A stretch of DNA of 64,000 nt from an uncultured Holophagales bacterium (GTDB taxonomy: Bacteria > Acidobacteriota > Thermoanaerobaculia > Multivoradales > UBA5704). The translations under genes were made by a program, and so were the position numbers. Below are positions 1 through 64,000 of the stretch, in pieces; positions within the stretch are counted from its first letter, which is position 1; every line of letters starts with the position of its first letter. Under the pieces are notes generated by a model. The model was not told where the DNA came from. It was given only the letters and a program-made list of their open reading frames with translations, and did no database searches. The stretch spans positions 77,993 to 141,992 of the forward strand of contig CAVUHL010000003.1 of the NCBI GenBank assembly GCA_963741305.1, read 5' to 3'.

Positions 1-105
1 TCAGCCGGGAGTACAAGAGGCTGTTCGGACAGCCCCCCGTCAGGGACGTGGAGCGGCTGCGCGAGGCGGCGAGGAGCTAGGCCGCTGCCCTGTCATCTCA
101 CTCCA

Positions 106-1761
106 TCATCGCACCGGAATCGATTGCGCGTGATGAAAATAGTCGTCCGGATCCCACCGTTCTTTGACCTTGACCAGATTGCGCGGATTCCGTCGAAAGT
201 TGTCCAGGAAATATAGCCAGAGCGCGTGATCGACGTCGCCGCGATCGTGGCTGCCCAGCACCGTGTCGGGATAGTTGTAATAGGCGCCATCGACCGTGCC
301 GGTGGTGTCCCTCGCCGGATCGGGCGTGCCGCCGTATTCCGCATAAACCTCACGGTAAAAGTCGTTGATCCATTGCAGGTGCGCCTCGGCCTGAGCCTGG
401 TAGGGCGGCAGGTAACTCTCGCCCGGCTCCGAGGCGTTGAGCCAGTAGGTCTGGTACTGGAGCTTCATGATGGAGCTGCGCTGCGGCACGGCCGTCGACT
501 CTGATGTCCGCCGGTTGATTGCACCGCCGTAGCTATCCACCTGCAGCAGTGATTGGCTCATGTCGGTAGCAGGAAGGCCGGCCGGCGTGGTGTTCAACCA
601 CTTGTAGATGGCCTCGGCCTGATTGTCCGGGAAGGGCTTCTTCATATAGGCCGACTTGTATTTACCAAACTGATTCGGCCCGGAACCGTTCAGCGTTTGC
701 AGCGCCTCGAGGTAAGTGACGTGCTGCGCCGCGTCGCTGGCCGGCATGGTCGTCATGTAGCCCGGGTGCCCGCCGAGCGGCTTCTGGAGCGCCGCGCTCG
801 GGACGATCTGGTCGAAAAGCATCTTGGCTCGCTGAATGCTCCTCTCTGCCCGCTGACGATGGTCGCCATAATCGATACCGGGGTCAGACACCAACTGCAG
901 GAGCAGGCCAATCTGCCCGTTCGAGACGTGGTTCAATTTCAGGAGGCTGAAGTCGGTATCGGGCATCTCCACGACGAGCTCGGCGTAGGCGGCCAGTAGC
1001 TCGGCGAAGCTGTTCCGGTCGAGATCGGACCAGTTCCAAGCCAATGCACGGATGGTGGCGTGATCCGGCGCGTCGGGAAGCTGGGCAAAGTAGTAGCGCA
1101 CGATGACGCCGAAGTTGCCGCACCCTGCGCCGCACAAGGCCCAGAACAGGTCCCGCTCGTCGCTCGTCGCGCTCTCGGCAGATACGTGACGCAATTCTGC
1201 CTGTCCAACCCTGGCGTCCCATGTCACGATGTCCACGGCGCTCAGGTGATCCACGGTCAAGCCGTGCATCCTCGACAACAATCCGTACCCGCCGCCGGTG
1301 ATATGGCCGCCCGCTCCGACCGAATAGCAGCTACCGGCGGGCAAGGTCTTGTTGAACCCATTCAACAGCGTGCGATACACGGACCAGTTTTCACATCCGG
1401 CATCGACGAAGAAGGCATTGCGCACCGGATCGAACCCCGTCTGGCTCAAAGCAGACATGTCGATGATGGCCCTGGTGCTGCTGTTGTAGACGAAATTCTC
1501 ATAGCAGTGCCGACCCGAGGTGACCCTCACGTCTCTGCCGTGAGCCTTGACGGCGGCCGTCAAACAGTCAGCGACCTGTTCCGGATGCGTCGGGGCGTAC
1601 ACCGATTGCAAGTTGGAGGCGAACCAGCGGCGGTCGAATCCCTGGCGGTCGCTGAGGACAACGGGGCGGCTACCACCGTGCGCGATTGAATGGCTCAAGA
1701 CAGTGCACTCCTTCCCGGGAAACAAACTCGGCGTTCGCTTGAGTGATGTTGTCATATTCAA
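106..1761 (-). CDS. FAD-linked oxidoreductase, berberine-bridge-enzyme (BBE)/vanillyl-alcohol-oxidase-like
   Basis: 551 aa. PCMH-type FAD-binding motifs (GRHCYENF, SVGAGGHITGGGYG) and a BBE-like C-terminus (LVKVKERWDPDDYF). Confidence 0.8.
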   Translation of the reverse strand: MNMTTSLKRTPSLFPGKECTVLSHSIAHGGSRPVVLSDRQGFDRRWFASNLQSVYAPTHPEQVADCLTAAVKAHGRDVRVTSGRHCYENFVYNSSTRAIIDMSALSQTGFDPVRNAFFVDAGCENWSVYRTLLNGFNKTLPAGSCYSVGAGGHITGGGYGLLSRMHGLTVDHLSAVDIVTWDARVGQAELRHVSAESATSDERDLFWALCGAGCGNFGVIVRYYFAQLPDAPDHATIRALAWNWSDLDRNSFAELLAAYAELVVEMPDTDFSLLKLNHVSNGQIGLLLQLVSDPGIDYGDHRQRAERSIQRAKMLFDQIVPSAALQKPLGGHPGYMTTMPASDAAQHVTYLEALQTLNGSGPNQFGKYKSAYMKKPFPDNQAEAIYKWLNTTPAGLPATDMSQSLLQVDSYGGAINRRTSESTAVPQRSSIMKLQYQTYWLNASEPGESYLPPYQAQAEAHLQWINDFYREVYAEYGGTPDPARDTTGTVDGAYYNYPDTVLGSHDRGDVDHALWLYFLDNFRRNPRNLVKVKERWDPDDYFHHAQSIPVR

Positions 1762-1796
1762 CGGCGTGGATTACGACGTGACGGATAGGGCCCCAT

Positions 1797-1830
1797 GTAG
1801 GGGCGGCCCTTGTGGCCGCCCTCCGGGCGC
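1797..1830. repeat. Half-copy of a REP-like GC-rich palindromic element; full copy at 20947-21010
   Basis: gtaggggcggcccttgtggccgccctccgg matches one arm of the palindrome at 20947-21010. Confidence 0.4.
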
Positions 1831-2052
1831 CTGGGAACGCTTTCCGGCTGACCGGGGAACCTTCCGCGGCGATTCGGGAACCTTCCCGGATGATCCGGGC
1901 GGCTGCCCAAGTCATCCGGTGGACCTGCCCCGGTTTTGTGGACAGTTTAGGAATCGGGTCTTCTCCTCTTGTCTTCGGGGGGCCTGGGGGGCAGAGCCCC
2001 CCAGCACCAAGGTCCTACGGAAACGCGTAGCGCGCCTCGACTTAGCTTCATG

Positions 2053-2898
2053 CTAGGCAGCCTTCTTCTGCTTCTCGAACTCGGCCGGGCTCAGATAGCC
2101 AAGCGACGAGTGCCGGCGGTGGAGGTTGTACCAGCCCTCGAGGAACTCGAAGATGGCCCTACGCGCTTCCTCATGGTTTTTGAAACGCCGCCGATCGAGC
2201 AACTCGCACTCCAGCGTCGCAAAGAAGCTCTCGCACATGGCGTTGTCGAAGCAGTCGCCCACCGAGCCCATCGACGGACGCACTCCAGCTTTGCGGCAGC
2301 GTAGTCCAAAGGCGATGGAGGTGTATTGCGTACCCTGGTCGGAGTGGTGAATTACCCCTTTGGGCCGGCGCTGCTCAAGGGCCATGTTGAGAGCCTCCAG
2401 GACCAGTTCGGTGCGCAGATGCGTCGCCATCGACCAGCCCACCACCCGACGGCTCCAGGCATCCAACACCACTGCCAAGTACAGGAAGCCTGCCCAGGTC
2501 GGGATGTAGGTGATGTCGGCTACCCATAGTCGATCCCGGCCCTCGGCCGAGAAGTTTCTTTCCACCAGGTCCGGAGCTGGTCGGACCCTCTTGTCGCTGA
2601 CCGTGGTAGTAGCCCACCGGCGACGGCTGGCTCCCTGCAAGCCCGCTTCGCGCATCAGGCGGGCCACTCGCTTGCGGCCGACTGGGATGCCCGAAGCCAC
2701 GAGCTCGGCGCGAATCCGCGGTGACCCATAGGTCCCGCGGGAGCGTTCATGGATCAACCGGATCTGCTTGAGAAGCTCCTCGTCACTCTCGGCTCGCCGC
2801 GACCGCGGCCGATGCGACCACACGTAGTACCCGCTGGCGGAGACACCCAGCAGGCGACACATCCTCCTGACGCTGTACATGGCCTGGTTGACTCTCAC
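2053..2898 (-). CDS. IS3-family transposase OrfB (DDE integrase core)
   Basis: 281 aa. rve/integrase-core motifs (HSDQGTQYTS, DNAMCESFF); GC content and codon usage match the flanking DNA. Confidence 0.85.
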   Translation of the reverse strand: MRVNQAMYSVRRMCRLLGVSASGYYVWSHRPRSRRAESDEELLKQIRLIHERSRGTYGSPRIRAELVASGIPVGRKRVARLMREAGLQGASRRRWATTTVSDKRVRPAPDLVERNFSAEGRDRLWVADITYIPTWAGFLYLAVVLDAWSRRVVGWSMATHLRTELVLEALNMALEQRRPKGVIHHSDQGTQYTSIAFGLRCRKAGVRPSMGSVGDCFDNAMCESFFATLECELLDRRRFKNHEEARRAIFEFLEGWYNLHRRHSSLGYLSPAEFEKQKKAA

Positions 2899-3212
2899 GA
2901 ATCTGAAGACCTTGGTGGGATCGATCCGGTCTCCCGAGCAAACCAGGCCGCGGCTTTTGACAAGATATCTCGCTCTTCTTGCAGGCGCCGGTTCTCACGC
3001 CGCAAACGGCTCAGCTCCTCACGCTCGACACTCGTCAAACCCTCTTCGCGATGACCCTCCTCCGGATCACTCTGCCGTACCCAAGCCCGGATCGAATCAG
3101 CTGACGGTTCATACTCACGAGACAGGGCTTCCGGCGTGCGGCCAGACCGCACCAAATCTACCATCTGACGTCGGAACTCGAAAGAATACGGGGGTCTACC
3201 TCTTGCCATCAT
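2895..3212 (-). CDS. IS3-family transposase OrfA (HTH/leucine zipper)
   Basis: Likely start is the double ATG at 3212 (MMARGRPPYSFEFRRQMVDL...). The ORF track extends it to 3245. IS3/IS911 OrfA-like HTH plus a zipper (LSRLRRENRRLQEERDIL). It overlaps orfB by 4 nt. Confidence 0.8.
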   Translation of the reverse strand: MMARGRPPYSFEFRRQMVDLVRSGRTPEALSREYEPSADSIRAWVRQSDPEEGHREEGLTSVEREELSRLRRENRRLQEERDILSKAAAWFARETGSIPPRSSDS

Positions 3213-3260
3213 GGAACTCCTTATCCCTAAGGATGACGAGTCCACGAAACCGGGTCAACT

Positions 3261-3960
3261 TCACGGGCAGCTGCCCAAGTCATCCGGGCGGCTGCCCAAG
3301 TCATCCGGGTAGCTGCCCAAGTCGTCCGGGCAGCTGCCCAAATCATCCGGGCGGCTGCCCAAGTCATCCGGGCAGCTGCCCAAGTCGTCCGGGCAGCTGC
3401 CCAAATCATCCGGGCGGCTGCCCAAGTCATCCGGGCAGCTGCCCAAGTCATCCGGGCAGCTGCCCAAGTCATCCGGGTAGCTGCCCAAATCATCCGGGCA
3501 GCTGCCCAAGTCATCCGGGTAGCTGCCCAAGTCGTCCGGGCAGCTGCCCAAATCATCCGGGCGGCTGCCCAAGTCATCCGGGCAGCTGCCCAAGTCGTCC
3601 GGGCAGCTGCCCAAATCATCCGGGCGGCTGCCCAAGTCATCCGGGCGGCTGCCCAAGTCATCCGGGCAGCTGCCCAAGTCATCCGGGCAGCTGCCCAAGT
3701 CATCCGGGCAGCTGCCCAAGTCATCCGGGTAGCTGCCCAAATCATCCGGGCAGCTGCCCAAGTCATCCGGGTAGCTGCCCAAGTCATCCGGGCAGCTGCC
3801 CAAGTCATCCGGGTAGCTGCCCAAATCATCCGGGCAGCTGCCCAAGTCATCCGGGTAGCTGCCCAAGTCATCCGGGTAGCTGCCCAAGTCATCCGGGCAG
3901 CTGCCCAAATCATCCGGGCGGCTGCCCAAGTCATCCGGGCAGCTGCCCAAGTCGTCCGGG
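3261..3960. repeat. Tandem array of about 33 copies of a 21-bp unit (gcNgctgcccaagtcatccgg); orphan unit at 1899-1919 beyond the IS3
   Basis: Perfect 21-bp periodicity seen directly. All six frames are open. The minus frame reads (DDLGSCP)n, in which the aag/aaa and tca/tcg variants are synonymous. Confidence 0.95.
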
Positions 3961-3994
3961 AAGGCCCCCTGCTCAGCCGGTCAGCCTCCCGGCT

Positions 3995-5329
3995 TCAGCG
4001 GCGCGCCCGGTTGAGCGATGCGGCGACTTGACGGGCTAGCTCGGCGGTGGCGGTTTCGCGGCGGGCGGCTTCCTGAAAGAGGAGGAGGGCGGCCATCGGC
4101 TCGCGGGCGACTTCGAGATTACGGAAGACGGTCACCATCTCGTCGGCGAGCTCGCGGACTTCGGCGGTCTTTCCCTCCTGTAAATGAGAGATCGACAGAT
4201 CGAGGGCGGCGAGCGCGGCGTCAAAGGCGTTGCCCTCGTCGAGAAACGTCCGGCGGACCTGGGTCAGAAGCCGGCTGGCCCGTTCGTGATCTCCAAGGCC
4301 GGCGGCTATCCTCCCCTCCACCCAATCCAGGCGGACGCGGTCTTGCGCGCTCCCGTGAGTCGCCGCCAGAGCCTTCAGATCGGGCAGAAGGGCAGCCGCC
4401 TCTCGATGATGGCCGGCCTTGGAGAGGTTGTCCACGAGATTGTGTCGAAGGCAGAGCAGGAGGCGGGGCTCCCGATCGGGGTCGATGAGGCCGTTCGCCT
4501 GCTTCAGGGCCTGAATGGCGGACTCTGTATCGCCCTGCTCGATATGGGCGCCGGCTTTCAGGATGAGGCTTTTGCCGGCGAGGTGCGGATCCCGATGCTC
4601 GCCGTTGAGGAACAGCTCCACGGCATCTGCGAGCAGCTTGAACGCCTCGGGGAAGCGCCGTTGTGCCAAGCGTAGCGAGGCCTTCAGGTCCAGAAGGATG
4701 GGCTCGTAGCCCAGGGCATCCTCGGAGTCCCGGGTTCCCGCCTCCCACCAGGAATCCGCCATGTCGAAGCTCCGCTCGGCTCCAGTGAGGTCGCCCTGCA
4801 CCCGGCGTGCGTTGCCAAGAGCGGCCCAGGCGAGGCTTCGAAGCTGGTAGACCCAGCTCTCCTCGAAAAGGCTGCCCTCCGCGATCCTGTCCGCCACATG
4901 GACCGCGAGGTCAGCAAGGTGGACGGCCTCGAACGGCTCCTGCGGTGCGGTCTTACAGCTTCTGCGGACCAGCAGCTCGCAGAGGCCCCAACTCACGAAA
5001 TGTGGGTTGGAGTGGAGGAGGGCGAGTCGTTCCTCCGGAGCGAGGGGTAGAAGCTCCTCCAGTAGCCGGGGTGCCTCGGCGCGGGACCAGGCGAGGGCGG
5101 CGTCGATGGGTCCGAAGACAGGAGGGAGGGCGTTGGCCTGATGAAGCTCGAGCAGCCAGCCTCCCACCTCTCGGCAGCGGGAACAGACGGCGAGCAGATG
5201 GAAGAGCTGTTCATTCTGCTTCACCGTCCGATCTGTGGCAAGCAGGTGCTCCAAAGTGGCGGCATCGAGATGTCTGTGCTCCACGCAATCCTCCTCTGAG
5301 AGCTTCTTAGCGAGCGGATAATAGCGCAA
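3995..5329 (-). CDS. Cys-motif (HxxxxCxxC) plus TPR-like helical protein; paralog of 28522-29880
   Basis: 444 aa. N-terminal HLLAVCSRC motif (zinc-finger/anti-sigma-like). The rest is long and alpha-helical. Blocks of clear similarity to the 452-aa protein at 28522-29880 (e.g. LLDLKASLRLAQRRFPEAF vs LLDFQASLYCAQRKFPLAF). Confidence 0.7.
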   Translation of the reverse strand: MRYYPLAKKLSEEDCVEHRHLDAATLEHLLATDRTVKQNEQLFHLLAVCSRCREVGGWLLELHQANALPPVFGPIDAALAWSRAEAPRLLEELLPLAPEERLALLHSNPHFVSWGLCELLVRRSCKTAPQEPFEAVHLADLAVHVADRIAEGSLFEESWVYQLRSLAWAALGNARRVQGDLTGAERSFDMADSWWEAGTRDSEDALGYEPILLDLKASLRLAQRRFPEAFKLLADAVELFLNGEHRDPHLAGKSLILKAGAHIEQGDTESAIQALKQANGLIDPDREPRLLLCLRHNLVDNLSKAGHHREAAALLPDLKALAATHGSAQDRVRLDWVEGRIAAGLGDHERASRLLTQVRRTFLDEGNAFDAALAALDLSISHLQEGKTAEVRELADEMVTVFRNLEVAREPMAALLLFQEAARRETATAELARQVAASLNRARR

Positions 5330-5399
5330 GTCGGAAACGGCGGGTAACCGTTGCAGGAAAAATTGGGCCGGTGAGTGGAGCCCGGCCCGTGAGGCTCAT

Positions 5400-5510
5400 T
5401 CAGCCGTTGGGATCGAGGATGGAGCCGTTGTCGCCGTCCGCAGCGAACGTAGGGAAGAGGGAGACGAGGGATAGCAGGGTGTCGAGGAGACGTGAGCCGA
5501 AGCTAGACAT
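5400..5510 (-). CDS. Small peptide gene (36 aa), hydrophobic N-terminus, C-terminal DPNG; immediately upstream of the 444-aa gene
   Basis: Perfect RBS aggagg, 5 nt, then ATG. MSSFGSRLLDTLLSLVSLFPTFAADGDNGSILDPNG. The 29922-30155 peptide upstream of the paralog has an analogous C-terminal (I/L)DPNG. Confidence 0.45.
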   Translation of the reverse strand: MSSFGSRLLDTLLSLVSLFPTFAADGDNGSILDPNG

Positions 5511-5953
5511 TTGAACCTCCTGAGGGTCACACGGCTCCGGCCACCACGGCCGGAGTGGGCGGGCCTCTCAAGAGGAAGTGTGCGGTGCCTTCCCTGGAAG
5601 TGCCCGGGATCGGTGCCATCCTCTTCCTGCTGCCACCTCTCCGGTCGCGAGCCCCGGACACCCTCTGAAGCTGGCAACTTATCCGTCGCGCTACTGACGC
5701 AGAAGCCGCCTTGCTTTCCCCACTCAATGAAAGGGATCTCTCGTTTCTGCAAGAGGATGGCTCAATTGGGGGCATCCGCTTATCCGGCCGCATAAGCGCT
5801 CTGTCGGCTTGCTTATGGACATTCTCTTCCTCGCTCGCATCATGGAGCCTCCGCTGAATCCGTCATTTACGGCTGCCAACCTGATGTGACTTGACGCATA
5901 AGCGCCTTGCCCTGTTCGGTAGGAGAGGAGGCTTATGCGACACCGTGGCTGTG

Positions 5954-5982
5954 TTGACCTGCCCATGGCAAGGGCGTATATT
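5954..5982 (+). promoter_or_regulatory. Sigma70-like promoter (TTGACC, 17 bp, TATATT) with a conserved ~65-nt leader to about 6045; inverted repeats of CGCATAAGCG upstream (5776-5939)
   Basis: -35 TTGACC 5954-5959, -10 TATATT 5977-5982. About 85% identical over ~100 bp to 9699-9790. Confidence 0.6.
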
Positions 5983-6096
5983 CAGCTAAAGCGCAGAAAC
6001 CACGAGTGCATCGACATGTTGCAATTAGTCACCGGGATCGCTGAGTGTCGGTAAGGCGGAAAGTCGGCGAATGTTGAGCGAGCGGTTAGACCTCGT

Positions 6097-7002
6097 GTGC
6101 TGGAACTCGCGTGCTGCCACTGGAGGTTTGCAATGTCAGATCCCAAGGAAGTGGTTAAGTTGAATGGTGACTCCAAGCTAGAGTTGATTCGTGCCAAGGC
6201 TACTTGCCCATTCATTGCAAGCGCAATCGCTGCAGATCTACTGCCCGTTCGCAACAGTGTCGAGAATCCACTTGCCTCCATAGAAGACGTCAGAGCGCTG
6301 GGCAATCGAGATGAGGGTAACCTAGGAGACGTGCTTGCAATGTTTGCTACTGGCAATCATGCTTTTATGCGAGATAGTTCGGGCCAGCTAGTTCACCCAG
6401 TTCCTCATGGGCTGTTCTCATTGGACTTTCCTGATTCACAAGGATCTCACCCAGGCGACAGCGGCATTCTTCAGGGAGATCCTAAACGTCGTGGCCCAGA
6501 CAAATTCAGCGAAATGGACTTTGACAGATTAGCTAAGCGGGCCAAGAACGGGCTTCTCACGCGAGCTGCCGTAGGTGACTTTATTGCGGAAAACGTTCGC
6601 AATGACCCCAATGCTAGGACGATTGGTCGGGATGTGATCGTGCGTATGGGGCATGGCCTTTTTACGCTTTTCGAGGAAGCGATTCCTGCGGCGATTAAGA
6701 GGATAGTAGGCGACCTTCAAGAGGCCAATACCAGACATAGGCGAGCTATACAGCGGTTGACAAAGTTGCTAGCAGAGGACAACCTCGCTGGATCTTCAGG
6801 AGAGTTCGGTCTGCTATTCACGTTGTTGTCCAAGGAGGAAGGAGGCGAGCCTGTTTTGCTCCTAGAAGAGGTGCGCATGATGTTCCAGGATAAGCGCCTA
6901 CCAACTGGCTGGGATCAAGGACGAAAGACTTGGATTGATTGGGCAACACACACCCTTGCGCTTTTAGTCAGTGCGTACAGCAGCTATGAAAAAAACGACT
7001 GA
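6097..7002 (+). CDS. Hypothetical protein (lower-GC gene)
   Basis: 301-aa ORF; likely start MSDPKEVV at 6133. No recognisable motifs. Lies downstream of the conserved promoter/leader. Confidence 0.5.
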   Translation: MLELACCHWRFAMSDPKEVVKLNGDSKLELIRAKATCPFIASAIAADLLPVRNSVENPLASIEDVRALGNRDEGNLGDVLAMFATGNHAFMRDSSGQLVHPVPHGLFSLDFPDSQGSHPGDSGILQGDPKRRGPDKFSEMDFDRLAKRAKNGLLTRAAVGDFIAENVRNDPNARTIGRDVIVRMGHGLFTLFEEAIPAAIKRIVGDLQEANTRHRRAIQRLTKLLAEDNLAGSSGEFGLLFTLLSKEEGGEPVLLLEEVRMMFQDKRLPTGWDQGRKTWIDWATHTLALLVSAYSSYEKND

Positions 7003-7093
7003 GGGTCTAACCCCACGCTCCACCGGACGGCCAACGCACTGACGTGCGTCGTCCGCCGGTGAGCTTTAGGCGTTATGCGCTGCGAGGTTTGAC

Positions 7094-7507
7094 ATGAGGA
7101 CAAAGGTTCTGCTCATCATACTTGCGATCACTTTCGCTTTCTCGATTGGAGGAGTGAGTTTAATTTGGTGCCAAACATCCGACGCGAAGGGACGCGAGGA
7201 GATCCGAACGGAAGTCGTGAAAGCTCTGTTGCAACTCGCAGTCGTGGGCATAATTGGCGGAGTTGTGGCGAGCCTGCTTAAGTCTGTCGAGAGTGATCGC
7301 GCAGACCAAAGTAGGGCGGCAGAGAAAAGGCGCGAGCGATTTCTCATTCTAAGCGGCCTACGAACCGATTACCTGCAGAGGGTAGGTACAGCTTATCGTA
7401 ACACGAAGTTCGCCCGGCGCGCCCTTATCGCCGGTGGACTCAGTGACAGCAATCCAATAGGGGTGCCAACACTAGGTGCCTGGCAAGTGTTAAAGAAGAA
7501 CGTGTAG
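7094..7507 (+). CDS. Hypothetical small membrane protein
   Basis: 137 aa, two hydrophobic segments (LLIILAITFAFSIGGVSLIW; LAVVGIIGGVVASLL). Lower-GC region. Confidence 0.45.
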   Translation: MRTKVLLIILAITFAFSIGGVSLIWCQTSDAKGREEIRTEVVKALLQLAVVGIIGGVVASLLKSVESDRADQSRAAEKRRERFLILSGLRTDYLQRVGTAYRNTKFARRALIAGGLSDSNPIGVPTLGAWQVLKKNV

Positions 7508-7724
7508 TTCTCGCCCGCTCTCTGTCGTAGACAGGTCCCGCAGCGTCTTCCCGGTAGTCTACCGAGTCGTGCGAGCTGCCTGAGCGGGCAGAATCGTTGC
7601 GAAAGCGGACCTTCATCAGCCTGTCAGGAGCTGTTCTCTGCTTTTCGGGCGCACTCTCCCGTCCTGGAGGAAATCCAGTTCCCGAAGAGCTCGACTTGTG
7701 AGGCACGGCAGCTCCGATCGCCGG

Positions 7725-8669
7725 TTACGGCGATACAGTGGCAAACAAACCCACGAACGGCAGGGCCGGCGGGAAGCAGCCGTTGGGGAATCTCGCCAGG
7801 CGGTCTCCAGCCTTCAGCCTTTCCGCTGCCTCACGGAACGCCGCAAGGAAGAGGCCGTAGGCCGCCCTCAGCCCTTGACGGGCATCCTTGCTGGCGGCGT
7901 GGAACAGCGGCGCGGGTGACTTCTTGAGCTTCTTCGGCCGCGTGTGCGGATGCTGGCTCAGGATGGCCTCCGGGCCGAGCGGCTCCCTGCCCGTGAGCTT
8001 CCTTTCCGCCGCGGCGTCGGACTCGATCTCGCGCACCAGCCCCGCCACCAGATCCCGATACACCTCCGGGCTGAGATGACGCCAGCAGGGTAGTTGCGAG
8101 AGCGCGACAGTCTCTTCCGACGGAAAGCTTTCAGGCTTGGAGTCCTTCTTCTTCTTGCGCAGCCGGGCCCGGTACTCCTGGGTGCGATTGAACCAGGTGC
8201 CGTGAATGGGCTCGCCGTCGAGCACGGCCTTGATCATGCTGATGCCGGGCCACTCCTCGACCCGTGCTACGAGTCCATCCTTGACGCCCTGGGCAAGGAC
8301 GTAGCGTAGACGATCGACTTGGGCCGCGGGTTCGTCGCTGACGGGGATCGACGTGTAGCGGTCGGACCAGACCCCGTCCGGCCAGTCCGTCAGGCGACCG
8401 ACCTCGCGCGCCGCGTTGGTCTGGAAGTACCACATGAACTTCGCCATGCTCCTGGCGTCCGGAACCCACAGGAGCAGGTGGTAGTGCGACGAGAGGAATG
8501 AGAAGCCGCAGATCTCGACCGGGTAGAGCCTCTGGGCACGGCCGAGGACACCGAGGAGGATGTCGTCGATCACCGGGTCCGGCCGCAAAAGGTACCGGCC
8601 CTGGTGGGTGCGACAGGTGATTTCAACGAAGGAGCCTTCTTGCGGGATGAAGCGTGGTGGTCTTGACAT
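7725..8669 (-). CDS. HUH (Y1-type) transposase-like protein, IS200/IS605 / REP-associated (RayT-like); copy 1 with C-terminal read-through
   Basis: HuH motif SSHYHLLLWVPD; MAKFMWYFQTNAAREV...VWSDRYTS block. Near-identical to 8751-9590. The TAG stop of copy 2 is GAG here, which extends the ORF to 314 aa. Confidence 0.55.
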   Translation of the reverse strand: MSRPPRFIPQEGSFVEITCRTHQGRYLLRPDPVIDDILLGVLGRAQRLYPVEICGFSFLSSHYHLLLWVPDARSMAKFMWYFQTNAAREVGRLTDWPDGVWSDRYTSIPVSDEPAAQVDRLRYVLAQGVKDGLVARVEEWPGISMIKAVLDGEPIHGTWFNRTQEYRARLRKKKKDSKPESFPSEETVALSQLPCWRHLSPEVYRDLVAGLVREIESDAAAERKLTGREPLGPEAILSQHPHTRPKKLKKSPAPLFHAASKDARQGLRAAYGLFLAAFREAAERLKAGDRLARFPNGCFPPALPFVGLFATVSP

Positions 8670-8750
8670 AGTACCCGTGTAGAGACGGAAAACGGGTCCA
8701 AAATGTCATTCCTGGAAACGCTTCAACATTAGCCCGGCACTTATCGCTGC

Positions 8751-9590
8751 CTAACGGAACGCCGCAAGGAAGAGGCCGTAGGCCGCCCTCAGCCCTTGAC
8801 GGGCATCCTTGCTGGCTGCGTGGAACAGCGGCGCCGGTGACTTCTTGAGCTTCTTCGGCCGCGTGTGCGGATGCTGGCTCAGGATGGCCTCCGGGCCGAG
8901 CGGCTCCCTGCCCGTGAGCTTCCTTTCCGCCGCGGCGTCGGACTCGATCTCGCGCACCAGCCCCGCCACCAGATCCCGATACACCTCCGGGCTGAGATGA
9001 CGCCAGCAGGGTAGTTGCGAGAGCGCGACAGTCTCTTCCGACGGAAAGCTTTCAGGCTTGGAGTCCTTCTTCTTCTTGCGCAGCCGGGCCCGGTACTCCT
9101 GGGTGCGATTGAACCAGGTGCCGTGAATGGGCTCGCCGTCGAGCACGGCCTTGATCATGCTGATGCCGGGCCACTCCTCGACCCGTGCTACGAGTCCATC
9201 CTTGACGCCTTGGGCAAGGACGTAGCGCAGACGATCGACTTGGGCCGCGGGTTCGTCGCTGACGGGGATCGACGTGTAGCGGTCGGACCAGACCCCGTCC
9301 GGCCAGTCCGTCAGGCGACCGACCTCGCGCGCCGCGTTGGTCTGGAAGTACCACATGAATCTGGCCATGCTCCTGGCGTCCGGAACCCACAGGAGCAGGT
9401 GGTAGTGCGACGAGAGGAATGAGAAGCCGCAGATCTCGACCGGGTAGAGCCGCTGGGCACGGCCGAGGACACCGAGCAGGATGTCGTCAATTACCGGGTC
9501 GGGCCGCAAGAGGTATCGGCCCTGGTCGGTGCGGCAGGTGATTTCGACGAAGGAGCCATTTTCTGGGATGAAGCGTGGTGATCTTGACAT
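8751..9590 (-). CDS. HUH (Y1-type) transposase-like protein, copy 2 (279 aa)
   Basis: Same HuH motif as copy 1; ends at a TAG that copy 1 has lost. Confidence 0.55.
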   Translation of the reverse strand: MSRSPRFIPENGSFVEITCRTDQGRYLLRPDPVIDDILLGVLGRAQRLYPVEICGFSFLSSHYHLLLWVPDARSMARFMWYFQTNAAREVGRLTDWPDGVWSDRYTSIPVSDEPAAQVDRLRYVLAQGVKDGLVARVEEWPGISMIKAVLDGEPIHGTWFNRTQEYRARLRKKKKDSKPESFPSEETVALSQLPCWRHLSPEVYRDLVAGLVREIESDAAAERKLTGREPLGPEAILSQHPHTRPKKLKKSPAPLFHAASKDARQGLRAAYGLFLAAFR

Positions 9591-9698
9591 AGTACCCGTG
9601 TAGAGACGGAAAACGGGTTCGAAATGTCATTCCTGGGAATGCTTCAACATTTGCCTGGTACTTATCGGCCGTACTTATCGGCCACACAGTACCTGGGT

Positions 9699-9728
9699 TT
9701 GACCTGCCCCGCCGCGGGGGCGTATATT
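9699..9728 (+). promoter_or_regulatory. Second copy of the sigma70-like promoter (TTGACC, 18 bp, TATATT) plus conserved leader to about 9790; direct repeat gtacttatcggcc x2 upstream (9658-9690)
   Basis: Aligned with 5954-6045. Drives the DUF11/IPTL-CTERM gene. Confidence 0.6.
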
Positions 9729-9833
9729 AACTAAAGTGTAGAAACCACGAGTGCATTGACATGTTGCAATCAGTCACCGGGATCGCCGACTGCGAAACGC
9801 TGATTGCAGAACCTCTGCACAGGGAGATCCGGC

Positions 9834-11222
9834 ATGTCCCGTCGTCCCATCCTTCGCTGTCTTCTCCTCGCTGCGTTCGCCACGGCCGGCACGGCCGCCG
9901 CGTCCAATCTTTCGGTGACCAAATTGGACAGTCCCGACCCGGTGGTTCCAGGAGGAACCATCACCTACACCATCACCGTCACCAACTCGGGGCCCGGCAG
10001 CGCCGCCGACGTCGTCCTCTCGGACCAGATCCCGGCGGACACGAGGCAGATCTCGTTCAACTCCCCGCCCGGTTGGTCGTGCATCGCCCCGACGATCGGT
10101 ACGGTCACCTGCGGCAATCCGTCGTTCGGTGTGGGCAGCGCCGTCTTCACCATGACGGTGGAGGCGTCGTCCGCCTTCATTACGGGCACAGTCATCACCA
10201 ATACCGCGAGCGTCACGTCGTCCACGGTGGACCCCAATCCGGGCAACGAGAGCGCCACCACGACCACGACGGTGGCAGCCAACACGGGCGCGGGGGCGGC
10301 CTCGCTCACCAAGAGCGACTTCCCGGATCCCGTCGTCGCCGGCACGGGCCTGTCCTATTTCCTCGTCGCCAGGAACGCCAGCGGTGGCGCCCTCGGACCG
10401 ACGACGGTCACCGACGTCCTGCCGGCGGGCACTACGTTCCTGATGTTGAATCCGCCGCCGGCCGGCTGGACCTGCACCGCGCCTCCCGCAGAGGCCACCG
10501 GCACGGTCACCTGCTCGACCGCCGTCTTCGCTCCGGGTGATTCGTTCCTCGGCTTCTCCGTCAGGGTCAACCCTTCGGTGCCAGCCGGCATGGTGCTGAC
10601 CAACACGGCGGACCTGGTCGTCATGGACGGTACCCTTGGTGTCATCAACCGGGACGCAACGACGACGACGACCGTCATCACGCCGGGGGCGATCGTCTAC
10701 GGAACCAAAGCGGTTTCCAGCGGATCCCTCATGCCGGGAAGCGCGCTGACCTACACCGTCGTGCTGACCAACAACGGCGACTCTCCTCAGGGGGACAACC
10801 CGGGCGACGAATTCACGGACGTGCTGCCGGCCAGCCTGACGCTGGTCAGCGCCACGGCGACCTCGGGCACGGCTACGGCCAACATCGCCAACCGCACGGT
10901 GGCCTGGAACGGCTCGATCGCGTCCGGGGCCTCGGTGACGATCACCATCAACGCCGTGATCGACCCCGCGGTCCCGCCGGGCACGACGATCACCAACCAG
11001 GGGACGATCTTCTACGACACAGACGTCAACGGCGCCAACGAGTCCTCGACCGGCACGGACAATCCGGCGACGCCCAACGCCAACCCCGATCCCACGTCCT
11101 TCGTGGTGCCGGTAGCGACGCCGATCCCGACCGTCAATGAGATCGGCCTCATGCTGCTGGCGCTGCTGCTCGCCATGGTCGGCGCCTGGACGCTGCGGCG
11201 CCGGCAGGGCGGCGCCTTCTAG
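9834..11222 (+). CDS. Secreted DUF11-repeat (conserved repeat domain) protein with C-terminal IPTL-CTERM-type sorting signal
   Basis: Signal peptide MSRRPILRCLLLAAFATAGTAAA. Repeated blocks of the type PDPVVxGxxLxYxxxVxNxG. C-terminus IPTVNEIGLMLLALLLAMVGAWTLRRRQ (IPTL motif + TM + Arg cluster). Confidence 0.75.
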   Translation: MSRRPILRCLLLAAFATAGTAAASNLSVTKLDSPDPVVPGGTITYTITVTNSGPGSAADVVLSDQIPADTRQISFNSPPGWSCIAPTIGTVTCGNPSFGVGSAVFTMTVEASSAFITGTVITNTASVTSSTVDPNPGNESATTTTTVAANTGAGAASLTKSDFPDPVVAGTGLSYFLVARNASGGALGPTTVTDVLPAGTTFLMLNPPPAGWTCTAPPAEATGTVTCSTAVFAPGDSFLGFSVRVNPSVPAGMVLTNTADLVVMDGTLGVINRDATTTTTVITPGAIVYGTKAVSSGSLMPGSALTYTVVLTNNGDSPQGDNPGDEFTDVLPASLTLVSATATSGTATANIANRTVAWNGSIASGASVTITINAVIDPAVPPGTTITNQGTIFYDTDVNGANESSTGTDNPATPNANPDPTSFVVPVATPIPTVNEIGLMLLALLLAMVGAWTLRRRQGGAF

Positions 11223-11258
11223 GACACTCATCCGGAAAAGGAAACTCTTCGCGAAGGG

Positions 11259-11579
11259 TTGACAGGAGCCTCGGACATGACCATGGATGAAGCGCAGGAA
11301 GAGATCCGGCAGATGAAGTGGGACCTTCGGATCCTGAGCGACCAGGCGCTCAGGGTCGCTGATGCCCTTCCTCCCGAAGACCGGGAGCGGATCGCCGACA
11401 TCGCGGACCGGATCGCGGACGCGGCCCAGGACCTGATCACGGCGATCAACCAGGATGACGTGGACACCGAGGCCAAGATGGTCGCGCGAATGCAGGGCGG
11501 CCTCGCCGAGGTCCAGAAGCAGCTCAAGCTCATCGCCCGCGAGCTGAACGAGGTGGCAGATGGGCTGTTCTTTCATTGA
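11259..11579 (+). CDS. Hypothetical small helical protein
   Basis: 106 aa, acidic, coiled-coil-like; no motifs. Confidence 0.4.
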   Translation: MTGASDMTMDEAQEEIRQMKWDLRILSDQALRVADALPPEDRERIADIADRIADAAQDLITAINQDDVDTEAKMVARMQGGLAEVQKQLKLIARELNEVADGLFFH

Positions 11580-11582
11580 CCC

Positions 11583-11790
11583 CCTCGGCCGGGCTGGCCA
11601 TTCCGATCAATCTGGGTAGAAGATTGGCATGCCATGTACGTTCATGATCCTCCTCTTCGCGACGGCCGCCGCTGCTTCCACGGTTCCTGCCCAGCTTGAC
11701 GCGATCCTGAAGGACTACGGCGCCGATACGCCGGGGGCCACGTGCTCGTGGCGCAGGATGGGAAGATTCTCTACCGCAAGGGAGCGCGGC
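11583..11790 (+). pseudogene. Fragment (about 210 bp) of the serine-hydrolase gene 5' end; copy 1 of 3
   Basis: Near-identical to 12789-12990 and 17704-17900 (ggtagaagatggcatgccctgtacgttcatgatcctcctcttcgc...). Confidence 0.8.
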
Positions 11791-11808
11791 GTAAGATGAA
11801 TCAAAAGC

Positions 11809-12765
11809 TTGAGTCATAGCGAGGTTTTCATGCGTGACTGGCTGCTGCGGGTGCTGCGATCGGTTCCGGGAAGGATCGTGACCTTTCTCACGTTTCTGCT
11901 CTTCGCCATCATCGCTCGGGAACTGCTCCTCGGTCTCGTCCGTGCTGCGACGGGATTGCGCCGCCCGCCGCCTCTCTGGCTATCGCCCCATACAGAATTT
12001 GCCGTGCGGCCGACGGGTATCGCCTACGCGTTCTTCGGTGCGGCGCTGATGATCGCCCTCGGCCTCGGCGCCTATCGACTGTTCGTCAGATGGCTGGAAG
12101 GCCGCCCCGCAAAGGAGATCGGCCGGCCCTTCGCTGCCGAGCTCGCCCTGGGTACTTCCTTGGGGGCGACTTTTGTGCTTGCAATAGCAGGTGTGCTGGC
12201 TCTTGGCGGCTGGCTTCGCCTGAGCTGGAGTGGTGCGTGGCACTTTGCCCTTGTTTCCCTGGCCATGGCTGCAACTGCAGCGGTCGTGGAGGAAATCGCT
12301 CTCCGCGGTGTCCTCTTGCGGATTCTCGAGGAGAAGCTCGGAAGCTGGGTTGCGCTGGGGTCGACGGCCTTGGTCTTCGGTGGGCTCCATGCATCCAACA
12401 AAGGTGCAACTGCCTGGAGCACGATTGCCGTAGCGTTGTCTGGTGGCCTCGTCCTGGGCGCGGCATTCATTCTCACGCGTCGCCTCTGGCTACCGATTGG
12501 TATCCACTTTGGTGTCAACGCGACCCAAGGGCCCCTGCTCGGCGCCCCGGTGTCAGGACGCAAGGGGCAGGGGTGGCTCCATTCGGACCTCGTCGGGAAT
12601 CCACTCTGGACGGGGGGCACCTTTGGTCTGGAGGGTTCGGCATTGGTGCTGCCAATGGGAGCCCTGCTGGGCTGCGTACTCCTTGCGCTCGCGTGGCGTC
12701 GCGGTCGAATACAGCCAGCGCCTTGGCAGCGTACGGGGCGCCTGGGAACAGATCTATCGCGTTGA
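11809..12765 (+). CDS. CPBP family intramembrane metalloprotease (CAAX protease / Abi-like)
   Basis: EEIALRGVLL (EExxxR), FGGLHA (FxxxH) and HFGVNA motifs; multi-TM. Confidence 0.75.
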   Translation: MSHSEVFMRDWLLRVLRSVPGRIVTFLTFLLFAIIARELLLGLVRAATGLRRPPPLWLSPHTEFAVRPTGIAYAFFGAALMIALGLGAYRLFVRWLEGRPAKEIGRPFAAELALGTSLGATFVLAIAGVLALGGWLRLSWSGAWHFALVSLAMAATAAVVEEIALRGVLLRILEEKLGSWVALGSTALVFGGLHASNKGATAWSTIAVALSGGLVLGAAFILTRRLWLPIGIHFGVNATQGPLLGAPVSGRKGQGWLHSDLVGNPLWTGGTFGLEGSALVLPMGALLGCVLLALAWRRGRIQPAPWQRTGRLGTDLSR

Positions 12766-12827
12766 AGGTTTGGCGAGACGCCAAGAGCCGGGCTGGCCAT
12801 TCCGGTCAATCTGGGGTAGAAGATGGC

Positions 12828-13526
12828 ATGCCCTGTACGTTCATGATCCTCCTCTTCGCCACGGCCGCCGCTGCTTCCACGGTTCCCGCCCAGCTTGACG
12901 CTATCCTGAAGGACTACGGCGCCGATGCGCCGGGGGCCAGCGTGCTCGTGGCGCAGGACGGGAAGATCCTCTACCGCAAGGCATTCGGCCTCGCCAACCT
13001 GGAAGAGAGGACGCCCATCACCACGGCCACCAACTTCCGGCTGGCGTCGGTCACCAAGCAGTTCACCGCCACGGCCGTGCTCCTCTTGGCCGAGCGAGGA
13101 AAGCTGTCACTCGAAGATCCACTGTCCCGCTTCTTCCCCGTCTTCATCGGGGCCGCGCACGGGGTCAAGGTGCGCCATTTGCTCGGGCACACCTCGGGGC
13201 TCCTCGATTACGAGGAGCTCATGCCGCCCGGCACCACGGTGCCGCTCAAGGACAAGGACGTGCTCGACCTGGTCGGCAAGCAGGACAGGCTCTACTTCGC
13301 GCCGGGCAGCCAGTTCCGCTACAGCAACACGGGCTACGCCCTGCTGGCCCTGATCGTCGAGAAGGTCTCCGGCCGGTCGTTCGCGCAGTTCCTCCAGGAG
13401 AACATCTTCGGTCCGCTGGGGATGGCTGGAACCGTGGCCTACGAGGAGGGTATCTCCAAGGTGGAGCGCCGGGCCTACGGATATAGTGAGAGAGAGGGCC
13501 GTTTCGAGCGTACCGCGCGCGGATAG
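12828..13526 (+). pseudogene. Truncated 5' duplicate (about 233 codons) of the serine-hydrolase/beta-lactamase-fold gene at 17718-18770
   Basis: About 97% identical to 17718-18420 and includes the SVTK (SxxK) active-site motif. Diverges at 13513 and terminates; the 478-aa ORF 12090-13526 is an artefact. Confidence 0.8.
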
Positions 13527-13555
13527 TTGCCAGAGTTTTCCGAGTTGCGCAAGCT

Positions 13556-16500
13556 TTGGAATATGCGTTAATGTGGTCATTCCCTCGTCTCAAACGCCCC
13601 ACGGTCTTCATTGCCGCGCCCGGTGACCTGGCGCATCTGCGCCGTGCCACTGCGCGAATGCTCGGCGAAATGAAGTCCCGGTCAGCCGACGATCATGGCA
13701 TTGTCCTCTTTGACTGGGTCATCGACATGGCCGCGGATGGATTCATGGATTGGATTCCGGCTCAGGGACAAATCCCGCTACCTTCGGACAAGCTGTGTCG
13801 CGCTGTCGTCTGCATGTTCGGAGAGCGGATAGGGACTCCGCTGCCGCCGGACTTCGATCTCACGGCGATCGGTGATCTCGCCGCATTCGCATCGGAGCAG
13901 CGTGTGGTCCACCCCTGGAATTCGGCGGTGGCGGAGAGCGGGGGATTCAGTCTCACGGGCACGGTGTTCGAGTTTCTGGCCGCGCTCCATGCCAATGCCG
14001 GCGGAGCCGCCAGATCCGAGCAGGAGCTGGGTAATCCACCGGTCCTGCTCCTGTTCGTCGGTCGAGAGGATCTGGATGGCGATCTCGATCCGCTCGACAT
14101 GGGTTGGGGCAACTACCGGCTCGACGCCGAAGCGCGGGCGCGGTTCGAGTCCAGTTATCCCAAGGCGTGGCGCACGCAGTATGCGAAGTGGCAGAAAGAG
14201 GAGTACCTCCCGCAACTCGTCCAGCTACGCAATTTCTTTCGGTTCGTCCGGTCGCGGGGCATCGTGCCGCGTGTCGTTCGGGATGATCGGGAGGCCCAGG
14301 AGGCCATCCGCAGCTTTCTCGGCCGGTCGCTCAGGCTCGGAGCGGACGGCGCGAGGCGCGACCCCTTTCTCGGCCTCGAGGCGTTCGACGTCGAAGACCA
14401 GATGGTGTTCTTCGGGCGCAAAGAGGAACGCAACCGGATGATCGCGGCGTTCAAGGTGCTGTGGGACGACCCTGATCGGCCGACCTTCTTTGGCATCATC
14501 GGCGGCAGCGGGGTCGGGAAGTCGTCGATGCTGAAGGCAGGACTGATCTCCTCCTTGTGCGACTCCTTGTCGCCGGATCTCTACCGAGCCTGTATCGTCC
14601 GTCCTGGCGAAATACCGCAGGCAGGATTGACGACGTGGGCCGGAGGCAGGTGCCGGCGCACCGGCGACGCGCTGCAGGAGCTGGTCGCCCGCATTCTCGA
14701 TGCACTCGAATGCGGTGAAGCAATCGAGCCCACGCAGCGGCGGCTCGCGACGGTTCGCGACGAGCACCGGGGCATGGAGGCATTGGAGATGGTGACCGCC
14801 TGTTTGCCCGCGGACCATCGCCTCTTGATCGCCTTCGATCAATTCGAAGAGCTGGTCGATCCATTGTCGGACCCCGATCTCGCGGCACGGTGGCATCCTG
14901 TGGTCGACCTGATTCGGGCGGCTGCCCGGGACCGCCGGGTCGGCGTGCTCTACACGCTCCAGGAGAATCGCCAGGACAGCCTGGTCAGCAATCCGATCCT
15001 CGGGGAGCTGTTCAGGACGGGCGAGGCGAGATCGTTGAGCTTCCCGACGCAAGGGCTCGACGAGATCATTGGTGAGCCTTTTCGTTCGCAGGGCTTACAG
15101 CTCGAGCCCGCCCTCTCCCGCGAGCTCCACCGCCGGATCATGGAGTTTGCGGCATTCCAGGACTCGACGACCCAGGGCAGCCTGCTGCCGTTGGTCTCCG
15201 TGATGCTCAAGCGGATCTACACGGAGCGGGGCAGGATGCTTCAAGGCCACGACCGCACCCCTCTTGTTTCTGTCGGCGGGCCGCAAGCGTTGGAACGACC
15301 GGTGGCCTCGACAGGAGAGCACCCGGAGAACATGCCCGTCCTTCGTCTCGCGGATTGCGAGGATCTCCTCGACGTGGGCGATGCCATCGCCGAGTTGGCT
15401 CAACAAGCAATGGAGAGTGCAAAAACCATTTTAGGGCCGGTCTGGTCGGAAAGCGACCTCGGCGGGCTTTTGCGGACGCTCGTCCGGCGGCAAGGGCGCG
15501 ACGATCGTCTGAGCCTTCCACCCGCGCCGATGCCATCCAAGGCCGCCGGCCGCCGCCTTGCGAAGGCCTTCCTGGCACGGCGGCTCCTTCTCCCGACCGA
15601 AGAAGGCCGCATTCGCCTGGTGCACGAGGCGCTCCTGCACCACTGGCCGCCGGCAGCCTCGTGGCTCGAAGAGGAACGCAGCCTGCTCGACGATTCGATT
15701 CTGCTCGGTCTGCACGCCGACGCATGGGACCGCGGCGGCCGGTCTCCGGAGCAGCTCCGCCCCGACGACCTGGAACGGGCTGCAATGCTGTTGCACAAGT
15801 GGATGACGAACCTGAGCCCGCAGAAGGGCTACTCCCTCAGCCCGGAGGATGCCCGGCTCCGTGACTACGGGCTCGCACTGCTCTCACAAGCCCATCCGCG
15901 CAAGACTGTGGATACGTCGACCTGCATGCATGTGGCCACCGCCTACAGCGAGTCGTCACTGGTTCGGAAGTATCTCAATCTCGATCGGGAGGTTGCTCAT
16001 CTCGTTCGGGAAGACGGCCGCATGCCCTTGTTCAATCCGTGCTTTACCGGTGCGGAGGATCTGGTCGCCATGCTGCTCGGGGCAGGTGCCGATCCCGACA
16101 CGCAAGACAACGCCGGCTGGCGGCCTCTGCATGCGGCTGTGACCGAGGGCAACATCGGGGTGATCGAGCTTCTGCTGGAGGCAGGGGCGGCGATCGAATC
16201 TCGAGGTCCCAACGGCATCACACCGCTCGAAATCGCGGCGCGCGAAGGACGCGCCGAGGTTCTGACACTCATGCTGGAGAGGGGAGCAGATCCCGGTTCG
16301 ACCACGAACAGAGGCTGGACCCCTTTGCATACCGCTGTCGACAGAGGCCATCTTGCGGCCGCGAGAGCGCTGCTCGACCATGGCGCCGACATCCAGGCGC
16401 AGAGTGATCTGCCTCTGGGCAAGGGTCCCGCGGCGCTCCACCTTGCGGCCCAGAATGGCTCGGTCGAGCTCGCCAAGCTCTTGATCGATCGGGGTGCGAA

Positions 16501-17569
16501 TCTGGAAGCGCTCCTGGAGGCCAGGCCTACCTGGAACGTCAAGGTGAGCGCCGAGGTGAGCAAGGAGCTGGCTGCGGGCAGCACCGCGGCCGGTGTCGAG
16601 TTGGGAAGGGATGCCGCGACACCGCTGCACATGGCCATTCGATGGGGCACCGAGGAAGTCGCGTGGCTGCTTCTCGAGGCGGGCGCGGACCCGAATGCCC
16701 AGAGAGGCATCCTGGGTACGCCGCTGCACGCCGCGGCACAGCAGGCCAATGTGCCCCTCGTCGCGATGCTGCTGGGCCACGGCGCCGATCCCAACGCTCC
16801 GCGCGCGGATGGCCTGACCCCTCTTCACTATGCACGGATCAACGGCGATGGCGACGTGCTGACGCTGATGCTGGAGGACGTTCGCTCGCAGGGAAGCGGA
16901 GGAGACATCGAGGTCAAGCTTCCAGTCGAGCTGGCGCTAGCCGGCGGGCGCAGCTTGCCCTGGTATGACTGGGTGACTGTCGATCACGACATGGCTGCTG
17001 ACTTTGTCAATCAACTGCACCCGATCGACGGCCGATGGGAGCTCGCTGAGCGCCGAACGCACGTCGCCTACGCCTGGTTGCCCTGGTATCGGGATGTTGC
17101 CTTGATCGAAGTCACGGATCCATCGTGGGACCGACCCAATCTGAGAATCTACTTCCTCGCTTTGAACGACCATCTGTATCGGTTGAATGGCACATCCCCT
17201 CTGATCCACGAGGTCAATGAACGTGCCCGGCTCCATCTCGAGGCCGATCACGCTCTCGAATATCTACGGTTCTTCTTTTTCTTCGTGCGCGGGGAAGAGG
17301 GTCCGTTCTACATCCTCGAGGATGCCAACGACCCGCTCCTCCCTCCCTATGTCGATCCGACAACGAGGCAACTGCTGGAGCATCTCGTGCGGCCGGCAGA
17401 GCTCGAGCGCAGCGAAGGTGGTGATCACATGTGCCACGCGACCGTGTTCTACTCCGACGCGCTCTTCCGCATTACGTTCGAGGTCCACAGGAACGGTAGG
17501 ATCTACTTGAAGGAGGACAAGCCGATCGTGGCGGGCCTGCCTTTCCGGATCCATGCACCGCTCGGCTAG
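13556..17569 (+). CDS. STAND-class NTPase with ankyrin repeats (NLR-like), N-terminal DUF4062/TIR-like region, novel C-terminal domain
   Basis: N-terminus VFIAAPGDLAHLRRA (DUF4062-like). Walker A GGSGVGKSS, Walker B LLIAFDQFEEL. About 8 ankyrin repeats (GWRPLHAAV..., TPLHTAV..., TPLHMAI..., TPLHAAA..., TPLHYA...). C-terminal ~250 aa unassigned. Confidence 0.8.
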   Translation: MEYALMWSFPRLKRPTVFIAAPGDLAHLRRATARMLGEMKSRSADDHGIVLFDWVIDMAADGFMDWIPAQGQIPLPSDKLCRAVVCMFGERIGTPLPPDFDLTAIGDLAAFASEQRVVHPWNSAVAESGGFSLTGTVFEFLAALHANAGGAARSEQELGNPPVLLLFVGREDLDGDLDPLDMGWGNYRLDAEARARFESSYPKAWRTQYAKWQKEEYLPQLVQLRNFFRFVRSRGIVPRVVRDDREAQEAIRSFLGRSLRLGADGARRDPFLGLEAFDVEDQMVFFGRKEERNRMIAAFKVLWDDPDRPTFFGIIGGSGVGKSSMLKAGLISSLCDSLSPDLYRACIVRPGEIPQAGLTTWAGGRCRRTGDALQELVARILDALECGEAIEPTQRRLATVRDEHRGMEALEMVTACLPADHRLLIAFDQFEELVDPLSDPDLAARWHPVVDLIRAAARDRRVGVLYTLQENRQDSLVSNPILGELFRTGEARSLSFPTQGLDEIIGEPFRSQGLQLEPALSRELHRRIMEFAAFQDSTTQGSLLPLVSVMLKRIYTERGRMLQGHDRTPLVSVGGPQALERPVASTGEHPENMPVLRLADCEDLLDVGDAIAELAQQAMESAKTILGPVWSESDLGGLLRTLVRRQGRDDRLSLPPAPMPSKAAGRRLAKAFLARRLLLPTEEGRIRLVHEALLHHWPPAASWLEEERSLLDDSILLGLHADAWDRGGRSPEQLRPDDLERAAMLLHKWMTNLSPQKGYSLSPEDARLRDYGLALLSQAHPRKTVDTSTCMHVATAYSESSLVRKYLNLDREVAHLVREDGRMPLFNPCFTGAEDLVAMLLGAGADPDTQDNAGWRPLHAAVTEGNIGVIELLLEAGAAIESRGPNGITPLEIAAREGRAEVLTLMLERGADPGSTTNRGWTPLHTAVDRGHLAAARALLDHGADIQAQSDLPLGKGPAALHLAAQNGSVELAKLLIDRGANLEALLEARPTWNVKVSAEVSKELAAGSTAAGVELGRDAATPLHMAIRWGTEEVAWLLLEAGADPNAQRGILGTPLHAAAQQANVPLVAMLLGHGADPNAPRADGLTPLHYARINGDGDVLTLMLEDVRSQGSGGDIEVKLPVELALAGGRSLPWYDWVTVDHDMAADFVNQLHPIDGRWELAERRTHVAYAWLPWYRDVALIEVTDPSWDRPNLRIYFLALNDHLYRLNGTSPLIHEVNERARLHLEADHALEYLRFFFFFVRGEEGPFYILEDANDPLLPPYVDPTTRQLLEHLVRPAELERSEGGDHMCHATVFYSDALFRITFEVHRNGRIYLKEDKPIVAGLPFRIHAPLG

Positions 17570-17717
17570 CTTGGCTCTCTGCCCCCCTTCGCGATGCCCA
17601 CCCCGGATCTCATCTCCCGGCCCGCCCGCCGCCGGGGAGAGAAGCACGACCCCTACGACGATTCGACTCTGGAGACCTTGACGCTGGAGCCTCTGCCGTG
17701 CTGGGATAGAAGATGGC

Positions 17718-18770
17718 ATGCCCTGTACGTTCATGATCCTCCTCTTCGCCACGGCCGCCGCTGCTTCCACGGTTCCCGCCCAGCTTGACGCGATCCTGAA
17801 GGACTACGGCGCCGATGCGCCGGGGGCCAGCGTGCTCGTGGCGCAGGACGGGAAGATCCTCTACCGCAAGGCATTCGGCCTCGCCAACCTGGAAGAGAGG
17901 ACGCCCATCACCACGGCCACCAACTTCCGGCTGGCGTCGGTCACCAAGCAGTTCACCGCCACGGCCGTGCTCCTCCTGGCCGAGCGAGGAAAGCTGTCGC
18001 TCGAAGATCCACTGTCCCGCTTCTTCCCCGGCTTCGCCAGTACCGCGCACGGGGTCAAGGTGCGCCATCTGCTCGGGCACACCTCGGGGCTCCTCGATTA
18101 CGAGGATCTCATGCCGCCCGGCACCACGGTGCCGCTCAAGGACAAGGACGTGCTCGATCTGGTCGGCAAGCAGGACAGGCTCTACTTCGCGCCGGGCAGC
18201 CAATTCCGCTACAGCAACACGGGCTACGCCCTGCTGGCCCTGATCGTCGAGAAGGCCTCCGGCCGGTCGTTCCCGCAGTTCCTCGAGGAGAACATCTTCG
18301 GCCCACTGGGGATGGCCGGCACCGTTGCCTACGAGGAGGGTATCTCCAAGGTGGAGCGCCGGGCCTATGGGTACAGTGAGAGGGACGGCCGTTTCGAGCG
18401 CACCGACCAGAGCCTCACCAGCTCGGTCCTGGGGGACGGCGGCATCTACTCGTCGGTCGAGGACTTGTGGCTCTGGGACCAGGCCCTGTACGGCACCCGC
18501 CTGCTGCCAGCCGAGGCCCTGGCGATGGCCTTCCAGGCCGGCACGCCCACCTCGGACCAGCCCGGCAGCGGCTACGGCTATGGTTGGTACGTGGCTTCGC
18601 ACAAGGGGACGCGCAAGGTCTGGCACTATGGCGAGACCATCGGGTTCAGCACGTACCTGGCCCGCTACCCGGACAAGCGGCTCACGATCATCATGCTCAC
18701 GAACCGGAACAACAACTTCCTCGGACCGACGGTGGATCGCATTGCCGATGTGATCCTCGCCACGCCGTGA
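17718..18770 (+). CDS. Serine hydrolase, beta-lactamase (class C)/PBP-like fold, full length
   Basis: 350 aa; SVTK (SxxK), YSN, signal-like N-terminus. Intact copy of the two upstream repeats. Confidence 0.8.
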   Translation: MPCTFMILLFATAAAASTVPAQLDAILKDYGADAPGASVLVAQDGKILYRKAFGLANLEERTPITTATNFRLASVTKQFTATAVLLLAERGKLSLEDPLSRFFPGFASTAHGVKVRHLLGHTSGLLDYEDLMPPGTTVPLKDKDVLDLVGKQDRLYFAPGSQFRYSNTGYALLALIVEKASGRSFPQFLEENIFGPLGMAGTVAYEEGISKVERRAYGYSERDGRFERTDQSLTSSVLGDGGIYSSVEDLWLWDQALYGTRLLPAEALAMAFQAGTPTSDQPGSGYGYGWYVASHKGTRKVWHYGETIGFSTYLARYPDKRLTIIMLTNRNNNFLGPTVDRIADVILATP

Positions 18771-20938
18771 TCAGTCTCCGTGGATCGGTGATCGCGGCGG
18801 CGCTTCTGGCGACCGCCTGCGGACGCGACTCCTCACCCGGACCCGGACGCTTCCCGGGCGCGCCGGTGATCGTCATCTCGGTCGATACCTTGCGTGCGGA
18901 CCACCTCCCGGCCTACGGTTACCGCCAGGTCGAAACACCCAATATCGACGGACTGCGGCGCGACTCGGTCCTCTTCGAGCGCGTCTACAGCCATTGCCCG
19001 ATGACGCTTCCTTCGCACGCCTCGATGTTCACCGGATTGCTGCCCACCGAGCACGGCGTGCGGAACAACATCGGCTACCGGTTCGAAGGAGAGAAGCTCA
19101 GAACCCTCGCCGAGGAGCTGCGCGAGCGAGGCTATGCAGCGGGCGCCGCGGTGTCGTCCTACGTTCTGCGCTCCGACACCGGGATCGATGACGGCTTCGA
19201 GCTCTACGAAGATTCTATCGCCGTTGCGACGGCGGGTGCGACGAGCGAGCACCAGCGCTCGGGCACGGAGACGCTGAAGCACGCGCAGGCATGGATTCTG
19301 GGGCACCGCGAGCAGCCTTTCTTTTTCTTCCTCCATCTTTACGAGCCGCACGCCCCCTACGATCCACCCGAGCCGTTCAAGAGCCGCTATCCGTCTGCCT
19401 ATGACGGAGAGATCGCCGCTGCGGATGCCATCGTCGGCGAGTTAATTCGATCGCTCAAGGATTCCGGGCTCTACGATTCCGCGATCATCATCCTCACCTC
19501 GGATCACGGCGAGGGCTTGGGGGACCACGGCGAAGACCAGCATGGGATCCTGCTGTACCGCGAGGCGCTGTGGGTTCCGCTCCTGGTCAAGTTGCCGGGC
19601 TCGCACCAGGCCGATTCGATCAGCCGGCCCACGCCTCTGGCGCATCTTTTCGGCACGGTGCTGCGCCTGGTGGGAATCGACCTGCCTTCGCGCCCGGCTT
19701 CGTGGTTCGATTCTGGAGGCGATTCTGGAGGCGATACTGAAGCCGAGGCCCGTCCCATCTACTCCGAGACGCTCTACCCGCGCATTCACCTCGGCTGGAG
19801 CGAGCTGCGGTCGCTGACCGACGGCCGCTATCACTACATCGAAGGGCCCAGCCCCGAGCTCTACGACCTGGAGAGCGATCCCGGTGAAGCCAAGAATCTG
19901 ATTACGATCGAGCGCCGAGAGGCTTCACGGCTGCGGCGGGAGATGCAGGCGGCTTATCCCGCAACGGCCGCAACGGCCGCAGCGATCGGCGAGATCGACC
20001 CGGAGGAGGCCAGGAACCTGGCGGCTCTGGGATACGTGGGGACGCCGCGCGAGCGTGGTCCGGGGCCGCTGCCGAACCCGCGCGACGAGGTCAAGAACCT
20101 CGCTCGCATCAAGGCGGCGTTCCGCTTCGCGGACGAGCGCCGGTTGGATGAGGCGGCCGCGGCCTTGAGGAGTCTGCTGCAAGAGAACCCCAAGCTCATG
20201 GACGTGTGGTCGAAGCTGGGAGAGGTCCTGGTGGAATCCGGCCGCTACGAGGAAGCGATCGAGGCCTATCGGTCGGCGATCACTCACGCCGAGCGCTTCT
20301 CGCCGGACCTCGCGCTCGCCCTGGGCTTCGCCTATCTCAAGCACGGCGAGGCCGTCACGGCTGCAACGCATGCCCGCCTCGCCCTCAAGACCCATCCCCG
20401 CGAAGCGAACGAGCTCCTCGCCCGGGTCGCGCTCGAAGAGGGACGCTTCGATGCCGCGGAGGAGCACGTGAGGTCCGCCCTTCAGCCCGGCGACAGCCAG
20501 CCGGCGACGTTGCTGTTGCTCGCCGACGTCGAGCGGTCCGTCGGCAAGCTCGAACGAGCGCTGCAGAGCGTCCAGGAGGCGGAGCGGCGCGCGGAGGAGC
20601 TCGGGGTCGGGAAGCTGCAGGGAGCGGACTATCTGCGCGGCGACCTGCTGGCGCGCCTCGACCGGCCGGACGAGGCGGCCACCGCCTACCGGCGTGAGAT
20701 CGCGGCGTTCCCACAGCACCTGCAGGCCTACGCCAATCTGGCGGTAATCCTTATTATCCAGGGCAGGAGCGCGGAGGCGAACGAGCTGCTCGAGCAGATG
20801 GCGCGGAGCAACCCGCACCGAGGGGCGTTTCTCCTGGCGGCGAAAACCCTCGAGGTGTTCGAGGACCGCCAGGGCGCCGCGCGCTGGCGTCAGCGCGCGG
20901 CGCGGCAGGACCCTAGAACCTCGTCACATTCCGAGTGA
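18767..20938 (+). CDS. Sulfatase/alkaline-phosphatase-superfamily hydrolase fused to C-terminal TPR repeats; lipoprotein-like N-terminus
   Basis: GTG start overlapping the hydrolase stop (GTGA). VISVDTLRADHLP, CPMTLPSHAS, TSDHGEGLGDHGE (sulfatase-family metal/active-site motifs). TPR-like repeats from about residue 540. The ORF track start at 18467 is an artefact. Confidence 0.7.
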   Translation: MISLRGSVIAAALLATACGRDSSPGPGRFPGAPVIVISVDTLRADHLPAYGYRQVETPNIDGLRRDSVLFERVYSHCPMTLPSHASMFTGLLPTEHGVRNNIGYRFEGEKLRTLAEELRERGYAAGAAVSSYVLRSDTGIDDGFELYEDSIAVATAGATSEHQRSGTETLKHAQAWILGHREQPFFFFLHLYEPHAPYDPPEPFKSRYPSAYDGEIAAADAIVGELIRSLKDSGLYDSAIIILTSDHGEGLGDHGEDQHGILLYREALWVPLLVKLPGSHQADSISRPTPLAHLFGTVLRLVGIDLPSRPASWFDSGGDSGGDTEAEARPIYSETLYPRIHLGWSELRSLTDGRYHYIEGPSPELYDLESDPGEAKNLITIERREASRLRREMQAAYPATAATAAAIGEIDPEEARNLAALGYVGTPRERGPGPLPNPRDEVKNLARIKAAFRFADERRLDEAAAALRSLLQENPKLMDVWSKLGEVLVESGRYEEAIEAYRSAITHAERFSPDLALALGFAYLKHGEAVTAATHARLALKTHPREANELLARVALEEGRFDAAEEHVRSALQPGDSQPATLLLLADVERSVGKLERALQSVQEAERRAEELGVGKLQGADYLRGDLLARLDRPDEAATAYRREIAAFPQHLQAYANLAVILIIQGRSAEANELLEQMARSNPHRGAFLLAAKTLEVFEDRQGAARWRQRAARQDPRTSSHSE

Positions 20939-20946
20939 TGGATAGC

Positions 20947-21010
20947 GCTTCATGTAGGGGCGGCTCTTGTGGCCGCCCTCCGGAGGGCACCCACAAGAGG
21001 TGCCCCTACA
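20947..21010. repeat. REP-like 58-bp imperfect palindrome between convergent genes (likely bidirectional terminator)
   Basis: tgtaggggcggctcttgtggccgccctccggagggcacccacaagaggtgcccctaca; centre ctccggag. Half copy at 1797-1830. Confidence 0.6.
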
Positions 21011-21050
21011 CACGATCCCATCTTTTCCGGCGTGACAGGGCACTAGAACC

Positions 21051-24035
21051 TCAGAACCTCAAACCGAGCGAGAGGCGGTAGGTGCGGGGGAGCTGGTAGG
21101 CGTCCGCCGCCGTGGGCTTCCCGAAGTTGGGCCCCTTCCGCCAGTGCACGCCCTCCTGCGGCACCTCGCCGGCCAGCGGGTTGAAGGGCAGGCAGCGTTC
21201 GTTCGTGCCCGTCTGGAGACACGCTGCCTGGCGGCGGGTGAGCACGGTCTTGTCGATGAAGTCCGGGTCTTCCAGTCCCTGCTGGTTGAACAGGTTCAGG
21301 ATGTCGCCTTCGACGAAGAAGCGCACGCCGCGCAGCGGCGGCGCATACCAGTTCACCCCCAGGTCGGTCGAGGTGATGTTGTCGAGGCGGAACCCGCCCC
21401 GGTCACTGAAGTAGTAGCTCACCGAGGAAGGCGGGGTCACGTAGCCGGGGTTCACCACGCCGTTGGCGGGCCCCGTCGACGTTCCGCGCCGCACGTCGAT
21501 CAAGCTGATGGCTGAGTAGGGCAACGCCGAGTGATACCGCTCCAGCAGCGTGAGGTTGAAGTCCCCCACCGGTGTCGGCAAATCGTATTGCAACCAGATG
21601 TTGGCGCGGTGGCGCATGTCCGGACCGACAAAGCCGACCGGGTTGTTCTGCTCGAAATCCTGGTACTCGGGCCGGTTGATGAAGGGGTCATTGTCCACGC
21701 TGGTGGCGAAGTTCGGAGTCTCTCCCTCGACGTTGCCGCGCAGCTTCGACCAGGTGTAATTGCCGCCAGCCGAGAGCCGTTTCAGGGGGCGGTAGCGGCC
21801 CTGAAGCTGGACCGCCTGGTAGTCGCGGCTCAGGTTGTCATCGCTGTTCTCGATCACTCCCTGGTCGAACTGATCTCCGTTCGGGTCCGTCGCCTTGCCG
21901 GTCAGCAGGTTCCGCCGCACGACGTAGAAGTCTCCCCAGGTCCGGTCGATGTAATCGGCGCGCAAATAGCCGCCTCCCCCGAACGTCATGGCGTAGCCCA
22001 GGGTGTATTCATCCATGAACGGCGCCGCGAGCGGCCCCTCGAAACGCAGGGTGACTCCAGGGATGTGGGCACCGGTGAGGAGATTCGGGTCCCGGTTCGA
22101 CGTGCCGCCGAGGTTGTTGAACCAGTTGAAGACCTGGCGGATGACCTCGGCGGTCGGCAGGAGCTGGTCGCGCGGCGTTCCTGGCGCGTTGATGGCCGGG
22201 CCCCTGTAATCCCAGTAATAGGAGGCATAGCGGCCCGCGGTGGCGGTGTTGTCGGCAGGCCCTTGATCGACCTTCGAGACGTAGCGGCCATAGGTGGCGC
22301 TGAAGCTGTGCTTGCCGTTGCCGTGCAGGTCGTAGCGTGCCGCCAGGCGCGGGCTGAAAGCGCTGTCGTCGACGGTCTTGTTCCCGGCCTGATCGGTGCC
22401 GAACGAGTCGTCGTAGCGGACTCCGACGTTGAAGCTCCAGCGGTCGTTCAGCTCCCACTTGTCGTTGACGAACCACGAGCGCGTGGCGAAGTCGGAAGTG
22501 CTCGACAGCGCGGGAACGGGATCCCACTCGATCTCGCTGGAGTCCGGATCGACGCCGAAGAAGACGTCCTGTCCGAAATAGATGAAGTTGCCGTGGATGC
22601 GAAGGTCGCTGCCGGACTGGAAGTTGTTCTCGTTGCGCTTCTGGTGGAACTCCTCGAAGCCTCCGACGAGGCTGTGGTTGCCGGTCGCCCGGGTGCTGAG
22701 GAAATAGGACGCCTTTCCCAGCCAGCTCTCATTGTTCCGCTCCTTGAACCCGCACGGTTTGCCGCAGAAGGTCGGTGACCACCCCCGCTGGCCGGTGTTG
22801 GCGTCGAGCAGCAAAGTGCCCTCGATCAAGTCGCGGGTGTTGGCCCCGAGGGAGAACGCGTGCTCCATCTCACTGTATTGGCCCTCCACGAGGAAACGGT
22901 CCGTGAAGATACCCTGGTAATGAAGGGAACGGAGCTCCCGGAGGTCGTCGCGGAAAGAGAGGCTGCGCAGGTCGACGACGCGGCCGGAGGTGACGAAGTT
23001 TTGCCGCTCCAGATCGCTGTCGATGTAGGACGCGACGAGCGAGTGCTGGTTCGTGATCTGCCCGGTGAGCTTGCCTTCGATCCGCCGGTCGTCCCGCGTG
23101 GTGTCGTAGGGGATGGCGGTGTCGAAAGTCTGGGCACCGGTCTCACGGTCTTCCGAGCGCGCGGCCGCGAAAAACCAGAGGCGGTCGCGGAGGATACGCC
23201 CGCCCAGGGTTGCTTCATAGACGCTGTTGGTGCCGTCGATGGGGTCGAGCTGGGCGGGGAAGTCAGACTTTTTCGTCCAGTCGTCGTTGGTCAACGAATC
23301 GCGGAGCGACCCCGAGAACTCGTTGCCTCCCGATTTGGTCACGGTGCTGACCACGCCCCCGGTGAAGCGGCCGAACTCCGCCGAGACCCCGCCGGTGAGG
23401 ACCGTGGTCTCCTGGACCGCGTCCTCGATGTAGAGCGGGTTCGGTTGTCCGCGGACGTTCTCGTTCACCACCACGCCGTTCACCAGGAAGAGGCTCTCGA
23501 AGGACATCGATCCCGAGATCGTGATCTGGTCGTTCGGCCCCGCTTCCGTCACTCCCGGCGAGAGAGCCACGATGTCGTCGATCGTCCGGCCGGTGGGGAG
23601 CTGATTGATGGTCTCGACGTCGAAGCTCGACGAGATCTCGGTCATTTCGACCGCCGCCGGCGGCGACGACGTGACCGTGATCTCTTCGGCCAGGCTGGTG
23701 AGGGTCATCTCGGCGTCGGCGCGGGCCGTCTGGCTGAGGCCGACGACGGCGCTCTTCTCGATTCCGTGCATGCCCTCGAGATCGAAGGCCACCGTGTAGT
23801 CGCCGGGGGGAAGGGCGGGGAAGTGGTAGCCGCCGCCGTCGCCGGTCACCGCCGTCCGGCTCCCCTGCAGGGCGGGGGACGTGACAGTGACCGTGACTCC
23901 CGGCAGCGGTTCGCCGTCGGACGTGACGGTGCCGGCAAGGGTGCCCGTGGTTGACTGCGCGGCGAGCGCGGCTGCACACAAGAGCATGGCGATCACAAGG
24001 GCGTTTCGAAGGGCCAAGCGCATGAGCACCTCCAC
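21051..24035 (-). CDS. TonB-dependent receptor with N-terminal carboxypeptidase-regulatory-like domain (Acidobacteria-type, about 1000 aa)
   Basis: Signal peptide; CarbopepD_reg-like N-terminus (GTVTSDGEPLPGVTVTVTS...GGYHFPALPPGDY); plug-like region; C-terminal beta-barrel ending YRLSLGLRF. Confidence 0.8.
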   Translation of the reverse strand: MEVLMRLALRNALVIAMLLCAAALAAQSTTGTLAGTVTSDGEPLPGVTVTVTSPALQGSRTAVTGDGGGYHFPALPPGDYTVAFDLEGMHGIEKSAVVGLSQTARADAEMTLTSLAEEITVTSSPPAAVEMTEISSSFDVETINQLPTGRTIDDIVALSPGVTEAGPNDQITISGSMSFESLFLVNGVVVNENVRGQPNPLYIEDAVQETTVLTGGVSAEFGRFTGGVVSTVTKSGGNEFSGSLRDSLTNDDWTKKSDFPAQLDPIDGTNSVYEATLGGRILRDRLWFFAAARSEDRETGAQTFDTAIPYDTTRDDRRIEGKLTGQITNQHSLVASYIDSDLERQNFVTSGRVVDLRSLSFRDDLRELRSLHYQGIFTDRFLVEGQYSEMEHAFSLGANTRDLIEGTLLLDANTGQRGWSPTFCGKPCGFKERNNESWLGKASYFLSTRATGNHSLVGGFEEFHQKRNENNFQSGSDLRIHGNFIYFGQDVFFGVDPDSSEIEWDPVPALSSTSDFATRSWFVNDKWELNDRWSFNVGVRYDDSFGTDQAGNKTVDDSAFSPRLAARYDLHGNGKHSFSATYGRYVSKVDQGPADNTATAGRYASYYWDYRGPAINAPGTPRDQLLPTAEVIRQVFNWFNNLGGTSNRDPNLLTGAHIPGVTLRFEGPLAAPFMDEYTLGYAMTFGGGGYLRADYIDRTWGDFYVVRRNLLTGKATDPNGDQFDQGVIENSDDNLSRDYQAVQLQGRYRPLKRLSAGGNYTWSKLRGNVEGETPNFATSVDNDPFINRPEYQDFEQNNPVGFVGPDMRHRANIWLQYDLPTPVGDFNLTLLERYHSALPYSAISLIDVRRGTSTGPANGVVNPGYVTPPSSVSYYFSDRGGFRLDNITSTDLGVNWYAPPLRGVRFFVEGDILNLFNQQGLEDPDFIDKTVLTRRQAACLQTGTNERCLPFNPLAGEVPQEGVHWRKGPNFGKPTAADAYQLPRTYRLSLGLRF

Positions 24036-24126
24036 CTGCTGAAGCGATTATAGATATGGTGAGATGAGCCAACGGCTGCCGGGATCGTACCACGATCCAA
24101 AGACCCGAAGGAAGGCGTCTCGTTGG

Positions 24127-25113
24127 TCAGAGCCGTGGAAGCTGGAGCCGGGCGCGCGTCCCGCCGAGCGGCGAGGCCTCCAGCGTGACAGAACCACCGT
24201 ACAACTCGGCGAGGTCGCTGACGATCGCGAGGCCGAGCCCTGATCCCCCGACCTGCTGGTCGGCCCGCACTCCTCGCTGCAGCACCTGAGCGCGCATGGA
24301 TGGATCGAGGCCCGGCCCATCGTCATCCACCGAGATCGAGAGTTGCTCGTGATCGATAGCTGACGAAATGGCGACTCGGGAGCGCGCCCACTTGCACGCG
24401 TTGTCGAGCAGGTTCCCCAGCATCTCGTCGAGGTCTTCCCGGCGGCCCGGGATCTCGTGCGCCGGCGAAACATCGGCGTCGATCCTCAGCTCGCGTTCCG
24501 CGTGCAGGCGCTGCATCGTGCGCACGAGGCCTTCGACGGACGGAAGGACAGCGCACCGCACTCCCAGCGCTGCACGCGCCGATGCGGTCGCACGGGCTCG
24601 AGCCAGGTGATAGTCGACCTGCCGCTGCATCCGCTCGACCAGCTGGCGGAGAGTCGCCGCGAGCTCGTGATGGCCCGCGGCGCCGGCCTGTTCTGCCTCC
24701 TGCGCGAGCACCGCGAGCGGCGTCTTCAATCCGTGCGCGAGGTCTCCGGCCGTGGCGAGGGCTCGGGCGACCGCGCGCTCACGGTCCTCGAGCAGCCCAT
24801 TCAGCTCGTTCACGAGCGGCTGCACTTCGCTCGGATGGTCGCCTTCGATTCGCTGGCTGCGTCCCTCGCGCACCGAAGACAGGCTGGCGTGAAGGCTCCA
24901 CAACGGCGCCACCGCTCTTCGCACGAGGATCAAGCCCCCCACGACGAAGGCTATGGCGAAGACTCCCATCACGGCGTGATACGTCTCACCGTGCAACCCG
25001 AGCTCCGGATGATTCCGGGCGAGCTTGAGCAGAAGGGCAGTGACCGTGACAAACACCGCGGTCATCCAGACGAGCGCTCCGGCGAAGAGGCGCGCGCGGA
25101 GAGAGCCCTTCAC
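24127..25113 (-). CDS. Two-component sensor histidine kinase
   Basis: N-terminal TM, HAMP-like, H-box AHGLKTPLAVL, HATPase motifs (NLLDNACKW, DDGPGL, GSGLGLAIV). Confidence 0.85.
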   Translation of the reverse strand: MKGSLRARLFAGALVWMTAVFVTVTALLLKLARNHPELGLHGETYHAVMGVFAIAFVVGGLILVRRAVAPLWSLHASLSSVREGRSQRIEGDHPSEVQPLVNELNGLLEDRERAVARALATAGDLAHGLKTPLAVLAQEAEQAGAAGHHELAATLRQLVERMQRQVDYHLARARATASARAALGVRCAVLPSVEGLVRTMQRLHAERELRIDADVSPAHEIPGRREDLDEMLGNLLDNACKWARSRVAISSAIDHEQLSISVDDDGPGLDPSMRAQVLQRGVRADQQVGGSGLGLAIVSDLAELYGGSVTLEASPLGGTRARLQLPRL

Positions 25114-25772
25114 GGCTCCGTCCCGATGCGGTATCCGAGTCCGCGCACGGTCTCGATCGTCGAGGCGCCGAGCTTCCGGCGGAGGCGCGCGATGAACACT
25201 TCGACGGTGTTCGAGTCGCGGTCGAACGTCTGCGCGTAGATGTGCTCGGTCAGCTCGGACTGCGAAACGACGCGGCCGCGATGGTGCATGAGGTACGAGA
25301 GCACGCGAAGCTCATGACTGGTCAGCTTCACCGGCTGCCCAGCGAGGGTGACCTGCGACGTCCTCGGGTCCAGCACCACGGCGCCGTGCCGCAGCTCGGG
25401 CGTGAGCTGTCCGCTCGACCGCCGGATCAGGGCGCGCAACCGCGCCAGCAGCTCCTCCATCTGGAATGGCTTGGTGAGGTAGTCGTCCGCGCCGCCGTCG
25501 ATGCCGCGTACTTTCTCGCTCCAGCTTCCGCGGGCGGTGAGGACCAGCACCGGCACGCCGATCCCGTCGGCGCGCCAGCGCTCGAGCAGCGTCAACCCGT
25601 CGACACGCGGCAACCCGAGATCGAGGATGACCGCGTCGTAGGGCTCGGTGCTGGCGAGGAAGTCGCCGCGCTCTCCGTCCCTGGCAGTATCGACCACATA
25701 GCCGCGTTCGCCGAGTGTGGCGGCGAGCCGGTTGGCCAGCAGAGGCTCGTCTTCGACGATCAGGATTCTCAT
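25110..25772 (-). CDS. OmpR-family response regulator
   Basis: Receiver (MRILIVEDEP...DAVILDLGLP) plus winged-helix trans_reg_C (LTSHELRVLSYLMHH...VRGLGYR); 4-nt overlap with the kinase gene. Confidence 0.9.
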   Translation of the reverse strand: MRILIVEDEPLLANRLAATLGERGYVVDTARDGERGDFLASTEPYDAVILDLGLPRVDGLTLLERWRADGIGVPVLVLTARGSWSEKVRGIDGGADDYLTKPFQMEELLARLRALIRRSSGQLTPELRHGAVVLDPRTSQVTLAGQPVKLTSHELRVLSYLMHHRGRVVSQSELTEHIYAQTFDRDSNTVEVFIARLRRKLGASTIETVRGLGYRIGTEP

Positions 25773-25897
25773 TCTCGACCGCGGTCATTATATGCGGCCG
25801 CGCCGGCTGAACGGCGGCTGAACAGGACGTTCAGCATCCGTTCAGCAAGCCTCGCTAGAATGACAGCATCAAACGAAGCCTTCACGGAGGTACCACC

Positions 25898-26617
25898 ATG
25901 CAACTGCTCCTACCGATCCACATTGCCGCGGGCGCGCTCGCCATCGTTCTCGGCGCCGTCGCCCTGGCCGTGAAGAAAGGCGGGAACATCCACCGCCGCA
26001 GCGGGATGCTGTTCGTCTACGCGATGCTCGTCATGGGCTTCAGCGCCTCGATCCTGGGGTTTCTCAAGAGTCCCACCGACGGGAATGTATTCACCGGCCT
26101 CATGACGGCCTACTTTGTCGGCACGGCGTTGACGACTGTCCGTCCCGTGTCGCCATGGACCCGCCGCATCGATTTCGCTGCGCTGACGGTCGTCGTCGTG
26201 CTCGCGCTCGGCTCCATCGTGAGCGGAATGAAGGCCATCCAAGACCCTGGCCTTTCCCCTGGCGGCGTCCCGTTTCGCACGATCGGCGTGATGTCCTTCG
26301 TCCTCGCCACCGTCATGAGCCTGGCGGCGATCGGCGACGTGCGCATCCTGCGGTCCGGCATGCCTCGCGGCGGGCCGCGTCTGGCACGACATCTGTGGCG
26401 CATGTGCTTCGCGCTGTTCATCGCAGCCGGATCGTTCTTCTCGATCCGCGAGCGCGTCGAAAAAATCCTCCCGGAGCCATTCACGAGCGGGCAGATGCGC
26501 GCGCTGCCCATCCTGCTGTTGTTTGGCGCGATGTTCTATTGGTTGTGGAGGGTTCGCTCCCGCCGCACGTTGCCAGTCCTCGTCCGACACGATTCGATCA
26601 AGGAGAACATCCAATGA
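25898..26617 (+). CDS. Hypothetical polytopic membrane protein
   Basis: 239 aa, about 6 TM segments; divergent from the TCS. Confidence 0.5.
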   Translation: MQLLLPIHIAAGALAIVLGAVALAVKKGGNIHRRSGMLFVYAMLVMGFSASILGFLKSPTDGNVFTGLMTAYFVGTALTTVRPVSPWTRRIDFAALTVVVVLALGSIVSGMKAIQDPGLSPGGVPFRTIGVMSFVLATVMSLAAIGDVRILRSGMPRGGPRLARHLWRMCFALFIAAGSFFSIRERVEKILPEPFTSGQMRALPILLLFGAMFYWLWRVRSRRTLPVLVRHDSIKENIQ

Positions 26618-27018
26618 AACGCAATGTCCTGTTGACCATCACGTCTCTACTCTCGATCCTCTTCACGGCATTCCACATCACGGACGACATCGTCTACAAG
26701 ATCTCCCCGGGAGGGCTCTCGAACCTCGTTGTCGTGGCCTTCGTGGTCGTCTGGCTGTACGCAATGTTCGTGCTCGCCGAGGGGCGATCGGGGTATGTCA
26801 TCGTCATCCTGCTGTCGTTCCTTGCGTCGGCTGTCCCCATCCTCCACATGAATGGAAAGTCGGGCATTACCGCCGGGATCTCCAGCCGCAGCGGAGCCTT
26901 CTTCTTCGCCTGGACGCTCCTCGCGCTCGAGGTGACCGCGGTCTTCTCCCTCATCCTCTCGGCGCGCGGGCTGTGGAGCCTGCGGCGGGGCCCAAAGAAG
27001 GTGCTTGGCGAGAGTTGA
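26614..27018 (+). CDS. Hypothetical small membrane protein
   Basis: MKRNVLLTITSLLSILFTAFHI... 4 TM; start overlaps the previous stop (ATGA). The ORF track's 26155 start is in-frame read-through. Confidence 0.45.
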   Translation: MKRNVLLTITSLLSILFTAFHITDDIVYKISPGGLSNLVVVAFVVVWLYAMFVLAEGRSGYVIVILLSFLASAVPILHMNGKSGITAGISSRSGAFFFAWTLLALEVTAVFSLILSARGLWSLRRGPKKVLGES

Positions 27019-27065
27019 AGAGGCACGTATAGTCCTCAGCTCCACCTTTGACGAAGGGGGGTTGA

Positions 27066-27497
27066 ATGCCCACGGACCGGATGTCCCGCTTCGAGGTTTT
27101 CATAGGCACTTGGAACACCACCGGCGAAGTCCTTGCAATCGATGGCGCCGAGGCTACCGTGCTGTCAGCCACGGACACCTACCGCTGGCTTCCGGGTAGG
27201 CAATTCATTGTGCATGACGTGGATGCCCGCTTCGGGCAGGCCGTTTCCCGCTCCATGGAAGTCATGGGCTACGACAAAGAGGCAAAGAAGTATTTCGCGC
27301 GGTCCTACGATGATCAAGGCGTGTCGGAAGTGTTCGACGTCAATCTGAGGGGGAAGAAATGGACTATCTCCGGTGCGGTCGTTCGTTTCAATGGTGGGTT
27401 CGACGCCCGAGGCGATAGGCTTACCGGGTTGTGGGAGATGAAGAGCAAGAAGGGCGGCTGGCAACCATGGATAAAGTTGCAGTTGGTGCGGGCGTGA
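27066..27497 (+). CDS. DUF1579-like (lipocalin-like) protein
   Basis: FEVFIGTWNTTGEV pattern (FxxGxWxxxG). Confidence 0.5.
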   Translation: MPTDRMSRFEVFIGTWNTTGEVLAIDGAEATVLSATDTYRWLPGRQFIVHDVDARFGQAVSRSMEVMGYDKEAKKYFARSYDDQGVSEVFDVNLRGKKWTISGAVVRFNGGFDARGDRLTGLWEMKSKKGGWQPWIKLQLVRA

Positions 27498-28288
27498 ACG
27501 ATCAAATCCGTTTCAACGACGGGGCTGCCTACGAACCCTACATGGGGAAGTGGAGCCAGCTCGTGGGTGAAGCCTTCCTCGACTGGCTTGCTCCAAAATC
27601 AGGTTTGCGATGGCTCGACGTTGGCTGCGGCAACGGCGCCTTTACCGAAATGCTCGTCGAGCGGTGTGCACCAGCCTCGGTACAGGGGATAGACCCGTCT
27701 GAGGCGCAGCTTGCCTATGCCCGCGCCCGGCCCGCGTTGCGTGCCGTACAGTTTCATCAGGGCGATGCAATGGCGCAGCCTTTTCCCGACGGCACGTTCG
27801 ACGCGGCTGTCATGCCGCTGGTGATTTTCTTCGTTCCCGATCCGGCGAAGGGCGTCGCCGAGATGGCGCGGGTGGTCTGCCCGGGTGGCACCGTCGCAGC
27901 CTACGCGTGGGACATGGTTGGCGGTGGTTTTCCTTACGCGGCGTTGCAGGTTGAAATGCGTGGGCTGGGCGTTGCAGTTCCGGTACCGCCGAGCCCTGAC
28001 GCGTCTCGACTAGACGCACTGCGGGACTTGTGGACGGGGGCGGGCTTGGAAGCTGTCGAAACGCGGCAGATCACCGTGGACCGGACATTCGCCGATTTCG
28101 ACGACTACTGGACGACCATCCTCGGGGGGCCGAGCGTCGGTCCAAAGCTCGCGGCGATGGCGTCCGAGGATCTCGCGCTTCTCAAAGCTCAGATGCGCGC
28201 GCGCCTGCCGGTAGATGCCACTGGCAGTATCACCTACAGTGCCCGGGCCAACGCAATAAAGGGCCGCGTACCTGACGAGCTGATCTGA
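27431..28288 (+). CDS. Class I SAM-dependent methyltransferase
   Basis: Motif I WLDVGCGNGAFTEML, motif post-I (D/E), AVMPLVIFFV. Start may be 27467. Confidence 0.8.
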   Translation: MGDEEQEGRLATMDKVAVGAGVNDQIRFNDGAAYEPYMGKWSQLVGEAFLDWLAPKSGLRWLDVGCGNGAFTEMLVERCAPASVQGIDPSEAQLAYARARPALRAVQFHQGDAMAQPFPDGTFDAAVMPLVIFFVPDPAKGVAEMARVVCPGGTVAAYAWDMVGGGFPYAALQVEMRGLGVAVPVPPSPDASRLDALRDLWTGAGLEAVETRQITVDRTFADFDDYWTTILGGPSVGPKLAAMASEDLALLKAQMRARLPVDATGSITYSARANAIKGRVPDELI

Positions 28289-28521
28289 ACGGAGGAGGAG
28301 ACGAGCGAGGTACGAGGGATCGATAGACGCGGCGGGAAAGACGCTGACGCTGGAAGGAGAGATACCCAGCCCCTTCGATCTGGCCAAGTCCGTCCGCGTG
28401 CGGGAGGTCATCGAGCTCAAGGGCCAGGACCAGAAGGTCGTCACAACCTCACTGCAGGGGAGGACGGCAGCTGGTTTACGCTCGTCAAGGTCAACTCCCG
28501 GCGTAAGAAGTAGCTCTCGCC

Positions 28522-29880
28522 CTAGAGAAACCAGGCTTTGAAGGTGAGCGATGGGTCGTACTCGATGCGGCGCAGGAAGCGGATGGTTTGATCGAGGAAG
28601 GCCCAAGCCTCAACGCCTTTCTCGAATACCTGCTTGAGAGTCAGCACCGCCTTCTGCGCCTCGACGTGGATCTTCAACTCCACGAAGACGGCGGTGGCGT
28701 CCAGCACCACTCTACGCGCTTCGTCCAGGCGTTGCCGCTGCATCAGGACACTGGCGAGGTCGAGGCCCGCCAAGGCGAAGTGGTAGCGCATTCCCGCGCT
28801 TTCCAGCCCTCTGCGTGCTTCCTTCAGTCCCTCTTCGGCGGTGGCGAACTTCTCCAAGCCGCCGTCAATTCTCGCTTCAAGCCAGCGGAGCTTTACTCGG
28901 TCGATCTTGCCACCGTGCCTGGCGTAGCGCCAGCGGTGCTCCCACACCACGTTGCGTGCTTTGCGGAACTGGCCGCCTTCCATGAGGAACCAAGCAATGT
29001 TGTGGATCGCGAAAAGCACAAGTCCCGGATCACGCCTACCTTCAATTTTCGCGAGCCCCTCTGTAAGTAGGAGGACAGCTTTGCTGGAATCGTTCGCGTA
29101 ACCGGTGTAGAGCCCCTTGCTTATCAAGGCGCGCCCGGCCAAGTGATCTTCCCCGAGGTGGCTGTGGATGGCATAGACGATGTCGAGGGCCTCGAAGGCG
29201 AGCGGGAACTTGCGCTGTGCACAGTAGAGCGAAGCTTGGAAGTCGAGAAGGGTCGCGATCAATAGCTTGTCGCCTGTCCCCTGTATCAAGAGCTCGGTGG
29301 CGCGGCTCAGCGCCCATTCGGCGGATTCAAGGTCATCACTCACCCGATAAGCGTTGCCAAACTCTGCCCAGGCGCGGCACCGCAGATCCATCAGTTTCTT
29401 AGGATCGTAGCGGTCGGAGTCCAGATGGTCTGACAGGAAGGCTGCGTAGTTCGCCATCTCCAGCATTTCCTGCGGATTGTCATGGCGCAGAGCCCAACTC
29501 CGCTCAAGGAGCGCCTCACAGGTCGCCACGCTGTTGAGCTTCCATGACATCTCGGTCAGCGCCCCGATCCCGCCGGCCTCGAGCACCGCCAGCGCCTGCC
29601 GGACTTTGACCATGATCTCCATCGCGGCCGGGCCGTGCTGGCGTTGAGTTGCGAACGCCCGATCGAGCGCATCATCGTAGCCGGCGTCGTCCGACGTCTC
29701 CGCGGTCGCTCCCGCGATCAGGGAGGGAAGCAGAGTGACGCCGCAGTACGCGCAACCGCGGAGCAGGTGCGCAACCACGAGGCGCGCCTGCTCACCCGGC
29801 AACATACCTTGGACAAAATCCTGCAACTCGTCGAGTGAAGGGTGCTCGGCCAAGCGCTCGGCTCCTTGTATTCGGTGCAA
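28522..29880 (-). CDS. Cys-motif (HLLRGCAYC) plus TPR-like helical protein; paralog of 3995-5329
   Basis: 452 aa; blocks of similarity with the 444-aa protein throughout. Confidence 0.7.
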   Translation of the reverse strand: MHRIQGAERLAEHPSLDELQDFVQGMLPGEQARLVVAHLLRGCAYCGVTLLPSLIAGATAETSDDAGYDDALDRAFATQRQHGPAAMEIMVKVRQALAVLEAGGIGALTEMSWKLNSVATCEALLERSWALRHDNPQEMLEMANYAAFLSDHLDSDRYDPKKLMDLRCRAWAEFGNAYRVSDDLESAEWALSRATELLIQGTGDKLLIATLLDFQASLYCAQRKFPLAFEALDIVYAIHSHLGEDHLAGRALISKGLYTGYANDSSKAVLLLTEGLAKIEGRRDPGLVLFAIHNIAWFLMEGGQFRKARNVVWEHRWRYARHGGKIDRVKLRWLEARIDGGLEKFATAEEGLKEARRGLESAGMRYHFALAGLDLASVLMQRQRLDEARRVVLDATAVFVELKIHVEAQKAVLTLKQVFEKGVEAWAFLDQTIRFLRRIEYDPSLTFKAWFL

Positions 29881-29921
29881 CAGTTCCAGAGATTATCTCA
29901 CACCTGACGGTGCCTCGCTTT

Positions 29922-30155
29922 TTAGCCTCCGGGTTTGCCGTTTGGATCAATCCCGCCGCCTGCATCACCACCGTTCGTCCCCGGGTTCGGGGGCTTCGGA
30001 CTGTCGGGGAGGACCAACTCCACCAGCCACCGCCAAGCAGAGTCCCACAAGGACTGCGCGTCGGACTTGTGGGACAGAGACGCTGCGGCAACAGGGCTGG
30101 CCAGGAACAAGACGGTCAGGACCAGGGCAGCGAAGGCGCGTACCGTTCGGGACAT
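29922..30155 (-). CDS. Small secreted peptide (77 aa precursor), C-terminal GGGIDPNGKPGG
   Basis: RBS aggagg, 8 nt, ATG; classic signal peptide MSRTVRAFAALVLTVLFLASPVAA; directly upstream of the 452-aa paralog. The ORF track 5' extension to 30245 is unlikely. Confidence 0.5.
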   Translation of the reverse strand: MSRTVRAFAALVLTVLFLASPVAAASLSHKSDAQSLWDSAWRWLVELVLPDSPKPPNPGTNGGDAGGGIDPNGKPGG

Positions 30156-30419
30156 TTCGTTCTCCTCCTCAAGGGACGGGATCTCTACTACAAAGAATAG
30201 TGCCGCCAGAACCCTGTTAGGTGTCGCTCCAACGTAAATTGCCACGAAGTCTCCGGAACTTCAATCTTATTGGCGGAATCGGACTACGAAGCAGCATCGA
30301 AGCCGGTAACAACAATTCCAAACCAAATCGTTCAAGCATGTTGACATTTAGGTCAAGAGGCTGCATGATCCTCTTGTCGCGGGGCAATGCTGCTGGCGCG
30401 ACGATCGGAAAGGAGCTCT

Positions 30420-30755
30420 ATGGATAAGACGGAGCAGTTGGTTGCCGATGTGGCGATGCCGGAGAAGATGCATCTCAAGCCGGAACGGGTGCAGGAGGCC
30501 CTCTTGAGCCTGCCCTCCTGGAAGCTGCGCCAGGGTAGCGTAGGGATCGAGACCACCCGCCAATTCGCCGCCCCCCAGACGGCCAGCTCCTTCGCCTCGT
30601 ACTCGTGCCGTATGGCCAGCAAGATGGGCCAGCCGCTCAAGGTGGACCTCGTGGGCAAGCAGGTAACCGTGGCCCTGCCGGGCCATCCCGTCCGGGGCTG
30701 CACGGGTGGATTGACCAGTGTCGTATTCAAGGTGGCCGATCTGATCGGCTGCTGA
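30420..30755 (+). CDS. Pterin-4a-carbinolamine dehydratase (PCD/DCoH)-like protein
   Basis: LPSWKL...ETTRQFAAPQTASSFA...LPGHPV...GGLTSVVFKVADLI resembles the PCD fold pattern (W...F.F..F..A..F...HHP-like...GLT..D..LA). GHP replaces HHP. Confidence 0.45.
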   Translation: MDKTEQLVADVAMPEKMHLKPERVQEALLSLPSWKLRQGSVGIETTRQFAAPQTASSFASYSCRMASKMGQPLKVDLVGKQVTVALPGHPVRGCTGGLTSVVFKVADLIGC

Positions 30756-30921
30756 AGAAAGGAGGGAATTGCCGTGCTGCAGGGCAGTAAAGGAAAAGCC
30801 GTCCGAGATAGGCCGATCACCGACTCGGACGGCGGCTCCCGCGATGTGTCCATCGACCAGGAGTAGAGGAGTATAACCCTTCGGGGGCGTGGCAACGCCC
30901 CCGGTTTTTACTGAGGTGTGA

Positions 30922-31281
30922 ATGGCGAAGACCCATGCGGATTCGATGAAGGGTTGGAAGCACCGTCTGCAGGCTTTGAGCGACAACAGCGAAGAGGTCC
31001 TTCATCTCCAGACCAAGCGCGAGAAGCTTCAGGGCATCTACGAAGGGACGCTCGGCGCCCTGCGGGAACAGTCCACGGCCAAGGCCTCGAAGCAGGAGGC
31101 CTCCCGCCATCTGGAGGCCCTGATTGCGGAGGGCAACAAGGTGGACAACTTCCTGTGCGTTGGCTTGCGGGAACACTACGGCAACCGGAATGAGAAGCTG
31201 GCCGAGTTCGACATCCAGCCCCTCCGCACCCGGCGCCCCGCCAAGGTGCTCCCGCCGCCGCCGATTGAAATCGTCGAGTAG
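30922..31281 (+). CDS. Hypothetical protein
   Basis: 119 aa, helical; no motifs. Confidence 0.4.
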   Translation: MAKTHADSMKGWKHRLQALSDNSEEVLHLQTKREKLQGIYEGTLGALREQSTAKASKQEASRHLEALIAEGNKVDNFLCVGLREHYGNRNEKLAEFDIQPLRTRRPAKVLPPPPIEIVE

Positions 31282-31329
31282 TTGATTCTGCAAGGGGGCG
31301 GGCCGTCTCGCCCCCTTCCTTTTACCCCA

Positions 31330-31665
31330 TTCCCCAGCTCAAGGAGAGTCTTCCGCGTTGCGCGGAGAGGTCTCCGTGTTCGGCGGCGAGGTCTCCGCGT
31401 CTCAGGGAGAGGTCTCACGCTTCACGGAGAGGGTTCCGCGTCTCGCGGAGAGATCTCCGCGTATCACGGACAGGTCTCCGCGTGTCACGGAGAGGTCTCC
31501 GCGCTTCACGGAGAGCCTTCCGCGTTTGGCGGCGAGGTCGCCGCGTCTCGCGGAGAGTCTTCCGCGTTTGGCGAGAGTCTTCGGCGTCTCGCGGCGAGGT
31601 CTCCGCGCTTCGCGGCGAGGTCTCCGCGTTTCACGGAGAGGTCTCCGCGAGACGCGGAATCATGG
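31330..31665. repeat. Tandem array of about 16 copies of a 21-bp unit containing the palindrome cgcggagaGGtctccgcg, between convergent genes
   Basis: Period 21 bp (two helical turns). The units are imperfect palindromes. All frames open. Confidence 0.9.
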
Positions 31666-32175
31666 TTCCAGCTCTCCGAAGAGCTCCCTGCCCAGGATTC
31701 GCCCGACCTGTTCCTGGAAATCCGGCCCCCCGGCCTCGAGGATCGCGGCCACGGCCAGGGGAGAGCGGGCCAGGCAAGCTCCGACGTGCGCCGCGTGCAG
31801 CCAATCGGGATTGAAGAAGCGCAGATGTCCGACCACCTGGCCGGCGCTCTCGACCGCGAAGCCCTGAGGCGTGACGGGCTCCAGCGGACGGAACAGCGGA
31901 TCCCGTCCCGCCGCGGGCCGGACCGCGAAGAAGATCAGCCCGGCCTCCCGGACCTGGAACACCCCCTCGGGCGAGTCGCCGTGCTCGAAGCCCTCCCAGG
32001 ACCGGAACAGAGGGTAGACGCCCTCCTCGTGCCGCAGCTCCCAGGGACCCGCCGCCTCGCTCTCCCCGGACGCGGCCGTCTCGGTGCCCTCCCGGAGCCG
32101 GACCAGGTACTCCCGGGAAAACGCATTGGACAACGCCGTCTGCACATCGCCATCGGGTCTGCCGGAATCTGCCAT
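31660..32175 (-). CDS. Hypothetical protein
   Basis: 171 aa; RBS ggagaaaagg before ATG; no motifs. Confidence 0.4.
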   Translation of the reverse strand: MADSGRPDGDVQTALSNAFSREYLVRLREGTETAASGESEAAGPWELRHEEGVYPLFRSWEGFEHGDSPEGVFQVREAGLIFFAVRPAAGRDPLFRPLEPVTPQGFAVESAGQVVGHLRFFNPDWLHAAHVGACLARSPLAVAAILEAGGPDFQEQVGRILGRELFGELEP

Positions 32176-32311
32176 GGCCTTTTCTCCTGTCGTTCACCTG
32201 TGTCCGCCTCGTGATTGACCATTTCTACAGTCAAATGTCGTTTCATGTCAAGATCGAGGTTTCTTGGAAGGAGAATAGATCTTTCCTGACGCTTGATGTA
32301 GGCTACGGTCT

Positions 32312-32701
32312 ATGATCCAGGAAGAGACACAGCGACTGCTTCAGGTGTTGCGTGTGGCGATGCGGATCCTCGACGTCAGCAACCGGGACATCGAGAAGGC
32401 GCTCGGCCTGAGCTACGGCTATTTGAGCCGGCTGTTCTCCGGCAGCATCGAGCTCAAGGTGGAGCACGTCTTCCAGATCCTTGGCGTGCTCGGCCTGACG
32501 CCGGCGGAGTTCTTCCATCTCGCCTATCCCCGCAAACCCTCGCCGCCGAGCGAGGCCTCCACCCGAATGCGCTCGATCCTCGACGGCTTCGGGCCGATCC
32601 CGCGCGAAGAGCGTCCGCCCGCTGGAGACTTGAGCCCCGAGGAGTTGGAGGCGTTGGTTTCCAAGACGCTGCAGAAGCTGTTGCGGGAGGCAAAGGGGTA
32701 G
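32312..32701 (+). CDS. XRE/Cro-C1-type helix-turn-helix transcriptional regulator
   Basis: HTH RDIEKALGLSYGYLSRLFSG. Confidence 0.65.
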   Translation: MIQEETQRLLQVLRVAMRILDVSNRDIEKALGLSYGYLSRLFSGSIELKVEHVFQILGVLGLTPAEFFHLAYPRKPSPPSEASTRMRSILDGFGPIPREERPPAGDLSPEELEALVSKTLQKLLREAKG

Positions 32702-33126
32702 GGGAGGTTGCTCTCCTGGGCTCTGCTTAGAGGGCGAGGCTCCCTCTCCTGCGCAGTGGGGGGAGGGTTGGGGAGGGGGCCTCCCATCTTCAGCTTTCCG
32801 CTCTTCGTCCGGTATGATCCTCTCGTCCTAGACCTCGAAATGCTGGACTTGTCCGTCCTCGCCGGATCTATCAGCGGGTCAGCTCCTACAAACACCTCGA
32901 TCATCCTGCGCGATCTCAAGTCCCCTACCAGCCAGCGACTCAGACCTTCAGGCTTGGCTGAAGGGGCCTTCCGAAAGCCGGGTGGCGGCCGATTGGCCAC
33001 CGTCTTATGACTCTCTTCCAGCTTCTTGAGGATGATAGACTAGGCTGACTTAGGGCAAGGAGCACAGGTTCTTCGTAGTCGGTAGCAGGTTGAGTTGGTC
33101 GTCTCACGACTTGAGTATCTAGCCCG

Positions 33127-35360
33127 ATGAAATACTGGGGCGCGAGCAAAGGAATGATCGAGATAAAGAAACCCTCGCCAAGGCCGAAGCACTTCGTCGT
33201 GGATGCGAGGACTCTGCTTACTCTGGGCAGAGATAGCATCAAAGATCATCTTACAGCGATTATCGAGTTGGTAAAGAATAGCTACGATGCAGACGCAACG
33301 CTGGTAGAAGTTCACATAGAATCAGGTACTCCCTCCGACAGCTACATAAGAATAGCTGATAACGGGACTGGGATGACCGAAGAGGATATTGACGACCGGT
33401 GGCTTCGAATCGGATACTCGGCCAAGCAAGGTGCAACTCTTACGCAGTTAAGCAGGCGACGTACAGGCGAAAAGGGAATCGGACGCATTTCTGCAGACCG
33501 TCTTGGGTCCCGCCTGCTGCTCAGGACAAAGACTCAGTCCACGCCTCCAGTTGCTCTGTCTGTAGATTGGGACCGCTTCAATAAGTCTGGAAACACTTTG
33601 CAGACCGTGGAGATAGATTTTTACCCAGAATCAGAGATTGAGCTCCCCATTGGTCACAGTGGGGCTTCGAAATCCGGCACTGAGTTAATCATCCGTAACC
33701 TCCGGCAGAACTGGCCCAAAGCCGAGGTGGAGGCACTAAGAGAGGAACTCTCTACACTGACCCCGCCATTCGGTGGAGTCAAAGATTTCTCTATAACGCT
33801 GACCACTAATCTAAGCCACGCATTCTCTGGTATCGTCCAATCCCCTTTCTGGGAGCGTGCAGAGCTTCGCCTAGAACTGGAGCTGGCCGACGATCTCATT
33901 ACGTACAGTGTTTCAGGTCAATTACTGCCATCGCCCAAGCGCGACAGCCTGCAATGGGGTCAATTGATTCAGCGAATCGTCAACAACCGGGCCTATTCCC
34001 TGAGCCACCTAGTTGCGGTCCTGCTAGAATTACGCTTTTGTTTTTTCCTCGTAAGCCAGATCTTCTCAGAGGTACAAGCCTAACTCTGACAGACCTGCGC
34101 AACTTTCTAGATCAGAACGCAGGGGTGCGCATCTATCGCGACAATATTCGTGTTAGGCCGTACGGGGATCCTGAGATAGAGGGAGGCGATTGGCTTGGCC
34201 TTGCTGAGCGAAAGAGTCGTGAGCCTGCTGGCGCAGCAAGAAAGACTTTCAAGATAGCTGCAAATCAACTTGTTGGAGCAGTCTTTATCTCTCGCGATGG
34301 GAACGCTGAGCTGACTGATAGTTCTGCCCGAGAAGGTCTGGTGCATAGCGAGTCTTTCAGTGACCTTCGTCTGCTCGTGCTGGGAGCAGTGACGCTCTTG
34401 GAGGCACATTATCACGAAAGCTTTCTAACGACGAAGGGTACAACTGACACCCCACAGCGTCCGACGCAAGAGGTTGCTAAGCTAAAGAAGGGCATCAAGA
34501 AGCTGAACCGTGAGCTTCAAACGCTTGCCGATGTCCTGCCGCGGAGTTCTGCGAAGGAATTCGAGCGTGTTCTTATTCAGGTGAGCGAGGTAAGTCATCG
34601 GATCGACCAAACTCAGAGTTCTCTCAATGAACTTGTGTCCCAGGCTAGTGTCCTGCGTGGATTGGCCACTATCGGTGTAGCCTCCGCTGTGTTCGGTCAT
34701 GAGATTCAGAGCGCTGTCGATGAATTTCTAGTGGCTACAAGCACGTCCAGAGAGATTTTGATTAAGAGGCCGGAAAAGATTGAGGAAGCAGTGGAGGAGC
34801 TAGGGAAGGCAGAGAAGTATGCCAAGAGAGTCGGCGCCTGGGGGGCTTTTGCTTTGACGCGGGTACAACGAGACAAGCGCCGCCGCCGCCGCCTTTCAGT
34901 AGAAGATCTTATTGGAAATATGCTCAAGGACTTGAAGCCCGCTTTTGACTCCGTCAATATAAGGATTACAACGGATCTAGCACCAGTAACTGCTACAACC
35001 TTTGCGATGGACATTGAGGCTCTTCTTCTTAATCTTCTTACCAACGCCTATTCCGCGTGTCAGTTGACGCGGCGAAAGCGCGACATTCATGTTGTACTTT
35101 CGCCTGATCGTCGGCGCTCGCGCGACGGGTTTCTCATCGAGGTTGCGGATAGTGGGCCGGGTGTCGCCGATGCCCTTAGAGAGAAGATTTGGGAACCGCT
35201 ATTCTCGACAAAGGTAGACCAATCCAATCGGCCAACTGGCACAGGCTTGGGCTTATCGATCATCCAGGCCATCGTTGACGACCTTGGCGGTACTAGAGAA
35301 GTGAGTCACCATGCCCCGCTTGGTGGGGCGGTTTTTCGAATTTGGCTGCCTTCTGGCTAG
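33127..35360 (+). CDS. MORC/Hsp90-like GHKL ATPase (HATPase_c_3) fused to a histidine kinase (HisKA + HATPase_c); apparent frameshift near 33954-34083
   Basis: N-terminus: ELVKNSYDADA (N-box), DNGTGM (G1), GEKGIGRISA (G2), VRIYRDNIRVRPYGDPEIEGGDWLGL. C-terminus: H-box FGHEIQSAV, LLTNAYSA, DSGPGV, GTGLGLSI. Two overlapping ORFs in different frames (33127-34083, 33954-35360). Low GC. Confidence 0.65.
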
Positions 35361-36031
35361 GAGCTTCGCTGATGCCAAATATAGCGATTGTCGATGATCG
35401 TCACGATCCGCGGGTGACATTACGTCGGAGAATCGGTCTGAACCTACCGGTTGAGTGGGCAGTCATTGACACGCATCCGCTTGAGTCCCTTTCGGACTAT
35501 CCTGCATGGATAGTGGAGCATGAAGTCGCTACCCTCGTGCTTGACGAGCGACTACAAGAGCAGATGAACGACTCGGAGGGGCATGCATATTACGACGGCC
35601 ATGAGGTGGTGGTTTACCTTAGGCAACGATTGCCAACGCTCCCAATCTTCTTTGTAACTTCGTATCCTGAAGTGTCAGAGGTCGAGGAGCAATATGGTAA
35701 GGTCGAAGGAGTTTTTCCACGACGGGACTTTTTCGATAGCCGAGCTGATAAGCTTATTGAACGCCTAGTCCGCAGCGGCCAAAAGTACGTAGAAGTATAT
35801 GAGCGCGAGCTTGCCGACCTGGCTGAAATATCGAGGCGACTTGCGACAAGCACTGCCTCGGACGAGGATCGTAGTCGTGCGGACGCGATACGTAGCAAGC
35901 TGAATATTGCTTTCACTGGAGAGGCTATTTCCGACCGCGCCGCGTGGCTGGACGAGATGAATAAGCGACTCGGGGAACTCGAGGGCCTTCATGCCGAGAT
36001 TGAGTCATTCCTTAAGGGAAAAGGCAAATGA
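35342..36031 (+). CDS. Receiver (REC)-domain protein with C-terminal coiled coil
   Basis: IAIVDDRHD, LVLDERL, IFFVTSY receiver-like; helical C-terminus. Overlaps the kinase stop; likely start MPNIAIV at 35372. Confidence 0.55.
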   Translation: MAAFWLGASLMPNIAIVDDRHDPRVTLRRRIGLNLPVEWAVIDTHPLESLSDYPAWIVEHEVATLVLDERLQEQMNDSEGHAYYDGHEVVVYLRQRLPTLPIFFVTSYPEVSEVEEQYGKVEGVFPRRDFFDSRADKLIERLVRSGQKYVEVYERELADLAEISRRLATSTASDEDRSRADAIRSKLNIAFTGEAISDRAAWLDEMNKRLGELEGLHAEIESFLKGKGK

Positions 36032-36669
36032 GGTGGCGGCGGGTTGCAAAAGAGAATTGTATTCAGCCGTCTACTGGCAGCTATAAAGATTGGAAACATC
36101 TGCTTGCTGCCGAGGCATCTAATCAGTGTGTTTACTGTGCGATTCATGAGAGCTGCATGGGAGGAGTTCGAGTATTTCATGTAGAGCACTACCGACCGAA
36201 ATCCAAGTTTGCGGAACTAGTAAATGACTTCCGTAATCTTTTCTACTGCTGTCCAATCTGTAACGCATTCAAGGGAGACGATTGGCCGGGTGAACCTGCC
36301 CCGGATCATTCATTAGTTGCGTATCCCGATCCAAGTGAAGTCGACTATTGCGACATAATTTTTATTGACCCTGCGGGTATTGTCATGGGCAGTAACACCG
36401 CTGGTCGATATCTAGAGGAGCGCTTGTATCTTAATCGCGGTCAACTGATTGTTGAGCGCCGACTTGCAGTTATTCGAGATCGAATAGGTGAGCTTGTGGC
36501 TCTTTTGCAGCAAGATGTCTTGGCCTTGCAGGCTTTTGGGACAAACGAGGCCAATGGTTGGCTTATACGCCTTTCTTCTGTTCTTCTCTCGGTTGTCGAT
36601 ATGCAAGCAGAATTGATGCGGCTGAGGCCTTATGGCGACGAGGACCTATCGAGAGTTCAACATGACTAG
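36028..36669 (+). CDS. HNH endonuclease
   Basis: CVYC...VFHVEHYRPKS...YCCPICNAFKGDDW (CxxC / HxxH / CxxCNxxK); 4-nt overlap with the REC gene. Confidence 0.8.
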   Translation: MRWRRVAKENCIQPSTGSYKDWKHLLAAEASNQCVYCAIHESCMGGVRVFHVEHYRPKSKFAELVNDFRNLFYCCPICNAFKGDDWPGEPAPDHSLVAYPDPSEVDYCDIIFIDPAGIVMGSNTAGRYLEERLYLNRGQLIVERRLAVIRDRIGELVALLQQDVLALQAFGTNEANGWLIRLSSVLLSVVDMQAELMRLRPYGDEDLSRVQHD

Positions 36670-37837
36670 GGAAGAGTTGTGGCTTGATATGGGCCGACAC
36701 TTCACACCTGACCAACTCGCTGGCGATCTGGCTAGTCTTGTTGATGATCACTTCGAAGGAAATTATTCCGGATCTCTGGAGGTTCTTGATCTCTTTGCGG
36801 GAGACGGCAGGCTTGGACATGCAACTAGTGAGCGGCTTACTTCAAGAGGGTTTAAAACGAAGGTGACATACGCCGAAGTCAGGGAGGGCGTGCAGGGCTT
36901 GAGTGGTGATGACGCGTGGCTCGTTGCCAACGCCTTTAACTTGGAACTAGACGTTCTATTTGATCTTGTTGTCTGTAATCCTCCTTATCGACGTCTCTCT
37001 CGATTAGCTGCTCAAGAATTAGGCTTGCCGTGGGATCGGCTCAAGGCCGCAGCGCACAATCTATATTGTTTGGGTATTCTTAAGGCTCTCCAGCTTTGTA
37101 GGCCTGGAGGGATGGTTGCCGTTATAGCTCCTTTCGGCTGGATAAGGTCTACTCATGCACAGTCATTTCGCAAGCAACTTGCGGGATTCTGTGCAGAAGC
37201 TGTGGTTCATCCCCAGGCATCAAGGCGCCTATTTGATGGTGTAAGTCAGGACATTGCTCTTCAGATATTCAAGAGAGGCAGTGGGTCGGAGGAGGCTCTG
37301 CTTAGAGTGAACGATAGTATCATCCCTATCGACAGCGGGCGATGCGAGAACTCTGGCTCAACCTTGCCGGGTCCGCGGGTCAGGGTAGGGCCATTAGTTT
37401 GGAACAGAGTGAAGGAGTTTTTGTGCGCCGAGGAGGGAGACACTTATCCGGTCGTGTATGGAGGTTCCATCAAGGGGGGGCGTCTAGATCTTAGATCTGG
37501 CCGCTATGTGGCGAGGCAGTATGTAAAAAAGAGCGTAGTGCCGGCCGGGTTTATTTCGCGGGGTTGTTGCATTCTGCTGCGGCGGACCCTGAGAGGCTGT
37601 CCAGGCTCCTGGACTATTGATGCGACGATAACAGATTCGGACTTCTGCGCAGTAGCAGAAAACCATGTGATCGTCATAGAGGTTGAGAGTTGCGGTATTT
37701 CGGCTCGCATGCTCTGCGAGAGAGTATTAGTTGAGTTGACAAGCCACTGCCTGCTTCTTGGAAATCCCATTATCAGCACCTCCGCAGTCAAAGCTGCCAC
37801 AGGCGTTGCCTTCGCCGATTTGACTGGTGGAGACTAA
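36632..37837 (+). CDS. N6-adenine DNA methyltransferase (gamma-class, NPPY)
   Basis: Motif I VLDLFAGDGRLG, motif IV VVCNPPY; overlaps the HNH gene. Confidence 0.8.
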   Translation: MATRTYREFNMTREELWLDMGRHFTPDQLAGDLASLVDDHFEGNYSGSLEVLDLFAGDGRLGHATSERLTSRGFKTKVTYAEVREGVQGLSGDDAWLVANAFNLELDVLFDLVVCNPPYRRLSRLAAQELGLPWDRLKAAAHNLYCLGILKALQLCRPGGMVAVIAPFGWIRSTHAQSFRKQLAGFCAEAVVHPQASRRLFDGVSQDIALQIFKRGSGSEEALLRVNDSIIPIDSGRCENSGSTLPGPRVRVGPLVWNRVKEFLCAEEGDTYPVVYGGSIKGGRLDLRSGRYVARQYVKKSVVPAGFISRGCCILLRRTLRGCPGSWTIDATITDSDFCAVAENHVIVIEVESCGISARMLCERVLVELTSHCLLLGNPIISTSAVKAATGVAFADLTGGD

Positions 37838-37993
37838 CCCGGAACTGCCAGACAGGTGCCGAGCCGAATAAGTGCCCGAATAAGTGCCATCCGACTGTTG
37901 AGGACCGTTAGGCCGCACAGATGCAGCGTGGCCATCTCCAACTTTTAGCTGACTAATTCCAGTTGGACCGCCCATGAAGAAGAAAGCGAATCT

Positions 37994-38866
37994 ATGAGCA
38001 CTCAGTCCAATGACTTGGCACGTTATAAGGAAGGACAACGCCAACAGTGGGATAGCGTTGCCACCGGTTGGAAGAAGTGGTGGCGGGCTATCGAGGACGG
38101 CGCGCAACACGTAAGTCAGCGCATGGTCGAACTAGCGGAAGTTAAACCCGGTCAGCGAGTATTGGACATCGCGACCGGCATTGGCGAGCCCGCACTGTTG
38201 GCTGCAAGCCGTGTCGGCACCGCGGGGCTGGTTGTAGCAGCGGACCTCTCATCTCAGATGCTCGATATCGCCCGAGAGCGAGCAAATACGTTGGGGTTGA
38301 CGAATGTGGAGTTCATAGAATCGGATGTGGAGGGGCTGAATTTTCCTGATGGCAGCTTTGACGCCATTCTCTGTCGCTGGGGCGTAACATCTCTACCTAA
38401 TCCATCGAATACGTTGGTCGCGATACGGCGTATGCTGACTCCCAGCGGCTCGTTCGCCACTGCTGTTTGGGAAGCCGGACCGAAGGGTCGCCCCATGGCG
38501 AGCATTGCGACGGATGTTGCCCGAGAGATTTTTGATTTACCGTCACCCCAACTCGGAGTTCCTTCTCTGCCTGGATCAGCAAAAGGCGCCTTAGAAAAGG
38601 AGATGATTCACGCCGGGTTTACGGATGTACGCGTTGAAGAGATGACGCTTGCGTTGGAATTACCGTCGACCGAAGACTGCGCTCAATATCTCATGGATGT
38701 TTCGCCCGAATTTGCTACTTTGCTTTCCGATAAGTCGTCTGGACAGCAGAAAAAATTTCGGCAGAGACTCGCCGAAAAGCTCCGGCAGTACGTGATGGTT
38801 GATGGAAGCGTTCGGGTTCCAAATGTAACTATCTGCGCGGCGGGGCGAGTTCAATTTGGCACCTAG
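37994..38866 (+). CDS. Class I SAM-dependent methyltransferase (small-molecule type)
   Basis: RVLDIATGIGEPALLAA (motif I), DLSSQML, DAILCRWG. Confidence 0.8.
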   Translation: MSTQSNDLARYKEGQRQQWDSVATGWKKWWRAIEDGAQHVSQRMVELAEVKPGQRVLDIATGIGEPALLAASRVGTAGLVVAADLSSQMLDIARERANTLGLTNVEFIESDVEGLNFPDGSFDAILCRWGVTSLPNPSNTLVAIRRMLTPSGSFATAVWEAGPKGRPMASIATDVAREIFDLPSPQLGVPSLPGSAKGALEKEMIHAGFTDVRVEEMTLALELPSTEDCAQYLMDVSPEFATLLSDKSSGQQKKFRQRLAEKLRQYVMVDGSVRVPNVTICAAGRVQFGT

Positions 38867-38992
38867 AAGCGCACGACCCAGTGGCTCCAGCGGACGTCGG
38901 CGCCGCGCGCTGAGGCGACACATGGCGAGGTCGCCGGGCCTTTGAAGACCGGATAGGTCGTTTGGCGGCATGGATGACATGAAGGCAACACG

Positions 38993-39574
38993 ATGGCATA
39001 CACTGATTCTCGCGTAACGATCCACATGGCGGCGAGCCTTGACGGCTTCATCGCTCGAAAAGATGGAAGTGTCGACTGGCTCGAGACCTCAGACGAATTT
39101 GTAGACGGCGACACCATGGATCCAGGATTCGTCGAGGCCTTCCTCAAGACGATCGACTGCTACGTCATGGGATCGCGAACCTATGAGACCGCGCTTCGTT
39201 TTGAAGCCCAAGGTTTGGGGTGGCCGTACGGTGATAAACCCACCTTTGTCCTCACTAGCCGGGAGCTGCCGCGGGTCCGGGATACCGTCGAGCTCTACTC
39301 AGGCGATCTTGCGCAGTTCGTGAATGGGCACCTGCGGCCCGCATTCCGTGCCATCTGGTTTGTTGGAGGCGGTGTAGTCTCCGCCGAATGCCTTCGTCTC
39401 GGGCTTGCCGACGAAGTCCGTTATTCGATTTTGCCGATCTTGATTGGTGATGGGGTCCCATTCTTCGAGAAGCTCGACAGAGACATCGCCCTCCACCTGG
39501 CGGAGGTCAAAGCCTACAAGAGCGGCATGGTGGAGCTCTGTTATGAGGTGCGAGGACATCGTACGGCTAGATAG
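38993..39574 (+). CDS. Dihydrofolate reductase-like / RibD C-terminal domain protein
   Basis: IHMAASLDGFIARKDGSVDWL, YVMGSRTYETAL, IWFVGGG. Confidence 0.75.
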   Translation: MAYTDSRVTIHMAASLDGFIARKDGSVDWLETSDEFVDGDTMDPGFVEAFLKTIDCYVMGSRTYETALRFEAQGLGWPYGDKPTFVLTSRELPRVRDTVELYSGDLAQFVNGHLRPAFRAIWFVGGGVVSAECLRLGLADEVRYSILPILIGDGVPFFEKLDRDIALHLAEVKAYKSGMVELCYEVRGHRTAR

Positions 39575-40050
39575 GTGCCACGTGCTTGTTGGGAAGCTCG
39601 GTCTCGTGGTGGACCTCGACGTGGCCGCTTGCCACGGCCAGCGAGCCGTAGACGGGGCACCGGCGTTGGAAGCCGGCTATGAGCTCCGTGGCCTGGGCCG
39701 GGCTTGGACCGCGCAGCCGAAAGATCAGCTCGACGGATGTGAACACCGTTACGTCAGTCCGCGGCTGCCGCTCGCGGTCGATGCTTCCGCGCACCGTTAC
39801 CTTCACGTGCTCGAGTGGGATGTGCGCATCCCGCGCGAGCACTTGAAGGACTTCGGCCCCCGCAGGCGGCGGCGGTGGTGAGGAAGAGCTCTCCGGGCGT
39901 CGGCGCCTCGCCGGGGCAGCCATTCTGCACTGGACCGTCCACGACGAGATGGTGCTGGCGGACGGTGCAACTCACCCTTCCAAAGATGGACGTCGTCTCC
40001 GCATGCGCCTCGTAGGTGCGCACGCCGGCAGGCGGCTCGACGGATTTCAT
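39567..40050 (-). pseudogene. OsmC/Ohr-family peroxiredoxin-like gene split by a frameshift
   Basis: N-terminal half in ORF 39754-40050 (HHLVVDGP...GELFLTTAAAC), C-terminal half in ORF 39567-39923 (CPVYGSL...HVEVHHE). The two are in different frames and overlap. Confidence 0.6.
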
Positions 40051-41078
40051 GTCCGCAGGTCGACGTAGGGCGGCGGCGGCTGGATCGCGGAGTAGTCGTT
40101 CTCGAAGATCAGGACGTTGCCGTCCCTCGCGACTTCCTTGAAGCCGGCGAACTTGTAGGTGATCAGCATCTGGCGGTTGCGGTCGTTCGACACGAACTCG
40201 GCGCGCAGCTTAACCCCGGCTTCCTTCGCCATGCGCAGGACGTAGTGAATCATGATCATTCCCACGCCCTTGGACATCACGCGGCAGGACATCAGCAGGA
40301 GCTTGACGTTCCAGACGTCCTTATCCATCTCGATGAGGGTGAGGCCGATCTTGCCGTAGGTGCCGTGCCGGTCCTGAAGGCTGGAGACGAGCAATTTGTG
40401 GCGCGGCGATTTCCGCAGCTCGTCCAGCTCTTCGTAGGAGTAGGTGTAGCCCGTGGTATTGAGCTGATTCGTGCGCACGGTCAGCTCCTCGGCGCGCTTC
40501 AGGTCTTCCTCGCGGCAGGGAGCGATCGTGAAGATCATCCCGAGCGTGGCAAGGAATTCCTCCTTGGGGCCGACGAACTCCTCTTCCTCCCGGTTGCGCC
40601 GGATGTCCGCCATGTACATGCGGCGGCGCTCTTTTGAATCCTCGGTGATGAAGCGCGGGTTGAGCTCCGGCCGGTCGAGCATGCCGTCGAGCTCCGCCGA
40701 GTCGATGCAGAGGACTTTGTCGTGAGAGAAAGCCACCTCTTCGCGCTCGAACGGCTGGTCGTCCACGAAGGCAATGGTATCCAGGCCGATGTTGATGTCC
40801 GCCGCGATCTGGGCGATGGAGGAGGCCTTGGAATTCCAGTTGATCTGCGGATAGAGGAAGTATTCCTCGATCCCGAATTCCTGGAGCTTCGCCAGGGCCG
40901 TATCGTGATCGTTGCGGCTGGCGATCGAATGCAGGATGCCGCGCTCGTCAAGGGTCTTCAGGATCTCCACGACATGAGGCCGGAGCCGGACTTCCGTGTC
41001 TTCCAGCAGAATGCCATCCCAGACGGTATTGTCCAGGTCCCAGACGACGCACTTGATCGAGGATTTCTTGTCGCTCAC
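40047..41078 (-). CDS. FkbH-like protein (HAD-IIIC phosphatase plus acyltransferase-like C-terminus); glyceryl-ACP forming
   Basis: VVWDLDNTVWDG (DxDxT), FVDDQPFE, C-terminal GNAT-like region. Adjacent to ACP, acyl-CoA DH and HADH as in hydroxy/methoxymalonyl-ACP loci. Confidence 0.75.
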   Translation of the reverse strand: MSDKKSSIKCVVWDLDNTVWDGILLEDTEVRLRPHVVEILKTLDERGILHSIASRNDHDTALAKLQEFGIEEYFLYPQINWNSKASSIAQIAADINIGLDTIAFVDDQPFEREEVAFSHDKVLCIDSAELDGMLDRPELNPRFITEDSKERRRMYMADIRRNREEEEFVGPKEEFLATLGMIFTIAPCREEDLKRAEELTVRTNQLNTTGYTYSYEELDELRKSPRHKLLVSSLQDRHGTYGKIGLTLIEMDKDVWNVKLLLMSCRVMSKGVGMIMIHYVLRMAKEAGVKLRAEFVSNDRNRQMLITYKFAGFKEVARDGNVLIFENDYSAIQPPPPYVDLRT

Positions 41079-42202
41079 AGCTCCTCCAGCTCGAAGCGCG
41101 CGATCGTGCTCTGCTGGATCTGCGTGCTCCCTTCGATGATCTCCATCACCTTGGCGTCGCGGAAGTAGCGCGACACCGGGAAGTCCTCATGGCAGCCGTT
41201 GCCGCCATGGATCTGGACCGCGTCCGATGCCGCACGGTTGGCGGTTGTGGACGCGAAGTACTTGGCGACCGAGGTTTCCGCGATAGCGCCGGGGTCGCCG
41301 GTGTCGCGCAAATAGCCGGCCCGCATGCAGAGCAGGCGCGCGGCGCGCACGTTGGTGATCATGTCGGAGAGCATTGCCCGGACGAGCTGGTGCTCGAACA
41401 GCGGCTGGCCGAACTGCTGGCGCTCGCGGGCATAGGCAAGGCACGCATCGAGGCAGGCCTGGGCGATGCCCACCGAGCCGCAGGCCACGCTGTAGCGGCC
41501 CTGGTCCAGCGCGGCGCCCACCACGTGGGAGACGCCGAAGCCGGGGCGGCCCACCATGTCCTCCGTCCGGGCTCCTTCCAGCTTCAGCTCGGCGAGCATC
41601 GACGCCCGGGTGCCCAGGATGCCGCGCAGGGGCGTGACCGTGAGGCCGGGGGTTTCGCGCTCCACGAGGAACGCCGTGGGCTTGCCGTCGAGCTTGGCGA
41701 AGAGCAGGTAGAGATCGGCGATCTGGCCGTAGGTGATCCATTTCTTGGTGCCGTCGAGCGCATAGCCGCCGTCCACTTCGACCGCCTTCGTCTGGATGCT
41801 CATGGCGTCGCTGCCCGCCTCGGGCTCGGAGAGCGCGAAGGCGCCGAGGATCTCCCCTCGGGCCAGGCGCGGCAGCCAGCTCTCTTTCTGCCGCTGGTTG
41901 CCCCAGCGCAGGATGCCCCGGCAGGCCATGTCGTGCACGGTGAGCAGCGAGCGGATCGAGGAGCAGCCGCGCCCGATCTCCTCGGTGAGCACACCGTAGG
42001 AGATCATGTCGAGGCCCTTGCCCCCGTGCTCGGCCGGCACCATGGAGCCGAGCCAGCCGCGCTCGACGAGCTTGTCCACGATACCGCGCGGGGTCGCCTC
42101 TTCGCGGTCCCATTGCCCGGCGTGCGGAGCGATCTCCTGCTGCACGAAGGCGCGGACTTCCGAGCGCAGCGCCCGTTGCTCCGGGGTGAGCTCGATCTTC
42201 AT
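41075..42202 (-). CDS. Acyl-CoA/acyl-ACP dehydrogenase (FkbI-like)
   Basis: ACAD fold motifs (GSDAMSIQT..., YASTTANRAASDAVQIHGGNG, EGSTQIQ). Confidence 0.85.
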   Translation of the reverse strand: MKIELTPEQRALRSEVRAFVQQEIAPHAGQWDREEATPRGIVDKLVERGWLGSMVPAEHGGKGLDMISYGVLTEEIGRGCSSIRSLLTVHDMACRGILRWGNQRQKESWLPRLARGEILGAFALSEPEAGSDAMSIQTKAVEVDGGYALDGTKKWITYGQIADLYLLFAKLDGKPTAFLVERETPGLTVTPLRGILGTRASMLAELKLEGARTEDMVGRPGFGVSHVVGAALDQGRYSVACGSVGIAQACLDACLAYARERQQFGQPLFEHQLVRAMLSDMITNVRAARLLCMRAGYLRDTGDPGAIAETSVAKYFASTTANRAASDAVQIHGGNGCHEDFPVSRYFRDAKVMEIIEGSTQIQQSTIARFELEEL

Positions 42203-42233
42203 AGTTTGATCTTCATGGCTCAGGGTTTGATCT

Positions 42234-42479
42234 TCATGGCTCAGGGCTGCTCTTACGAGCCACCAGGTTCGAGATGGCCTGGATGGAGCGGAAGTTGTCG
42301 AGGTCGAGGTCCTCGTCTCCGACCCGGATGCCGAACTCTTTCTCCACGAAGGCGACGAGCTGCATCGCCAGCAGGGAATTGACGAAGCCGAGGGCGAAGA
42401 TGTCCTCCTCCGGCTGCAGATCCTGGTTCTTGAAGAACCGCGACAGGAACTCTTTGATCTTGGTCTGAGTCTGGTCCAT
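42234..42479 (-). CDS. Acyl carrier protein (FkbJ-like)
   Basis: 81 aa MDQTQTKIKEFL...ALGFVNSLLAMQLVAFVEKEFGI, a 4-helix ACP-like sequence with a Ser in the GFVNSL context. The ORF track shows only a fused 278-aa ORF in this frame. Confidence 0.65.
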   Translation of the reverse strand: MDQTQTKIKEFLSRFFKNQDLQPEEDIFALGFVNSLLAMQLVAFVEKEFGIRVGDEDLDLDNFRSIQAISNLVARKSSPEP

Positions 42480-42487
42480 GTTTCCCT

Positions 42488-43351
<864 letters not shown>

Positions 43352-43352
43352 G

Positions 43353-44717
43353 TCAACTCCTCCTAATTTCTCTTCTGGAATCGAGAGTCACGAGAAGGCC
43401 CTTGTTGGGCTCGTAGTAGTAGGCGTTGCGGACCGGCCGGATCTCGGACTGCGCGAGCTTCAGCTCGGCCTTGAGGATGATCGTCGCCAGCGCGCCTTTT
43501 ATCACCACGACCGCGAAATCCTTGCCTGCGCAGGCGTGAGAGCCGCTCCCGAAGGGGCTCCACGCCTCGGCCGGGGGCTTCTGCTTCTGATAGAAGTGGT
43601 CCGGATCGAAGCTCCCGGGGTTGGCGAAGAGGTCGGGGCGCACCGACTGGGCCGGGTAGGAGACGGCGATGAGGGAGCCCTCAGGGAGGAGATAGCCGCC
43701 GAGCTCGAACGGTTGCTTCACCTTCCGCAGGTCGGTGACGAGGTTGTTGGGGCGCCGACGCAGGCCCTCGAAGACTACCGCGTCGAGATAGGGTAGGGCC
43801 GCGAGATGCTCACTCTGGAGATCTCCCTGGCCCACGATGGCATCGAGCTCCTGCCGCAGCCGCGCGAGCGCTTCCGGATGGGTCAGGAGCTCGCCCATGG
43901 TCCAGGTCATCGAGTTGCCCGTCTGCTCGTGGCCCTGGAAGAGCATGTCGAGGATTTCGCTGAGGATGACCTCGCGGCCAAGCTGGCTGCCGTCCCGGAG
44001 CCGCGCCCGGGCCATGCCGAGCACGAAGCCGTCGGCCTCCGGCCGGTCTGCCTCGGACAGGAGCTTGTCGATCTCCTGCAGGAACGCTGTCCGGACGGCC
44101 TCGCGCCGCTGCTTGACCTTGCGCCAGGGGCTGCCCGGGAAATCGAGCTGCAGGCTGGTGTGGGGGACGGTCAGCGAGCGCAGGCCTTTGAAGGCGAAGT
44201 CTTCATAGAGGTCGGCGAGCTGCCGGGCCCTCTCCGGACCGATGCCGTTGAACAGGAGGCGGACCAGCGCTTCGAGGGAGATCTTCTGAAGCGCCAGCAC
44301 CAGCTTGAACGGTTGATTGAGCGGCCACTCCGCGAGCCTGCGCTCGGTGATCTGGCGGATGCTGTCGACCTGGCGCTGGCTCTCTTGCGCACCGAGATAC
44401 GGTGCGATAACGTCCCTGCGCTCTTTGTGGGCAGGTCCGTCGAGCTGCGAGGTGGCGCCCCGTCCGAGCACGGGCGCGATGCTGAAGCCCTCGATTTCGC
44501 CGCCGGACACGACGCCGGGCGGTGCTTCGAGCACGGCATTGACGAGGTCCGGCGAGCAGATGTAGGTCCAGTTCCCGAGGCCCGGTATCCGCGTTGTAAA
44601 GATATCGCCGCACTCGCGAAAGGATTCTTCATAGAACTGCATCGTATTTTTGACGAAGCGCCGCGTGTGCGACACTAGCGAGCCCGCGGGACGGGGGATC
44701 TCTGACGCCGGTTTCAT
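43353..44717 (-). CDS. Cytochrome P450
   Basis: Heme loop FGSGSHACAGKDFA, ExxR (ETLR), AGHETT-like GHEQTGNS; start MKPASEI at 44717. Confidence 0.85.
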   Translation of the reverse strand: MKPASEIPRPAGSLVSHTRRFVKNTMQFYEESFRECGDIFTTRIPGLGNWTYICSPDLVNAVLEAPPGVVSGGEIEGFSIAPVLGRGATSQLDGPAHKERRDVIAPYLGAQESQRQVDSIRQITERRLAEWPLNQPFKLVLALQKISLEALVRLLFNGIGPERARQLADLYEDFAFKGLRSLTVPHTSLQLDFPGSPWRKVKQRREAVRTAFLQEIDKLLSEADRPEADGFVLGMARARLRDGSQLGREVILSEILDMLFQGHEQTGNSMTWTMGELLTHPEALARLRQELDAIVGQGDLQSEHLAALPYLDAVVFEGLRRRPNNLVTDLRKVKQPFELGGYLLPEGSLIAVSYPAQSVRPDLFANPGSFDPDHFYQKQKPPAEAWSPFGSGSHACAGKDFAVVVIKGALATIILKAELKLAQSEIRPVRNAYYYEPNKGLLVTLDSRREIRRS

Positions 44718-44783
44718 CGTTTGCCCTCTGGGGAAAGACGGTCCGAATGCGGCCCGGAATATAGCAGAAGAAGACGGGAGCCC

Positions 44784-46079
44784 ATGAGCTATCAGCGCCC
44801 CACGCGCTTTCTGAACCGCGATTTCCTGCTGCTCTGGCAAGGCCAGTTCGTGAGCATGCTGGGCTCGCAGGCGTTCTCCGTCGCGATGATTTTCTGGATC
44901 AAGCGCCAGACCGACTCGGCGTCGCTCCTGGGGCTCGGCATGTTGTCGCAATGGGTGCCGGCGATCCTTCTCGGACCGTTCGGCGGCACCCTCGCCGACC
45001 GCATGTCGCGCCGGAAGATCTTGATCCTGGCCGACGTGGTGCGCGGTATTTCTGCCATTGCGCTGGCGGCCCTGGTGCTCCTGGATCCGGGGCGCTCAGG
45101 GTTGATCCTCGCCGGGCTGCTGGTGCTGTCCGCCATCATGGGGGTGTGCGACGCCTTCTTCCGGCCGGCGATCAGCGCCACGATCCCGGACCTTGTGCCG
45201 GAGAAAGACGTCACCCGTGCCAACTCGGCGAACCGCCTGGCGCTCGACGTTTCCACGTTCCTGGGCCAGGGCCTGGGAGGCGTGTTCTTCCGCATCATCG
45301 GTCCCGGCATCCTCTTTCTAATCGACGGCATTACCTATCTCTTTTCGGCGGTCACGGTGGGCTTGATCCGGATGCCGCCGCCACCCCCTGTCGTCAAGAA
45401 ATCGAGCTGGCGCGCTGCCGGCGCCGATTTCTGGCGCGAGCTGAAGCTCGGGCTGCGCTACGTGGCGAGCCGCAAGGGGCTGCGCTACATCCTCTTTCTG
45501 GCGCCGCTGGAAAGCCTTTTCATGGTCACGATCGTCGTGCTCCTGCCTTTCTTCGTCGAGGACTTCCTGCGCGTGAAGCCCGACTGGTACGGCTTTCTGG
45601 TGGCGGCCTTCGGCGGCGGCTCGTTCGTCGGCAGCATCGTGGCCGGCGGCACCAATGCCACGGGCCAGGTGCGCAAGTGGGCCTATCTGGCCTGCGCGCT
45701 GGGCTTCGGAGCCGCCGCCATCAGCCTCAGCTTCGCCCGTTCGCCATGGGTGACGATGGGGTGGATCTTCGCGGCGGGGGCGATGAGCGGCTTCAACACC
45801 ATCCACGCCCTGAGCCTGGCGCAGGTCACCACACCGCCCGAGCTGCGGGGCCGCGTCCTCGGCCTCTTCGAGACCCTGAGCCTCAGCGCCATGCCGATTG
45901 CCGCCGGTGCAGCCGGCATCGTCGCCGACCTCCTCGACCGCGACATCCCGCTCGTGTACCTCGGCTGCGGCGTCGCCCTGATCGTGGTGGCGCTGGTCCA
46001 GGCCGGGAAGCGCGAGGTGCGCGAGTTCCTGGACTTCGAGCCGCCCCCCGCGGAACCGGCGCCAGAGCCGAGCGCGTGA
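44784..46079 (+). CDS. MFS transporter (EntS/enterobactin-exporter-like)
   Basis: 12-TM MFS; LADRMSRRK motif loop; divergent from the BGC. Confidence 0.75.
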   Translation: MSYQRPTRFLNRDFLLLWQGQFVSMLGSQAFSVAMIFWIKRQTDSASLLGLGMLSQWVPAILLGPFGGTLADRMSRRKILILADVVRGISAIALAALVLLDPGRSGLILAGLLVLSAIMGVCDAFFRPAISATIPDLVPEKDVTRANSANRLALDVSTFLGQGLGGVFFRIIGPGILFLIDGITYLFSAVTVGLIRMPPPPPVVKKSSWRAAGADFWRELKLGLRYVASRKGLRYILFLAPLESLFMVTIVVLLPFFVEDFLRVKPDWYGFLVAAFGGGSFVGSIVAGGTNATGQVRKWAYLACALGFGAAAISLSFARSPWVTMGWIFAAGAMSGFNTIHALSLAQVTTPPELRGRVLGLFETLSLSAMPIAAGAAGIVADLLDRDIPLVYLGCGVALIVVALVQAGKREVREFLDFEPPPAEPAPEPSA

Positions 46080-46084
46080 CCGGG

Positions 46085-48520
46085 TCACGGCTCGGGCGGT
46101 GACAGCGTCAGGCGGGCTTCGGGCTTCGACTTCACCGCCGTCTCTCCATAGGTCATCGGATAGTCCTCGACCGCCGCCCACTTGGGGATCTGGTCCTCGC
46201 GGTGGGGGCGGAAGAGCTGGGCGTCCTGGCCGGTGCTGTTGACCCAGGTCGACGCTTCGAGGTCGGCGAGGTCGACGATCATTCGCTGCGCGGATCCGAA
46301 GTTCACGGCGAACGGCTTGGTCACGTCGGCCACCGCGGCGTTGACTGTGAAAGCGGTGCCCGGGGCCGGGTAGGTACGGCTGTTGAACAGGCGCTCCAAA
46401 GGCGCGATGCCGCTCGCCCCCAGGGGTGAGTGGACGAAAGTCACCGAGTGCACCTTCCCGTAAGCCCAGCCCTCGGGGTCGTCACCATGATGCTCGGCGA
46501 GCCAGGCCACGGCCTGGGTGAGGCTGCGGCGGATGATGTCGTCGCGGCGCTCCACGGCGGGGGTCCGCCGGTCGTCGAAGAGCTTGTCGTCCGGCTGCGC
46601 CAGGAGTCCCGCGATCGACGGTACCTGGCTCATGCCCACGATGCGGTACTCCTTGAGCACGTCCGCGCCCAGCTCGTCGCCGAGGACCTCGCCGAGGAGC
46701 TGCCAGTACCAGGCCTCGTAGACCGAGGCGCCGACCGAGTCCGACCCGTAGCGGAGGTCCCAGTTGCGGACATGTTCGAGCGCCGCGCGCTCGCGGTCGC
46801 CGGCCGGCGGCACGGCGAGGAGAGCAGGGCGTATGGCCTTGGCGGGCAGCCCGAGGGTCTCCGCCTGGATATTGCGCAGGCCTTCCAGGGTGAAGCTTTT
46901 CCCGGCCGTGAGCAGCTCGGTGAGCCGCTCGGCGCGGTAGGGGTCGGCCATGTCATAGGCCAGGAAGTGCGGGTAGTCGTCCGCCGTCACCTTGTTGTTG
47001 GCGGTGACGATGAAGCCCGACGGCGGATCGAGCAGGCTCGGCATCTCGGCGTAGGGGATGAAGCCCTGCCACTCGGAGCGGCCATCCCAGCCCGGGACCG
47101 GCACCAGCCCCTGATGGCCGGCGGCGCGCATGGGGATGCGGCCGGTCGACTGGTAGCCGATGTGGCCGTCGACGTCGGCGTAGACGAAGTTGACGGAGGG
47201 GGCTTCCCAGTCCGCCAGCGCCCGGTGGAAGGACGGCCAGTCCTGCGCCAGGTTGAGCGCCACCAGGGAGTCGATCAGCCGGCCGCCGGCGAGGGCCGGC
47301 CAGCGCAGCGCCATCGGCGGGCTCCCCTTGAGCTCGGCGAGGGCGTCGTTGACGATCGGGCCGTGGTGGGTCTCCCTCACCTCCAGCACGAAAGGCGAGC
47401 CTCCCTTCACCGCGATTTCTTCGCGGCGGATCGAGAGGTCGCGCCAGCCGTCCTGGAAGCGGTACCGCCGCGGGTTCTTCGGGTTGTCGAGCTTCTCGAC
47501 GTAGAGGTCCTGCACGTCGGCGCACATGTTGGTGATGCCCCAGGCGATCCGCTGGTTGTGGCCGATGACGAGGAGCGGCATGCCGGGAAAGGAGAAGCCG
47601 ACTGCGTCGTAGCCGCCGCCGTGGAGGCCGACCTGATACCAGATCGAGGGCATCTGGAGGCCCAGGTGGGTGTCGTTGGCGAGCAGGGGCCGGCCGCTCG
47701 CCGTGCGGCTCCCGGCGACCACCCAGCCGTTGCTCCCCCAGGCCTGCGTCCCCACGCCGGAGATCGGGCCGAAGGCGGGGAGGGACGCCGCAATCGCGGA
47801 CCGAGCCTGGCGAGGCAGGGGCAGGAAGTCGGCGAAGGCCTGGACACCCGCGGGGACAATCACCGGCGCGCTCGCCGGATAGGGGGACATCAACCGCCGT
47901 GCGGCTGGCTCGCCGACCTTGGCGATCAGATGGGCGCGCACGATCTCGAAGCTGTGGTTGAGGCTCAGGTTGAGCGCCATCAGCTTGCCCCAGGCAAGCG
48001 AATCGATGGGCGTCCAGGTACGCGGCTCGACTCCGAGGATCGTGAGCTCGACCGGCAGCCGGCCGCGGTGGGACGAGACGTAGGCGTTCACCCCGTCGGC
48101 ATAGGCGGTGAGCAGGGCTCGGGTCGGAAGAGAGAGCGCCTGCCAGTCCCGCTCGGCGGCCTCGACGATGCCGAAGATGCGCATGATCTTGTCGAGCTCG
48201 AGGGCGCCTTCACCGAAGAGCGCGGAGAGCTCGCCCCGGCCGACGTAGACGTTGAGCTGCATCTGCCAGAGCCGGTCCTGGGCGTGTACATACCCTTGTG
48301 CGAAGAAGAGATCGTGGGCATTCTGCGCGTAGATGTGGGGGACGCCGGGTTCGACCCGTACGATTTCGACCGGGGCTTGGAGGCCTGGAACGGTGAGGTT
48401 GCCTTCGACCTCCGGGTAGGCACGGCGCACGAGCCAGTAGAAGACCAGGCCGAGGATCACGACCAACCCCACCAGGACGACGGCGGTCCAGCGCAGAACC
48501 TTCCACAGGCGGGATTTCAT
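46085..48520 (-). CDS. Penicillin-acylase-family Ntn hydrolase (PvdQ/AHL-acylase-like)
   Basis: N-terminal TM/signal; nucleophile context GSNGWVVAGSRTASGRPLLANDTHL. ATGA overlap with the NRPS stop. Confidence 0.8.
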   Translation of the reverse strand: MKSRLWKVLRWTAVVLVGLVVILGLVFYWLVRRAYPEVEGNLTVPGLQAPVEIVRVEPGVPHIYAQNAHDLFFAQGYVHAQDRLWQMQLNVYVGRGELSALFGEGALELDKIMRIFGIVEAAERDWQALSLPTRALLTAYADGVNAYVSSHRGRLPVELTILGVEPRTWTPIDSLAWGKLMALNLSLNHSFEIVRAHLIAKVGEPAARRLMSPYPASAPVIVPAGVQAFADFLPLPRQARSAIAASLPAFGPISGVGTQAWGSNGWVVAGSRTASGRPLLANDTHLGLQMPSIWYQVGLHGGGYDAVGFSFPGMPLLVIGHNQRIAWGITNMCADVQDLYVEKLDNPKNPRRYRFQDGWRDLSIRREEIAVKGGSPFVLEVRETHHGPIVNDALAELKGSPPMALRWPALAGGRLIDSLVALNLAQDWPSFHRALADWEAPSVNFVYADVDGHIGYQSTGRIPMRAAGHQGLVPVPGWDGRSEWQGFIPYAEMPSLLDPPSGFIVTANNKVTADDYPHFLAYDMADPYRAERLTELLTAGKSFTLEGLRNIQAETLGLPAKAIRPALLAVPPAGDRERAALEHVRNWDLRYGSDSVGASVYEAWYWQLLGEVLGDELGADVLKEYRIVGMSQVPSIAGLLAQPDDKLFDDRRTPAVERRDDIIRRSLTQAVAWLAEHHGDDPEGWAYGKVHSVTFVHSPLGASGIAPLERLFNSRTYPAPGTAFTVNAAVADVTKPFAVNFGSAQRMIVDLADLEASTWVNSTGQDAQLFRPHREDQIPKWAAVEDYPMTYGETAVKSKPEARLTLSPPEP

Positions 48521-51500
48521 TTCGGGCTGGTCTCCAGGGTCGAGGAACGGTCCCAAGACAGGTCAATACTGAGGCGCAGCCGTTCGGCCAGAGTCCCCAC
48601 GTGCGGCTCGGCGAGGGCGCTGACATGGTTGCCCGGAACGATCTCGATGTCGACGGGCAGGGGCGAGAGCGCTCCCCAGCCATGCGTGGGGTCGTCAGCG
48701 AAGTCGCCTTCGGCAGGCAGGAAGAGGGTGATCTTTCCCGGGTAGGGACCGGGCCGGTAGCGCCGGAAGGCGCGCACGTTGGTCTTGAACACGGCGAGCA
48801 ACCGCCGGAGCGACTCGGGGCCGGCCTTCGCGCCGAACGGGGTGTCCTTCAGTCCGGAGAGCAGGCGGAGCGCCTGGTCCTCGGACGAGAGCCCGCGGAG
48901 GTTCTCGGCGGTGAGGCCGAGATCGAGGCCCCAGAGACTCTCCAGGTAGTGGGCGATCTCCAACAGCCAGGGAGTGTCGTCGCTGTCGTCCTCGGTCTCG
49001 TGTCCCTCCGCCGGCCGGGGCCATGGCCCGGGGGTGGAGTCGACGATCGCCAGGAGCGCCACCTCCCGGCCCTCGGCGGCGAGCTGCCGCGCCAGCTCGA
49101 AGGCCACGGCTCCGCCCAGTGACCAGCCGCCGATGTGGTAGGGGCCGGAAGTGACCGCGGTGATCTCGGTGCGGTAGCGCGCTGCCATCTCCTCGATGCT
49201 GTTGAATGGCATCTCTCCGGGTCCTAGCCCACGCGACTGGAGGCCATGGAAAGGCTGGTCCAGCCCCAGGTGACGGGAGAGGGCCTGAAAGGCGAGGACG
49301 TCGCCGCCGGCCGGGTGGACGCAGAAGAACGGGGGACGGGAGCCGGCCGGCTGGAGAGAAACCAGCGAAGCCGCGGCCGGCGGAGGTGCATCCGTCTTCG
49401 GGCCGCTCCTTGCCCGCAGGCGCTGCTCCAGCAGCGCCCGTTCCTCGGCCGAAAGCCCGGCGCGGCGCGCGGCGAGCCGAGCCCCACGGTCATCAGCAGG
49501 CGGCTTGTTCGATGATTCCACGGGACGGGCCTCCACGAGCTTCGGCGGTCCTATCTCGGCGGGCAGCGCGGAGAGCCGGACATCCGGATCCGCCGCCACC
49601 GCTTCGAGCAGCCGCGAGAGGTGCGCGAGCATCCGCTCGACGGTTGTGCCGGTGAACAGGTCGGTGTTGTATTCGGCTTCGAGGCTGAGGCCTTGCGGCA
49701 GGTCGACGACCCCCAGGGTGAAGTCGAACTGCGAGGTGGCGGAGTGCACCTCGACCGGCTCGGCGGTGAGCCCTCCGATGCGGAGCGGCTCGCCGGAGCC
49801 GTTCCGCACCGAGAGCATCACCTGGACGAGCGGAGTGCGGCTCTTGTCCCGCGCCAGGTCGAGGTCCTCTACCAAACGTTCGAAGGGGACGTCCGGGTGG
49901 GCATAGGCGCCGAGGGCAGCCTCCCTCGACCGCCGCAGCAGCTCGCGGAAGGTAGGATCGCCCGAGAGGTCGAGACGGAAGGGGAGGACGCCGACGAAGA
50001 AGCCGAAGATACCCTCGGTCCCCGGCGTGTGGCGGTTGGCGACCGGCGAGCCAAGGACCATGTCCGTCCGGCCCGTGTAGCGGCCGGCGAGGGCGGCGAA
50101 GGCGGCGAGGCCGGTCATGAAGAGCGTGCTCCCCTCGCGCCGTCCCAGCTCCTTGGTCTGCGCGGCGACCTCCTGCGGAAGCGGCAGGTAGCGGGCCGCT
50201 CCCCGGAAGGCCGGCCGCGGAGGGCGCGGCCGGTCGGCGGGGAGGTCGAGCACCGGCGGTGCTCCAGCGAGCTGGCGTCGCCAGTAGTCGAGCTGAGGTG
50301 CGAGCCGCTCGTCGGTGAGCTCGCGGCGCTGCCAGACGGTGAAGTCAGCGTACTGGAGAGCCGGCTCGCCCGGCTCGGGGACGCCCAGCTCGCGCTCCAG
50401 GATGTCGATCGACCAGCCGTCGACGATGATGTGGTGGAAGGTCAGGAGCAGCCGGTGCTCCTCCTTCTCCAGGCGGATCAGGCGGGCGCGCCAGAGCGGC
50501 CCCATGGCGAGATCGAAAGGCTCTCGTGCCTCCGCCTCCGTCAGCCGCCGGGCCTCCTCCTCGCGGGGGCCGGCCGGCAGGGCGGTCAGGTCGGCCAGCG
50601 GAAGTGAGACATCCGCGGGGGACGCGATCCGCTGCCGCAGCCCCTCAGGGCCGTTGAAGAACGTGGTCCGCAGAGCATCGTGCCGGCGCGCTATCCCGGA
50701 GAGCGATCGGGCAAACTCGGCCGGCTGCAACGGGCCGCTCAGCCGGAGGGGGTTGGGGACGTTGAGGACCGATCCGCTGCGGTCGAGCTGGTGGAAGTAC
50801 CAGAGCCGCTCCTGGGCGGCAGCGGCCGGGGCTTCGGATCCTGTCCCAGCCGGTGTGATCGGGGGGAGCGGCGGGGCTCCCTGAGCCCGCAGGCTGCGCT
50901 CGATCTCCGCCGCCAGGGCCGCGGCGGTCGGGTTGGCAAAGATCGCGCGCAGCGGAAGATCGACTCCGGTCACGGCCCGCAGGCGGGCCAGAACGCGGAT
51001 AGCGAGCAGTGAATAGCCCCCAAGGGCGAAGAAGTGGTCGTGAAGGCCGATCGTGCTGCGGCCCAGGGCCTCGGCCCACAGCCCGGCTACCAGCTCTTCG
51101 AGGGGGGAGCGCGGCGGCCCCCCAGGTGCCTGGGAGGAGTCGGAGGAGCCATCTTCCGGTTCGCCGAGGAGCCGGGGTAGCCTGACCTGTTCCTCGCCGC
51201 GCTTCAGGTGCTCGATCCCGGAGAGCAGGCCGATCTGCGGCAGGGGGACTTCCGGGTGGGCGGCCAGCAAGCCGAGCAGGCGGGTGAAGTCATCGGCCCA
51301 GCGCTCTACCGTGGAGCGGTCGAACAGGTCGGTCCGGAACTCGAAATCGGCGACCAGCGTGTCTCCCCGGAGATCGAGCCCGAGCGTCAGGTCGAACTTG
51401 GACGTATGGTTCTCGACCGTCAGGGGAACGAGCGGCACCCCCGGTGCCAGCTCGCGGGCCGTCTCTTCCACGCCGAGGACGAAGGAGACCTGGAAGAGCG

Positions 51501-54500
51501 GGCTGCGGGCCAGGCTGCGCTCCGGCTGCAGCTCTTCGACCAAGCGCTCAAATGGCACGTCCTGGTGCGCGTAGGCGGCGAGCGCAGTTTCCCGGACGCG
51601 CGCGATCAGGGCACCGAAGGACGGGGCGCCGTCGAGGTCGACGCGCAGGACCAGGGTGTTGACGAAGAAGCCGATGAGCCCTTCGGTCTCGGCGCGTCCG
51701 CGGCCGGCGATCGGCGAGCCGAGCAGGATGTCGGTCTCGCCTGTGTAACGCTCCAGCAGAGCCGCGAACCCCGAGAGCAGGACCATGAACAGCGTCGCCC
51801 CCTGCCGGCGGGAGAGGGCGCGGACCTCGGCCGTCAAACCCGGGGGCAGCGACGTCAGGAAATGGGCGCCGCGCGAGGTCGCGACCGGTGGGCGTGGGCG
51901 GTCGGCCGGCAGATCGAGGACCGCGGGAGCGCCGGCGAGCTGCCGGCGCCAGTACGCGAGCTGCCCGGCCAGGACGGGACCGTCGAGCCAGCGCCGCTGC
52001 CAGTCGGCAAACTCGGCATACTGGATCACCGGCTCAGGCAGAGGCGATGGCCGGCCAGCCACGTAGGCCTGGTAGAGGGCGGACAGCTCGCCAAGGAGGA
52101 GGTTGATCGACCAGCCGTCCCCGGCGACGTGATGCACCGTCATCAGTAGGTGGTGTTCCTCGGCGCCGAGGGTCAGCAGCCGGGCGCGGAAGAGCGGACC
52201 GGAGGCGAGGTCGAACGGGCTCGCGGCGTCCTCGTCGGCGAGCCTGCCGGCCTCCGCCTCGCCGGCTTGTGAAGGGAGGGCGGAGAGGTCGATCCGGGGA
52301 AGGGAGAAGCCGCCCGGCGGTGCGACGTTCAAGCGCGGCTCGCCGGTCTCCTCATCCACCGCGAAGGTGGTGCGCAAGACTTCGTGCCGGTGCTCCACTT
52401 CGCGCAGAACGCGCTCCAGGCAAGCCGGAGCGACGGGGCCAAGGATCTGGTGGGGGAACGGCAGGTTGTACACCGGCGAGCCGGGTTCGAGGCGATCGAG
52501 GAGCCAGAGCCGCTGCTGGGCAAAGGAGAGGGGGAGGTTCTCCCGATCCGCAGCGGGCTCGATCGGAGCCGGTGGAAGGGCCGCCGCGAGCCGGTTCCCC
52601 AGGGCCGAGATGGCCGCCGCCAGAGCCGAGACGGTCGGGGCGGCGAAGAGCGTGCGCAGAGGCACCTCGATGCCGAGCGCCGCCCGCAGCCGGGAAGCCA
52701 CCCGGGTGGCGAGGAGGGAGTGCCCGCCCAGCTCGAAGAAGTTGTCCTGGGGGCTGGGCAGCTCGTCACGCCCCAGCACCTCGGCCCAGATGCCGGAGAG
52801 CAGCTCTACGAGGGGCGCGGCGGGGCCGAGAGGAGCGGGGAGCGCTGCCGGTCCGCTCTCGGGGGCCGGCAGCGCTTTCCGGTCGATCTTCCCGTTGGGC
52901 GTCAGCGGCATCGCGTCGAGCAGGGTGAAGGAGGACGGCACCATGAACTCGGCGAGCCGGACGCGCAGGTGCTCAGCCAGCTCGCCGGACGTGGGGGCCG
53001 GCTGGCCGGCAGGAACGACGTAGGCTGCGAGGAAGCGGTCGCCGCCCGGCTCGCCGCGAGCCACCACCACCGCCTCGTGCACTTGCGGATGCGTCTCCAG
53101 GGCCGTTTCGATCTCCCCCAGCTCGATCCGGAAACCGCGCACTTTCACCTGATTGTCGAGCCGGCCCATGTATTCGATCCGGCCGTCGGGGAGAAAGCGT
53201 CCGAGGTCGCCGGTGCGATACAGGCGCGCACCATGCTCCAGGGGGGCCGGCACGAAGCGCTCGGCCGTCAGCTCGGGCCGGCCGAGATAACCCCGCGCCA
53301 GGCCGGCGCCGCCCAGGTAGATCTCCCCCGGCACCCCGACAGGTACCAGCTCCAGGTGCCGGTCGAGGAGGCGAGCCCAGGTACCGGCGATCGGCCGCCC
53401 GATCGTCGGCTCTCGCCGGCTCCCCCGCTCCACGGTTTCGAAGGTCGAGTAGGTCGTGTCCTCCGAGGGGCCGTAGAGGTTCCGCACCCGTTCGACGCCG
53501 ATCGAGTAGAGGGCTTGGGCGAGGGAACCCTTGAGCGGCTCGCCCGCCAGGTTGACCGTCCGTACCCTCTCTGGGAGCGCCCGCACCAGCTCCAGAAGGG
53601 CGGAGACCGCCGAGGGCACGGAGTTGACCATGATGACCTCACCGGCTGCGGGCAGCTCCGGCAGCTCCAGGACGTTGTTGGCGAGGACCACCTGGCCGCC
53701 GCGGGCCAGAGGCACGAACAGCTCGAAGACCGAGAGGTCGAAGGAGATCGAGGTCGAGGCCAGGCCTGACGACAGCTCCTCGGGGGTGAACACCCCGTGC
53801 GCCCAATGGATGAAGGCCACGGCGCTGCGGTGCTCGATCGCCACGGCCTTGGGGCGGCCAGTCGAGCCCGAGGTGTAGATCAGGTAGGCGAGGTTGCCGG
53901 GGAGGGCCCGGATGGGCTCGGCTTCCTTCTCCTCTTCCTGCTTGCCGTCGAGCAGCAGCACCCGCGCCTGAGAAGTTGGCAGACGCGAAACGAGGGCCGC
54001 CTCGGTAATCAGGACGGCGGCGTCGGCGTCCTCCAGCATGAACCCCAGCCGCTCCTGCGGATAGTTGGGATCGAGCGGAACGTAGGCGCCGCCGGCTTTC
54101 AGGATGCCCAGGAGGGCGACCACCAGAGCCGGCGACCGTGACAGGCAGACTCCAACCCGAACTTCCGGCCCGACTCCGAGCGCGGCCAGCCTCCGGGCCA
54201 GCTCGCCGGCGCGGAGGTCCAGCTCCCGGTAGGTGAGCCGCTCGCGGCCGGCGACCAGGGCGGTCGCATCCGGCGTGCGCGCGGCCTGTGCAGCCACGAG
54301 GTCGTGGATGCACACCGCCGGAACAGGCGGCAGCAATTCGTGCCATTCCCCGAGGATCTGCCAGCTCTCCCCGGCCCCCAGAAGCGGCATGCGGGACACG
54401 GGCAGCTCGGTCCCTTCCGCCGCCAAGCCGGACAGAAGGGTGATGAAGGAGCGCCCGAGCCGTGCCACCGTAGGCGCGTCGAAGAGGTCGGCCGCGTACT

Positions 54501-57500
54501 CCAGGAGGGCGGCCAGGTCCCCCCCCTGCTCATTAAGGAAGAGCGTGAGGTCGAACTTGGACGTTCCGGTGTCGATCCGCAGCAGCTCACAGTCCAGGCC
54601 CGGGGCAAGCTCGCCATCCTGCAAAGGATCGAGGGCGAACATCACCTGGAAGAGCGGGCTGCGCGACTGATCGCGCGCCGGCTGCAGCTCCTCGACAAGG
54701 CGCTCGAAGGGGAGCTCCTGATGGGCGTAGGCTGCGAGCGCCGACTCGCGCACCTGGGCCGCGAGGGCGCGGAAGGGCGGATCGCCAGCCAGGTCGGAGC
54801 GCAGAGCCAGGGTGTTGACGAAGAAGCCGAGCAGGCCTTCGCTCCCCGCCTCCCTGCGGTTGGCGACCGGCGTGCCCACTACCAGGTCCGTCTGGCCGGT
54901 GAACCGGCCGAGGAGTGCGGAGAAGGCCGCCAGGGCGGTCATGAACAGGGTCGAGCCTTCGCTCCGGGCGAGCACGCGGAGCCCGTTGGCGAGCTCGGCC
55001 GGGAATGCGAGCGGAAGAATGGCGCCGCGGAAGCTCTGCACCGGCGGCCGCAGGCGGTCGGCCGGCAGCTCGAGGGCGGCGGGCGCCCCGGCCAGGCGCT
55101 GCCGCCAGTAGGAGAGCTGCGCCTCCATGAATTCTTCGGAAAGCCGGTACCGCTGCCAGACGGCAAGGTCGGCATACTGGACCACCAGCTCGGAGAGAGG
55201 CGACGGCCGCCCGGCGCGGAAGGCGCCATAGAGAGCGCCCAGCTCGCTCCGGAGGACGCCGACCGACCAGCCGTCGAAGGCGGCGTGGTGGCAGGAGAAG
55301 ACCAGCAGGTGCTCCTGCTCGCCCAGACGCAGGAGGAAGGCACGTGCCACCGGGCCGCGGACGAGGTCGAATGGGCGCCGAGCCTCCAGCGCGGTCTGCC
55401 GGTCCGCCTCGGCAGAGGCAGCTGCCGGGGGCAGGCCGGAGAGGTCGGCCTGGGGCAGCCCGGGAGCATGAAACGGCGCCACGATCTGGAGCGGATCCCC
55501 ATCCGGCCCCTCGGCAAAGGTGGTGCGCAGGACCTCATGCCTCCGGAAGACCTCGTCCAGGCTGCGCTCCAGAAGCCTTCCGTCGAGCGGTCCGGTGAGG
55601 CGGAACGCCAGGGGCAGGTTGTAGACCGCCGAGTCCGGATCCAGGCGGTGGAGGAACCAGAGCCGCTCCTGGCCGAAGGAGAGGGGCAGTGACCGGTCCC
55701 GCGGGGCAGGCGCCAGTGGAGCCGGCTCGGGGCCGTCAGCGAGCCGCTCCTCTTCGATGCGCCGCGCCAGCGCAGCCAGGGTGCGGGCCTCGAAGGCGGC
55801 CCGCACCGGGAGCTCCACCCCGAAGACGGTGCGCACCCGCGCCAGCACCTGGCCGACGAGCAGCGAGTGTCCGCCGAGATCGAAGAAATCGTCGCCGGCG
55901 CCGATCTCCGTCCTGCCGAGGATCTCCCCCCAGATCCCGCCCAGCAGCTCCTCGGCAGGAGTGCCGAGGGTAGCGCGGCCGATCGCCGGCTCCTCCGCGG
56001 CGGGCGGAGGGAGGGCGCGCCGGTCGACTTTGCCGCCCGGGGTCAGCGGCAGGGCCGGCAAAAAGGCGAAGAAGGAAGGGACCATGTGCTCGGGGAGCCG
56101 CGAGCGCAGGAAAGCGCGGAGCTCCTGGACCGAGGGTACGTCCGGTCCAGCCACGTAGGCAGCGAGCCGGAGATCCTGGGGCGCGGCTTCATAAGGCACC
56201 ACGGCGGCCTCGCGTACGCCTGGATACTCGACGATCTGCGCCTCGACCTCCCCCGGCTCGATCCGGAAGCCGCGCACCTTGACCTGCCGGTCGGCGCGGC
56301 CGAGGAATTCGAGCTGGCCGTCGGGCCGGAAGCGGGCGAGGTCCCCGGTGCGGTAGAGGCGCCCGCCGGGCTCCTCACCCATGAAATCGGGGACGAAGGC
56401 GCCGGCCGTGAGATCGGGCCTTCCGAGGTAGCCGCGGGCGAGCCCCCTGCCGCCGATGTGAAGCTCCCCGGGGACCCCCTGGGGGAGGATCTCGCCATGG
56501 GGACCGAGCACCAGGAGCCGGCTGTCGGCGACCGGCCGTCCGATCGGCGTCTGGCCGTCCTCTCCGAGCCGTGCCATGGAGACGCAGATGCTCGCCTCGG
56601 TCGGCCCGTAGGCGTTCCACAACCGGCGCTCCACAGCCCAACGGGTCACCAGGGCGGGGGGGAAGGCCTCTCCTCCCACCACCAGACCGCGCAGGCCGGA
56701 TAGCTCCCGGCTCGCTCCCTCGGGCATCGCCGCAAGTGCGCTCGGCGTGAGAAAGACGTTGGTGATTCCGCGCCGCAGCAGGGTATCGAGCAAGGCCTGT
56801 CCCGGGAGGAGATCCTCGGAGCGGGCGAAGACGAGGGTCGCGCCGCGGATCAGCGTGCTCCAGATCTCCCACACCGAGGCGTCGAAGCTTGCGGAGGCGA
56901 ACTGCAGCACGCGGCTCCCCGGTTCCACTCCCGAGCGCTCGGCGAGAGCATCGACCGCCCAGAGGAATCCGCGGTGCTGGATGAGCACTCCCTTGGGGCG
57001 GCCGGTCGAGCCCGAGGTGTAGATGATGTAGGCGAGGTCCTCGGGATCTACCTCCTCCAGAGGCACGGGCGCCGTGCCCTCCGTTTCGAGCGGCACGAGC
57101 TCGGCCTCTCCGGTTGGCAGGGTGGCGGCGAGAGCGCTCCGCGCGAGGAGAACGGGAACGCGGGAGTCCTCCAGGGTGCTGGCGAGACGCTCGGCGGGAT
57201 GGGTCGGGTCGAGCGGCAGGAAGGCTCCTCCGGCCATGAGCACGGCGAGCATGCCCACCACGGTCTCCGGCGAGCGCTCGGCGTAGACGCCGACCCGCAC
57301 GTCGAGCCCCACGCCGCGGGATCGCAGACGGCCGGCGAGCCGCCGCGCCCGATCCACCAACTCGGGATAGGTCAGCTCCTGCGTTCCGAAATCGACCGCA
57401 ATGGCCTCGGGCGTCGCGGCCGCCCAAGCCGCGATGCGCGCCGGCACCGAGCCCTCCCAGACCGGCGGGGCGGGGGAGCGGCTCCATTCGACGAGGAGCG

Positions 57501-60500
57501 CTCTCTCCGCTTCGCCAAGCAGGGCAAGAGTCGAGAGCGGCGCCTCCGGCCGCGCCAGGGCATCGGCGAGAAGCGTCATCCATCCCCGGGCCAACCGGCC
57601 GGCTGTCGCCGAGGTGAAGAGGTCGGCGCTGGCGACCAACCGTCCGGAGACCTCTTCACCTTTCTCCTCCAGGTCGAGGAGGAGATCGACCTGCGCCGCG
57701 CCGTGGTCCTCCTCCCTCCAGGTCAGGGTCAGCCCGGGCGCCAGCTCCCGCGGGCCGGCGTTGCCGCGATAGGCGAAGAAGGCCTGGAAGAGCGGGTCCG
57801 CGCTGGATGCCTGTTGGGGCCGCAGCGACTCGGCCAGAGTATCGAGCGGCAGGTCCTGATGGGCAAAGACGCCGAGCGCCCGGGTGCGCACGGTGGCGAG
57901 CAGGTCGCTGAAGGCTGGATCGCCGGGGCGCTCGACCCGCAGCGGGAGGGCATTGGCGAAGTAGCCGATCATCCCCTCCAACTCGGGCCGGCCACGATGG
58001 GCGAAGACCGTACCGAGGACAAAGTCGTCCTGGCCAGTGATCCGGCGGAGCAGCGCCACCCAGGCGGCGAGGAGGACCATGTACCTCGTCGCCCCCTGCT
58101 GGCGAGCGAAGTCGCGCACCTCGCGTGAGATGGCGGGGGGGATGTCCAAACCCCGGCTCACCCCTCGCCAGCTCCGAACCGGCGGCCGCGCCTGGTCGGC
58201 CGGCAGCTCGAGGCCTGCCGGTGCCCCCGCGAGATGCTCCCGGAAGAAGGCGGCGTGGGGAGCCAGAACCTCCGCGCTCAGCTCGTCGCGCTCCCAGGCG
58301 GCGACATCCGCCGGCTGTACCGTAAGTGGCGGAAGCGGCGAGGGCCTTCCGTGCAGGAAAGCGAGGTAGAGCACTGCCAGCTCGCGCTCGAACACCTGGA
58401 TCGATGCGCCATCGGCGAAGACATGGTGGAAGGTGAGGAGCAGGTCGTGCTCGTTCTCCCCCGCTCGAAGCAGGCTGAGGCGCCAAAGAGCGCTCCGGTT
58501 GGGATCGAGCGGGCGCCGGGCCTCCTCCTGCGCCAGCCGTTCGCGCTCCGCGGACTGCCGGAGGAGGGGGAGCCCGGAGAGATCGACGAGCGGCAACCGC
58601 ACGGGCGAAGAGGGGGAGACGAGCTGGAGTGGCTCACCGTCCGGCCCGGGCTTAATCGTGGTCCGCAGGGCCTCGTGACGGGTGGCGATCTCCGTCAGGC
58701 AGCGTTCGAGGACGGCAGGTGCCAAGGGACCGTCCAGCCGCATCACCACCGGAATGTTGTTCACCGGCGTCCCCGGCACGAGCAGTTCGACAAACCAGAG
58801 CTGCCGCTGTGCCGAGGAGAGCGGCTCGCCCCCGGGATTCCGCGGCTGCGGCAGGATCGCTGCGCGGCGCGCGGGGCGCTCGGCGAGAGCCCGGTCGACT
58901 TGCTCCGCCAGGGCGGCGACGGTGCTCGCCTCGAAAACCACCGAGGGGGGCAGGTCGAGCTCGAGCGCCACCTGGATCCGCGCCTGAATCTGGGCGGCGA
59001 GCAGCGAATCGCCGCCCAGGTCGAGGAAGCCCTCGTCGATCCCCACCCGCCCGCGTCCGAGCACTTCCTCCCAGATCCCGGCCAGCAGCTCCTCGGTAGG
59101 ATTGCGCGGTGCTTGCACGTCCCCGGCGATACTTCCCATTGGGAGCGCGAGCTGGGCAAGGGCCTGGCGATCTACTTTGCGGTTGAGGGTCAAGGGAAGC
59201 GAGGGGAGCTCCACGAAGAGAGCCGGAACCATGTGCGCGGGCAGGCGAGAGCGGAGAAAGGCCCGCAGCTCGGCGCCGGAGGGCTTCCCCACGAAATAAG
59301 CCACCAGGCGCTTCCCGCCCGGTCCATCGTCCCGCGCCACCACCGCCGCCTCGCGCACCTCCGGGTGGGAGGCTAGGGCCACCTCGATCTCCCCAAGCTC
59401 GATGCGAAAGCCGCGTACCTTCACCTGGTGGTCGAGCCGGCCCAGGTATTCGATCCGACCGTCGGGCAGGGCGCGCCCGAGATCGCCGGTGCGGTAGAGC
59501 CTTTCCCCTGGCGAATCCGCCTCCGGGTCTGGCACGAAGCGCTCCGCCGTCAGATCGGGCCGGCCGAGGTACCCCCGGGCCAGGCCAGTACCGCCGAGGC
59601 AGATCTCGCCGTCGAGGAGACGGACCCGGGTGCCGGTGATCGGCTTCCCGATGGTCGGCTCGCTCCGGCTCCCGCGCTCCACAACCTCGAAGGTCGAGTA
59701 GGTCGTGTCCTCCGACGGACCATACAGGTTCAGCACTCTCTCGACGCCGGCTGTGTAGACAGCCTGGGCTAGGGAGCCTTTGAGCGGCTCGCCCGCCAGG
59801 TTCACCGTCCGCACTCCAGAAGGCAGGGCCCCGGCCCGCACCAGCTCGGCCATGGCCGATGGGACGGTATTGACCAGGGTGACCTCTCCGGCCGCCGGGA
59901 GATGGGGCAGCTCCAGGGCGTCTTCGGCGAGGACCACCCGGCCCCCGCAGGCCAGGGGCACGAACAGCTCGAAGACCGAGAGATCGAAGGAGATCGAGGT
60001 CGAGGCCAGGACTGCCGCCAGCTCCGCCGGGGTGAATACCGTTTGCGCCCAATGGACGAAGGCCACGGCGCTGCGGTGCTCGATCGCCACGGCCTTGGGG
60101 CGGCCGGTCGAGCCCGAGGTGTAAATCAGGTAGGCGAGATTGCCGGGGAGGGCGCGGATGGGTTCAGCCGCCGCCTCTTCCGTTACGCCGTCGATCACCA
60201 GCACCCGCGCATTGGAAGCGGGGAGGAGCCCGGCGAGGGCCGTCTCGGTGACCAGGACCGCGATGCCGGCGTCCTCCAGCATGAACCCCAGACGCTCCCG
60301 CGGATAGGTGGGATCGAGCGGCACGTAGGCACCGCCCGCCTCGAGGATGCCCAGAAGGGTCGTCACCAGCGCTGGTGACCGCGACAGGAAGACCCCGACC
60401 CGCACCTCCGGTCCGACCCCGAGCGCCGCCAGCCGCCGGGCCAGCCGGCCCGACCCGAGTCCGAGGTCGTGGTAGGTCAGGCGTCTGTCGCCGGCCACCA

Positions 60501-60597
60501 GGGCCACGGCCATCGGGGTACGCGCGGCCTGAGCGGCCACGAGCTCGTGCAGGCACGCCGCCACTGAGGCCTCCAGGCCCTCAGGCCGGCTGAGCAA
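48517..60597 (-). CDS. Non-ribosomal peptide synthetase, 4026 aa: A-T-C-A-T-C-A-T-C-T-C-TE
   Basis: Three A domains (LTYxEL, LKAGGAYVPLD, YTSGSTGRPK, GELxIGG, VKVRGFRIE). T domains (LGGDSL/LGGHSL/LGGYSL). Five C domains (HHxxxDG). C-terminal thioesterase GGWSLGG. Modules 1 and 3 are near-identical. Confidence 0.9.
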   Translation of the reverse strand: MLSRPEGLEASVAACLHELVAAQAARTPMAVALVAGDRRLTYHDLGLGSGRLARRLAALGVGPEVRVGVFLSRSPALVTTLLGILEAGGAYVPLDPTYPRERLGFMLEDAGIAVLVTETALAGLLPASNARVLVIDGVTEEAAAEPIRALPGNLAYLIYTSGSTGRPKAVAIEHRSAVAFVHWAQTVFTPAELAAVLASTSISFDLSVFELFVPLACGGRVVLAEDALELPHLPAAGEVTLVNTVPSAMAELVRAGALPSGVRTVNLAGEPLKGSLAQAVYTAGVERVLNLYGPSEDTTYSTFEVVERGSRSEPTIGKPITGTRVRLLDGEICLGGTGLARGYLGRPDLTAERFVPDPEADSPGERLYRTGDLGRALPDGRIEYLGRLDHQVKVRGFRIELGEIEVALASHPEVREAAVVARDDGPGGKRLVAYFVGKPSGAELRAFLRSRLPAHMVPALFVELPSLPLTLNRKVDRQALAQLALPMGSIAGDVQAPRNPTEELLAGIWEEVLGRGRVGIDEGFLDLGGDSLLAAQIQARIQVALELDLPPSVVFEASTVAALAEQVDRALAERPARRAAILPQPRNPGGEPLSSAQRQLWFVELLVPGTPVNNIPVVMRLDGPLAPAVLERCLTEIATRHEALRTTIKPGPDGEPLQLVSPSSPVRLPLVDLSGLPLLRQSAERERLAQEEARRPLDPNRSALWRLSLLRAGENEHDLLLTFHHVFADGASIQVFERELAVLYLAFLHGRPSPLPPLTVQPADVAAWERDELSAEVLAPHAAFFREHLAGAPAGLELPADQARPPVRSWRGVSRGLDIPPAISREVRDFARQQGATRYMVLLAAWVALLRRITGQDDFVLGTVFAHRGRPELEGMIGYFANALPLRVERPGDPAFSDLLATVRTRALGVFAHQDLPLDTLAESLRPQQASSADPLFQAFFAYRGNAGPRELAPGLTLTWREEDHGAAQVDLLLDLEEKGEEVSGRLVASADLFTSATAGRLARGWMTLLADALARPEAPLSTLALLGEAERALLVEWSRSPAPPVWEGSVPARIAAWAAATPEAIAVDFGTQELTYPELVDRARRLAGRLRSRGVGLDVRVGVYAERSPETVVGMLAVLMAGGAFLPLDPTHPAERLASTLEDSRVPVLLARSALAATLPTGEAELVPLETEGTAPVPLEEVDPEDLAYIIYTSGSTGRPKGVLIQHRGFLWAVDALAERSGVEPGSRVLQFASASFDASVWEIWSTLIRGATLVFARSEDLLPGQALLDTLLRRGITNVFLTPSALAAMPEGASRELSGLRGLVVGGEAFPPALVTRWAVERRLWNAYGPTEASICVSMARLGEDGQTPIGRPVADSRLLVLGPHGEILPQGVPGELHIGGRGLARGYLGRPDLTAGAFVPDFMGEEPGGRLYRTGDLARFRPDGQLEFLGRADRQVKVRGFRIEPGEVEAQIVEYPGVREAAVVPYEAAPQDLRLAAYVAGPDVPSVQELRAFLRSRLPEHMVPSFFAFLPALPLTPGGKVDRRALPPPAAEEPAIGRATLGTPAEELLGGIWGEILGRTEIGAGDDFFDLGGHSLLVGQVLARVRTVFGVELPVRAAFEARTLAALARRIEEERLADGPEPAPLAPAPRDRSLPLSFGQERLWFLHRLDPDSAVYNLPLAFRLTGPLDGRLLERSLDEVFRRHEVLRTTFAEGPDGDPLQIVAPFHAPGLPQADLSGLPPAAASAEADRQTALEARRPFDLVRGPVARAFLLRLGEQEHLLVFSCHHAAFDGWSVGVLRSELGALYGAFRAGRPSPLSELVVQYADLAVWQRYRLSEEFMEAQLSYWRQRLAGAPAALELPADRLRPPVQSFRGAILPLAFPAELANGLRVLARSEGSTLFMTALAAFSALLGRFTGQTDLVVGTPVANRREAGSEGLLGFFVNTLALRSDLAGDPPFRALAAQVRESALAAYAHQELPFERLVEELQPARDQSRSPLFQVMFALDPLQDGELAPGLDCELLRIDTGTSKFDLTLFLNEQGGDLAALLEYAADLFDAPTVARLGRSFITLLSGLAAEGTELPVSRMPLLGAGESWQILGEWHELLPPVPAVCIHDLVAAQAARTPDATALVAGRERLTYRELDLRAGELARRLAALGVGPEVRVGVCLSRSPALVVALLGILKAGGAYVPLDPNYPQERLGFMLEDADAAVLITEAALVSRLPTSQARVLLLDGKQEEEKEAEPIRALPGNLAYLIYTSGSTGRPKAVAIEHRSAVAFIHWAHGVFTPEELSSGLASTSISFDLSVFELFVPLARGGQVVLANNVLELPELPAAGEVIMVNSVPSAVSALLELVRALPERVRTVNLAGEPLKGSLAQALYSIGVERVRNLYGPSEDTTYSTFETVERGSRREPTIGRPIAGTWARLLDRHLELVPVGVPGEIYLGGAGLARGYLGRPELTAERFVPAPLEHGARLYRTGDLGRFLPDGRIEYMGRLDNQVKVRGFRIELGEIETALETHPQVHEAVVVARGEPGGDRFLAAYVVPAGQPAPTSGELAEHLRVRLAEFMVPSSFTLLDAMPLTPNGKIDRKALPAPESGPAALPAPLGPAAPLVELLSGIWAEVLGRDELPSPQDNFFELGGHSLLATRVASRLRAALGIEVPLRTLFAAPTVSALAAAISALGNRLAAALPPAPIEPAADRENLPLSFAQQRLWLLDRLEPGSPVYNLPFPHQILGPVAPACLERVLREVEHRHEVLRTTFAVDEETGEPRLNVAPPGGFSLPRIDLSALPSQAGEAEAGRLADEDAASPFDLASGPLFRARLLTLGAEEHHLLMTVHHVAGDGWSINLLLGELSALYQAYVAGRPSPLPEPVIQYAEFADWQRRWLDGPVLAGQLAYWRRQLAGAPAVLDLPADRPRPPVATSRGAHFLTSLPPGLTAEVRALSRRQGATLFMVLLSGFAALLERYTGETDILLGSPIAGRGRAETEGLIGFFVNTLVLRVDLDGAPSFGALIARVRETALAAYAHQDVPFERLVEELQPERSLARSPLFQVSFVLGVEETARELAPGVPLVPLTVENHTSKFDLTLGLDLRGDTLVADFEFRTDLFDRSTVERWADDFTRLLGLLAAHPEVPLPQIGLLSGIEHLKRGEEQVRLPRLLGEPEDGSSDSSQAPGGPPRSPLEELVAGLWAEALGRSTIGLHDHFFALGGYSLLAIRVLARLRAVTGVDLPLRAIFANPTAAALAAEIERSLRAQGAPPLPPITPAGTGSEAPAAAAQERLWYFHQLDRSGSVLNVPNPLRLSGPLQPAEFARSLSGIARRHDALRTTFFNGPEGLRQRIASPADVSLPLADLTALPAGPREEEARRLTEAEAREPFDLAMGPLWRARLIRLEKEEHRLLLTFHHIIVDGWSIDILERELGVPEPGEPALQYADFTVWQRRELTDERLAPQLDYWRRQLAGAPPVLDLPADRPRPPRPAFRGAARYLPLPQEVAAQTKELGRREGSTLFMTGLAAFAALAGRYTGRTDMVLGSPVANRHTPGTEGIFGFFVGVLPFRLDLSGDPTFRELLRRSREAALGAYAHPDVPFERLVEDLDLARDKSRTPLVQVMLSVRNGSGEPLRIGGLTAEPVEVHSATSQFDFTLGVVDLPQGLSLEAEYNTDLFTGTTVERMLAHLSRLLEAVAADPDVRLSALPAEIGPPKLVEARPVESSNKPPADDRGARLAARRAGLSAEERALLEQRLRARSGPKTDAPPPAAASLVSLQPAGSRPPFFCVHPAGGDVLAFQALSRHLGLDQPFHGLQSRGLGPGEMPFNSIEEMAARYRTEITAVTSGPYHIGGWSLGGAVAFELARQLAAEGREVALLAIVDSTPGPWPRPAEGHETEDDSDDTPWLLEIAHYLESLWGLDLGLTAENLRGLSSEDQALRLLSGLKDTPFGAKAGPESLRRLLAVFKTNVRAFRRYRPGPYPGKITLFLPAEGDFADDPTHGWGALSPLPVDIEIVPGNHVSALAEPHVGTLAERLRLSIDLSWDRSSTLETSPK

Positions 60598-63500
60598 CGG
60601 AGTCCTCGCGCAGTTCGCAAGCGGCCCTCTCCCGCTCGATCTGCTCCATCAGGAGATCCTCGACCGTCAGAGCGAGGTCGGCCACGGTGGTGTGCTCGAT
60701 CAGGTCGAGCAGGGGAACCTCGATGTCGAAGTCCCGCTGCAGCCGGCTCATCACCTGCGGCAGGAGCAGGGAGTGGCCGCCCAGCTCGAAGAAATCGTCG
60801 TTCGCCCCCACCCGGTCGACTCCGAGGACCTCGCACCAGATCGCCGCCACCCCCTCCTCGGCCGGCGAGGCAGGGGCCTCGTACTCGGCGGCTAGAGCCG
60901 GGCGGGAAGCGTCCGGGGCAGGCAGCGCCCGGCGGTCGACCTTGCCGCTGCCGTTGATCGGCAGGGCGGGGAGGGGCAGGTAGAGGGCGGGCACCATGTG
61001 CTCGGGGAGGTGCTCCTTGAGGAAGGAGCGCAGGTCGCCGACCTCGGTTGACCGGCCGGCATGGGGCACGACGTAGGCGACCAGGCGCAGATCGCCCGGC
61101 CGGTCCTCCCGCGCCAGGACCGCCACCTCGCGCAGCGCGGGATGTAGCGCCAGCGCGGCCTCGATCTCTCCCAGCTCCACCCGGAAGCCACGGATCTTCA
61201 CTTGGCGGTCGGTGCGTCCGAGGAACTCCAGATCTCCCGAAGGCAGCCAGCGCACCAAGTCGCCGGTGCGATAGAGCCGGGCACCGGCAACGCCAGCCTC
61301 CCCGGCCCAGGGATCGGGAAGGAAGCGCTCGGCGGTCAGGCCGGGCCGCCTCAGATAGCCGCGCGCCACGCCCGCTCCACCCAGGCAGAGCTCGCCGGGC
61401 ACGCCAACCGGCAACGGCTCCTGTTGCAGGTCGAGGACGTAGGCGCGGTAGCCCGCGAACGGCCGCCCGAGAGGCGCTTCGCGGAGGCCGTCGGAGGAGG
61501 CAAGCCAGGGCTCGAGGTCGCCGATCGTGGCTCCGATGGTGCACTCGGTCGGGCCGTAGGTGTTCCACAAGTGCACCCGGGTGCCGAGATGCCGGCGCCA
61601 AGCCTCCAACCGCTCCGGCAGGGGCCGCTCGCCGCCGATGATGACCCGCCGCAGGGCGGGGGGCCAGTCGACCCCATCCGTCAGGTCGGCCGCCAGCACG
61701 TGCCAGTAGGCGGTGGGGAGGGTGAGGAGGGTGATCCCCCGTTCCCGGCAGGCGGCTAGGAAGTCGGCGCTCGAACGCATCATCGCGTCGCTGCGCAGCA
61801 CCAGCGTGCCTCCCGTGGTCAGGACCGGGTAGATCTCCTCGGCGCTGTTGTCGAAGCTGATCGAGGCGAACTGCAGCACGCGGTCGGCGGGGCCGAAGCC
61901 GTACTCGACGAGATCTCCCGCGATGTAGCTCGCGAGCGAGCCGTGCGACACCATCACGCCCTTGGGCTTGCCCGTCGAGCCGGAGGTGTAGATCACGTAG
62001 GCGAGCCGCTCGAAGGTGGGATCGTCCGCCGGCGGGCTGTCAGGGCAGGCCGCGATCCGGTCGCGGTCCGCTTCCAGGCAGACGACGCCCACGCCGGACA
62101 GCACTTCCTCGCTGAAAGCGCCGAGCAGGCGCTGCTCGGTCACCAGGACCGGAGCTCCGGAGTCGGTCATGAGGAAGTCCAGGCGCTCGCGGGGGAGGGC
62201 AGGGTCCATCGGCACGTAGGCGCCGCCCGCCTTGAAGATGGCGAAGAGGGCGACGATCATCGCGGGCGAGCGCTCGAGGCTGAGGGCCACCGGCATCTCC
62301 GGCCTCACTCCCTGCCGGCGCAGATGGTGAGCGAGACGGTTGGCCCGGCGGTCGAGCTCCCCGTAGGTGATCTCGATCTCGCCGTCTTCCCCTGCCACCA
62401 GGGCCACGGCGTTGGGAGTCGCCTGGGCCTGCCGCGCGAAAGCGAGGTGGACCGGAAGCTCCGGAGTGACGGACTTCTCCGTCGACCAGGAGAGCACCTG
62501 CGCGGCCGCCTCCGGGGCGGCGAGCGGCAGCTCATCCAGAGTCCGTTCGGGTGCTAGGGCAATGCCGCCGAGCAGCACCTCGAGCTGGCCGAGCAGGCGC
62601 TCGATCGTCGCCTCCTCGAACAGCCGGGCGTTGTAGATCATGAAGGCCGAAATCCCTTGGTCTCCCGGTTCCAGGACCAGGCAGAGGTCGAAGATCTCCG
62701 TGGCCAATTGACTGCTGAGGCCGGTGCGCGAGGCACGCAGGGTCAGGCCGGAGAATTCCAACTGCGGTTCCGGCAGGTTCTGGACCTGGAACATCACCGA
62801 GAAGGGTTGCTGCCCGTGGCCCGGGTTCGTGGCCTGGAGCACGGTTTCGAGCGGCAGGTCCTGGTGGGCGTAGGCGCCGTTCGCCACCTCCCTCACCTGG
62901 GCCAGGAGCTCGCGGAACCCGCGGTCGCCGGATGCCTGCGTGCGCAGCACCAGGGTGTTGAGGAAGAAACCGATCAGCCCTTCGATCTCGCTGTGGGTGC
63001 GGTTGGCGATGGGGACGCCGACCAGCAGATCCTCCTCCCCGGTGTAGCGGTAGAGCAGGGTCTTCCAGGCGGCGAGGAGGAGCATGAAGAGGGTCGCTCC
63101 CTCGCGGTCGGCGAGCGTCTTGAGCTCTGCGGCGAGGGCGGCGGGCAGCATGCGGGTGACTCCGCCTGCAAGGAATCCCTGTCCGGCCGCCCGCGGACGG
63201 TCCGTGGGGAGGCGCAGGGGCGGCGGCGCTCCGGCGAGCTGCTCGCGCCAGTAGCCGAGCTCGCTTTCCAGCGTCTCTCCCTGGAGGTGCTCGCGCTGCC
63301 AGGCGGCGAAGTCGGCATACTGGATGGGCAGCGCGGGAAGGGGCGAGGGGCGGCCCTCCGCGAACGTTTGGTAAAGTGCGGCGATCTCGCGCACCAGCAC
63401 CACCCACGACCAGCCGTCGCCGATGGCGTGATGCATGTTGAACAGGCCCACGTGCTCCAGCGGCCCGGCGACGAGCAGGGTCGCGCGGAAGATCGGCCCG

Positions 63501-64000
63501 CGAGCCAGATCGAACGGGCGGTTGTGCGCCGCCGCTTCCAGGCGGGCCATTTCCGCTTGGCGCGCCGCGGCGGGCAGCCCCGCCAGATCGACCACGGGGA
63601 AGGGGAAGGGACCGGGCGGCAGGATGCGCTGCTGCGGGCTTCCCAGGTCGGCCGCGAACACGGTGCGCAGCGCTTCGTGGCGGCGCACGAGCTCGTCCAG
63701 GCAGCGGCTGAGGACCGGAATCGAGAGCGGGCCGCTCACTTCGACGCGGTTGAACAGGTTGTAGATCGGGGTCCCCGGGTCGAGCTGGTCGAGGAACCAC
63801 ATCCGCTCCTGGGAGAAGGAGAGCGGCGCGCGATCCGCGTCCCCGTCACGCCTCGGGATCCGCTGGCGGGGTTGCTCCTCAAAAGTACCCGCCCCGCTGC
63901 CGAGGACCTCTCTTACGACCGTGGCCGCCTGGGCCAGCGTGACCGCTCCGAGGAGCGGCTGGAGCGGCAGCTCGGCCTTGAAGGTGTCGCGCAGCCGCGA
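60581..64000 (-). CDS. NRPS (partial, continues beyond window): ...T-C-A-T
   Basis: C (MHHAIGDGWS), A (AGGAYVPMD, YTSGSTGKPKG) and T (FFELGGHSL) domains. The reading frame stays open to the window edge through a preceding T domain and C-domain start (LSFSQERMWFLDQL). Confidence 0.85.
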   Translation of the reverse strand, partial: SRLRDTFKAELPLQPLLGAVTLAQAATVVREVLGSGAGTFEEQPRQRIPRRDGDADRAPLSFSQERMWFLDQLDPGTPIYNLFNRVEVSGPLSIPVLSRCLDELVRRHEALRTVFAADLGSPQQRILPPGPFPFPVVDLAGLPAAARQAEMARLEAAAHNRPFDLARGPIFRATLLVAGPLEHVGLFNMHHAIGDGWSWVVLVREIAALYQTFAEGRPSPLPALPIQYADFAAWQREHLQGETLESELGYWREQLAGAPPPLRLPTDRPRAAGQGFLAGGVTRMLPAALAAELKTLADREGATLFMLLLAAWKTLLYRYTGEEDLLVGVPIANRTHSEIEGLIGFFLNTLVLRTQASGDRGFRELLAQVREVANGAYAHQDLPLETVLQATNPGHGQQPFSVMFQVQNLPEPQLEFSGLTLRASRTGLSSQLATEIFDLCLVLEPGDQGISAFMIYNARLFEEATIERLLGQLEVLLGGIALAPERTLDELPLAAPEAAAQVLSWSTEKSVTPELPVHLAFARQAQATPNAVALVAGEDGEIEITYGELDRRANRLAHHLRRQGVRPEMPVALSLERSPAMIVALFAIFKAGGAYVPMDPALPRERLDFLMTDSGAPVLVTEQRLLGAFSEEVLSGVGVVCLEADRDRIAACPDSPPADDPTFERLAYVIYTSGSTGKPKGVMVSHGSLASYIAGDLVEYGFGPADRVLQFASISFDNSAEEIYPVLTTGGTLVLRSDAMMRSSADFLAACRERGITLLTLPTAYWHVLAADLTDGVDWPPALRRVIIGGERPLPERLEAWRRHLGTRVHLWNTYGPTECTIGATIGDLEPWLASSDGLREAPLGRPFAGYRAYVLDLQQEPLPVGVPGELCLGGAGVARGYLRRPGLTAERFLPDPWAGEAGVAGARLYRTGDLVRWLPSGDLEFLGRTDRQVKIRGFRVELGEIEAALALHPALREVAVLAREDRPGDLRLVAYVVPHAGRSTEVGDLRSFLKEHLPEHMVPALYLPLPALPINGSGKVDRRALPAPDASRPALAAEYEAPASPAEEGVAAIWCEVLGVDRVGANDDFFELGGHSLLLPQVMSRLQRDFDIEVPLLDLIEHTTVADLALTVEDLLMEQIERERAACELREDSVAQPA

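What the first reader, a model, noticed from the sequence alone, without database searches (positions are those of the whole stretch)
11583..18440. Three nested direct copies of the 5' end of a serine-hydrolase gene flank two inserted genes (CPBP/Abi protease and STAND NTPase)
Copies of about 210 bp (11583-11790), about 730 bp (12789-13513) and full length (17704-18770) are about 95-97% identical and in direct orientation. The CPBP protease gene and the STAND gene lie between them. A full copy and a 3'-truncated duplicate bracketing foreign DNA is what single-crossover (Campbell-type) integration of a circular molecule carrying a gene fragment produces, and here it appears to have happened twice. 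Both passenger genes belong to families linked to abortive infection or defence. The hydrolase 5' region may be a recurrent integration hotspot for defence cargo.
Basis: seen in the sequence. Interest (0 to 1): 0.65.

Follow-up and report, generated by a model that had tools for sequence, protein, structure and literature searches.

The report
Stacked gene stubs upstream of hydrolase
Two decaying copies of the front end of a serine-hydrolase gene sit upstream of the intact gene, each followed by one extra gene; these are scars of repeated rearrangement at a variable chromosomal spot in a soil acidobacterium, not a new mobile element or a defence island.

Summary
Stub A (11588-11781), stub B (12787-13515) and the intact hydrolase gene C (17701-18770) are direct repeats. 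One CPBP protease gene and one nSTAND1-ankyrin gene lie between them. All four inner junctions recur at 100% identity in independent contigs, and the window belongs to an 8.4-Mb contig, so an assembly artefact is unlikely.

The layout fits Campbell-type insertion-duplication, but it fits one-sided homologous plus illegitimate recombination (HFIR-like allele stacking) equally well. The inserts carry no plasmid, integrase or replication function. The CPBP piece is a chromosomal gene of the same clade (96% identical to another Thermoanaerobaculia locus), and that locus's downstream neighbour p162 lies beside the hydrolase in sister species.

About 20 related genomes keep the downstream genes in order but differ upstream. 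Some carry their own stubs or duplicates (L085, L007/L082, L009, L008). The hotspot claim is therefore supported. The defence-cargo claim is not: PADLOC gave no specific hit, "Abi" is an obsolete name for CPBP, and cargo elsewhere consists of oxidoreductases, receptors and peptidases.

Still unexplained are a recurrent breakpoint 43 nt upstream of the start codon and the gene-sized cargo boundaries.

The parts
7725..9590 (-). Two RAYT-like (REP-associated tyrosine transposase-like) genes, 7725-8669 and 8751-9590. They form a tandem duplicate with a 921-nt period. This is the probable old left neighbour of the hydrolase locus.
   Evidence: NCBIfam NF047646 at E = 9e-12 and 3e-11, both below the curated cutoff. 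The two copies are 97.1% identical over 895 nt. A 52%-identical homologue lies directly upstream of hyd in L006, and a remnant lies upstream in L085.
9804..11222 (+). DUF11-repeat surface protein with an IPTL-CTERM sorting signal. It is the leftmost cargo.
   Evidence: Pfam PF01345, PF25549 and PF18203. No homologue was found in any related locus.
11259..11579 (+). 106-aa ORF of unknown function. Its stop codon lies 8 nt before stub A.
   Evidence: ORF list. No Pfam hit at the 0.01 threshold; only sub-cutoff hits at 0.1.
11588..11781 (+). Stub A: leader U plus hyd codons 1-51, frameshifted by a 1-nt deletion. It is a pseudogene fragment.
   Evidence: Alignment A1. It has 4-5 private substitutions, mostly GC to AT, plus 2 indels.
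11782..12786 (+). CPBP cargo segment. The CPBP glutamic intramembrane protease ORF is 11830-12765. The segment starts 48 nt before the ATG and ends 12-21 nt after the stop codon.
   Evidence: Pfam PF02517 at E = 3e-18. Window 11782-12777 matches L161 7115-8114 at 96.1%, and homology begins exactly at junction J1.
12787..13515 (+). Stub B: U plus hyd codons 1-229. The reading frame is still open and stops at 13524-13526.
   Evidence: 705 nt ungapped at 96.0% to C. Of 16 B-private changes, 13 are GC to AT. There are 3 differences to C in the first ~313 nt and 24 in the remaining ~375 nt.
13516..17700 (+). STAND cargo segment. The nSTAND1 NTPase-ankyrin ORF is 13556 (or 13571)-17569, followed by a 131-nt tail.
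   Evidence: Pfam PF20703 at E = 2e-43 plus Ank families. The N-terminal 270 aa and C-terminal 229 aa have no Pfam hit. The nearest non-self homologue is 51% identical and sits in an unrelated context.
17701..18770 (+). Copy C: the intact serine-hydrolase (beta-lactamase family) gene, 17718-18770, with only 17 nt of its native leader.
   Evidence: Pfam PF00144 at E = 2.5e-73. Orthologues of 87-95% amino-acid identity occur in 24 loci from related Thermoanaerobaculia genomes and metagenome contigs.
18767..20938 (+). Sulfatase-TPR gene. Its GTG start overlaps the hyd stop codon. This is the conserved right-hand anchor, followed by a TonB-dependent receptor gene at 21051-24035 on the minus strand.
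   Evidence: Pfam PF00884 plus TPR families. It is syntenic at 89-95% nucleotide identity in L001-L006, L008, L010, L013, L085 and L086.

Best explanation
The array records serial 'allele stacking' at a variable chromosomal site. In this Thermoanaerobaculia clade the block hydrolase-sulfatase-TonB receptor is conserved, but whatever lies upstream of the hydrolase differs between lineages.

When DNA carrying a different upstream neighbour entered a cell, or paired with a sister copy, it could recombine homologously only on the conserved right side, in hyd and downstream. The non-homologous left end was joined illegitimately. Twice, that join landed inside the resident hyd gene, at +153 and at +688. 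The resident 5' end was therefore pushed left as a stub rather than replaced. The incoming piece supplied its own cargo gene and a fresh hyd 5' end. A circularised fragment integrating by one crossover (Campbell type) would give the identical product.

The stubs then decayed, and the first ~320 nt of B and C were later homogenised by gene conversion.

Shown: the anatomy, the junctions, stub decay, the CPBP source context, and the variability of the site. Inferred: the recombination route, the order of events, and the gene conversion.
For: 1. Anatomy. There are three direct copies. The left two are 3'-truncated at different points. A and B keep the native leader U, and C does not.
2. One-sided conservation. 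Downstream synteny runs at 89-95% identity wherever enough sequence is available. Upstream sequence is shared only between L001/L002(/L120) and between L007/L082.
3. Independent events of the same form in relatives.
   - L085 has U + hyd 1..268, then a 2.8-kb insert containing a GMC oxidoreductase, then a full hyd whose signal peptide differs. This is natural if a different allele was imported.
   - L007/L082 have two full copies about 2.25 kb apart.
   - L009 has a duplicated promoter-like element flanking 2.9 kb.
   - L008 has an 82-nt sulfatase 5' stub, a 1.8-kb insert and then the full sulfatase.
   - Every stub seen is a 5' stub lying left of an insert.
4. CPBP is chromosomal and was probably an old neighbour. 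It is 96.1% identical to L161, where it is followed by p162, and p162 abuts hyd in L001 and L002. Only junction J1 needs to be a new join.
5. Over ORF positions 331-705, B and C are no closer to each other (about 94%) than to orthologues from other species (92-96%). Support for B+C as sisters is 22% there. This fits copies that come from two related alleles.
6. The stubs are decaying. A carries a frameshift, and 13 of 16 B-private changes are GC to AT.
7. The same logic has been proposed for orphan arrays at T6SS effector-immunity, Rhs and CDI loci (PMC5361080).
Against: - No donor allele (STAND directly upstream of hyd without stub B, or CPBP-U-hyd without stub A) was found in any database locus.
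- With a right-hand anchor, the simplest HFIR product predicts that B and C differ at the 5' end and match at the 3' end. The observed pattern is the reverse (3 differences, then 24). An extra gene-conversion step must be assumed.
- Both cargo pieces begin only 40-55 nt before their start codons, and the CPBP piece ends 12-21 nt after its stop. Random illegitimate joins do not predict such gene-sized pieces.
- Junction J1 shows at most 0-2 nt of microhomology when compared with L161.
- Natural competence, or any other DNA-entry route, is unknown for this organism.
Confidence: 0.45

Rival explanations
1. Duplication-insertion entirely within one genome. A replication template switch (microhomology- or break-induced), or end-joining repair with captured filler DNA, duplicated the hyd 5' segment and placed a copy of another chromosomal gene between the two copies. 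No DNA from another cell was involved.
For: B and C group together with 99% bootstrap support over positions 40-705 and share two private derived sites, at 305 and 315. CPBP and STAND have genome-typical GC content. The adjacent RAYT-like genes are themselves a 921-nt tandem duplicate, which shows local duplication activity. Junction J1 is essentially blunt.
Against: The 99% support comes from the homogenised first ~330 nt and falls to 22% beyond it. This model needs two new junctions per event instead of one. It does not explain why CPBP's native neighbour p162 is also hyd's neighbour in sister species. It does not explain why the right-hand copy in L085 has a different, functional-looking signal peptide. 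It predicts 3' stubs as often as 5' stubs, and none was seen.
Confidence: 0.22
2. Old full-length tandem paralogues, later trimmed. The lineage once carried two or three complete hyd copies separated by other genes, as L007 and L082 do today. Deletions then removed the redundant 3' parts up to the next useful gene.
For: L007 and L082 carry two full copies, each with its own promoter-like element, and copy 1 in L007 is already frameshifted. L014 and L015 are two hyd-bearing contigs of one MAG. This model would explain why both truncation points lie just upstream of the cargo start codons. The leader region shows at least seven different deletion lengths among species.
Against: The model only moves the question back to how the full copies with intervening genes arose. 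It needs more steps. It does not explain why the non-functional 194-nt and 729-nt stubs themselves escaped deletion.
Confidence: 0.15
3. Site-specific cassette capture. A recombinase or HUH nuclease, for example the neighbouring RAYT-like proteins, acts at a site at the left edge of leader U and inserts gene-sized cassettes.
For: Four different upstream sequences abut U within a 1-5-nt window (winA, winB, L120, L005), in the loop of a short inverted repeat CCAGC..GCTGG. Both cargo pieces are gene-sized. RAYT-like genes or remnants lie upstream of hyd in the window, L006 and L085.
Against: The stub 3' ends (+153, +688; +268 in L085) and the left edge of copy C (-17) share no common site. No integrase gene is present. 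The RAYT-like hits fall below the family cutoff. U occurs only twice in the 64-kb window, so it is not a dispersed REP element. No repeat flanks the cargo in the window.
Confidence: 0.06
4. Assembly artefact. The repeats are collapsed or chimeric joins of strain variants.
For: Several related MAG contigs break inside hyd (L008, L009, L011-L015). This shows that the gene is hard to assemble from short reads.
Against: Junctions J1-J4 join unrelated sequences with no shared k-mers, and all four recur at 100% identity in independent Logan contigs. The locus lies on an 8.38-Mb contig. The copies differ by 4-8% and carry decay-type mutations.
Confidence: 0.02

Closest known systems
Campbell-type insertion-duplication (single crossover of a circle carrying a gene fragment)
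   Same: Direct repeats of the homologous segment flank the insert. The left copy is truncated at the fragment end and keeps the native upstream region. The right copy starts at the fragment start and is complete at its 3' end.
   Different: The insert has no vector-like or plasmid functions. It consists of one chromosomal-type gene. No circular form was observed. The copies are 4-8% diverged rather than identical.
Homology-facilitated illegitimate recombination (one homologous anchor, one illegitimate end), described for Acinetobacter, S. pneumoniae, P. stutzeri and E. coli (PMC3240628; references within PMC5361080)
   Same: One flank is conserved and one is variable. The new joins lie close to the anchor. 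Foreign or non-homologous DNA is trapped next to a conserved gene.
   Different: Classical products delete recipient DNA. Here the join lies inside the anchor gene, so a duplication results. Microhomology at the join could not be shown. The DNA uptake route is unknown.
Orphan arrays at T6SS effector-immunity, Rhs and CDI loci, formed by sequential displacement (PMC5361080)
   Same: Repeated events at one locus push older gene pieces aside and leave a stack of fragments next to a constant region.
   Different: This is a mirror image. The constant part here is the 3' side, and the stubs are 5' ends stacked upstream. The gene is an ordinary secreted serine hydrolase, not a polymorphic toxin. No immunity-type benefit explains why the stubs are retained.
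Prophage or island integration into a protein-coding gene that carries a replacement gene end, such as e14 in icd (from my own knowledge, not tested here)
   Same: A displaced, slightly diverged copy of a gene end remains as a direct repeat at the far side of the insert, and the gene stays intact.
   Different: Those cases use an integrase and a fixed att core at the gene's 3' end. Here there is no integrase, the stub lengths vary, and the 5' end is involved.
Defence islands and integration hotspots between core genes
   Same: Variable cargo lies next to a conserved core gene, and one cargo gene is a STAND NTPase from a clade predicted to act in conflict systems (PMC8195603).
   Different: No specific PADLOC defence-system model matched. 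Most cargo in relatives is metabolic or envelope-related.

Membership tests
Campbell-type insertion-duplication | Direct repeats of one homologous segment bracket the insert. One copy ends at the fragment end and the other is complete. | tested here: met
   The pairs are A(U..+153)/B and B(U..+688)/C(-17..end).
Campbell-type insertion-duplication | The insert derives from a circular molecule (plasmid, vector or excised circle). | tested here: not met
   Each insert holds one gene and no rep, mob or integrase domains. No plasmid record is similar beyond generic ankyrin or hydrolase matches. A circular form could not be looked for.
Homology-facilitated illegitimate recombination / sequential displacement array | One flank is conserved among relatives (the anchor) and the other flank is non-homologous. 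| tested here: met
   Downstream synteny is conserved, and upstream sequence is unrelated in nearly all of about 20 loci.
Homology-facilitated illegitimate recombination / sequential displacement array | The illegitimate junction shows short microhomology. | tested here: inconclusive
   Junction J1 compared with L161 shows 0-2 shared nt, but L161 is only a 96% surrogate for the true source. No source sequence is available for J3.
Homology-facilitated illegitimate recombination / sequential displacement array | Stacked copies come from different strains, so they are not each other's closest relatives. | tested here: inconclusive
   B+C sister support is 99% over positions 40-705 but 22% over 331-705. 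In that 331-705 stretch C pairs with the L001 orthologue in the tree.
Site-specific integration (integrase/att, integron cassette) | A recombinase gene next to the array. | tested here: not met
   Pfam and NCBIfam scans of the neighbouring genes found only two RAYT-like genes, both below cutoff.
Site-specific integration (integrase/att, integron cassette) | The same core site at every cargo boundary. | tested here: not met
   Stub ends at +153, +688 and +268 and the left edge of C at -17 share no motif. Only the left edge of U recurs.
Anti-phage defence island | Cargo matches known defence-system proteins. | tested here: not met
   In PADLOC, CPBP has no hit and STAND hits come only through ankyrin repeats. 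Cargo in relatives is largely non-defence, apart from a HigB toxin in L010 and a DUF4062-like/HEAT protein in L084 that was read by eye.
Genomic island at a tRNA gene | An intact tRNA gene at the island border. | tested here: not met
   ARAGORN finds no tRNA in the window or in 10 related loci. L081 has a 90-nt tRNA-like stretch scoring 22 bits, below Rfam's 29-bit cutoff.

The most novel reading that the evidence does not exclude
The left edge of the 43-nt hydrolase leader (GGGA|GCCGGGCTGG) could be a true site-specific breakpoint. It might be cut by the neighbouring RAYT-like HUH proteins or by another nuclease. Under this reading, gene-sized pieces are captured there without an integrase, giving an integron-like but recombinase-unlinked cassette array whose spacers are stubs of the target gene.
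Probability: 0.07. Interest if true: 0.75.

Novelty: new member of a known kind. Interest (0 to 1): 0.33.

Why it matters
The locus gives a clean, datable record of how single genes are added next to a conserved operon in an uncultured soil acidobacterium without any mobile-element machinery. If the one-sided-homology route is right, gene stubs of this kind could be used genome-wide as markers of past allele stacking. They could also help locate plasticity hotspots in MAG-only lineages. The finding also warns against reading 'Abi/CPBP' and any STAND gene as defence cargo on name alone.

Tried and rejected
- Assembly artefact. Rejected: independent Logan contigs L165 and L167 match across all four junctions at 100%, and the locus lies on an 8.38-Mb contig.
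- Plasmid or phage origin. No meaningful plasmid match was found. Phage collections were not searched.
- tRNA or Rfam element at the site. None was found in the window. Only a sub-threshold tRNA-like stretch occurs in L081. Folding of it and of the leader is no better than shuffled sequence.
- Defence annotation. PADLOC is negative or non-specific. The N- and C-terminal domains of STAND have no Pfam hit.
- My first reading that all synteny breakpoints sit within -17..+15 of the ATG. This was wrong. A conserved promoter-like palindromic element (TTGCAC-N18-GATAAT) and a variably deleted leader lie upstream in most relatives, and BLAST had missed them. The element is absent from the window.
- My interim conclusion that A, B and C are strictly in-genome duplicates. 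I softened this after the 331-705 tree.
- The excess of synonymous differences between B and C as proof of past selection. It is weakened once GC3 and the GC-to-AT bias are modelled (P = 0.04-0.10).
- Search for the native FAD-CPBP-p162 locus in this genome. No FAD homologue listed sits on the 8.38-Mb contig, so no second locus was found. Absence is not proven.
- Search for STAND source context. The nearest non-self homologue is only 51% identical and sits in an unrelated neighbourhood.
- Exact look-ups of the hyd protein and the 106-aa protein found nothing on record.

Full report
**Observation.** A self-comparison of 10000-20500 and a BLAST of 17400-18900 against the window show three direct copies of the start of one gene.
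- Copy C is the intact gene, 17718-18770, with homology beginning at 17701.
- Copy B, 12811-13515, matches C over 705 nt without gaps at 96.0%.
- Copy A, 11612-11781, matches C at 94.8% with three gaps.

Alignment shows that A and B share a further ~24 nt upstream (11588-11611 and 12787-12810). Together with the 17 nt that C also keeps, this forms a 41-43-nt leader, 'U'. C therefore retains only the last 17 nt of U. A carries a 1-nt deletion that shifts the frame. B keeps an open frame for 229 codons and then stops. B ends abruptly at 13515.

Pfam confirms the gene content: PF00144 for the repeated gene, PF02517 (Rce1-like/CPBP) for 11830-12765, and PF20703 nSTAND1 plus ankyrin repeats for 13556-17569. 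Only the identity quoted for copy A is slightly high.

**Is it real DNA?** The STAND protein is identical to a protein recorded on an 8,381,596-bp contig. Two short contigs assembled independently from run ERR11593400 reproduce the window at 100%. L165 equals 13448-17736 and spans the junctions on both sides of STAND. L167 equals 11698-12846 and spans both sides of CPBP. The junctions join unrelated sequences, so a k-mer graph could not have created them. The longest exact B/C match is 183 nt. I regard an assembly artefact as very unlikely.

**Organism and comparative context.** Scans with the hydrolase protein returned 24 loci with 87-95% amino-acid identity. The genome-collection hits are almost all labelled Thermoanaerobaculia or Acidobacteriota MAGs; the metagenome contigs carry no label. 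In every locus with enough sequence, the downstream genes (sulfatase-TPR, then a TonB-dependent receptor on the other strand) align to the window at 89-95% nucleotide identity. L008 and L084 have an extra insertion between hyd and the sulfatase gene, and the second hyd copy on L015 is not followed by it.

Upstream, no locus matches the window's STAND, DUF11 or 106-aa genes, and among relatives CPBP is found only at a separate locus. The loci also rarely match each other upstream. Only L001/L002(/L120) and L007/L082 share upstream sequence.

A closer look corrected my first impression. Most relatives keep a conserved promoter-like element (TTGCAC-N18-GATAAT, with the palindrome GCCGACAGTCGGC) and then a leader. 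The distance from this element to a fixed point in the ORF varies between 19 and 185 nt, in at least seven length classes. L081 has the longest form, which includes a tRNA-like 90-nt stretch. That stretch falls below the Rfam cutoff and is not called by ARAGORN. The promoter-like element is absent from the window.

**Other stubs in the clade.**
- L085 carries U plus hyd 1..268. A 2.8-kb insert with a GMC-type oxidoreductase follows, and then a full hyd whose first ~15 codons are replaced by a different signal peptide.
- L007 and L082 carry two full copies about 2.25 kb apart, each with the promoter-like element. Copy 1 of L007 is frameshifted.
- L009 has the promoter-like element twice, 2.9 kb apart.
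- L008 has an 82-nt stub of the sulfatase 5' end, a 1.8-kb insert and then the full sulfatase.

Every stub seen is a 5' stub lying to the left of an insert.

**Where the cargo came from.** The closest CPBP homologue (95% amino-acid identity) lies on contigs L161-L163, between an FAD-dependent oxidoreductase and a 162-aa gene, p162, with no hydrolase nearby. At the DNA level, window 11782-12777 equals L161 7115-8114 at 96.1%. Homology starts exactly at the end of stub A and ends 12-21 nt after the CPBP stop codon.

The same p162 gene lies immediately upstream of the hydrolase in L001 and L002, and 2.6 kb upstream in L120. The FAD gene lies 7.5 kb downstream of hyd in L006. The simplest reading is that CPBP-p162-hyd is an old arrangement in this clade. 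On that reading, the CPBP|U junction in the window is a deletion of p162, the promoter-like element and most of the leader. CPBP is then not foreign DNA.

No FAD homologue was recorded on the 8.38-Mb contig. For STAND, the nearest non-self relative is only 51% identical and sits in an unrelated neighbourhood, so its source is unknown. No plasmid record resembles the region.

**History of the copies.** Private changes were polarised against 27 orthologous sequences. B has 16 private changes, 13 of them GC to AT. C has 6-9 private changes. A has 4-5 substitutions plus two indels. This is the pattern expected of decaying pseudogene stubs.

Among the B/C codon differences, 16 are synonymous and 9 non-synonymous. 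At first this looked like past purifying selection. A model that accounts for GC3 and the GC-to-AT bias leaves only a weak signal on B's private changes (10 synonymous of 16, P = 0.04-0.10).

The differences are unevenly spread, with 3 in the first ~313 nt and 24 in the next ~375 nt. A neighbour-joining tree places B and C together with 99% support over positions 40-705, 66% over 301-705 and 22% over 331-705. In the 331-705 tree C pairs with the orthologue of another species, L001. Over positions 301-705, B and C are 94.1% identical, within the range each shows to orthologues of other species (89-96%).

I conclude that the 5' ~320 nt were homogenised, most simply by gene conversion. Whether the remainder reflects an in-genome duplicate or an allele from a close relative cannot be decided from this sequence.

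**Mechanism.** I favour serial stacking through one-sided homology (confidence about 0.45). DNA with a different upstream neighbour recombines homologously in the conserved hyd-sulfatase side. Its other end is joined illegitimately, and when that join falls inside the resident hyd gene, the resident 5' end survives as a stub. The arguments for this are:
- the conserved-right, variable-left structure of the locus;
- the exclusive occurrence of 5' stubs;
- the different signal peptide on the right-hand copy in L085;
- the fact that, given CPBP-p162-hyd synteny, only one new junction per event is needed.

This is the route proposed for orphan arrays at T6SS, Rhs and CDI loci (PMC5361080). It rests on homology-facilitated illegitimate recombination as described in several bacteria (PMC3240628). 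Campbell-type integration of a circularised fragment gives the same product and cannot be excluded.

The rivals are:
- duplication-insertion within one genome by template switching or end joining (0.22);
- old full-length tandem copies trimmed by deletion (0.15);
- a site-specific process at the edge of U (0.06);
- an assembly artefact (0.02).

**Points against my preferred model.**
- No single-cargo donor allele was found.
- The 5'-identical, 3'-divergent pattern of B versus C needs an added gene-conversion step.
- Both cargo pieces are oddly gene-sized.

**Defence claim.** PADLOC gives no hit for CPBP, and for STAND it gives only ankyrin-repeat-level hits. The 'Abi' name of PF02517 is considered inappropriate by the curator of the related sorting-protease families (bioRxiv 10.1101/2023.06.07.544157). 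nSTAND1 is a clade predicted by computation to occur in counter-invader systems (PMC8195603). A conflict role for the STAND gene is therefore possible but untested.

Cargo at this site in relatives includes a second beta-lactamase-family protein, a TonB-dependent receptor, a DUF6662 outer-membrane protein, a GMC oxidoreductase, an amine oxidase and a HigB toxin. Two further items were judged by eye from their ORF translations: a candidate S8 peptidase in L120 and a DUF4062-like/HEAT protein in L084. The hotspot is real, but it is not a defence hotspot on present evidence.

**Unexplained.** Four different upstream sequences meet U within a 1-5-nt window (stub A, stub B, L120 and L005). Six other loci continue with the normal leader. 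The point lies in the loop of a short inverted repeat. RAYT-like genes or remnants lie upstream of the locus in the window, L006 and L085. This could be a fragile site, a boundary trimmed by selection, or a nuclease site. I could not test which.

**Verdict.** The structure is a new instance of a known kind of recombination scar and is of moderate interest.

Noticed in passing
window 3117-4039 (plus outliers at 1834-1919): About 44 tandem copies of a 21-nt unit (GGGCAGCTGCCCAAGTCATCC) lie inside ORF 2879-4039(+). This would encode a heptad-repeat protein.
   Followed up: no
window 31323-31680: A second array with a 21-nt period (units like GAGAGGTCTCCGCGTNTCACG), with an internal 70-nt inverted repeat.
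   Followed up: no
window 7725-9639: Two RAYT-like genes form a tandem duplicate with a 921-nt period, 97.1% identical over 895 nt. Homologues or remnants lie upstream of the hydrolase in L006 and L085.
   Followed up: partly
window 9804-11222 and 11830-12765: A DUF11 protein with an IPTL-CTERM sorting signal lies 600 nt upstream of the CPBP protease. The protease has weak, sub-cutoff similarity to CTERM-sorting proteases MrtS and MrtJ. They could be a substrate-protease pair, yet stub A separates them. CPBP homologues elsewhere (L161, L164) have no such neighbour.
   Followed up: partly
L081 1010-1215; also L001-L010 and L082-L088 just upstream of hyd: A conserved promoter-like element (TTGCAC-N18-GATAAT with the palindrome GCCGACAGTCGGC) is followed by a leader. 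The distance from the element to a fixed point in the ORF varies from 19 to 185 nt between species. L081 and L010 hold a tRNA-like stretch with a T-arm and CCA end that neither ARAGORN nor Rfam accepts. The element is absent from the window.
   Followed up: partly
window 11587|11588 and 12786|12787; L120 6730|6731; L005 about 9963|9964: Four unrelated upstream sequences abut the same leader position (…|GCCGGGCTGG) within 1-5 nt. This may be a breakpoint hotspot.
   Followed up: partly
L161 about 7097-7109 and 8092-8104: A 13-nt direct repeat, TCTATCGCGTTGA, flanks the CPBP gene at its presumed native locus. The downstream copy includes the stop codon and is also present in the window at 12754-12766.
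   Followed up: no
L008 1057-1138 / 2896-2977; L084 10317-10361 / 13374-13418 and 11081-13303: Insertions lie between hyd and the sulfatase gene in two relatives. L008 has an 82-nt sulfatase 5' stub and a 517-aa secreted repeat protein. L084 has a 45-nt internal hyd fragment and a 740-aa protein with a DUF4062-like N-terminus and HEAT-like repeats, as judged by eye.
   Followed up: partly
L006 2750-2959, 10487-10602, 14814-14901; L010 4650-4949, 7430-7472, 13985-14231: Short dispersed repeats of 40-110 nt at 78-92% identity, some with CCCGAACGGGG-type hairpins. They lie near the RAYT-like gene and around the hyd locus and look REP-like.
   Followed up: no
window 48517-63802 (- strand): Very large ORFs (4026 aa and 1073 aa) with internal repeats of about 3.1 kb. 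They look like a modular NRPS-type synthetase cluster. No domain search was run.
   Followed up: no
window 20953-21010: A 35-nt overlapping palindrome lies between the convergent sulfatase-TPR and TonB-receptor genes. It is probably a bidirectional terminator.
   Followed up: no

What the first reader, a model, noticed from the sequence alone, without database searches (positions are those of the whole stretch)
33127..37837. Low-GC four-gene overlapping operon: MORC-like GHKL ATPase-histidine kinase / receiver / HNH nuclease / N6-adenine methyltransferase
Four genes with start/stop overlaps form one translationally coupled unit in a visibly AT-richer block, so it was probably acquired horizontally. 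A gamma-class NPPY methyltransferase plus an HNH nuclease is a restriction-modification-like core. The core is preceded by a fusion of a MORC/Hsp90-type GHKL ATPase (N-box, G1, G2) to a histidine kinase (HisKA + HATPase_c), and then by a stand-alone receiver protein. I do not know this as a described architecture. It could be a defence system whose restriction activity is gated by a phosphorelay or a GHKL ATPase switch. Neighbouring loci carry IS elements, a STAND NTPase and a CPBP/Abi-type protease, which fits a defence-island context.
Basis: partly seen in the sequence, partly recalled or inferred. Interest (0 to 1): 0.85.

Follow-up and report, generated by a model that had tools for sequence, protein, structure and literature searches.

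The report
Frameshifted Ambrosia-like phage defence operon
This is a horizontally acquired operon that links a MORC-like ATPase/histidine-kinase sensor and a receiver protein to an HNH nuclease and a DNA adenine methyltransferase; it is a distant relative of the recently described 'Ambrosia' anti-phage system, so it is real but not new, and in this genome its sensor gene is broken by a frameshift.

Summary
The domain calls are correct. There is an N-terminal MORC/Hsp90/MutL-type GHKL module fused in homologues to a class-I histidine-kinase core, a divergent CheY-like receiver with a three-helix tail, a PtuB-like HNH nuclease, and a gamma-class NPPY N6-adenine methyltransferase. They sit in a low-GC block (GC 0.52 against 0.66; GC3 0.44-0.55 against 0.69-0.92).

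Two corrections apply. First, the "fusion" gene is split here into two frames (33127-34083 and 33954-35360) by a frameshift near 33976-33990. Intact homologues are about 730-aa single proteins. Second, the architecture is already described. It was reported in silico in 2021 as a paraMORC-linked two-component-like module next to R-M genes. It was tested experimentally in a September 2025 preprint as the P. aeruginosa defence system Ambrosia (AbrA MTase, AbrB GHKL-kinase, AbrC receiver, AbrD HNH).

The window proteins are homologous to AbrB (37% identity, E 6e-74), AbrC (E 2e-9) and AbrD (E 3e-19). They are remotely homologous to AbrA (hhalign 98%).

The kinase-receiver-HNH core recurs in the same order in 39 other genomes from many phyla, with interchangeable methyltransferases. 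Verdict: a divergent, probably inactivated member of a known kind. The defence-island context is weak.

The parts
33127..33990 (+). 5' part (frame 1) of the abrB-like gene. It encodes the MORC/MutL/Hsp90-type GHKL ATPase and the first half of the transducer-like domain. N-box ELVKN is at 33265-33279, DNGTG at 33358-33372 and TGEKGIGR at 33463-33486. The ORF as listed runs on out of frame to a stop at 34083.
   Evidence: Pfam HATPase_c_3, E 1.3e-20. NCBIfam BbrUII/HgiDII GHKL restriction-enzyme N-terminus, E 5e-23 on the 70%-identical P0001. Invariant E47, N51, D78, G80 and G82 are retained. In Foldseek, the N-terminal 470-540 columns of the P0001 model match Hsp90, MORC2, SMCHD1 and MutL-NTD.
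33976..33990 (+). Frameshift site. The conserved reading switches from frame 1 (...QRIVNN) to the -1 frame (QPGLFPEPPSCGP...) within about 10-15 nt (gtcaacaaccggg). There is no slippery heptamer.
   Evidence: Three-frame translations. Alignment to intact homologues. Coordinates. The identical sequence appears in an independent Logan assembly contig, L081. The site maps to a loop with pLDDT below 50 (P0001 residues 279-289) in the AF2 model.
33984..35360 (+). 3' part (frame 3) of the abrB-like gene. It encodes the rest of the transducer-like domain, long coiled-coil helices, a DHp with H-box FGHE (His codon 34698-34700) and the CA domain. N-box NLLTNAY is at 35031-35051, DSGPG at 35148-35162 and GTGLGL at 35238-35255.
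   Evidence: Pfam HATPase_c, E 1.1e-16. Invariant H525, N636, N640, DxGxG and GTGLGL are retained. In Foldseek the C-terminal part of the P0001 model matches HK853, CpxA and LOV-HK DHp-CA (TMt about 0.6, 22-24% identity). BLASTP to AbrB(1-400): 37% identity, E 6e-74.
35372..36031 (+). abrC-like receiver adaptor (219 aa). A (beta-alpha)5 REC domain (residues 1-121) has acidic pair D8/D9, phospho-acceptor D58 (35543-35545), T96 and a basic residue after beta5. It is followed by three long helices (125-158, 164-176, 189-218).
   Evidence: No Pfam or PADLOC hit. AF2 model has pLDDT 87. Foldseek finds 140 PDB receiver domains at E<=1e-3. A profile search against PDB finds a CheY homologue at E 7e-6. 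D58 and P91 are invariant across 39-71 homologues. BLASTP to AbrC gives E 2e-9.
36028..36669 (+). abrD-like, PtuB-type HNH nuclease (213 aa). It has CxxC...CxxC zinc ligands (C34, C37, C75, C78), catalytic H54 (36187-36189), N70, N79 and K82, plus a helical C-terminal tail of about 80 aa. The start overlaps the receiver stop by 4 nt.
   Evidence: Pfam HNH, E 1.7e-4. PADLOC PtuB, E 4.2e-21. NCBIfam PtuB, E 1.4e-7, below cut-off. Invariant residues in A6. BLASTP to AbrD: 27% identity over 149 aa, E 3e-19.
36662..37837 (+). Gamma-class N6-adenine DNA methyltransferase (391 aa from ATG 36662, or 401 aa from ATG 36632). Motif X FTP; motif I VLDLFAGDGRLG at 36782-36817; motif IV NPPY at 36977-36988; C-terminal domain with VGPLVWNR, RRTLRG and ENHVIV motifs.
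   Evidence: Pfam Eco57I, E 4e-10. PADLOC MTase_II, E 1.9e-26, with weaker mad2 and PglX hits. hhalign to the AbrA family: probability 98.2%, E 4.5e-14 over 311 columns. BLASTP to AbrA alone is not significant.
32950..39400 (.). Low-GC block that contains the operon and two downstream genes of intermediate composition: a UbiE-like SAM methyltransferase (37994-38866) and a RibD_C protein (38993-39574). This is the probable horizontally acquired segment.
   Evidence: GC profiles. GC3 per gene. The Logan contig L081 spans 32449-39033 at 100% identity. No flanking repeats, tRNA or integrase were found.
32312..32701 (+). XRE-type HTH ORF (129 aa), 426 nt upstream of the operon. It is a possible analogue of the Ambrosia regulator AbrR only by position. 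Its composition is host-like, so it is probably not part of the acquired system.
   Evidence: Pfam HTH_3, E 5e-7. GC3 is 0.87 against 0.44-0.55 for the operon. jackhmmer finds no homologue next to any of the other loci.

Best explanation
The locus is a divergent member of the Ambrosia / paraMORC-two-component family of restriction-like anti-phage systems. It was acquired horizontally, and here its sensor gene is disrupted.

The intact form has four working parts:
1. A soluble, dimeric sensor kinase (AbrB-like, about 740 aa). Its N-terminal GHKL-plus-transducer module is of the MORC/MutL/Hsp90 type. That module is joined by about 170 residues of long helices to a class-I DHp-CA kinase core.
2. 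A receiver adaptor (AbrC-like) with phospho-acceptor Asp58 and a three-helix tail.
3. A PtuB-like HNH nuclease (AbrD-like).
4. A gamma-class N6-adenine methyltransferase, a remote AbrA homologue.

Shown in the P. aeruginosa homologue: all four proteins are required for defence, as are the N-terminal GHKL Asn, the receiver Asp and the HNH His.

Inferred mechanism: ATP-driven closure of the MORC-like module on an infection-linked DNA or nucleotide cue switches on autophosphorylation of the H-box His (codon 34698-34700). The phosphoryl group passes to Asp58 of the receiver. Receiver phosphorylation then licenses the HNH nuclease to nick or cut invading DNA. I think it more likely that this happens through protein-protein contact via the helical tails than through transcription. 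The methyltransferase, translationally coupled to the nuclease, supplies a self-mark or acts as part of the complex.

In this genome a frameshift at about 33976-33990 splits the sensor inside its transducer-like domain. The system is therefore probably inactive, unless the frameshift is a sequencing error or the two fragments reassemble.
For: Identity:
- BLASTP of the window proteins to Ambrosia proteins taken from Table S1 of the preprint gives AbrB 37% identity over 400 aa (E 6e-74), AbrC E 2e-9 and AbrD E 3e-19.
- The MTase family matches the AbrA family by hhalign at 98.2% probability, E 4.5e-14.
- The residues mutated in Ambrosia are conserved here: AbrB N40 = N51, AbrC D60 = D58, AbrD H60 = H54.

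Conserved synteny:
- Kinase-receiver-HNH occurs in this order in 39 other loci. These come from Gemmatimonadota, Paceibacterota, Planctomycetota, Bacteroidota, TM6, Chloroflexia, Elusimicrobia, Verrucomicrobiota, Proteobacteria and an archaeal MAG.
- An N6-adenine MTase is adjacent in 35 of the 37 informative loci, counting the window.

Folds:
- The receiver model has pLDDT 87 and matches 140 PDB receiver domains. Its tail is all-helical, with no strand after residue 116 and no DNA-binding hit.
- The kinase model has pLDDT 82. It matches HK853/CpxA at the C-terminus and Hsp90/MORC2/SMCHD1/MutL at the N-terminus.

Other evidence:
- Sister branches pair the same kinase with receiver proteins plus an MBL-fold protein, or with receivers fused to a 250-aa C-terminal domain. 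This points to a modular sensor-receiver-output design.
- Frameshift.
- Horizontal origin.
- Experimental data on the homologue.
Against: - No experiment exists on this clade. It is only 36% identical to the validated AbrB, and UPGMA places it in a sister group.
- The gene order differs (B-C-D-MTase against R-A-B-C-D). No co-acquired XRE regulator is present.
- BLASTP alone does not link the MTase to AbrA.
- The preprint reports infection-induced expression and calls AbrC a wHTH response regulator. That favours transcriptional control over the direct gating I prefer.
- The sensed signal, the nuclease substrate and the role of methylation are unknown.
- The frameshift could be an error of a long-read assembly. 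The genome is a single 8.38-Mb contig, and the Logan contig may derive from the same reads.
- All invariant residues are otherwise intact. That fits either a very recent mutation or an artefact.
Confidence: 0.75

Rival explanations
1. Transcriptional-control model, as proposed for Ambrosia. The kinase senses infection and phosphorylates the receiver. The receiver acts as a DNA-binding response regulator that switches on transcription of the nuclease and methylase genes. The enzymes themselves are not gated at the protein level.
For: In the preprint, reporters replacing abrA or abrD were barely expressed without phage and were induced on infection. The AbrC D60A mutant lost defence. The authors annotate a wHTH in AbrC.
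Against: The AF2 model of the window's AbrC homologue has only three long helices after the receiver domain. There is no beta wing, and there is no DNA-binding hit in Pfam, in Foldseek against PDB or in a PDB profile search; the tail only matches a designed helical hairpin. Here kinase, receiver, nuclease and MTase are packed with 4-8 nt overlaps or an 11-nt gap, so the regulators and their supposed targets are probably co-transcribed. Sister branches fuse the receiver to a non-DNA-binding 250-aa domain or pair it with an MBL-fold enzyme. Induced expression is also compatible with positive feedback on top of protein-level gating.
Confidence: 0.3
2. The frameshift is a sequencing or assembly artefact, and the operon is intact and functional in the organism.
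For: Apart from the single frame switch, every invariant residue of the family is retained in both halves, and there are no other stops. The genome is a single 8.38-Mb contig, which suggests long-read assembly. Another long-read MAG locus, L028, also shows a fragmented kinase. The shift lies in a variable loop.
Against: An independently built Logan contig (ERR11593400, 6585 bp) is 100% identical across the site. The site (gtcaacaaccggg) has no long homopolymer of the kind that usually causes indel errors.
Confidence: 0.3
3. This is an ordinary Type II or Type IV restriction-modification pair (HNH plus MTase) that merely sits next to an unrelated two-component system. That system would regulate something else, such as a stress response or epigenetic switching.
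For: The 2021 study only inferred association from neighbourhoods, and found the genes induced under stress in Pectobacterium. PADLOC labels the MTase and the GHKL N-terminus with generic Type II R-M models.
Against: The four genes keep their order and tight spacing across 39 loci in many phyla. In Ambrosia every component is required for defence. The receiver and kinase families are found essentially only in this context.
Confidence: 0.04
4. The locus is a decaying remnant in which only the methyltransferase, acting as an orphan, still has a role such as epigenetic regulation.
For: The sensor gene is frameshifted. In Ambrosia loss of any component abolishes defence. Orphan MTases commonly outlive their partner nucleases (general knowledge).
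Against: Receiver, HNH and MTase ORFs are full length with all catalytic residues. Only one lesion is present, so any decay is very recent.
Confidence: 0.2

Closest known systems
Ambrosia defence system of Pseudomonas aeruginosa (AbrR, AbrA, AbrB, AbrC, AbrD; bioRxiv 10.1101/2025.09.30.679545)
   Same: Both have homologous GHKL-histidine kinase, receiver adaptor and PtuB-like HNH, in the same B-C-D order, plus an N6-adenine MTase with the same catalytic-plus-C-terminal-domain layout. The residues shown to be essential in Ambrosia (GHKL Asn, receiver Asp, HNH His) are conserved.
   Different: Identity is only 27-37%, and the window belongs to a sister clade. The MTase is a remote relative placed downstream of the HNH instead of upstream of the kinase. 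There is no co-acquired XRE regulator. The receiver tail is modelled as all-helical rather than wHTH. The kinase gene is frameshifted. The host is a high-GC bacterium of unknown name, not a gammaproteobacterium.
HEF_HK (PF19191) / Response_reg_2 (PF19192) two-component-like pairs linked to R-M systems (Bellieny-Rabelo et al. 2021, PMC8011034)
   Same: Both have a kinase with the HATPase_c_3 + DHp + HATPase_c architecture, soluble, next to a divergent receiver protein and to R-M genes. The study proposed descent from paraMORC ATPases. The kinases fall in one BLAST cluster with the window's.
   Different: PF19191 hits only the HerA/C5-MTase branch (E 6.6e-5), not the window's clade. PF19192 hits the 380-400-aa fused receivers, not this 219-aa adaptor. 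That study's typical partners were C5 methylases and Vsr, and it included no experiments on defence.
paraMORC1 GHKL ATPases of R-M operons (Iyer, Abhiman and Aravind 2008, PMC2292703)
   Same: [quoted passage not shown] The family was noted to co-occur with HNH endonucleases and methylases. The fold matches MORC2, MutL and Hsp90.
   Different: The 2008 paper did not recognise the extension as a histidine-kinase core, and it did not recognise the receiver partner. Whether paraMORC1 equals this family was not tested here, because no paraMORC1 sequences were compared.
Detocs (DtcA kinase, DtcB buffer receiver, DtcC receiver-effector); recalled from memory, Rousset et al. 2023
   Same: Both follow the logic of a cytoplasmic histidine kinase that senses infection and activates a defence effector by His-Asp phosphotransfer.
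   Different: The sensor domain and the effector differ (PNP-type ATP nucleosidase in Detocs). In Detocs the receiver is fused to the effector and there is no methyltransferase. No Detocs model appeared among the PADLOC hits. Homology was not otherwise tested.
Septu PtuAB and retron Ec78 PtuB HNH effectors
   Same: The HNH protein is most similar to PtuB models (PADLOC E 4e-21; NCBIfam PtuB E 1.4e-7, below cut-off). In both cases the small HNH nuclease depends on a partner ATPase.
   Different: The partner here is a GHKL-kinase plus receiver rather than the ABC/AAA-type PtuA. A methyltransferase is part of the operon.
BREX / Pgl (PglX methyltransferase, and PglW kinase in type 2); partly recalled from memory
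   Same: The MTase shares the Eco57I/PglX-type catalytic region (PADLOC PglX E 2e-7; NCBIfam BREX PglX E 7e-7, far below cut-off). In both, a methylase is embedded in a multi-protein defence system that contains a kinase.
   Different: PglZ, BrxC and BrxL are absent. The MTase here is much smaller. The kinase is a His kinase, not a Ser/Thr kinase.

Membership tests
Ambrosia (AbrR-AbrA-AbrB-AbrC-AbrD) | AbrB: HATPase_c_3 (GHKL) N-terminus plus a histidine-kinase C-terminus in one protein of about 747 aa | tested here: met
   The spliced window sequence is 37% identical to AbrB residues 12-398, E 6e-74. It has the same Pfam domains and the GHKL Asn (AbrB N40 = N51) is conserved. Caveat: the gene is split by a frameshift here, and only the first 400 aa of AbrB were available.
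Ambrosia (AbrR-AbrA-AbrB-AbrC-AbrD) | AbrC: receiver protein of about 209 aa with an essential phospho-acceptor Asp (D60) | tested here: met
   BLASTP E 2e-9 over 120 aa. AbrC aligns along the whole family alignment, and the Asp is invariant (D58 here). The REC fold is confirmed.
Ambrosia (AbrR-AbrA-AbrB-AbrC-AbrD) | AbrC carries a wHTH output domain (authors' annotation) | tested here: not met
   The AF2 model of the window homologue has three helices and no strand after residue 116. There is no DNA-binding hit. AbrC itself was not modelled, so this may reflect the authors' annotation as much as a real difference.
Ambrosia (AbrR-AbrA-AbrB-AbrC-AbrD) | AbrD: PtuB-like HNH nuclease of about 213 aa with an essential His (H60) | tested here: met
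   BLASTP gives 27% identity over 149 aa, E 3e-19. H54, N70, N79, K82 and the four Cys are invariant. Best PADLOC hit is PtuB.
Ambrosia (AbrR-AbrA-AbrB-AbrC-AbrD) | AbrA-type N6-adenine methyltransferase (about 448 aa) | tested here: inconclusive
   BLASTP is not significant (E 0.7). Profile-profile comparison with true AbrA orthologues (cluster 7, which are 37% identical to AbrA) gives 98.2% probability, E 4.5e-14 over 311 columns. This is a remote homologue, not an orthologue.
Ambrosia (AbrR-AbrA-AbrB-AbrC-AbrD) | XRE/HipB-like regulator AbrR as part of the cluster | tested here: inconclusive
   An HTH_3 ORF lies 426 nt upstream. However, it has host-like GC3 of 0.87 and no counterpart at other loci.
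Ambrosia (AbrR-AbrA-AbrB-AbrC-AbrD) | Gene order R-A-B-C-D | tested here: not met
   The window order is B-C-D-MTase. The A-B-C-D order is seen in L001, L029, L030 and L078.
Ambrosia (AbrR-AbrA-AbrB-AbrC-AbrD) | Scores above the authors' HMM thresholds (AbrA 100, AbrB 500, AbrC 150, AbrD 200 bits) | not testable with these tools
   The authors' HMMs are not available here.
Ambrosia (AbrR-AbrA-AbrB-AbrC-AbrD) | Protection against phage that depends on every component | not testable with these tools
   This is an experimental property. It was shown only for the P. aeruginosa system.
HEF_HK / Response_reg_2 two-component-like system (Pfam PF19191, PF19192) | HEF_HK DHp domain (PF19191) between HATPase_c_3 and HATPase_c | tested here: not met
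   There is no PF19191 hit for the window ORFs or for P0001, L001 or L014, even at E<=1. Only the L072-branch kinase hits (E 6.6e-5). An H-box (FGHE) with invariant His-Glu is nevertheless present, and the DHp-CA fold matches HK853.
HEF_HK / Response_reg_2 two-component-like system (Pfam PF19191, PF19192) | Response_reg_2 (PF19192) receiver protein encoded next to the kinase | tested here: not met
   The window receiver gets no PF19192 hit. hhalign links it to the PF19192-type receivers only over the REC core (95% probability, E 2e-8).
HEF_HK / Response_reg_2 two-component-like system (Pfam PF19191, PF19192) | Linkage to R-M genes | tested here: met
   HNH and an N6A MTase are in the same operon. 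An MTase is adjacent in 35 of 37 informative loci.
Classical Type II restriction-modification system | Nuclease and cognate methylase suffice; methylation protects DNA from the nuclease | not testable with these tools
In the homologous Ambrosia system, phage propagated on an AbrA-expressing host stayed sensitive, and kinase and receiver were required. This argues against the classical logic, although AbrA alone may not be active.
Two-component signal transduction (class-I HK plus CheY-like receiver) | H-box His, N/G1/G2 boxes in the CA domain; receiver with acidic pocket, phospho-acceptor Asp, Thr/Ser and basic residue | tested here: met
   H525, N636, N640, D675xGxG and GTGLGL are invariant. 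D8/D9, D58, T96 and a basic residue after beta5 are present. Folds are confirmed. Phosphotransfer itself was not tested.

The most novel reading that the evidence does not exclude
The receiver adaptor may not be a transcription factor. It may instead be a phospho-switch that directly binds and licenses the PtuB-like HNH nuclease. On this reading, a MORC-like, ATP-driven DNA clamp fused to a histidine kinase gates restriction-type DNA cleavage after translation. The window's clade would then represent a large, cross-phylum family with 1,129 representatives at 50% identity with E<=1e-30. In that family the same sensor kinase is plugged into interchangeable methyltransferases (AbrA-type, Eco57I-type, window-type, C5) and outputs (HNH, MBL-fold, receiver-fused domains). 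That is far broader than the Gammaproteobacteria-centred distribution reported for Ambrosia.
Probability: 0.35. Interest if true: 0.65.

Novelty: new member of a known kind. Interest (0 to 1): 0.35.

Why it matters
That type was validated experimentally only in a 2025 preprint, so the finding itself adds little novelty.

The comparative data gathered here do add three things:
- The kinase-receiver-HNH core is spread over many bacterial phyla and at least one archaeal MAG, not mainly Pseudomonadales.
- The methyltransferase is an exchangeable module.
- The receiver's output domain looks like a helical protein-interaction tail rather than a DNA-binding domain.

If the third point holds, these systems would be an example of nuclease licensing by His-Asp phosphotransfer from a MORC-like ATPase. 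That would bear on how MORC/MutL-type clamps signal. The copy in this genome is probably inactivated, so it is a poor candidate for experiments unless repaired.

Tried and rejected
- **Programmed frameshifting.** The switch is to the -1 frame, but the site (c aac aac c) is not an X XXY YYZ slippery heptamer. Rejected.
- **XRE ORF as AbrR analogue.** It has host-like GC3, and jackhmmer finds no homologue near other loci. Not supported.
- **Mobile-element boundaries.** There is no tRNA, no Rfam hit, and only chance-level 14-18-nt repeats. No transposase or integrase domain was found in the adjacent ORFs I scanned.
- **Promoter and terminator scan.** Counts were at chance level.
- **PADLOC.** No system-specific model exists for the kinase C-terminus or the receiver. 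Only generic REase_II, MTase_II and PtuB hits were found.
- **PF19191 / PF19192 membership.** Not met for this clade.
- **C-terminal domain of the fused receivers (A7) against HNH.** hhalign shows no relation, and there is no PDB sequence hit beyond the REC core. Its nature stays unknown.
- **Organism name.** The genome-collection scan did not return the source genome.
- **Phage or plasmid carriage.** Only 3 IMG/VR loci and 49 distant plasmid homologues below 33% identity. There is no evidence that this clade is phage-borne.
- **Rosetta-stone fusions of receiver and HNH.** None were seen among 120 listed receiver homologues, all of which are 193-236 aa.

Full report
**1. What is in the sequence**

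On the + strand between 33127 and 37837 there are five ORFs, not four:
- 33127-34083, 318 aa.
- 33954-35360, 468 aa.
- 35342/35372-36031, 229 or 219 aa.
- 36028-36669, 213 aa.
- 36632/36662-37837, 401 or 391 aa.

The first two lie in different frames and overlap by 130 nt. Pfam finds HATPase_c_3 in the first (E 1.3e-20) and HATPase_c at the C-terminus of the second (E 1.1e-16). It finds HNH in the fourth (E 1.7e-4) and the Eco57I-type N6-adenine methylase domain in the fifth (E 4e-10). It finds nothing in the third. PADLOC adds PtuB for the HNH protein (E 4.2e-21) and MTase_II (E 1.9e-26) for the methylase, with weaker mad2 and PglX hits. The GHKL N-terminus gets REase_II models. The third protein gets nothing.

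The block is compositionally foreign. GC is 0.517 against 0.659 for the rest of the window. GC3 is 0.44-0.55 against 0.69-0.92 in flanking genes. The low-GC stretch runs from about 32950 to about 39400.

**2. The "fusion" is one gene broken by a frameshift**

I spliced frame 1 (...QRIVNN) to frame 3 (GLFPEPPSCGP...) to give 744 aa. This sequence matches more than 2,400 proteins, and the best are single polypeptides of 720-790 aa covering 97-98% of the query. They include P0001 at 70% identity. In a 16-sequence alignment all invariant positions are kept in the window copy. These are E47, N51, D78, G80, G82 and GEKGIGR in the N-terminal GHKL domain, the FGHE H-box, and N636, N640, DxGxG and GTGLGL in the kinase CA domain.

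The conserved reading switches frame within about 33976-33990. The change is to the -1 frame, at a sequence that is not a slippery heptamer. A Logan assembly contig of run ERR11593400 (L081, 6585 bp) is 100% identical to window 32449-39033 and carries the same split. The lesion is therefore reproducible, although the reads may be the same ones. The source genome is a single 8.38-Mb contig.

The AF2 model of P0001 (pLDDT 82) places the equivalent residues (279-289) in the model's only internal loop with pLDDT below 50 and longer than five residues. That loop lies inside the alpha/beta domain that follows the GHKL fold. The closest relative (L082) has an intact gene and the same gene order, including the same type of methylase.

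**3. The third protein is a receiver with an extra tail**

An alignment of 39 homologues has an invariant Asp (D58) and Pro (P91). D8, Y74, G76 and T96 are nearly invariant. A 71-sequence alignment gave an AF2 model with pLDDT 87 and pTM 0.74. It shows a (beta-alpha)5 fold over residues 1-121 and then three long helices (125-158, 164-176, 189-218), with no further strands.

Foldseek against the PDB returns 140 matches at E<=1e-3. The top 50 listed are nearly all receiver domains or response regulators, such as RcsB, LvrB, PhoP, DesR and Spo0F, with TM about 0.7 on receiver-only targets. The exceptions are two amino-acid decarboxylases with a receiver-like wing domain. A sequence profile finds a CheY homologue at E 7e-6. 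The tail matches only a designed helical hairpin. A few database homologues carry a precomputed PF00072 hit.

"Stand-alone receiver" is therefore right for the fold, but it misses a helical output domain of about 95 aa that shows no sign of DNA binding.

**4.

Foldseek of the P0001 model splits into two sets of hits. The C-terminal 240-260 columns match HK853, CpxA and LOV-kinase DHp-CA cores (TMt about 0.6, 22-24% identity). The N-terminal 460-540 columns match Hsp90, MORC2, the SMCHD1 ATPase module and the MutL N-terminal domain. About 170 residues of long helices (407-577) join the two parts. NCBIfam links the N-terminus to the BbrUII/HgiDII GHKL restriction-enzyme family (E 5e-23).

**5. 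Conservation elsewhere**

A scan of one genome per species returned 80 loci. I clustered all ORFs in them. The kinase is followed directly by the receiver family and the HNH family in 39 loci besides the window. tblastn E-values range from 1e-5 to 1e-58.

The hosts, as named in the records, include:
- Gemmatimonadota and Candidatus Paceibacterota.
- Pirellulales/Planctomycetaceae.
- Legionella and Arenimonas.
- Many Bacteroidota.
- TM6, Chloroflexia and Elusimicrobia.
- Kiritimatiellales and Akkermansiaceae.
- A hyphomonad and an archaeal MAG.

An adenine methylase is adjacent in 35 of 37 informative loci, counting the window:
- An Eco57I + M_Eco57I_C type of about 533 aa in 25 loci, mostly overlapping the HNH stop by 4 nt.
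- An AbrA-type of about 440 aa in 8 loci.
- The window type in the window and L020, and also in the Logan contig L082.

Two Akkermansiaceae loci lack a methylase and sit next to a TIR/SEFIR-NACHT gene.

Other branches of the same kinase family have different partners:
- A 233-aa receiver plus an MBL-fold protein.
- A 380-400-aa receiver-fusion protein with C5 methylase and Vsr.
- HerA, plus a nicking-endonuclease-like protein.

An exhaustive search finds 1,129 representatives at 50% identity with E<=1e-30.

**6. It is a known kind**

Three papers bear on this:
- Bellieny-Rabelo et al. 2021 (PMC8011034) described HATPase_c_3 + HEF_HK + HATPase_c kinases next to Response_reg_2 receivers. They found 91.6% linkage, enrichment of R-M genes nearby, and proposed a paraMORC origin.
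- Iyer et al. 2008 (PMC2292703) had already noted a paraMORC1 family with a conserved C-terminal extension that co-occurs with HNH nucleases.
- A bioRxiv preprint of 30 September 2025 (10.1101/2025.09.30.679545) validated "Ambrosia" from P. aeruginosa. Its parts are AbrR (XRE), AbrA (N6 methylase), AbrB (kinase/Hsp90-like ATPase), AbrC (receiver) and AbrD (HNH).

The Ambrosia work shows several things. The system protects against sipho- and myophages. The point mutants AbrB N40A, AbrC D60A, AbrD H60A and AbrA T72A all abolish defence. Expression rises on infection. Phage grown on an AbrA-expressing host is still restricted.

I took the protein sequences from the preprint's Table S1 and compared them with the window proteins:
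- AbrB(1-400): 37% identical, E 6e-74.
- AbrC: E 2e-9.
- AbrD: E 3e-19.
- AbrA: not similar by BLASTP. However, AbrA is 37% identical to my cluster-7 methylases, and the profile of the window-type methylase matches that family at 98.2% probability, E 4.5e-14. The match covers both the catalytic part and the C-terminal part (VGPxV, RRTxR and ENHxIV motifs).

The mutated Ambrosia residues correspond to N51, D58 and H54 here, and all are conserved.

By N-terminal kinase similarity, P. aeruginosa AbrB groups with the L030-L032 loci at 40-45% identity. The window sits in a sister group whose members are 42-52% identical to the window and 29-36% identical to AbrB. That group mixes all three methylase types, so the methylase module has been exchanged. 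The Pfam models of the 2021 paper do not reach this clade.

**7. Mechanism**

- *Shown in the homologue:* all four enzymes and the phospho-acceptor Asp are required, and methylation by AbrA alone does not protect phage.
- *Shown here by sequence and structure:* a complete His-Asp pair, an ATP-competent MORC-type module, an intact HNH site and an intact NPPY methylase.
- *Inferred:* the MORC-like module closes on an infection-linked DNA or nucleotide cue. It signals through the long helices to the DHp, so that His is autophosphorylated and the phosphoryl group passes to Asp58. The phosphorylated receiver then licenses the HNH nuclease.

The preprint favours transcriptional control through a wHTH in AbrC. 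Three observations lean towards direct protein-level gating instead. The tail of the window homologue is all-helical. The genes are tightly packed and probably co-transcribed. Sister systems fuse the receiver to non-DNA-binding domains. None of these is decisive, and I put the two models at roughly even odds. One caveat applies to the preprint's methylation test: AbrA expressed alone may be inactive, as some complex-dependent methylases are (general knowledge of BREX PglX, from memory).

**8. Context**

Most of the neighbours I scanned are metabolic or transport genes. They include an FAD/BBE oxidase, a beta-lactamase-fold protein, a sulfatase-TPR protein, a TonB-dependent receptor, SAM methyltransferases, a pterin dehydratase and a HAD hydrolase. 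There are also an acyl-CoA dehydrogenase, 3HCDH, a P450, a penicillin amidase and an NRPS. An nSTAND1-ankyrin NTPase lies 15.5 kb upstream.

I found no transposase, integrase, tRNA or flanking repeat at the block's edges. The upstream XRE ORF has host-like composition and is not conserved at other loci. "Defence island" is therefore not supported, but horizontal acquisition is.

**9. Verdict**

The interpretation points in the right direction, but the architecture is already described and was recently validated. This is a new, divergent and probably inactivated member of a known kind.

Noticed in passing
window 32312-32701 (+): An XRE-family HTH ORF (Pfam HTH_3, E 5e-7) lies 426 nt upstream of the operon. 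Its GC3 of 0.87 is host-like, and no homologue sits next to related systems. It is probably a host gene rather than a C-protein or AbrR analogue.
   Followed up: partly
window 37994-39574 (+): Two genes lie downstream of the methylase: a UbiE/COQ5-like SAM methyltransferase (37994-38866) and a RibD_C-domain protein (38993-39574). They have intermediate GC3 (0.56 and 0.65) and may have been acquired with the operon. They are not conserved next to related systems.
   Followed up: partly
L081 = window 32449-39033: The independent Logan contig that carries the operon starts and ends close to the edges of the low-GC block. Assembly-graph breaks at both edges would fit a strain-variable or multi-context island in the sampled population.
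   Followed up: no
window 35312-35330 (+): A terminator-like hairpin (8-bp stem, 6 GC pairs, followed by TTTTT) sits inside the last 50 nt of the kinase gene, just before the receiver gene. The overall count of such sites in the region is at chance level.
   Followed up: no
window 13556-17569 (+): A 1337-aa protein has an nSTAND1 NTPase domain (E 2e-43) and multiple ankyrin repeats. It is 15.5 kb from the operon and has host-like GC3 (0.76).
   Followed up: partly
window 48517-63802 (-): A large non-ribosomal peptide synthetase cluster. One 4026-aa protein has four condensation, three adenylation and four carrier domains plus a thioesterase. It is preceded by a 1073-aa C-A-T module that runs towards the window end.
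   Followed up: partly
window 6001-7000; ORF 6097-7002 (+): A second low-GC patch (GC 0.518 in a region of about 0.62) holds a 301-aa ORF with no Pfam hit. It may be another small foreign insertion.
   Followed up: no
L031:7176-10373 (-), L032:3693-6860 (-): In two Akkermansiaceae MAGs the kinase-receiver-HNH core has no adjacent methyltransferase. It is followed instead by a 1055-1065-aa TIR/SEFIR-NACHT STAND protein on the opposite strand. These kinases are the closest to P. aeruginosa AbrB (40-42% identity).
   Followed up: partly
L028:10001-12870: In a long-read Chloroflexia MAG the kinase gene appears as three ORF fragments (268, 200 and 207 aa) and the receiver is truncated (132 aa). This is either another decayed copy or the result of indel errors in the assembly.
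   Followed up: no
L039, L042, L045, L047, L049, L052 and others (16 loci): A sister branch pairs the same GHKL-kinase with a 233-aa receiver protein and a 339-aa metallo-beta-lactamase-fold protein. The MBL-fold protein gets PADLOC hits to DRT, Lamassu and PDC-M48 MBL effectors. An AbrA-type methylase often lies upstream. I found no description of this variant in the papers read.
   Followed up: partly
L038, L043, L054, L072: Another branch has the order Vsr, C5 methylase, a 358-aa protein, a HerA-like ATPase, the GHKL-kinase (the only branch hit by PF19191), a Response_reg_2 receiver fusion, and a nicking-endonuclease-like protein. The roughly 250-aa C-terminal domain of the receiver fusion has no detectable homologue. 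Its conserved motifs are GDI, LTPxCD...K and RxGxPDID.
   Followed up: partly
window 24127-25113 (-): An unrelated 328-aa ORF with a C-terminal HATPase_c domain (E 6e-20) has host-like composition. It looks like an ordinary histidine-kinase-like gene and is not part of the system.
   Followed up: no

Follow-up and report, generated by a model that had tools for sequence, protein, structure and literature searches.

Methoxymalonyl-ACP cassettes of the FK520 and ansamitocin type consist of the genes fkbGHIJK, and the hydroxymalonyl-ACP pathway of zwittermicin A was reportedly described by Chan et al. in 2006. Lipid initiation followed by deacylation is known from pyoverdine (PvdL/PvdQ) and telomycin (Tem25) biosynthesis. 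To our knowledge, hardly any natural products of the phylum Acidobacteriota have been characterised. Labelling of butyrolactol A supports a hydroxymalonyl-ACP extender unit, for which only Bacillus, Xenorhabdus, Paenibacillus and Streptomyces have been listed as sources (PMC5355916). In glidonin assembly, the C domain in the termination region of GdnB uses a free amine to release or cap the peptide (PMC10587159).

The ca. 40-kb cluster, from an uncultured soil bacterium of the acidobacterial class Thermoanaerobaculia, is a genuine hybrid lipopeptide-polyketide biosynthetic gene cluster, and its product is most likely a peptide-polyketide that begins with a fatty acid and includes a rare hydroxylated C2 unit. 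The explanation as a whole, in which gene B would use hydroxymalonyl-ACP made by a vertically inherited cassette and an acylase would trim the product, is given a probability of roughly 0.7. The cluster spans positions 118039-157724 of contig C3 in the source genome (G000) and extends 15.7 kb beyond the window, i.e. the whole 64,000-nucleotide stretch analysed, into a region that holds the first domains of gene B (KS-AT-ACP), gene A and the gene for a secreted DUF5916 protein; genes B and A end at window-equivalent positions 66901 and 79732, respectively. All nine genes named in the preliminary description were found at the coordinates and on the strands given there, their assignments agreed with the profile matches, and the cluster continued past the window as claimed, with the rest of gene B and gene A lying outside. 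The label of NRPS cluster holds for the NRPS part but not for the whole, which is a FAAL-PKS-NRPS hybrid with its extender-using PKS module just outside the window. Gene boundaries had rightly been called overlapping or near-abutting, because the measured spacings range from -17 to 66 nt: FkbH/acyl-CoA dehydrogenase -4 nt, acyl-CoA dehydrogenase/ACP 31 nt, ACP/3-hydroxyacyl-CoA dehydrogenase 8 nt, 3-hydroxyacyl-CoA dehydrogenase/P450 1 nt, P450/MFS 66 nt (divergent), MFS/acylase 5 nt (convergent), acylase/gene C -4 nt, and gene C/gene B -17 nt. The 66 bp that separate the MFS gene from the divergent P450 operon (44718..44783), delimited by the located start codons and the gap table, may serve as a shared promoter region.

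No methyltransferase was found by Pfam profile search between position 40047 and the start of gene A, in line with the earlier statement that no O-methyltransferase is adjacent. A UbiE-type methyltransferase at 37994-38866 (plus strand) was rejected as a cluster part, as it is not conserved beside the cassette in the relatives compared. A weakly methyltransferase-like 610-aa ORF and a BNR protein upstream of gene A were likewise placed outside the cluster because neither is conserved in the relatives G007, G041 or G044. The cluster lacks an MbtH-like gene, the single one of the genome being located at C3:4180318; the genome holds 220 C-domain candidates. A sequence-atlas search with the DUF5916 protein returned only DUF5916 clusters and no functional pointer, and a literature search brought up no work dealing with Thermoanaerobaculia FkbH cassettes or the present cluster.

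The cassette (40047-43351, minus strand) is composed of four genes. The preliminary description had tied its reading to an FkbH/HAD-IIIC domain in the FkbH (ZmaN-like) putative glyceryl-ACP loader (40047..41078), and both domains scored above cut-off, at 263 bits for TIGR01686 (cut-off 146.65) and 73.7 bits for the HAD-IIIC model TIGR01681 (cut-off 35.75). The gene starts with a GTG overlapping the upstream stop codon (GTGA) and encodes the HAD motif DLDNT near the N-terminus, and its orthologs across the family share 61-97% identity. The acyl-CoA dehydrogenase homolog (FkbI/ZmaE-like, 41075..42202) has the Pfam Acyl-CoA_dh N-terminal, middle and C-terminal domains, and is kept in the cassette of all relatives except in a second cassette copy of G044. 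The free-standing 81-aa ACP (FkbJ/ZmaD-like, 42234..42479; PP-binding 34.8 bits) starts from the ATG at 42479 preceded by a GAGGGA ribosome-binding site, with 74-99% identity in relatives. For the 3-hydroxyacyl-CoA dehydrogenase homolog (FkbK/ZmaG-like, 42488..43351; 3HCDH_N 191 bits, 3HCDH 114 bits), a single nucleotide separates the ATG from the preceding P450 stop codon, and GGAGGAG lies within the P450 3′-end. The domain profiles thus bear out the FkbH/ACP/two-dehydrogenase route recognised earlier. With the loader, the ACP and both dehydrogenases in one operon, and no FkbG-type O-methyltransferase, the gene set corresponds to the ZmaN/D/G/E type, and the cassette likely yields hydroxymalonyl-ACP, not methoxymalonyl-ACP.

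The probable consumer is encoded by gene B (2106 aa, KS-AT-ACP-C-A-T by Pfam), of which the C-A-T part occupies 60581..64000 (minus strand) and the KS-AT-ACP part, recognised by Pfam and the AT motifs, window-equivalent positions 64001-66901 on the same strand. Its AT carries FAGH (VAFAGHSP) where malonyl-specific ATs have HAFH, and a hydrophobic AAM patch (I-AAM-P) in place of RXR. FAGH and HAGH are among the methoxymalonyl-type AT motifs (PMC7327777), and hydrophobic residues at the RXR position have been linked with ACP-borne extender units (PMC4207774), so that the domain carries both marks of a glycolate unit borne on an ACP, these AT motif rules being correlative. Both signatures coincided in only one of the 11 modular ATs of the genome, that of gene B, the other ten having xxR, or xxI followed by R/P, and both are kept in five gene B orthologs (G007, G041-G044; 81-92% identity). 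On these motifs, the gene B AT is likely the consumer of hydroxymalonyl-ACP. Structural similarity to the AT of ZmaA was rejected as proof of hydroxymalonyl specificity: that match is non-discriminating, because the malonyl-type AT of gene A scores even better against it (282 bits) than the gene B AT (227 bits).

At ortholog level the four-gene cassette was present in 19 of the 24 family genomes, and the gene order was the same in 19 relatives. The genes that ancestrally adjoin the cassette encode GH1-like, GH43 and radical-SAM-like proteins, a PALP enzyme and an aminotransferase, and gave no functional hint. All eight cluster-bearing genomes found also hold the cassette, and none of the five cassette-free family genomes has the cluster. 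The preliminary description had taken the cassette as a component of the cluster, which stands for adjacency but not for cluster specificity, the operon being family-wide and mostly unlinked to megasynthases. It may be asked whether the cassette is a mere neighbour, serving other PKSs or a non-polyketide acylation, while the PKS modules of the cluster use CoA-linked units. The wide distribution agrees with this, as do the 13 relatives in which the cassette has no megasynthase within 5-20 kb and adjoins glycosyl hydrolases, the PALP enzyme or the aminotransferase, and a cassette phylogeny that tracks the genera. Moreover, in two complete chromosomes the orthologous cluster and the cassette are 1.5 Mb (G041) and 3.2 Mb (G042) apart; therefore the adjacency here is recent and could be incidental. 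Among 30 ATs read in five lone-cassette genomes (G009, G012, G018, G022 and G024), representing part of their ATs, no clear consumer of xAGH type was recognised, the odd motifs encountered being VAAH, GAYH and LAFH. Against a mere neighbour, however, stands the gene B AT, alone in its genome in having both conserved ACP-type signatures, together with the single cassette of that genome and the apparent translational coupling of the cassette to the P450 gene. In G044, furthermore, the P450 of the cluster is again followed by a cassette, a second copy that branches separately in the phylogeny, and a shared cassette may perfectly well serve a distant locus in trans. That the cassette is a mere neighbour with another role is regarded as unlikely. 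The distribution points to an older, vertically inherited family operon, which in the present lineage appears to adjoin its consumer. Extender-unit cassettes can thus lie outside the cluster that they feed, which is relevant to automated calling of cluster boundaries.

Gene A (3245 aa) has the domain order FAAL-ACP-C-A-T-KS-AT-KR-ACP. The fatty acyl-AMP ligase start followed by an ACP and a C domain was recognised from the Pfam domains AMP-binding, DIP2-like C-terminal, PP-binding and Condensation, and the best solved relatives of the ligase were a PKS FAAL domain (606 bits), the saframycin Mx1 FAAL, FadD23, FadD32 and FadD28. The A-domain pocket is ASGSLGGVCK, without Asp235, and the AT motif is HAFH (malonyl type).

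Gene C (48517..60597, minus strand) encodes a 4026-aa NRPS with the order A-T-C-A-T-C-A-T-C-T-C-TE (four C, three A, four T and one TE domain by Pfam). Its first and third A domains share the pocket DLFNNALTYK and the second has DAWFVGAICK, with pocket positions including 278 derived from anchoring motifs plus a single pairwise alignment instead of a direct GrsA alignment; at position 331 of A1 the aligner gave T, and Y was adopted from identical local sequence. The DLFNNALTYK pocket, for which a full-text literature search gave no match, is presumably specific for Ala, and Glu239 pockets, such as DNETIGTIGK of gene B, are taken here to accept basic residues. The protein begins with A-T and has no N-terminal C domain, and since no C domain is placed to hand the gene B chain to gene C, simple colinear assembly cannot hold as written.

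The fourth module (C3-T4, 50878..52542, minus strand) is A-less according to the HHxxxDG-to-HHxxxDG spacing, which is ca. 550 aa in the source genome and 556 aa in G003 vs 1055-1123 aa in seven other A-keeping orthologs or paralogs. The lack of A4 is a derived deletion, because most orthologs keep an A domain there. T4 could conceivably be loaded by FkbH or by its ACP-bound product, the glycerate-derived unit then entering through a C domain and not through a PKS module; the cassette adjoins the cluster in both genomes with the A-less module, and in G008 an FkbH-like domain is embedded in an NRPS next to the cassette. Such loading is nevertheless most improbable, considering the orthologs that retain A4, among them G007 (pocket DAWFIGHVVK), in which the cassette is adjacent all the same, and considering that the cassette owns an ACP and both oxidoreductases and that a matching AT exists.

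At the other end, the terminal C4-TE (48580..50850, minus strand) has an intact HHIIVDGWS motif followed by an 11-13-aa deletion, and a TE scoring 108 bits; a T-C-TE end was present in all orthologs checked. Recruitment of the P450 by C4 in the manner of a glycopeptide X-domain was dismissed, since the motif is intact, the best solved relatives are true C domains (205-288 bits, Txo2 with 288) vs 156 bits for the X-domain 4TX2, and the P450 is CYP51-like and not Oxy-like. A glidonin-type amine-capping module (C-A*-T-TE) was also rejected, as C4 is followed directly by the TE, with neither A5 motif nor PP-binding domain after it.

The missing first C domain, of which G041 keeps only the C-terminal half at the corresponding position, the deletion of A4 in the source genome and G003, and the deletion in C4 might together suggest a decaying assembly line from which no product is made any more. 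That is very improbable, however, as the frames of 3245, 2106 and 4026 aa are open and stop-free, all catalytic motifs read are intact, the C-less start is common to the source genome, G007 and G044 at 67-86% identity, and dN/dS of gene C vs G007 lies at 0.2-0.4 for all domains, A1, T4, C4 and TE among them. The C-less start, the T-C-TE end and the conserved partner acylase mark a cluster family in which textbook colinearity does not account for chain transfer and release.

That acylase is an Ntn enzyme of the penicillin-amidase family (46085..48520, minus strand), the Penicil_amidase domain (782 bits) covering residues 62-809. The start codon ATG at 48520 overlaps the stop codon of gene C (ATGA), which predicts translational coupling to the TE-bearing gene, and the N-terminal hydrophobic anchor or signal MKSRLWKVLRWTAVVLVG suggests a membrane-anchored or periplasmic protein. 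The beta chain starts at the nucleophile Ser275 (G|SN; G-S-N-G-W), and its counterparts in penicillin G acylase and glutaryl-7-ACA acylase align from residue 275; these two enzymes and D-succinylase (296 bits) are the nearest solved relatives. The earlier designation PvdQ-like is valid at superfamily level but not as an ortholog of PvdQ, the NF051460 score being 75.5 bits vs a cut-off of 950, and none of the 39 solved relatives with E≤1e-20 being a PvdQ structure. Orthologs or paralogs of the acylase occur directly after TE-bearing NRPS genes or beside FAAL-PKS-NRPS genes in Acidobacteriota and Chloroflexota.

The cytochrome P450 (43353..44717, minus strand; 454 aa, Pfam p450 170 bits) is the first gene of the operon with the cassette. 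Its start was corrected from the ORF start at 44951 to the ATG at 44717. The best solved relatives are CYP51 enzymes at only 110 bits, and orthologs with 65-92% identity, which align from ORF residues 49-79 onwards, accompany the cluster. The MFS transporter (44784..46079, plus strand, ATG at 44784; MFS_3 122 bits, MFS_1 119 bits) belongs to the EntS/Mef-like family, with 211 bits against TIGR00900, under the cut-off of 319.6; it is divergent from the P450, as described before, and convergent with the acylase. MFS orthologs (74-94%) accompany the cluster in both orientations.

On the identified genes and domains, the operon layout, the AT motifs and what is conserved, we base the following inferred scheme of substrates, order of steps, deacylation and P450 role. 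The fatty acyl-AMP ligase of gene A would put a fatty acid on the gene A ACP, the starter C domain would couple it to an unusual first unit (pocket ASGSLGGVCK), and the malonyl-specific KS-AT-KR-ACP would contribute a reduced C2 unit. FkbH would load glycerate on the free-standing ACP, the 3-hydroxyacyl-CoA dehydrogenase homolog would perform the first oxidation of glyceryl-ACP and the acyl-CoA dehydrogenase homolog the second, giving hydroxymalonyl-ACP. The KS-AT-ACP of gene B could then insert the hydroxymalonyl unit delivered on the cassette ACP, which would keep its free hydroxyl because no O-methyltransferase is present, and gene B would subsequently incorporate an amino acid through its Glu239 pocket. 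Gene C would provide three or four more residues and the thioesterase, the MFS pump may export the product, the Ntn acylase may strip an acyl group from it by the logic of PvdL/PvdQ or telomycin Tem25, and the P450 may hydroxylate some position. If, however, the first A domain of gene A, which has no Asp235, takes an amine-free substrate, the acylase would find no N-acyl amide to cleave.

The chain transfer might alternatively be convergent. Gene C could start its own peptide at A1-T1, the ancestral C domain having been lost (half of it left in G041), and the conserved C4-TE pair could work in trans with the final carrier domain of gene B, where C4 would join the gene C peptide to a second amine of the Glu239-pocket (diamino-acid-type) residue and the TE would release or cyclise a branched lipo-ketide-peptide. 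Although this two-start arrangement is quite improbable, it would, if true, represent an NRPS logic common to a family of Acidobacteriota clusters ending in T-C-TE.

Among described systems that the cluster resembles is the hydroxymalonyl-ACP pathway of zwittermicin A in Bacillus cereus (PMC4207774), which shares the four enzyme types (ZmaN, ZmaD, ZmaG, ZmaE, with the ZmaA AT), the lack of an O-methyltransferase and the hybrid PKS-NRPS nature. The cis AT also has a non-YASH/HAFH motif and a hydrophobic RXR patch in both, and ZmaA-AT is the best solved relative of the gene B AT, whereas the motifs themselves differ (GAAH/MCM and GYSFG there, FAGH/AAM and GHSLGE here). There is no aminomalonyl branch here, the start is a FAAL-loaded lipid instead of N-acyl-D-Asn, and an Ntn acylase is found instead of a ZmaM-type peptidase. 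The butyrolactol A cluster of Streptomyces (PMC5355916) has the same order of 3-hydroxyacyl-CoA dehydrogenase, ACP, acyl-CoA dehydrogenase and FkbH, with an MFS gene and no O-methyltransferase nearby, but it belongs to a different phylum and is a pure type I PKS using the unit four times, without NRPS, FAAL, acylase or P450. The FK520 and ansamitocin cassettes resemble the present one in the FkbH, FkbJ, FkbK and FkbI homologs and in the FAGH/HAGH-type AT motif (PMC7327777), and differ from it in the FkbG-type O-methyltransferase, which is lacking here.

As in the PvdL/PvdQ and Tem25 systems, the megasynthase starts with an acyl-adenylating domain and an ACP, and an Ntn acylase with an N-terminal export or anchor segment is encoded beside the NRPS, but the acylase fails the PvdQ model; no siderophore uptake genes were seen. 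Like GdnB of Schlegelella brevitalea (C13-A*-T13-TE; PMC10587159), gene C carries an intact C domain near its terminus, ahead of the TE, but in gene C this domain leads straight into the TE (T-C-TE), with neither A* nor another T in between. Candidatus Angelobacter exemplifies uncultured soil Acidobacteriota whose large genomes hold great numbers of NRPS/PKS genes; the paper on it does not discuss FkbH cassettes (PMC9723581). Across the family of uncultured, NRPS/PKS-rich soil Acidobacteriota studied here, the rare building block hydroxymalonyl-ACP would be supplied by an operon that is inherited vertically and mostly stands alone, and for which one consumer AT can be named; the ca. 40-kb cluster is a concrete target for heterologous expression. 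Taken against these systems, the cluster is a further example of an already known pathway type, with its last enzyme oddly wired.

On the minus strand of the window, open reading frame listing and Pfam/NCBIfam scans identified the C-A-T end of a megasynthase (gene B, 60581–64000), a 4026-aa NRPS (gene C, 48517–60597), a penicillin-amidase/Ntn acylase (46085–48520), a P450 (43353–44717), and the cassette of a 3-hydroxyacyl-CoA-dehydrogenase homolog (3HCDH, 42488–43351), an 81-aa ACP (42234–42479), an acyl-CoA-dehydrogenase homolog (41075–42202) and FkbH (40047–41078). The MFS transporter gene, between acylase and P450, was located on the plus strand (44784–46079). Every gene named in the preliminary description was thereby present, and its observation was confirmed, including the FkbH/HAD-IIIC domain, the absence of which had been set as refuting (TIGR01686, 263 bits against a cut-off of 146.65; HAD-IIIC, 73.7 bits against 35.75).

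Gene junctions were read directly in the sequence. Gene C and the acylase gene overlapped by ATGA, the acyl-CoA-dehydrogenase and FkbH genes overlapped by GTGA, and 3HCDH started 1 nt past the P450 stop with GGAGGAG within the P450 3′-end. The divergent P450 and MFS starts were 66 bp apart, and the convergent MFS and acylase stops 5 nt apart. On the basis of this spacing, two minus-strand units were distinguished, one from the upstream megasynthase gene A to the acylase and the other from the P450 to FkbH. Directly downstream of FkbH, an OsmC-like sequence extended over two overlapping ORFs (39567–40050, minus strand), and a match of 90% identity was also 3′ of the cassette in a related genome (G008). 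A lower-GC stretch just beyond the cluster edge contained a UbiE/Methyltransf_25-type methyltransferase (37994–38866, plus strand) and a RibD_C-domain protein (38993–39574, plus strand), neither of which was kept beside the cassette in the relatives compared.

As had been anticipated, the cluster continued beyond the window, by 15.7 kb. The window occupies C3:77993–141992 of the source genome (G000; 8.8 Mb, 66.6% GC), which by the names of its homologs belongs with MAGs of uncultured Thermoanaerobaculia/Acidobacteriota. There, gene A encoded a 3245-aa protein with domain order FAAL-ACP-C-A-T-KS-AT-KR-ACP, its FAAL domain having FAAL and FadD enzymes as nearest solved relatives, and the full-length gene B product was 2106 aa (KS-AT-ACP-C-A-T). 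The cluster is therefore a hybrid PKS-NRPS; the NRPS genes of the preliminary description stand, and the PKS and FAAL domains set aside a pure NRPS cluster. Between genes A and B, a secreted DUF5916/CBM9 protein of 811 aa, its N-terminus resembling a signal peptide, was encoded on the minus strand (6913–9348 of locus L001, window-equivalent 66920–69355), with a 639-nt gap to gene A. It was found inside the cluster also in the related genomes G007, G044 and G041 (88%, 66% and 60% identity), and a homolog of 46% identity was in another position, after the acylase, in locus L090. ORFs upstream of gene A, one weakly methyltransferase-like and one for a BNR protein, were not conserved with the cluster, which was accordingly delimited to positions 118039–157724 of contig C3.

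The acyltransferase (AT) domains of genes A and B differed in their motifs. The gene A AT had GHSLGE and HAFH, the malonyl-CoA signature, whereas the gene B AT had GHSLGE and VAFAGHSP, that is, FAGH where HAFH would stand. Motifs of methoxymalonyl-type ATs include FAGH and HAGH (PMC7327777), and ATs for ACP-borne units have hydrophobic residues, MCM in ZmaA, at the RXR position of CoA-dependent ATs, five residues before the motif (PMC4207774). The gene B AT had I-AAM-P at this position. In the ten other modular ATs of the source genome, the third patch position was Arg in nine and Ile in one (SCI), and the next position was R or P in all ten. When the FAGH motif and the hydrophobic patch were compared over the ATs of the genome, one AT carried both signatures, and it was located in this cluster. 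VAFAGHSP was unchanged in five gene B orthologs (81–92% identity), and the genome contained one orthologous cassette. A second xAGH AT (AAGH, C3:1419495–1420502), with a CoA-type DAR-R patch, was in another PKS cluster together with an HAFH AT at 1413363. The nearest solved relative of the gene B AT was ZmaA-AT (227 bits); this match was given no weight as a sign of hydroxymalonyl use, because the malonyl AT of gene A scored higher (282 bits).

Of 24 genomes in the family of the source organism, 19 had FkbH at ortholog level (61–97% identity), as did two further families, and the order of the four cassette genes was kept everywhere. The 5–20 kb retrieved on either side of the cassette contained no NRPS or PKS in 13 genomes, and the usual neighbours of such lone cassettes were glycosyl hydrolases, a PALP enzyme and an aminotransferase. 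In G000 the ancestral neighbours were at 2.24 and 2.35 Mb, which indicates that the cassette has moved. The FkbH and 3HCDH trees followed genera, and the copies of G000, G003 and G008 were nested within those of lone cassettes from their genus. The cassette is thus older and more widespread than the cluster. It was beside other PKS-NRPS genes in G016 and G034, and beside a different giant NRPS in G008. In this last genome, which is of the same genus and in which the cluster was absent, the cassette region (contig C52, about 5.6–35.5 kb; loci L016 and L017) had, upstream, an MFS gene together with an NRPS open frame of 8984 aa in divergent orientation, in which an FkbH-like domain (28% identity) was embedded. 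One FkbH ortholog (L040, G005:C20, 9949–10963) was in two frames with a break near residue 170, due to a frameshift or sequencing error. A 656-aa open frame in G000 (C3:5445825–5446811, minus strand), present in most relatives, had an FkbH-like domain of 33% identity and was unrelated to the cassette.

Acylase orthologs (72–91% identity) accompanied by gene C orthologs were found in at least 15 MAG species, and the cassette adjoined the cluster only in G000, G003 and G007 (contig C528). Cluster and cassette were at 6.41–6.45 Mb and 0.907 Mb, respectively, in the complete chromosome of G041, and at 4.12–4.16 Mb and 0.915 Mb in G042; in G014 the two were on different contigs. G044 had two cassettes, one complete and lone (contig C49). 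The second (L141, JAXDKS010000069, 10272–13877; P450-3HCDH-ACP-FkbH), without an acyl-CoA-dehydrogenase gene, directly followed the P450 of the cluster at the gene A end and branched apart from the G000 clade, representing a second, independent linkage of P450 and cassette to the cluster. The cassette was present in every genome found with the cluster, and the cluster was absent from all five family genomes without the cassette. Because the genomes compared were few and related, this co-occurrence is only consistent with a link and falls short of proof. That the cassette is family-wide and mostly unlinked, with only one AT identifiable as its likely consumer, goes beyond the first reading of the sequence.

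Pocket residues of the adenylation domains were located with motif anchors and a single pairwise alignment. The gene A pocket (ASGSLGGVCK, without Asp235) was identical in G007, G041 and G044; the gene C pockets varied among orthologs. Gene B pockets were DNETIGTIGK in G000, DTELIGTVCK in G041 and DAEDIGTVTK in G044, all with Glu at position 239, which we take to suggest a basic side chain. In gene C (48517–60597), the near-identical adenylation domains A1 and A3 shared the pocket DLFNNALTYK, presumably Ala-type, and the A2 pocket DAWFVGAICK is assumed to be hydrophobic.

Gene C was non-canonical at both ends, a feature also beyond the first reading. In G000, G007 and G044 it began with A-T without a C domain, and the G041 ortholog had at its start only the C-terminal half of one (about 240 aa; nt 27088–27955 of the joined loci L144 and L145, OY969112.1), a remnant of the first C domain, of which nothing is left in the other three. 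The T-C-TE end was found in all orthologs and paralogs examined. The last C domain (C4) had an intact HHIIVDGWS and matched true C domains (Txo2, 288 bits) far better than the glycopeptide X-domain (156 bits). Module 4 kept its A domain in most relatives (HHxxxDG-to-HHxxxDG spacing 1055–1123 aa; pocket DAWFIGHVVK in G007), and was A-less in G000 and G003 (spacing about 550 aa) and in the more distant G017 homolog. Between G000 and G007, dN/dS was 0.2–0.4 in every gene C domain, including A1, the module 4 carrier (T4), C4 and TE, which indicates that the system is maintained and is not decaying. Three explanations were considered: C4-TE may work in trans on the last carrier of gene B, A3 or A1 may load T4, or, by analogy with glidonin GdnB, in which a C domain caps the chain with an amine (PMC10587159), C4 might cap the chain.

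The acylase had a hydrophobic segment at its N-terminus, and solved beta chains aligned from Ser275, in G-S-N. The proposed Ntn acylase was thus upheld, but its likeness to PvdQ only at superfamily level, as the PvdQ equivalog model gave 75 bits against a cut-off of 950; the nearest solved relatives were D-succinylase (296 bits), penicillin G acylase and glutaryl-7-ACA acylase. In MAGs of both Acidobacteriota and Chloroflexota, orthologs and paralogs of 43–55% identity immediately followed TE-bearing NRPS genes or adjoined FAAL-PKS-NRPS genes, and the acylase–megasynthase pairing hence recurs across phyla. These paralogs were at G000 C3:2536477–2538903, on G003:C56 and in loci L092–L097 and L110, the Chloroflexota MAGs being of Herpetosiphonaceae, Thermoflexales and Chloroflexaceae. 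Given the FAAL start, the most economical reading is that the acylase would remove the lipid in the periplasm. The P450, distantly CYP51-like (110 bits), accompanied the cluster in many orthologs, and in several loci both P450 and MFS were absent within 10 kb of the acylase.

Overall, the interpretation in the preliminary description was supported, with the refinements reported here. The butyrolactol cluster has the same cassette gene order, likewise without an O-methyltransferase, and labelling of butyrolactol supports hydroxymalonyl-ACP (PMC5355916). The present cluster is most likely a new, uncharacterised addition to the known class of hydroxymalonyl-ACP-using PKS-NRPS clusters.
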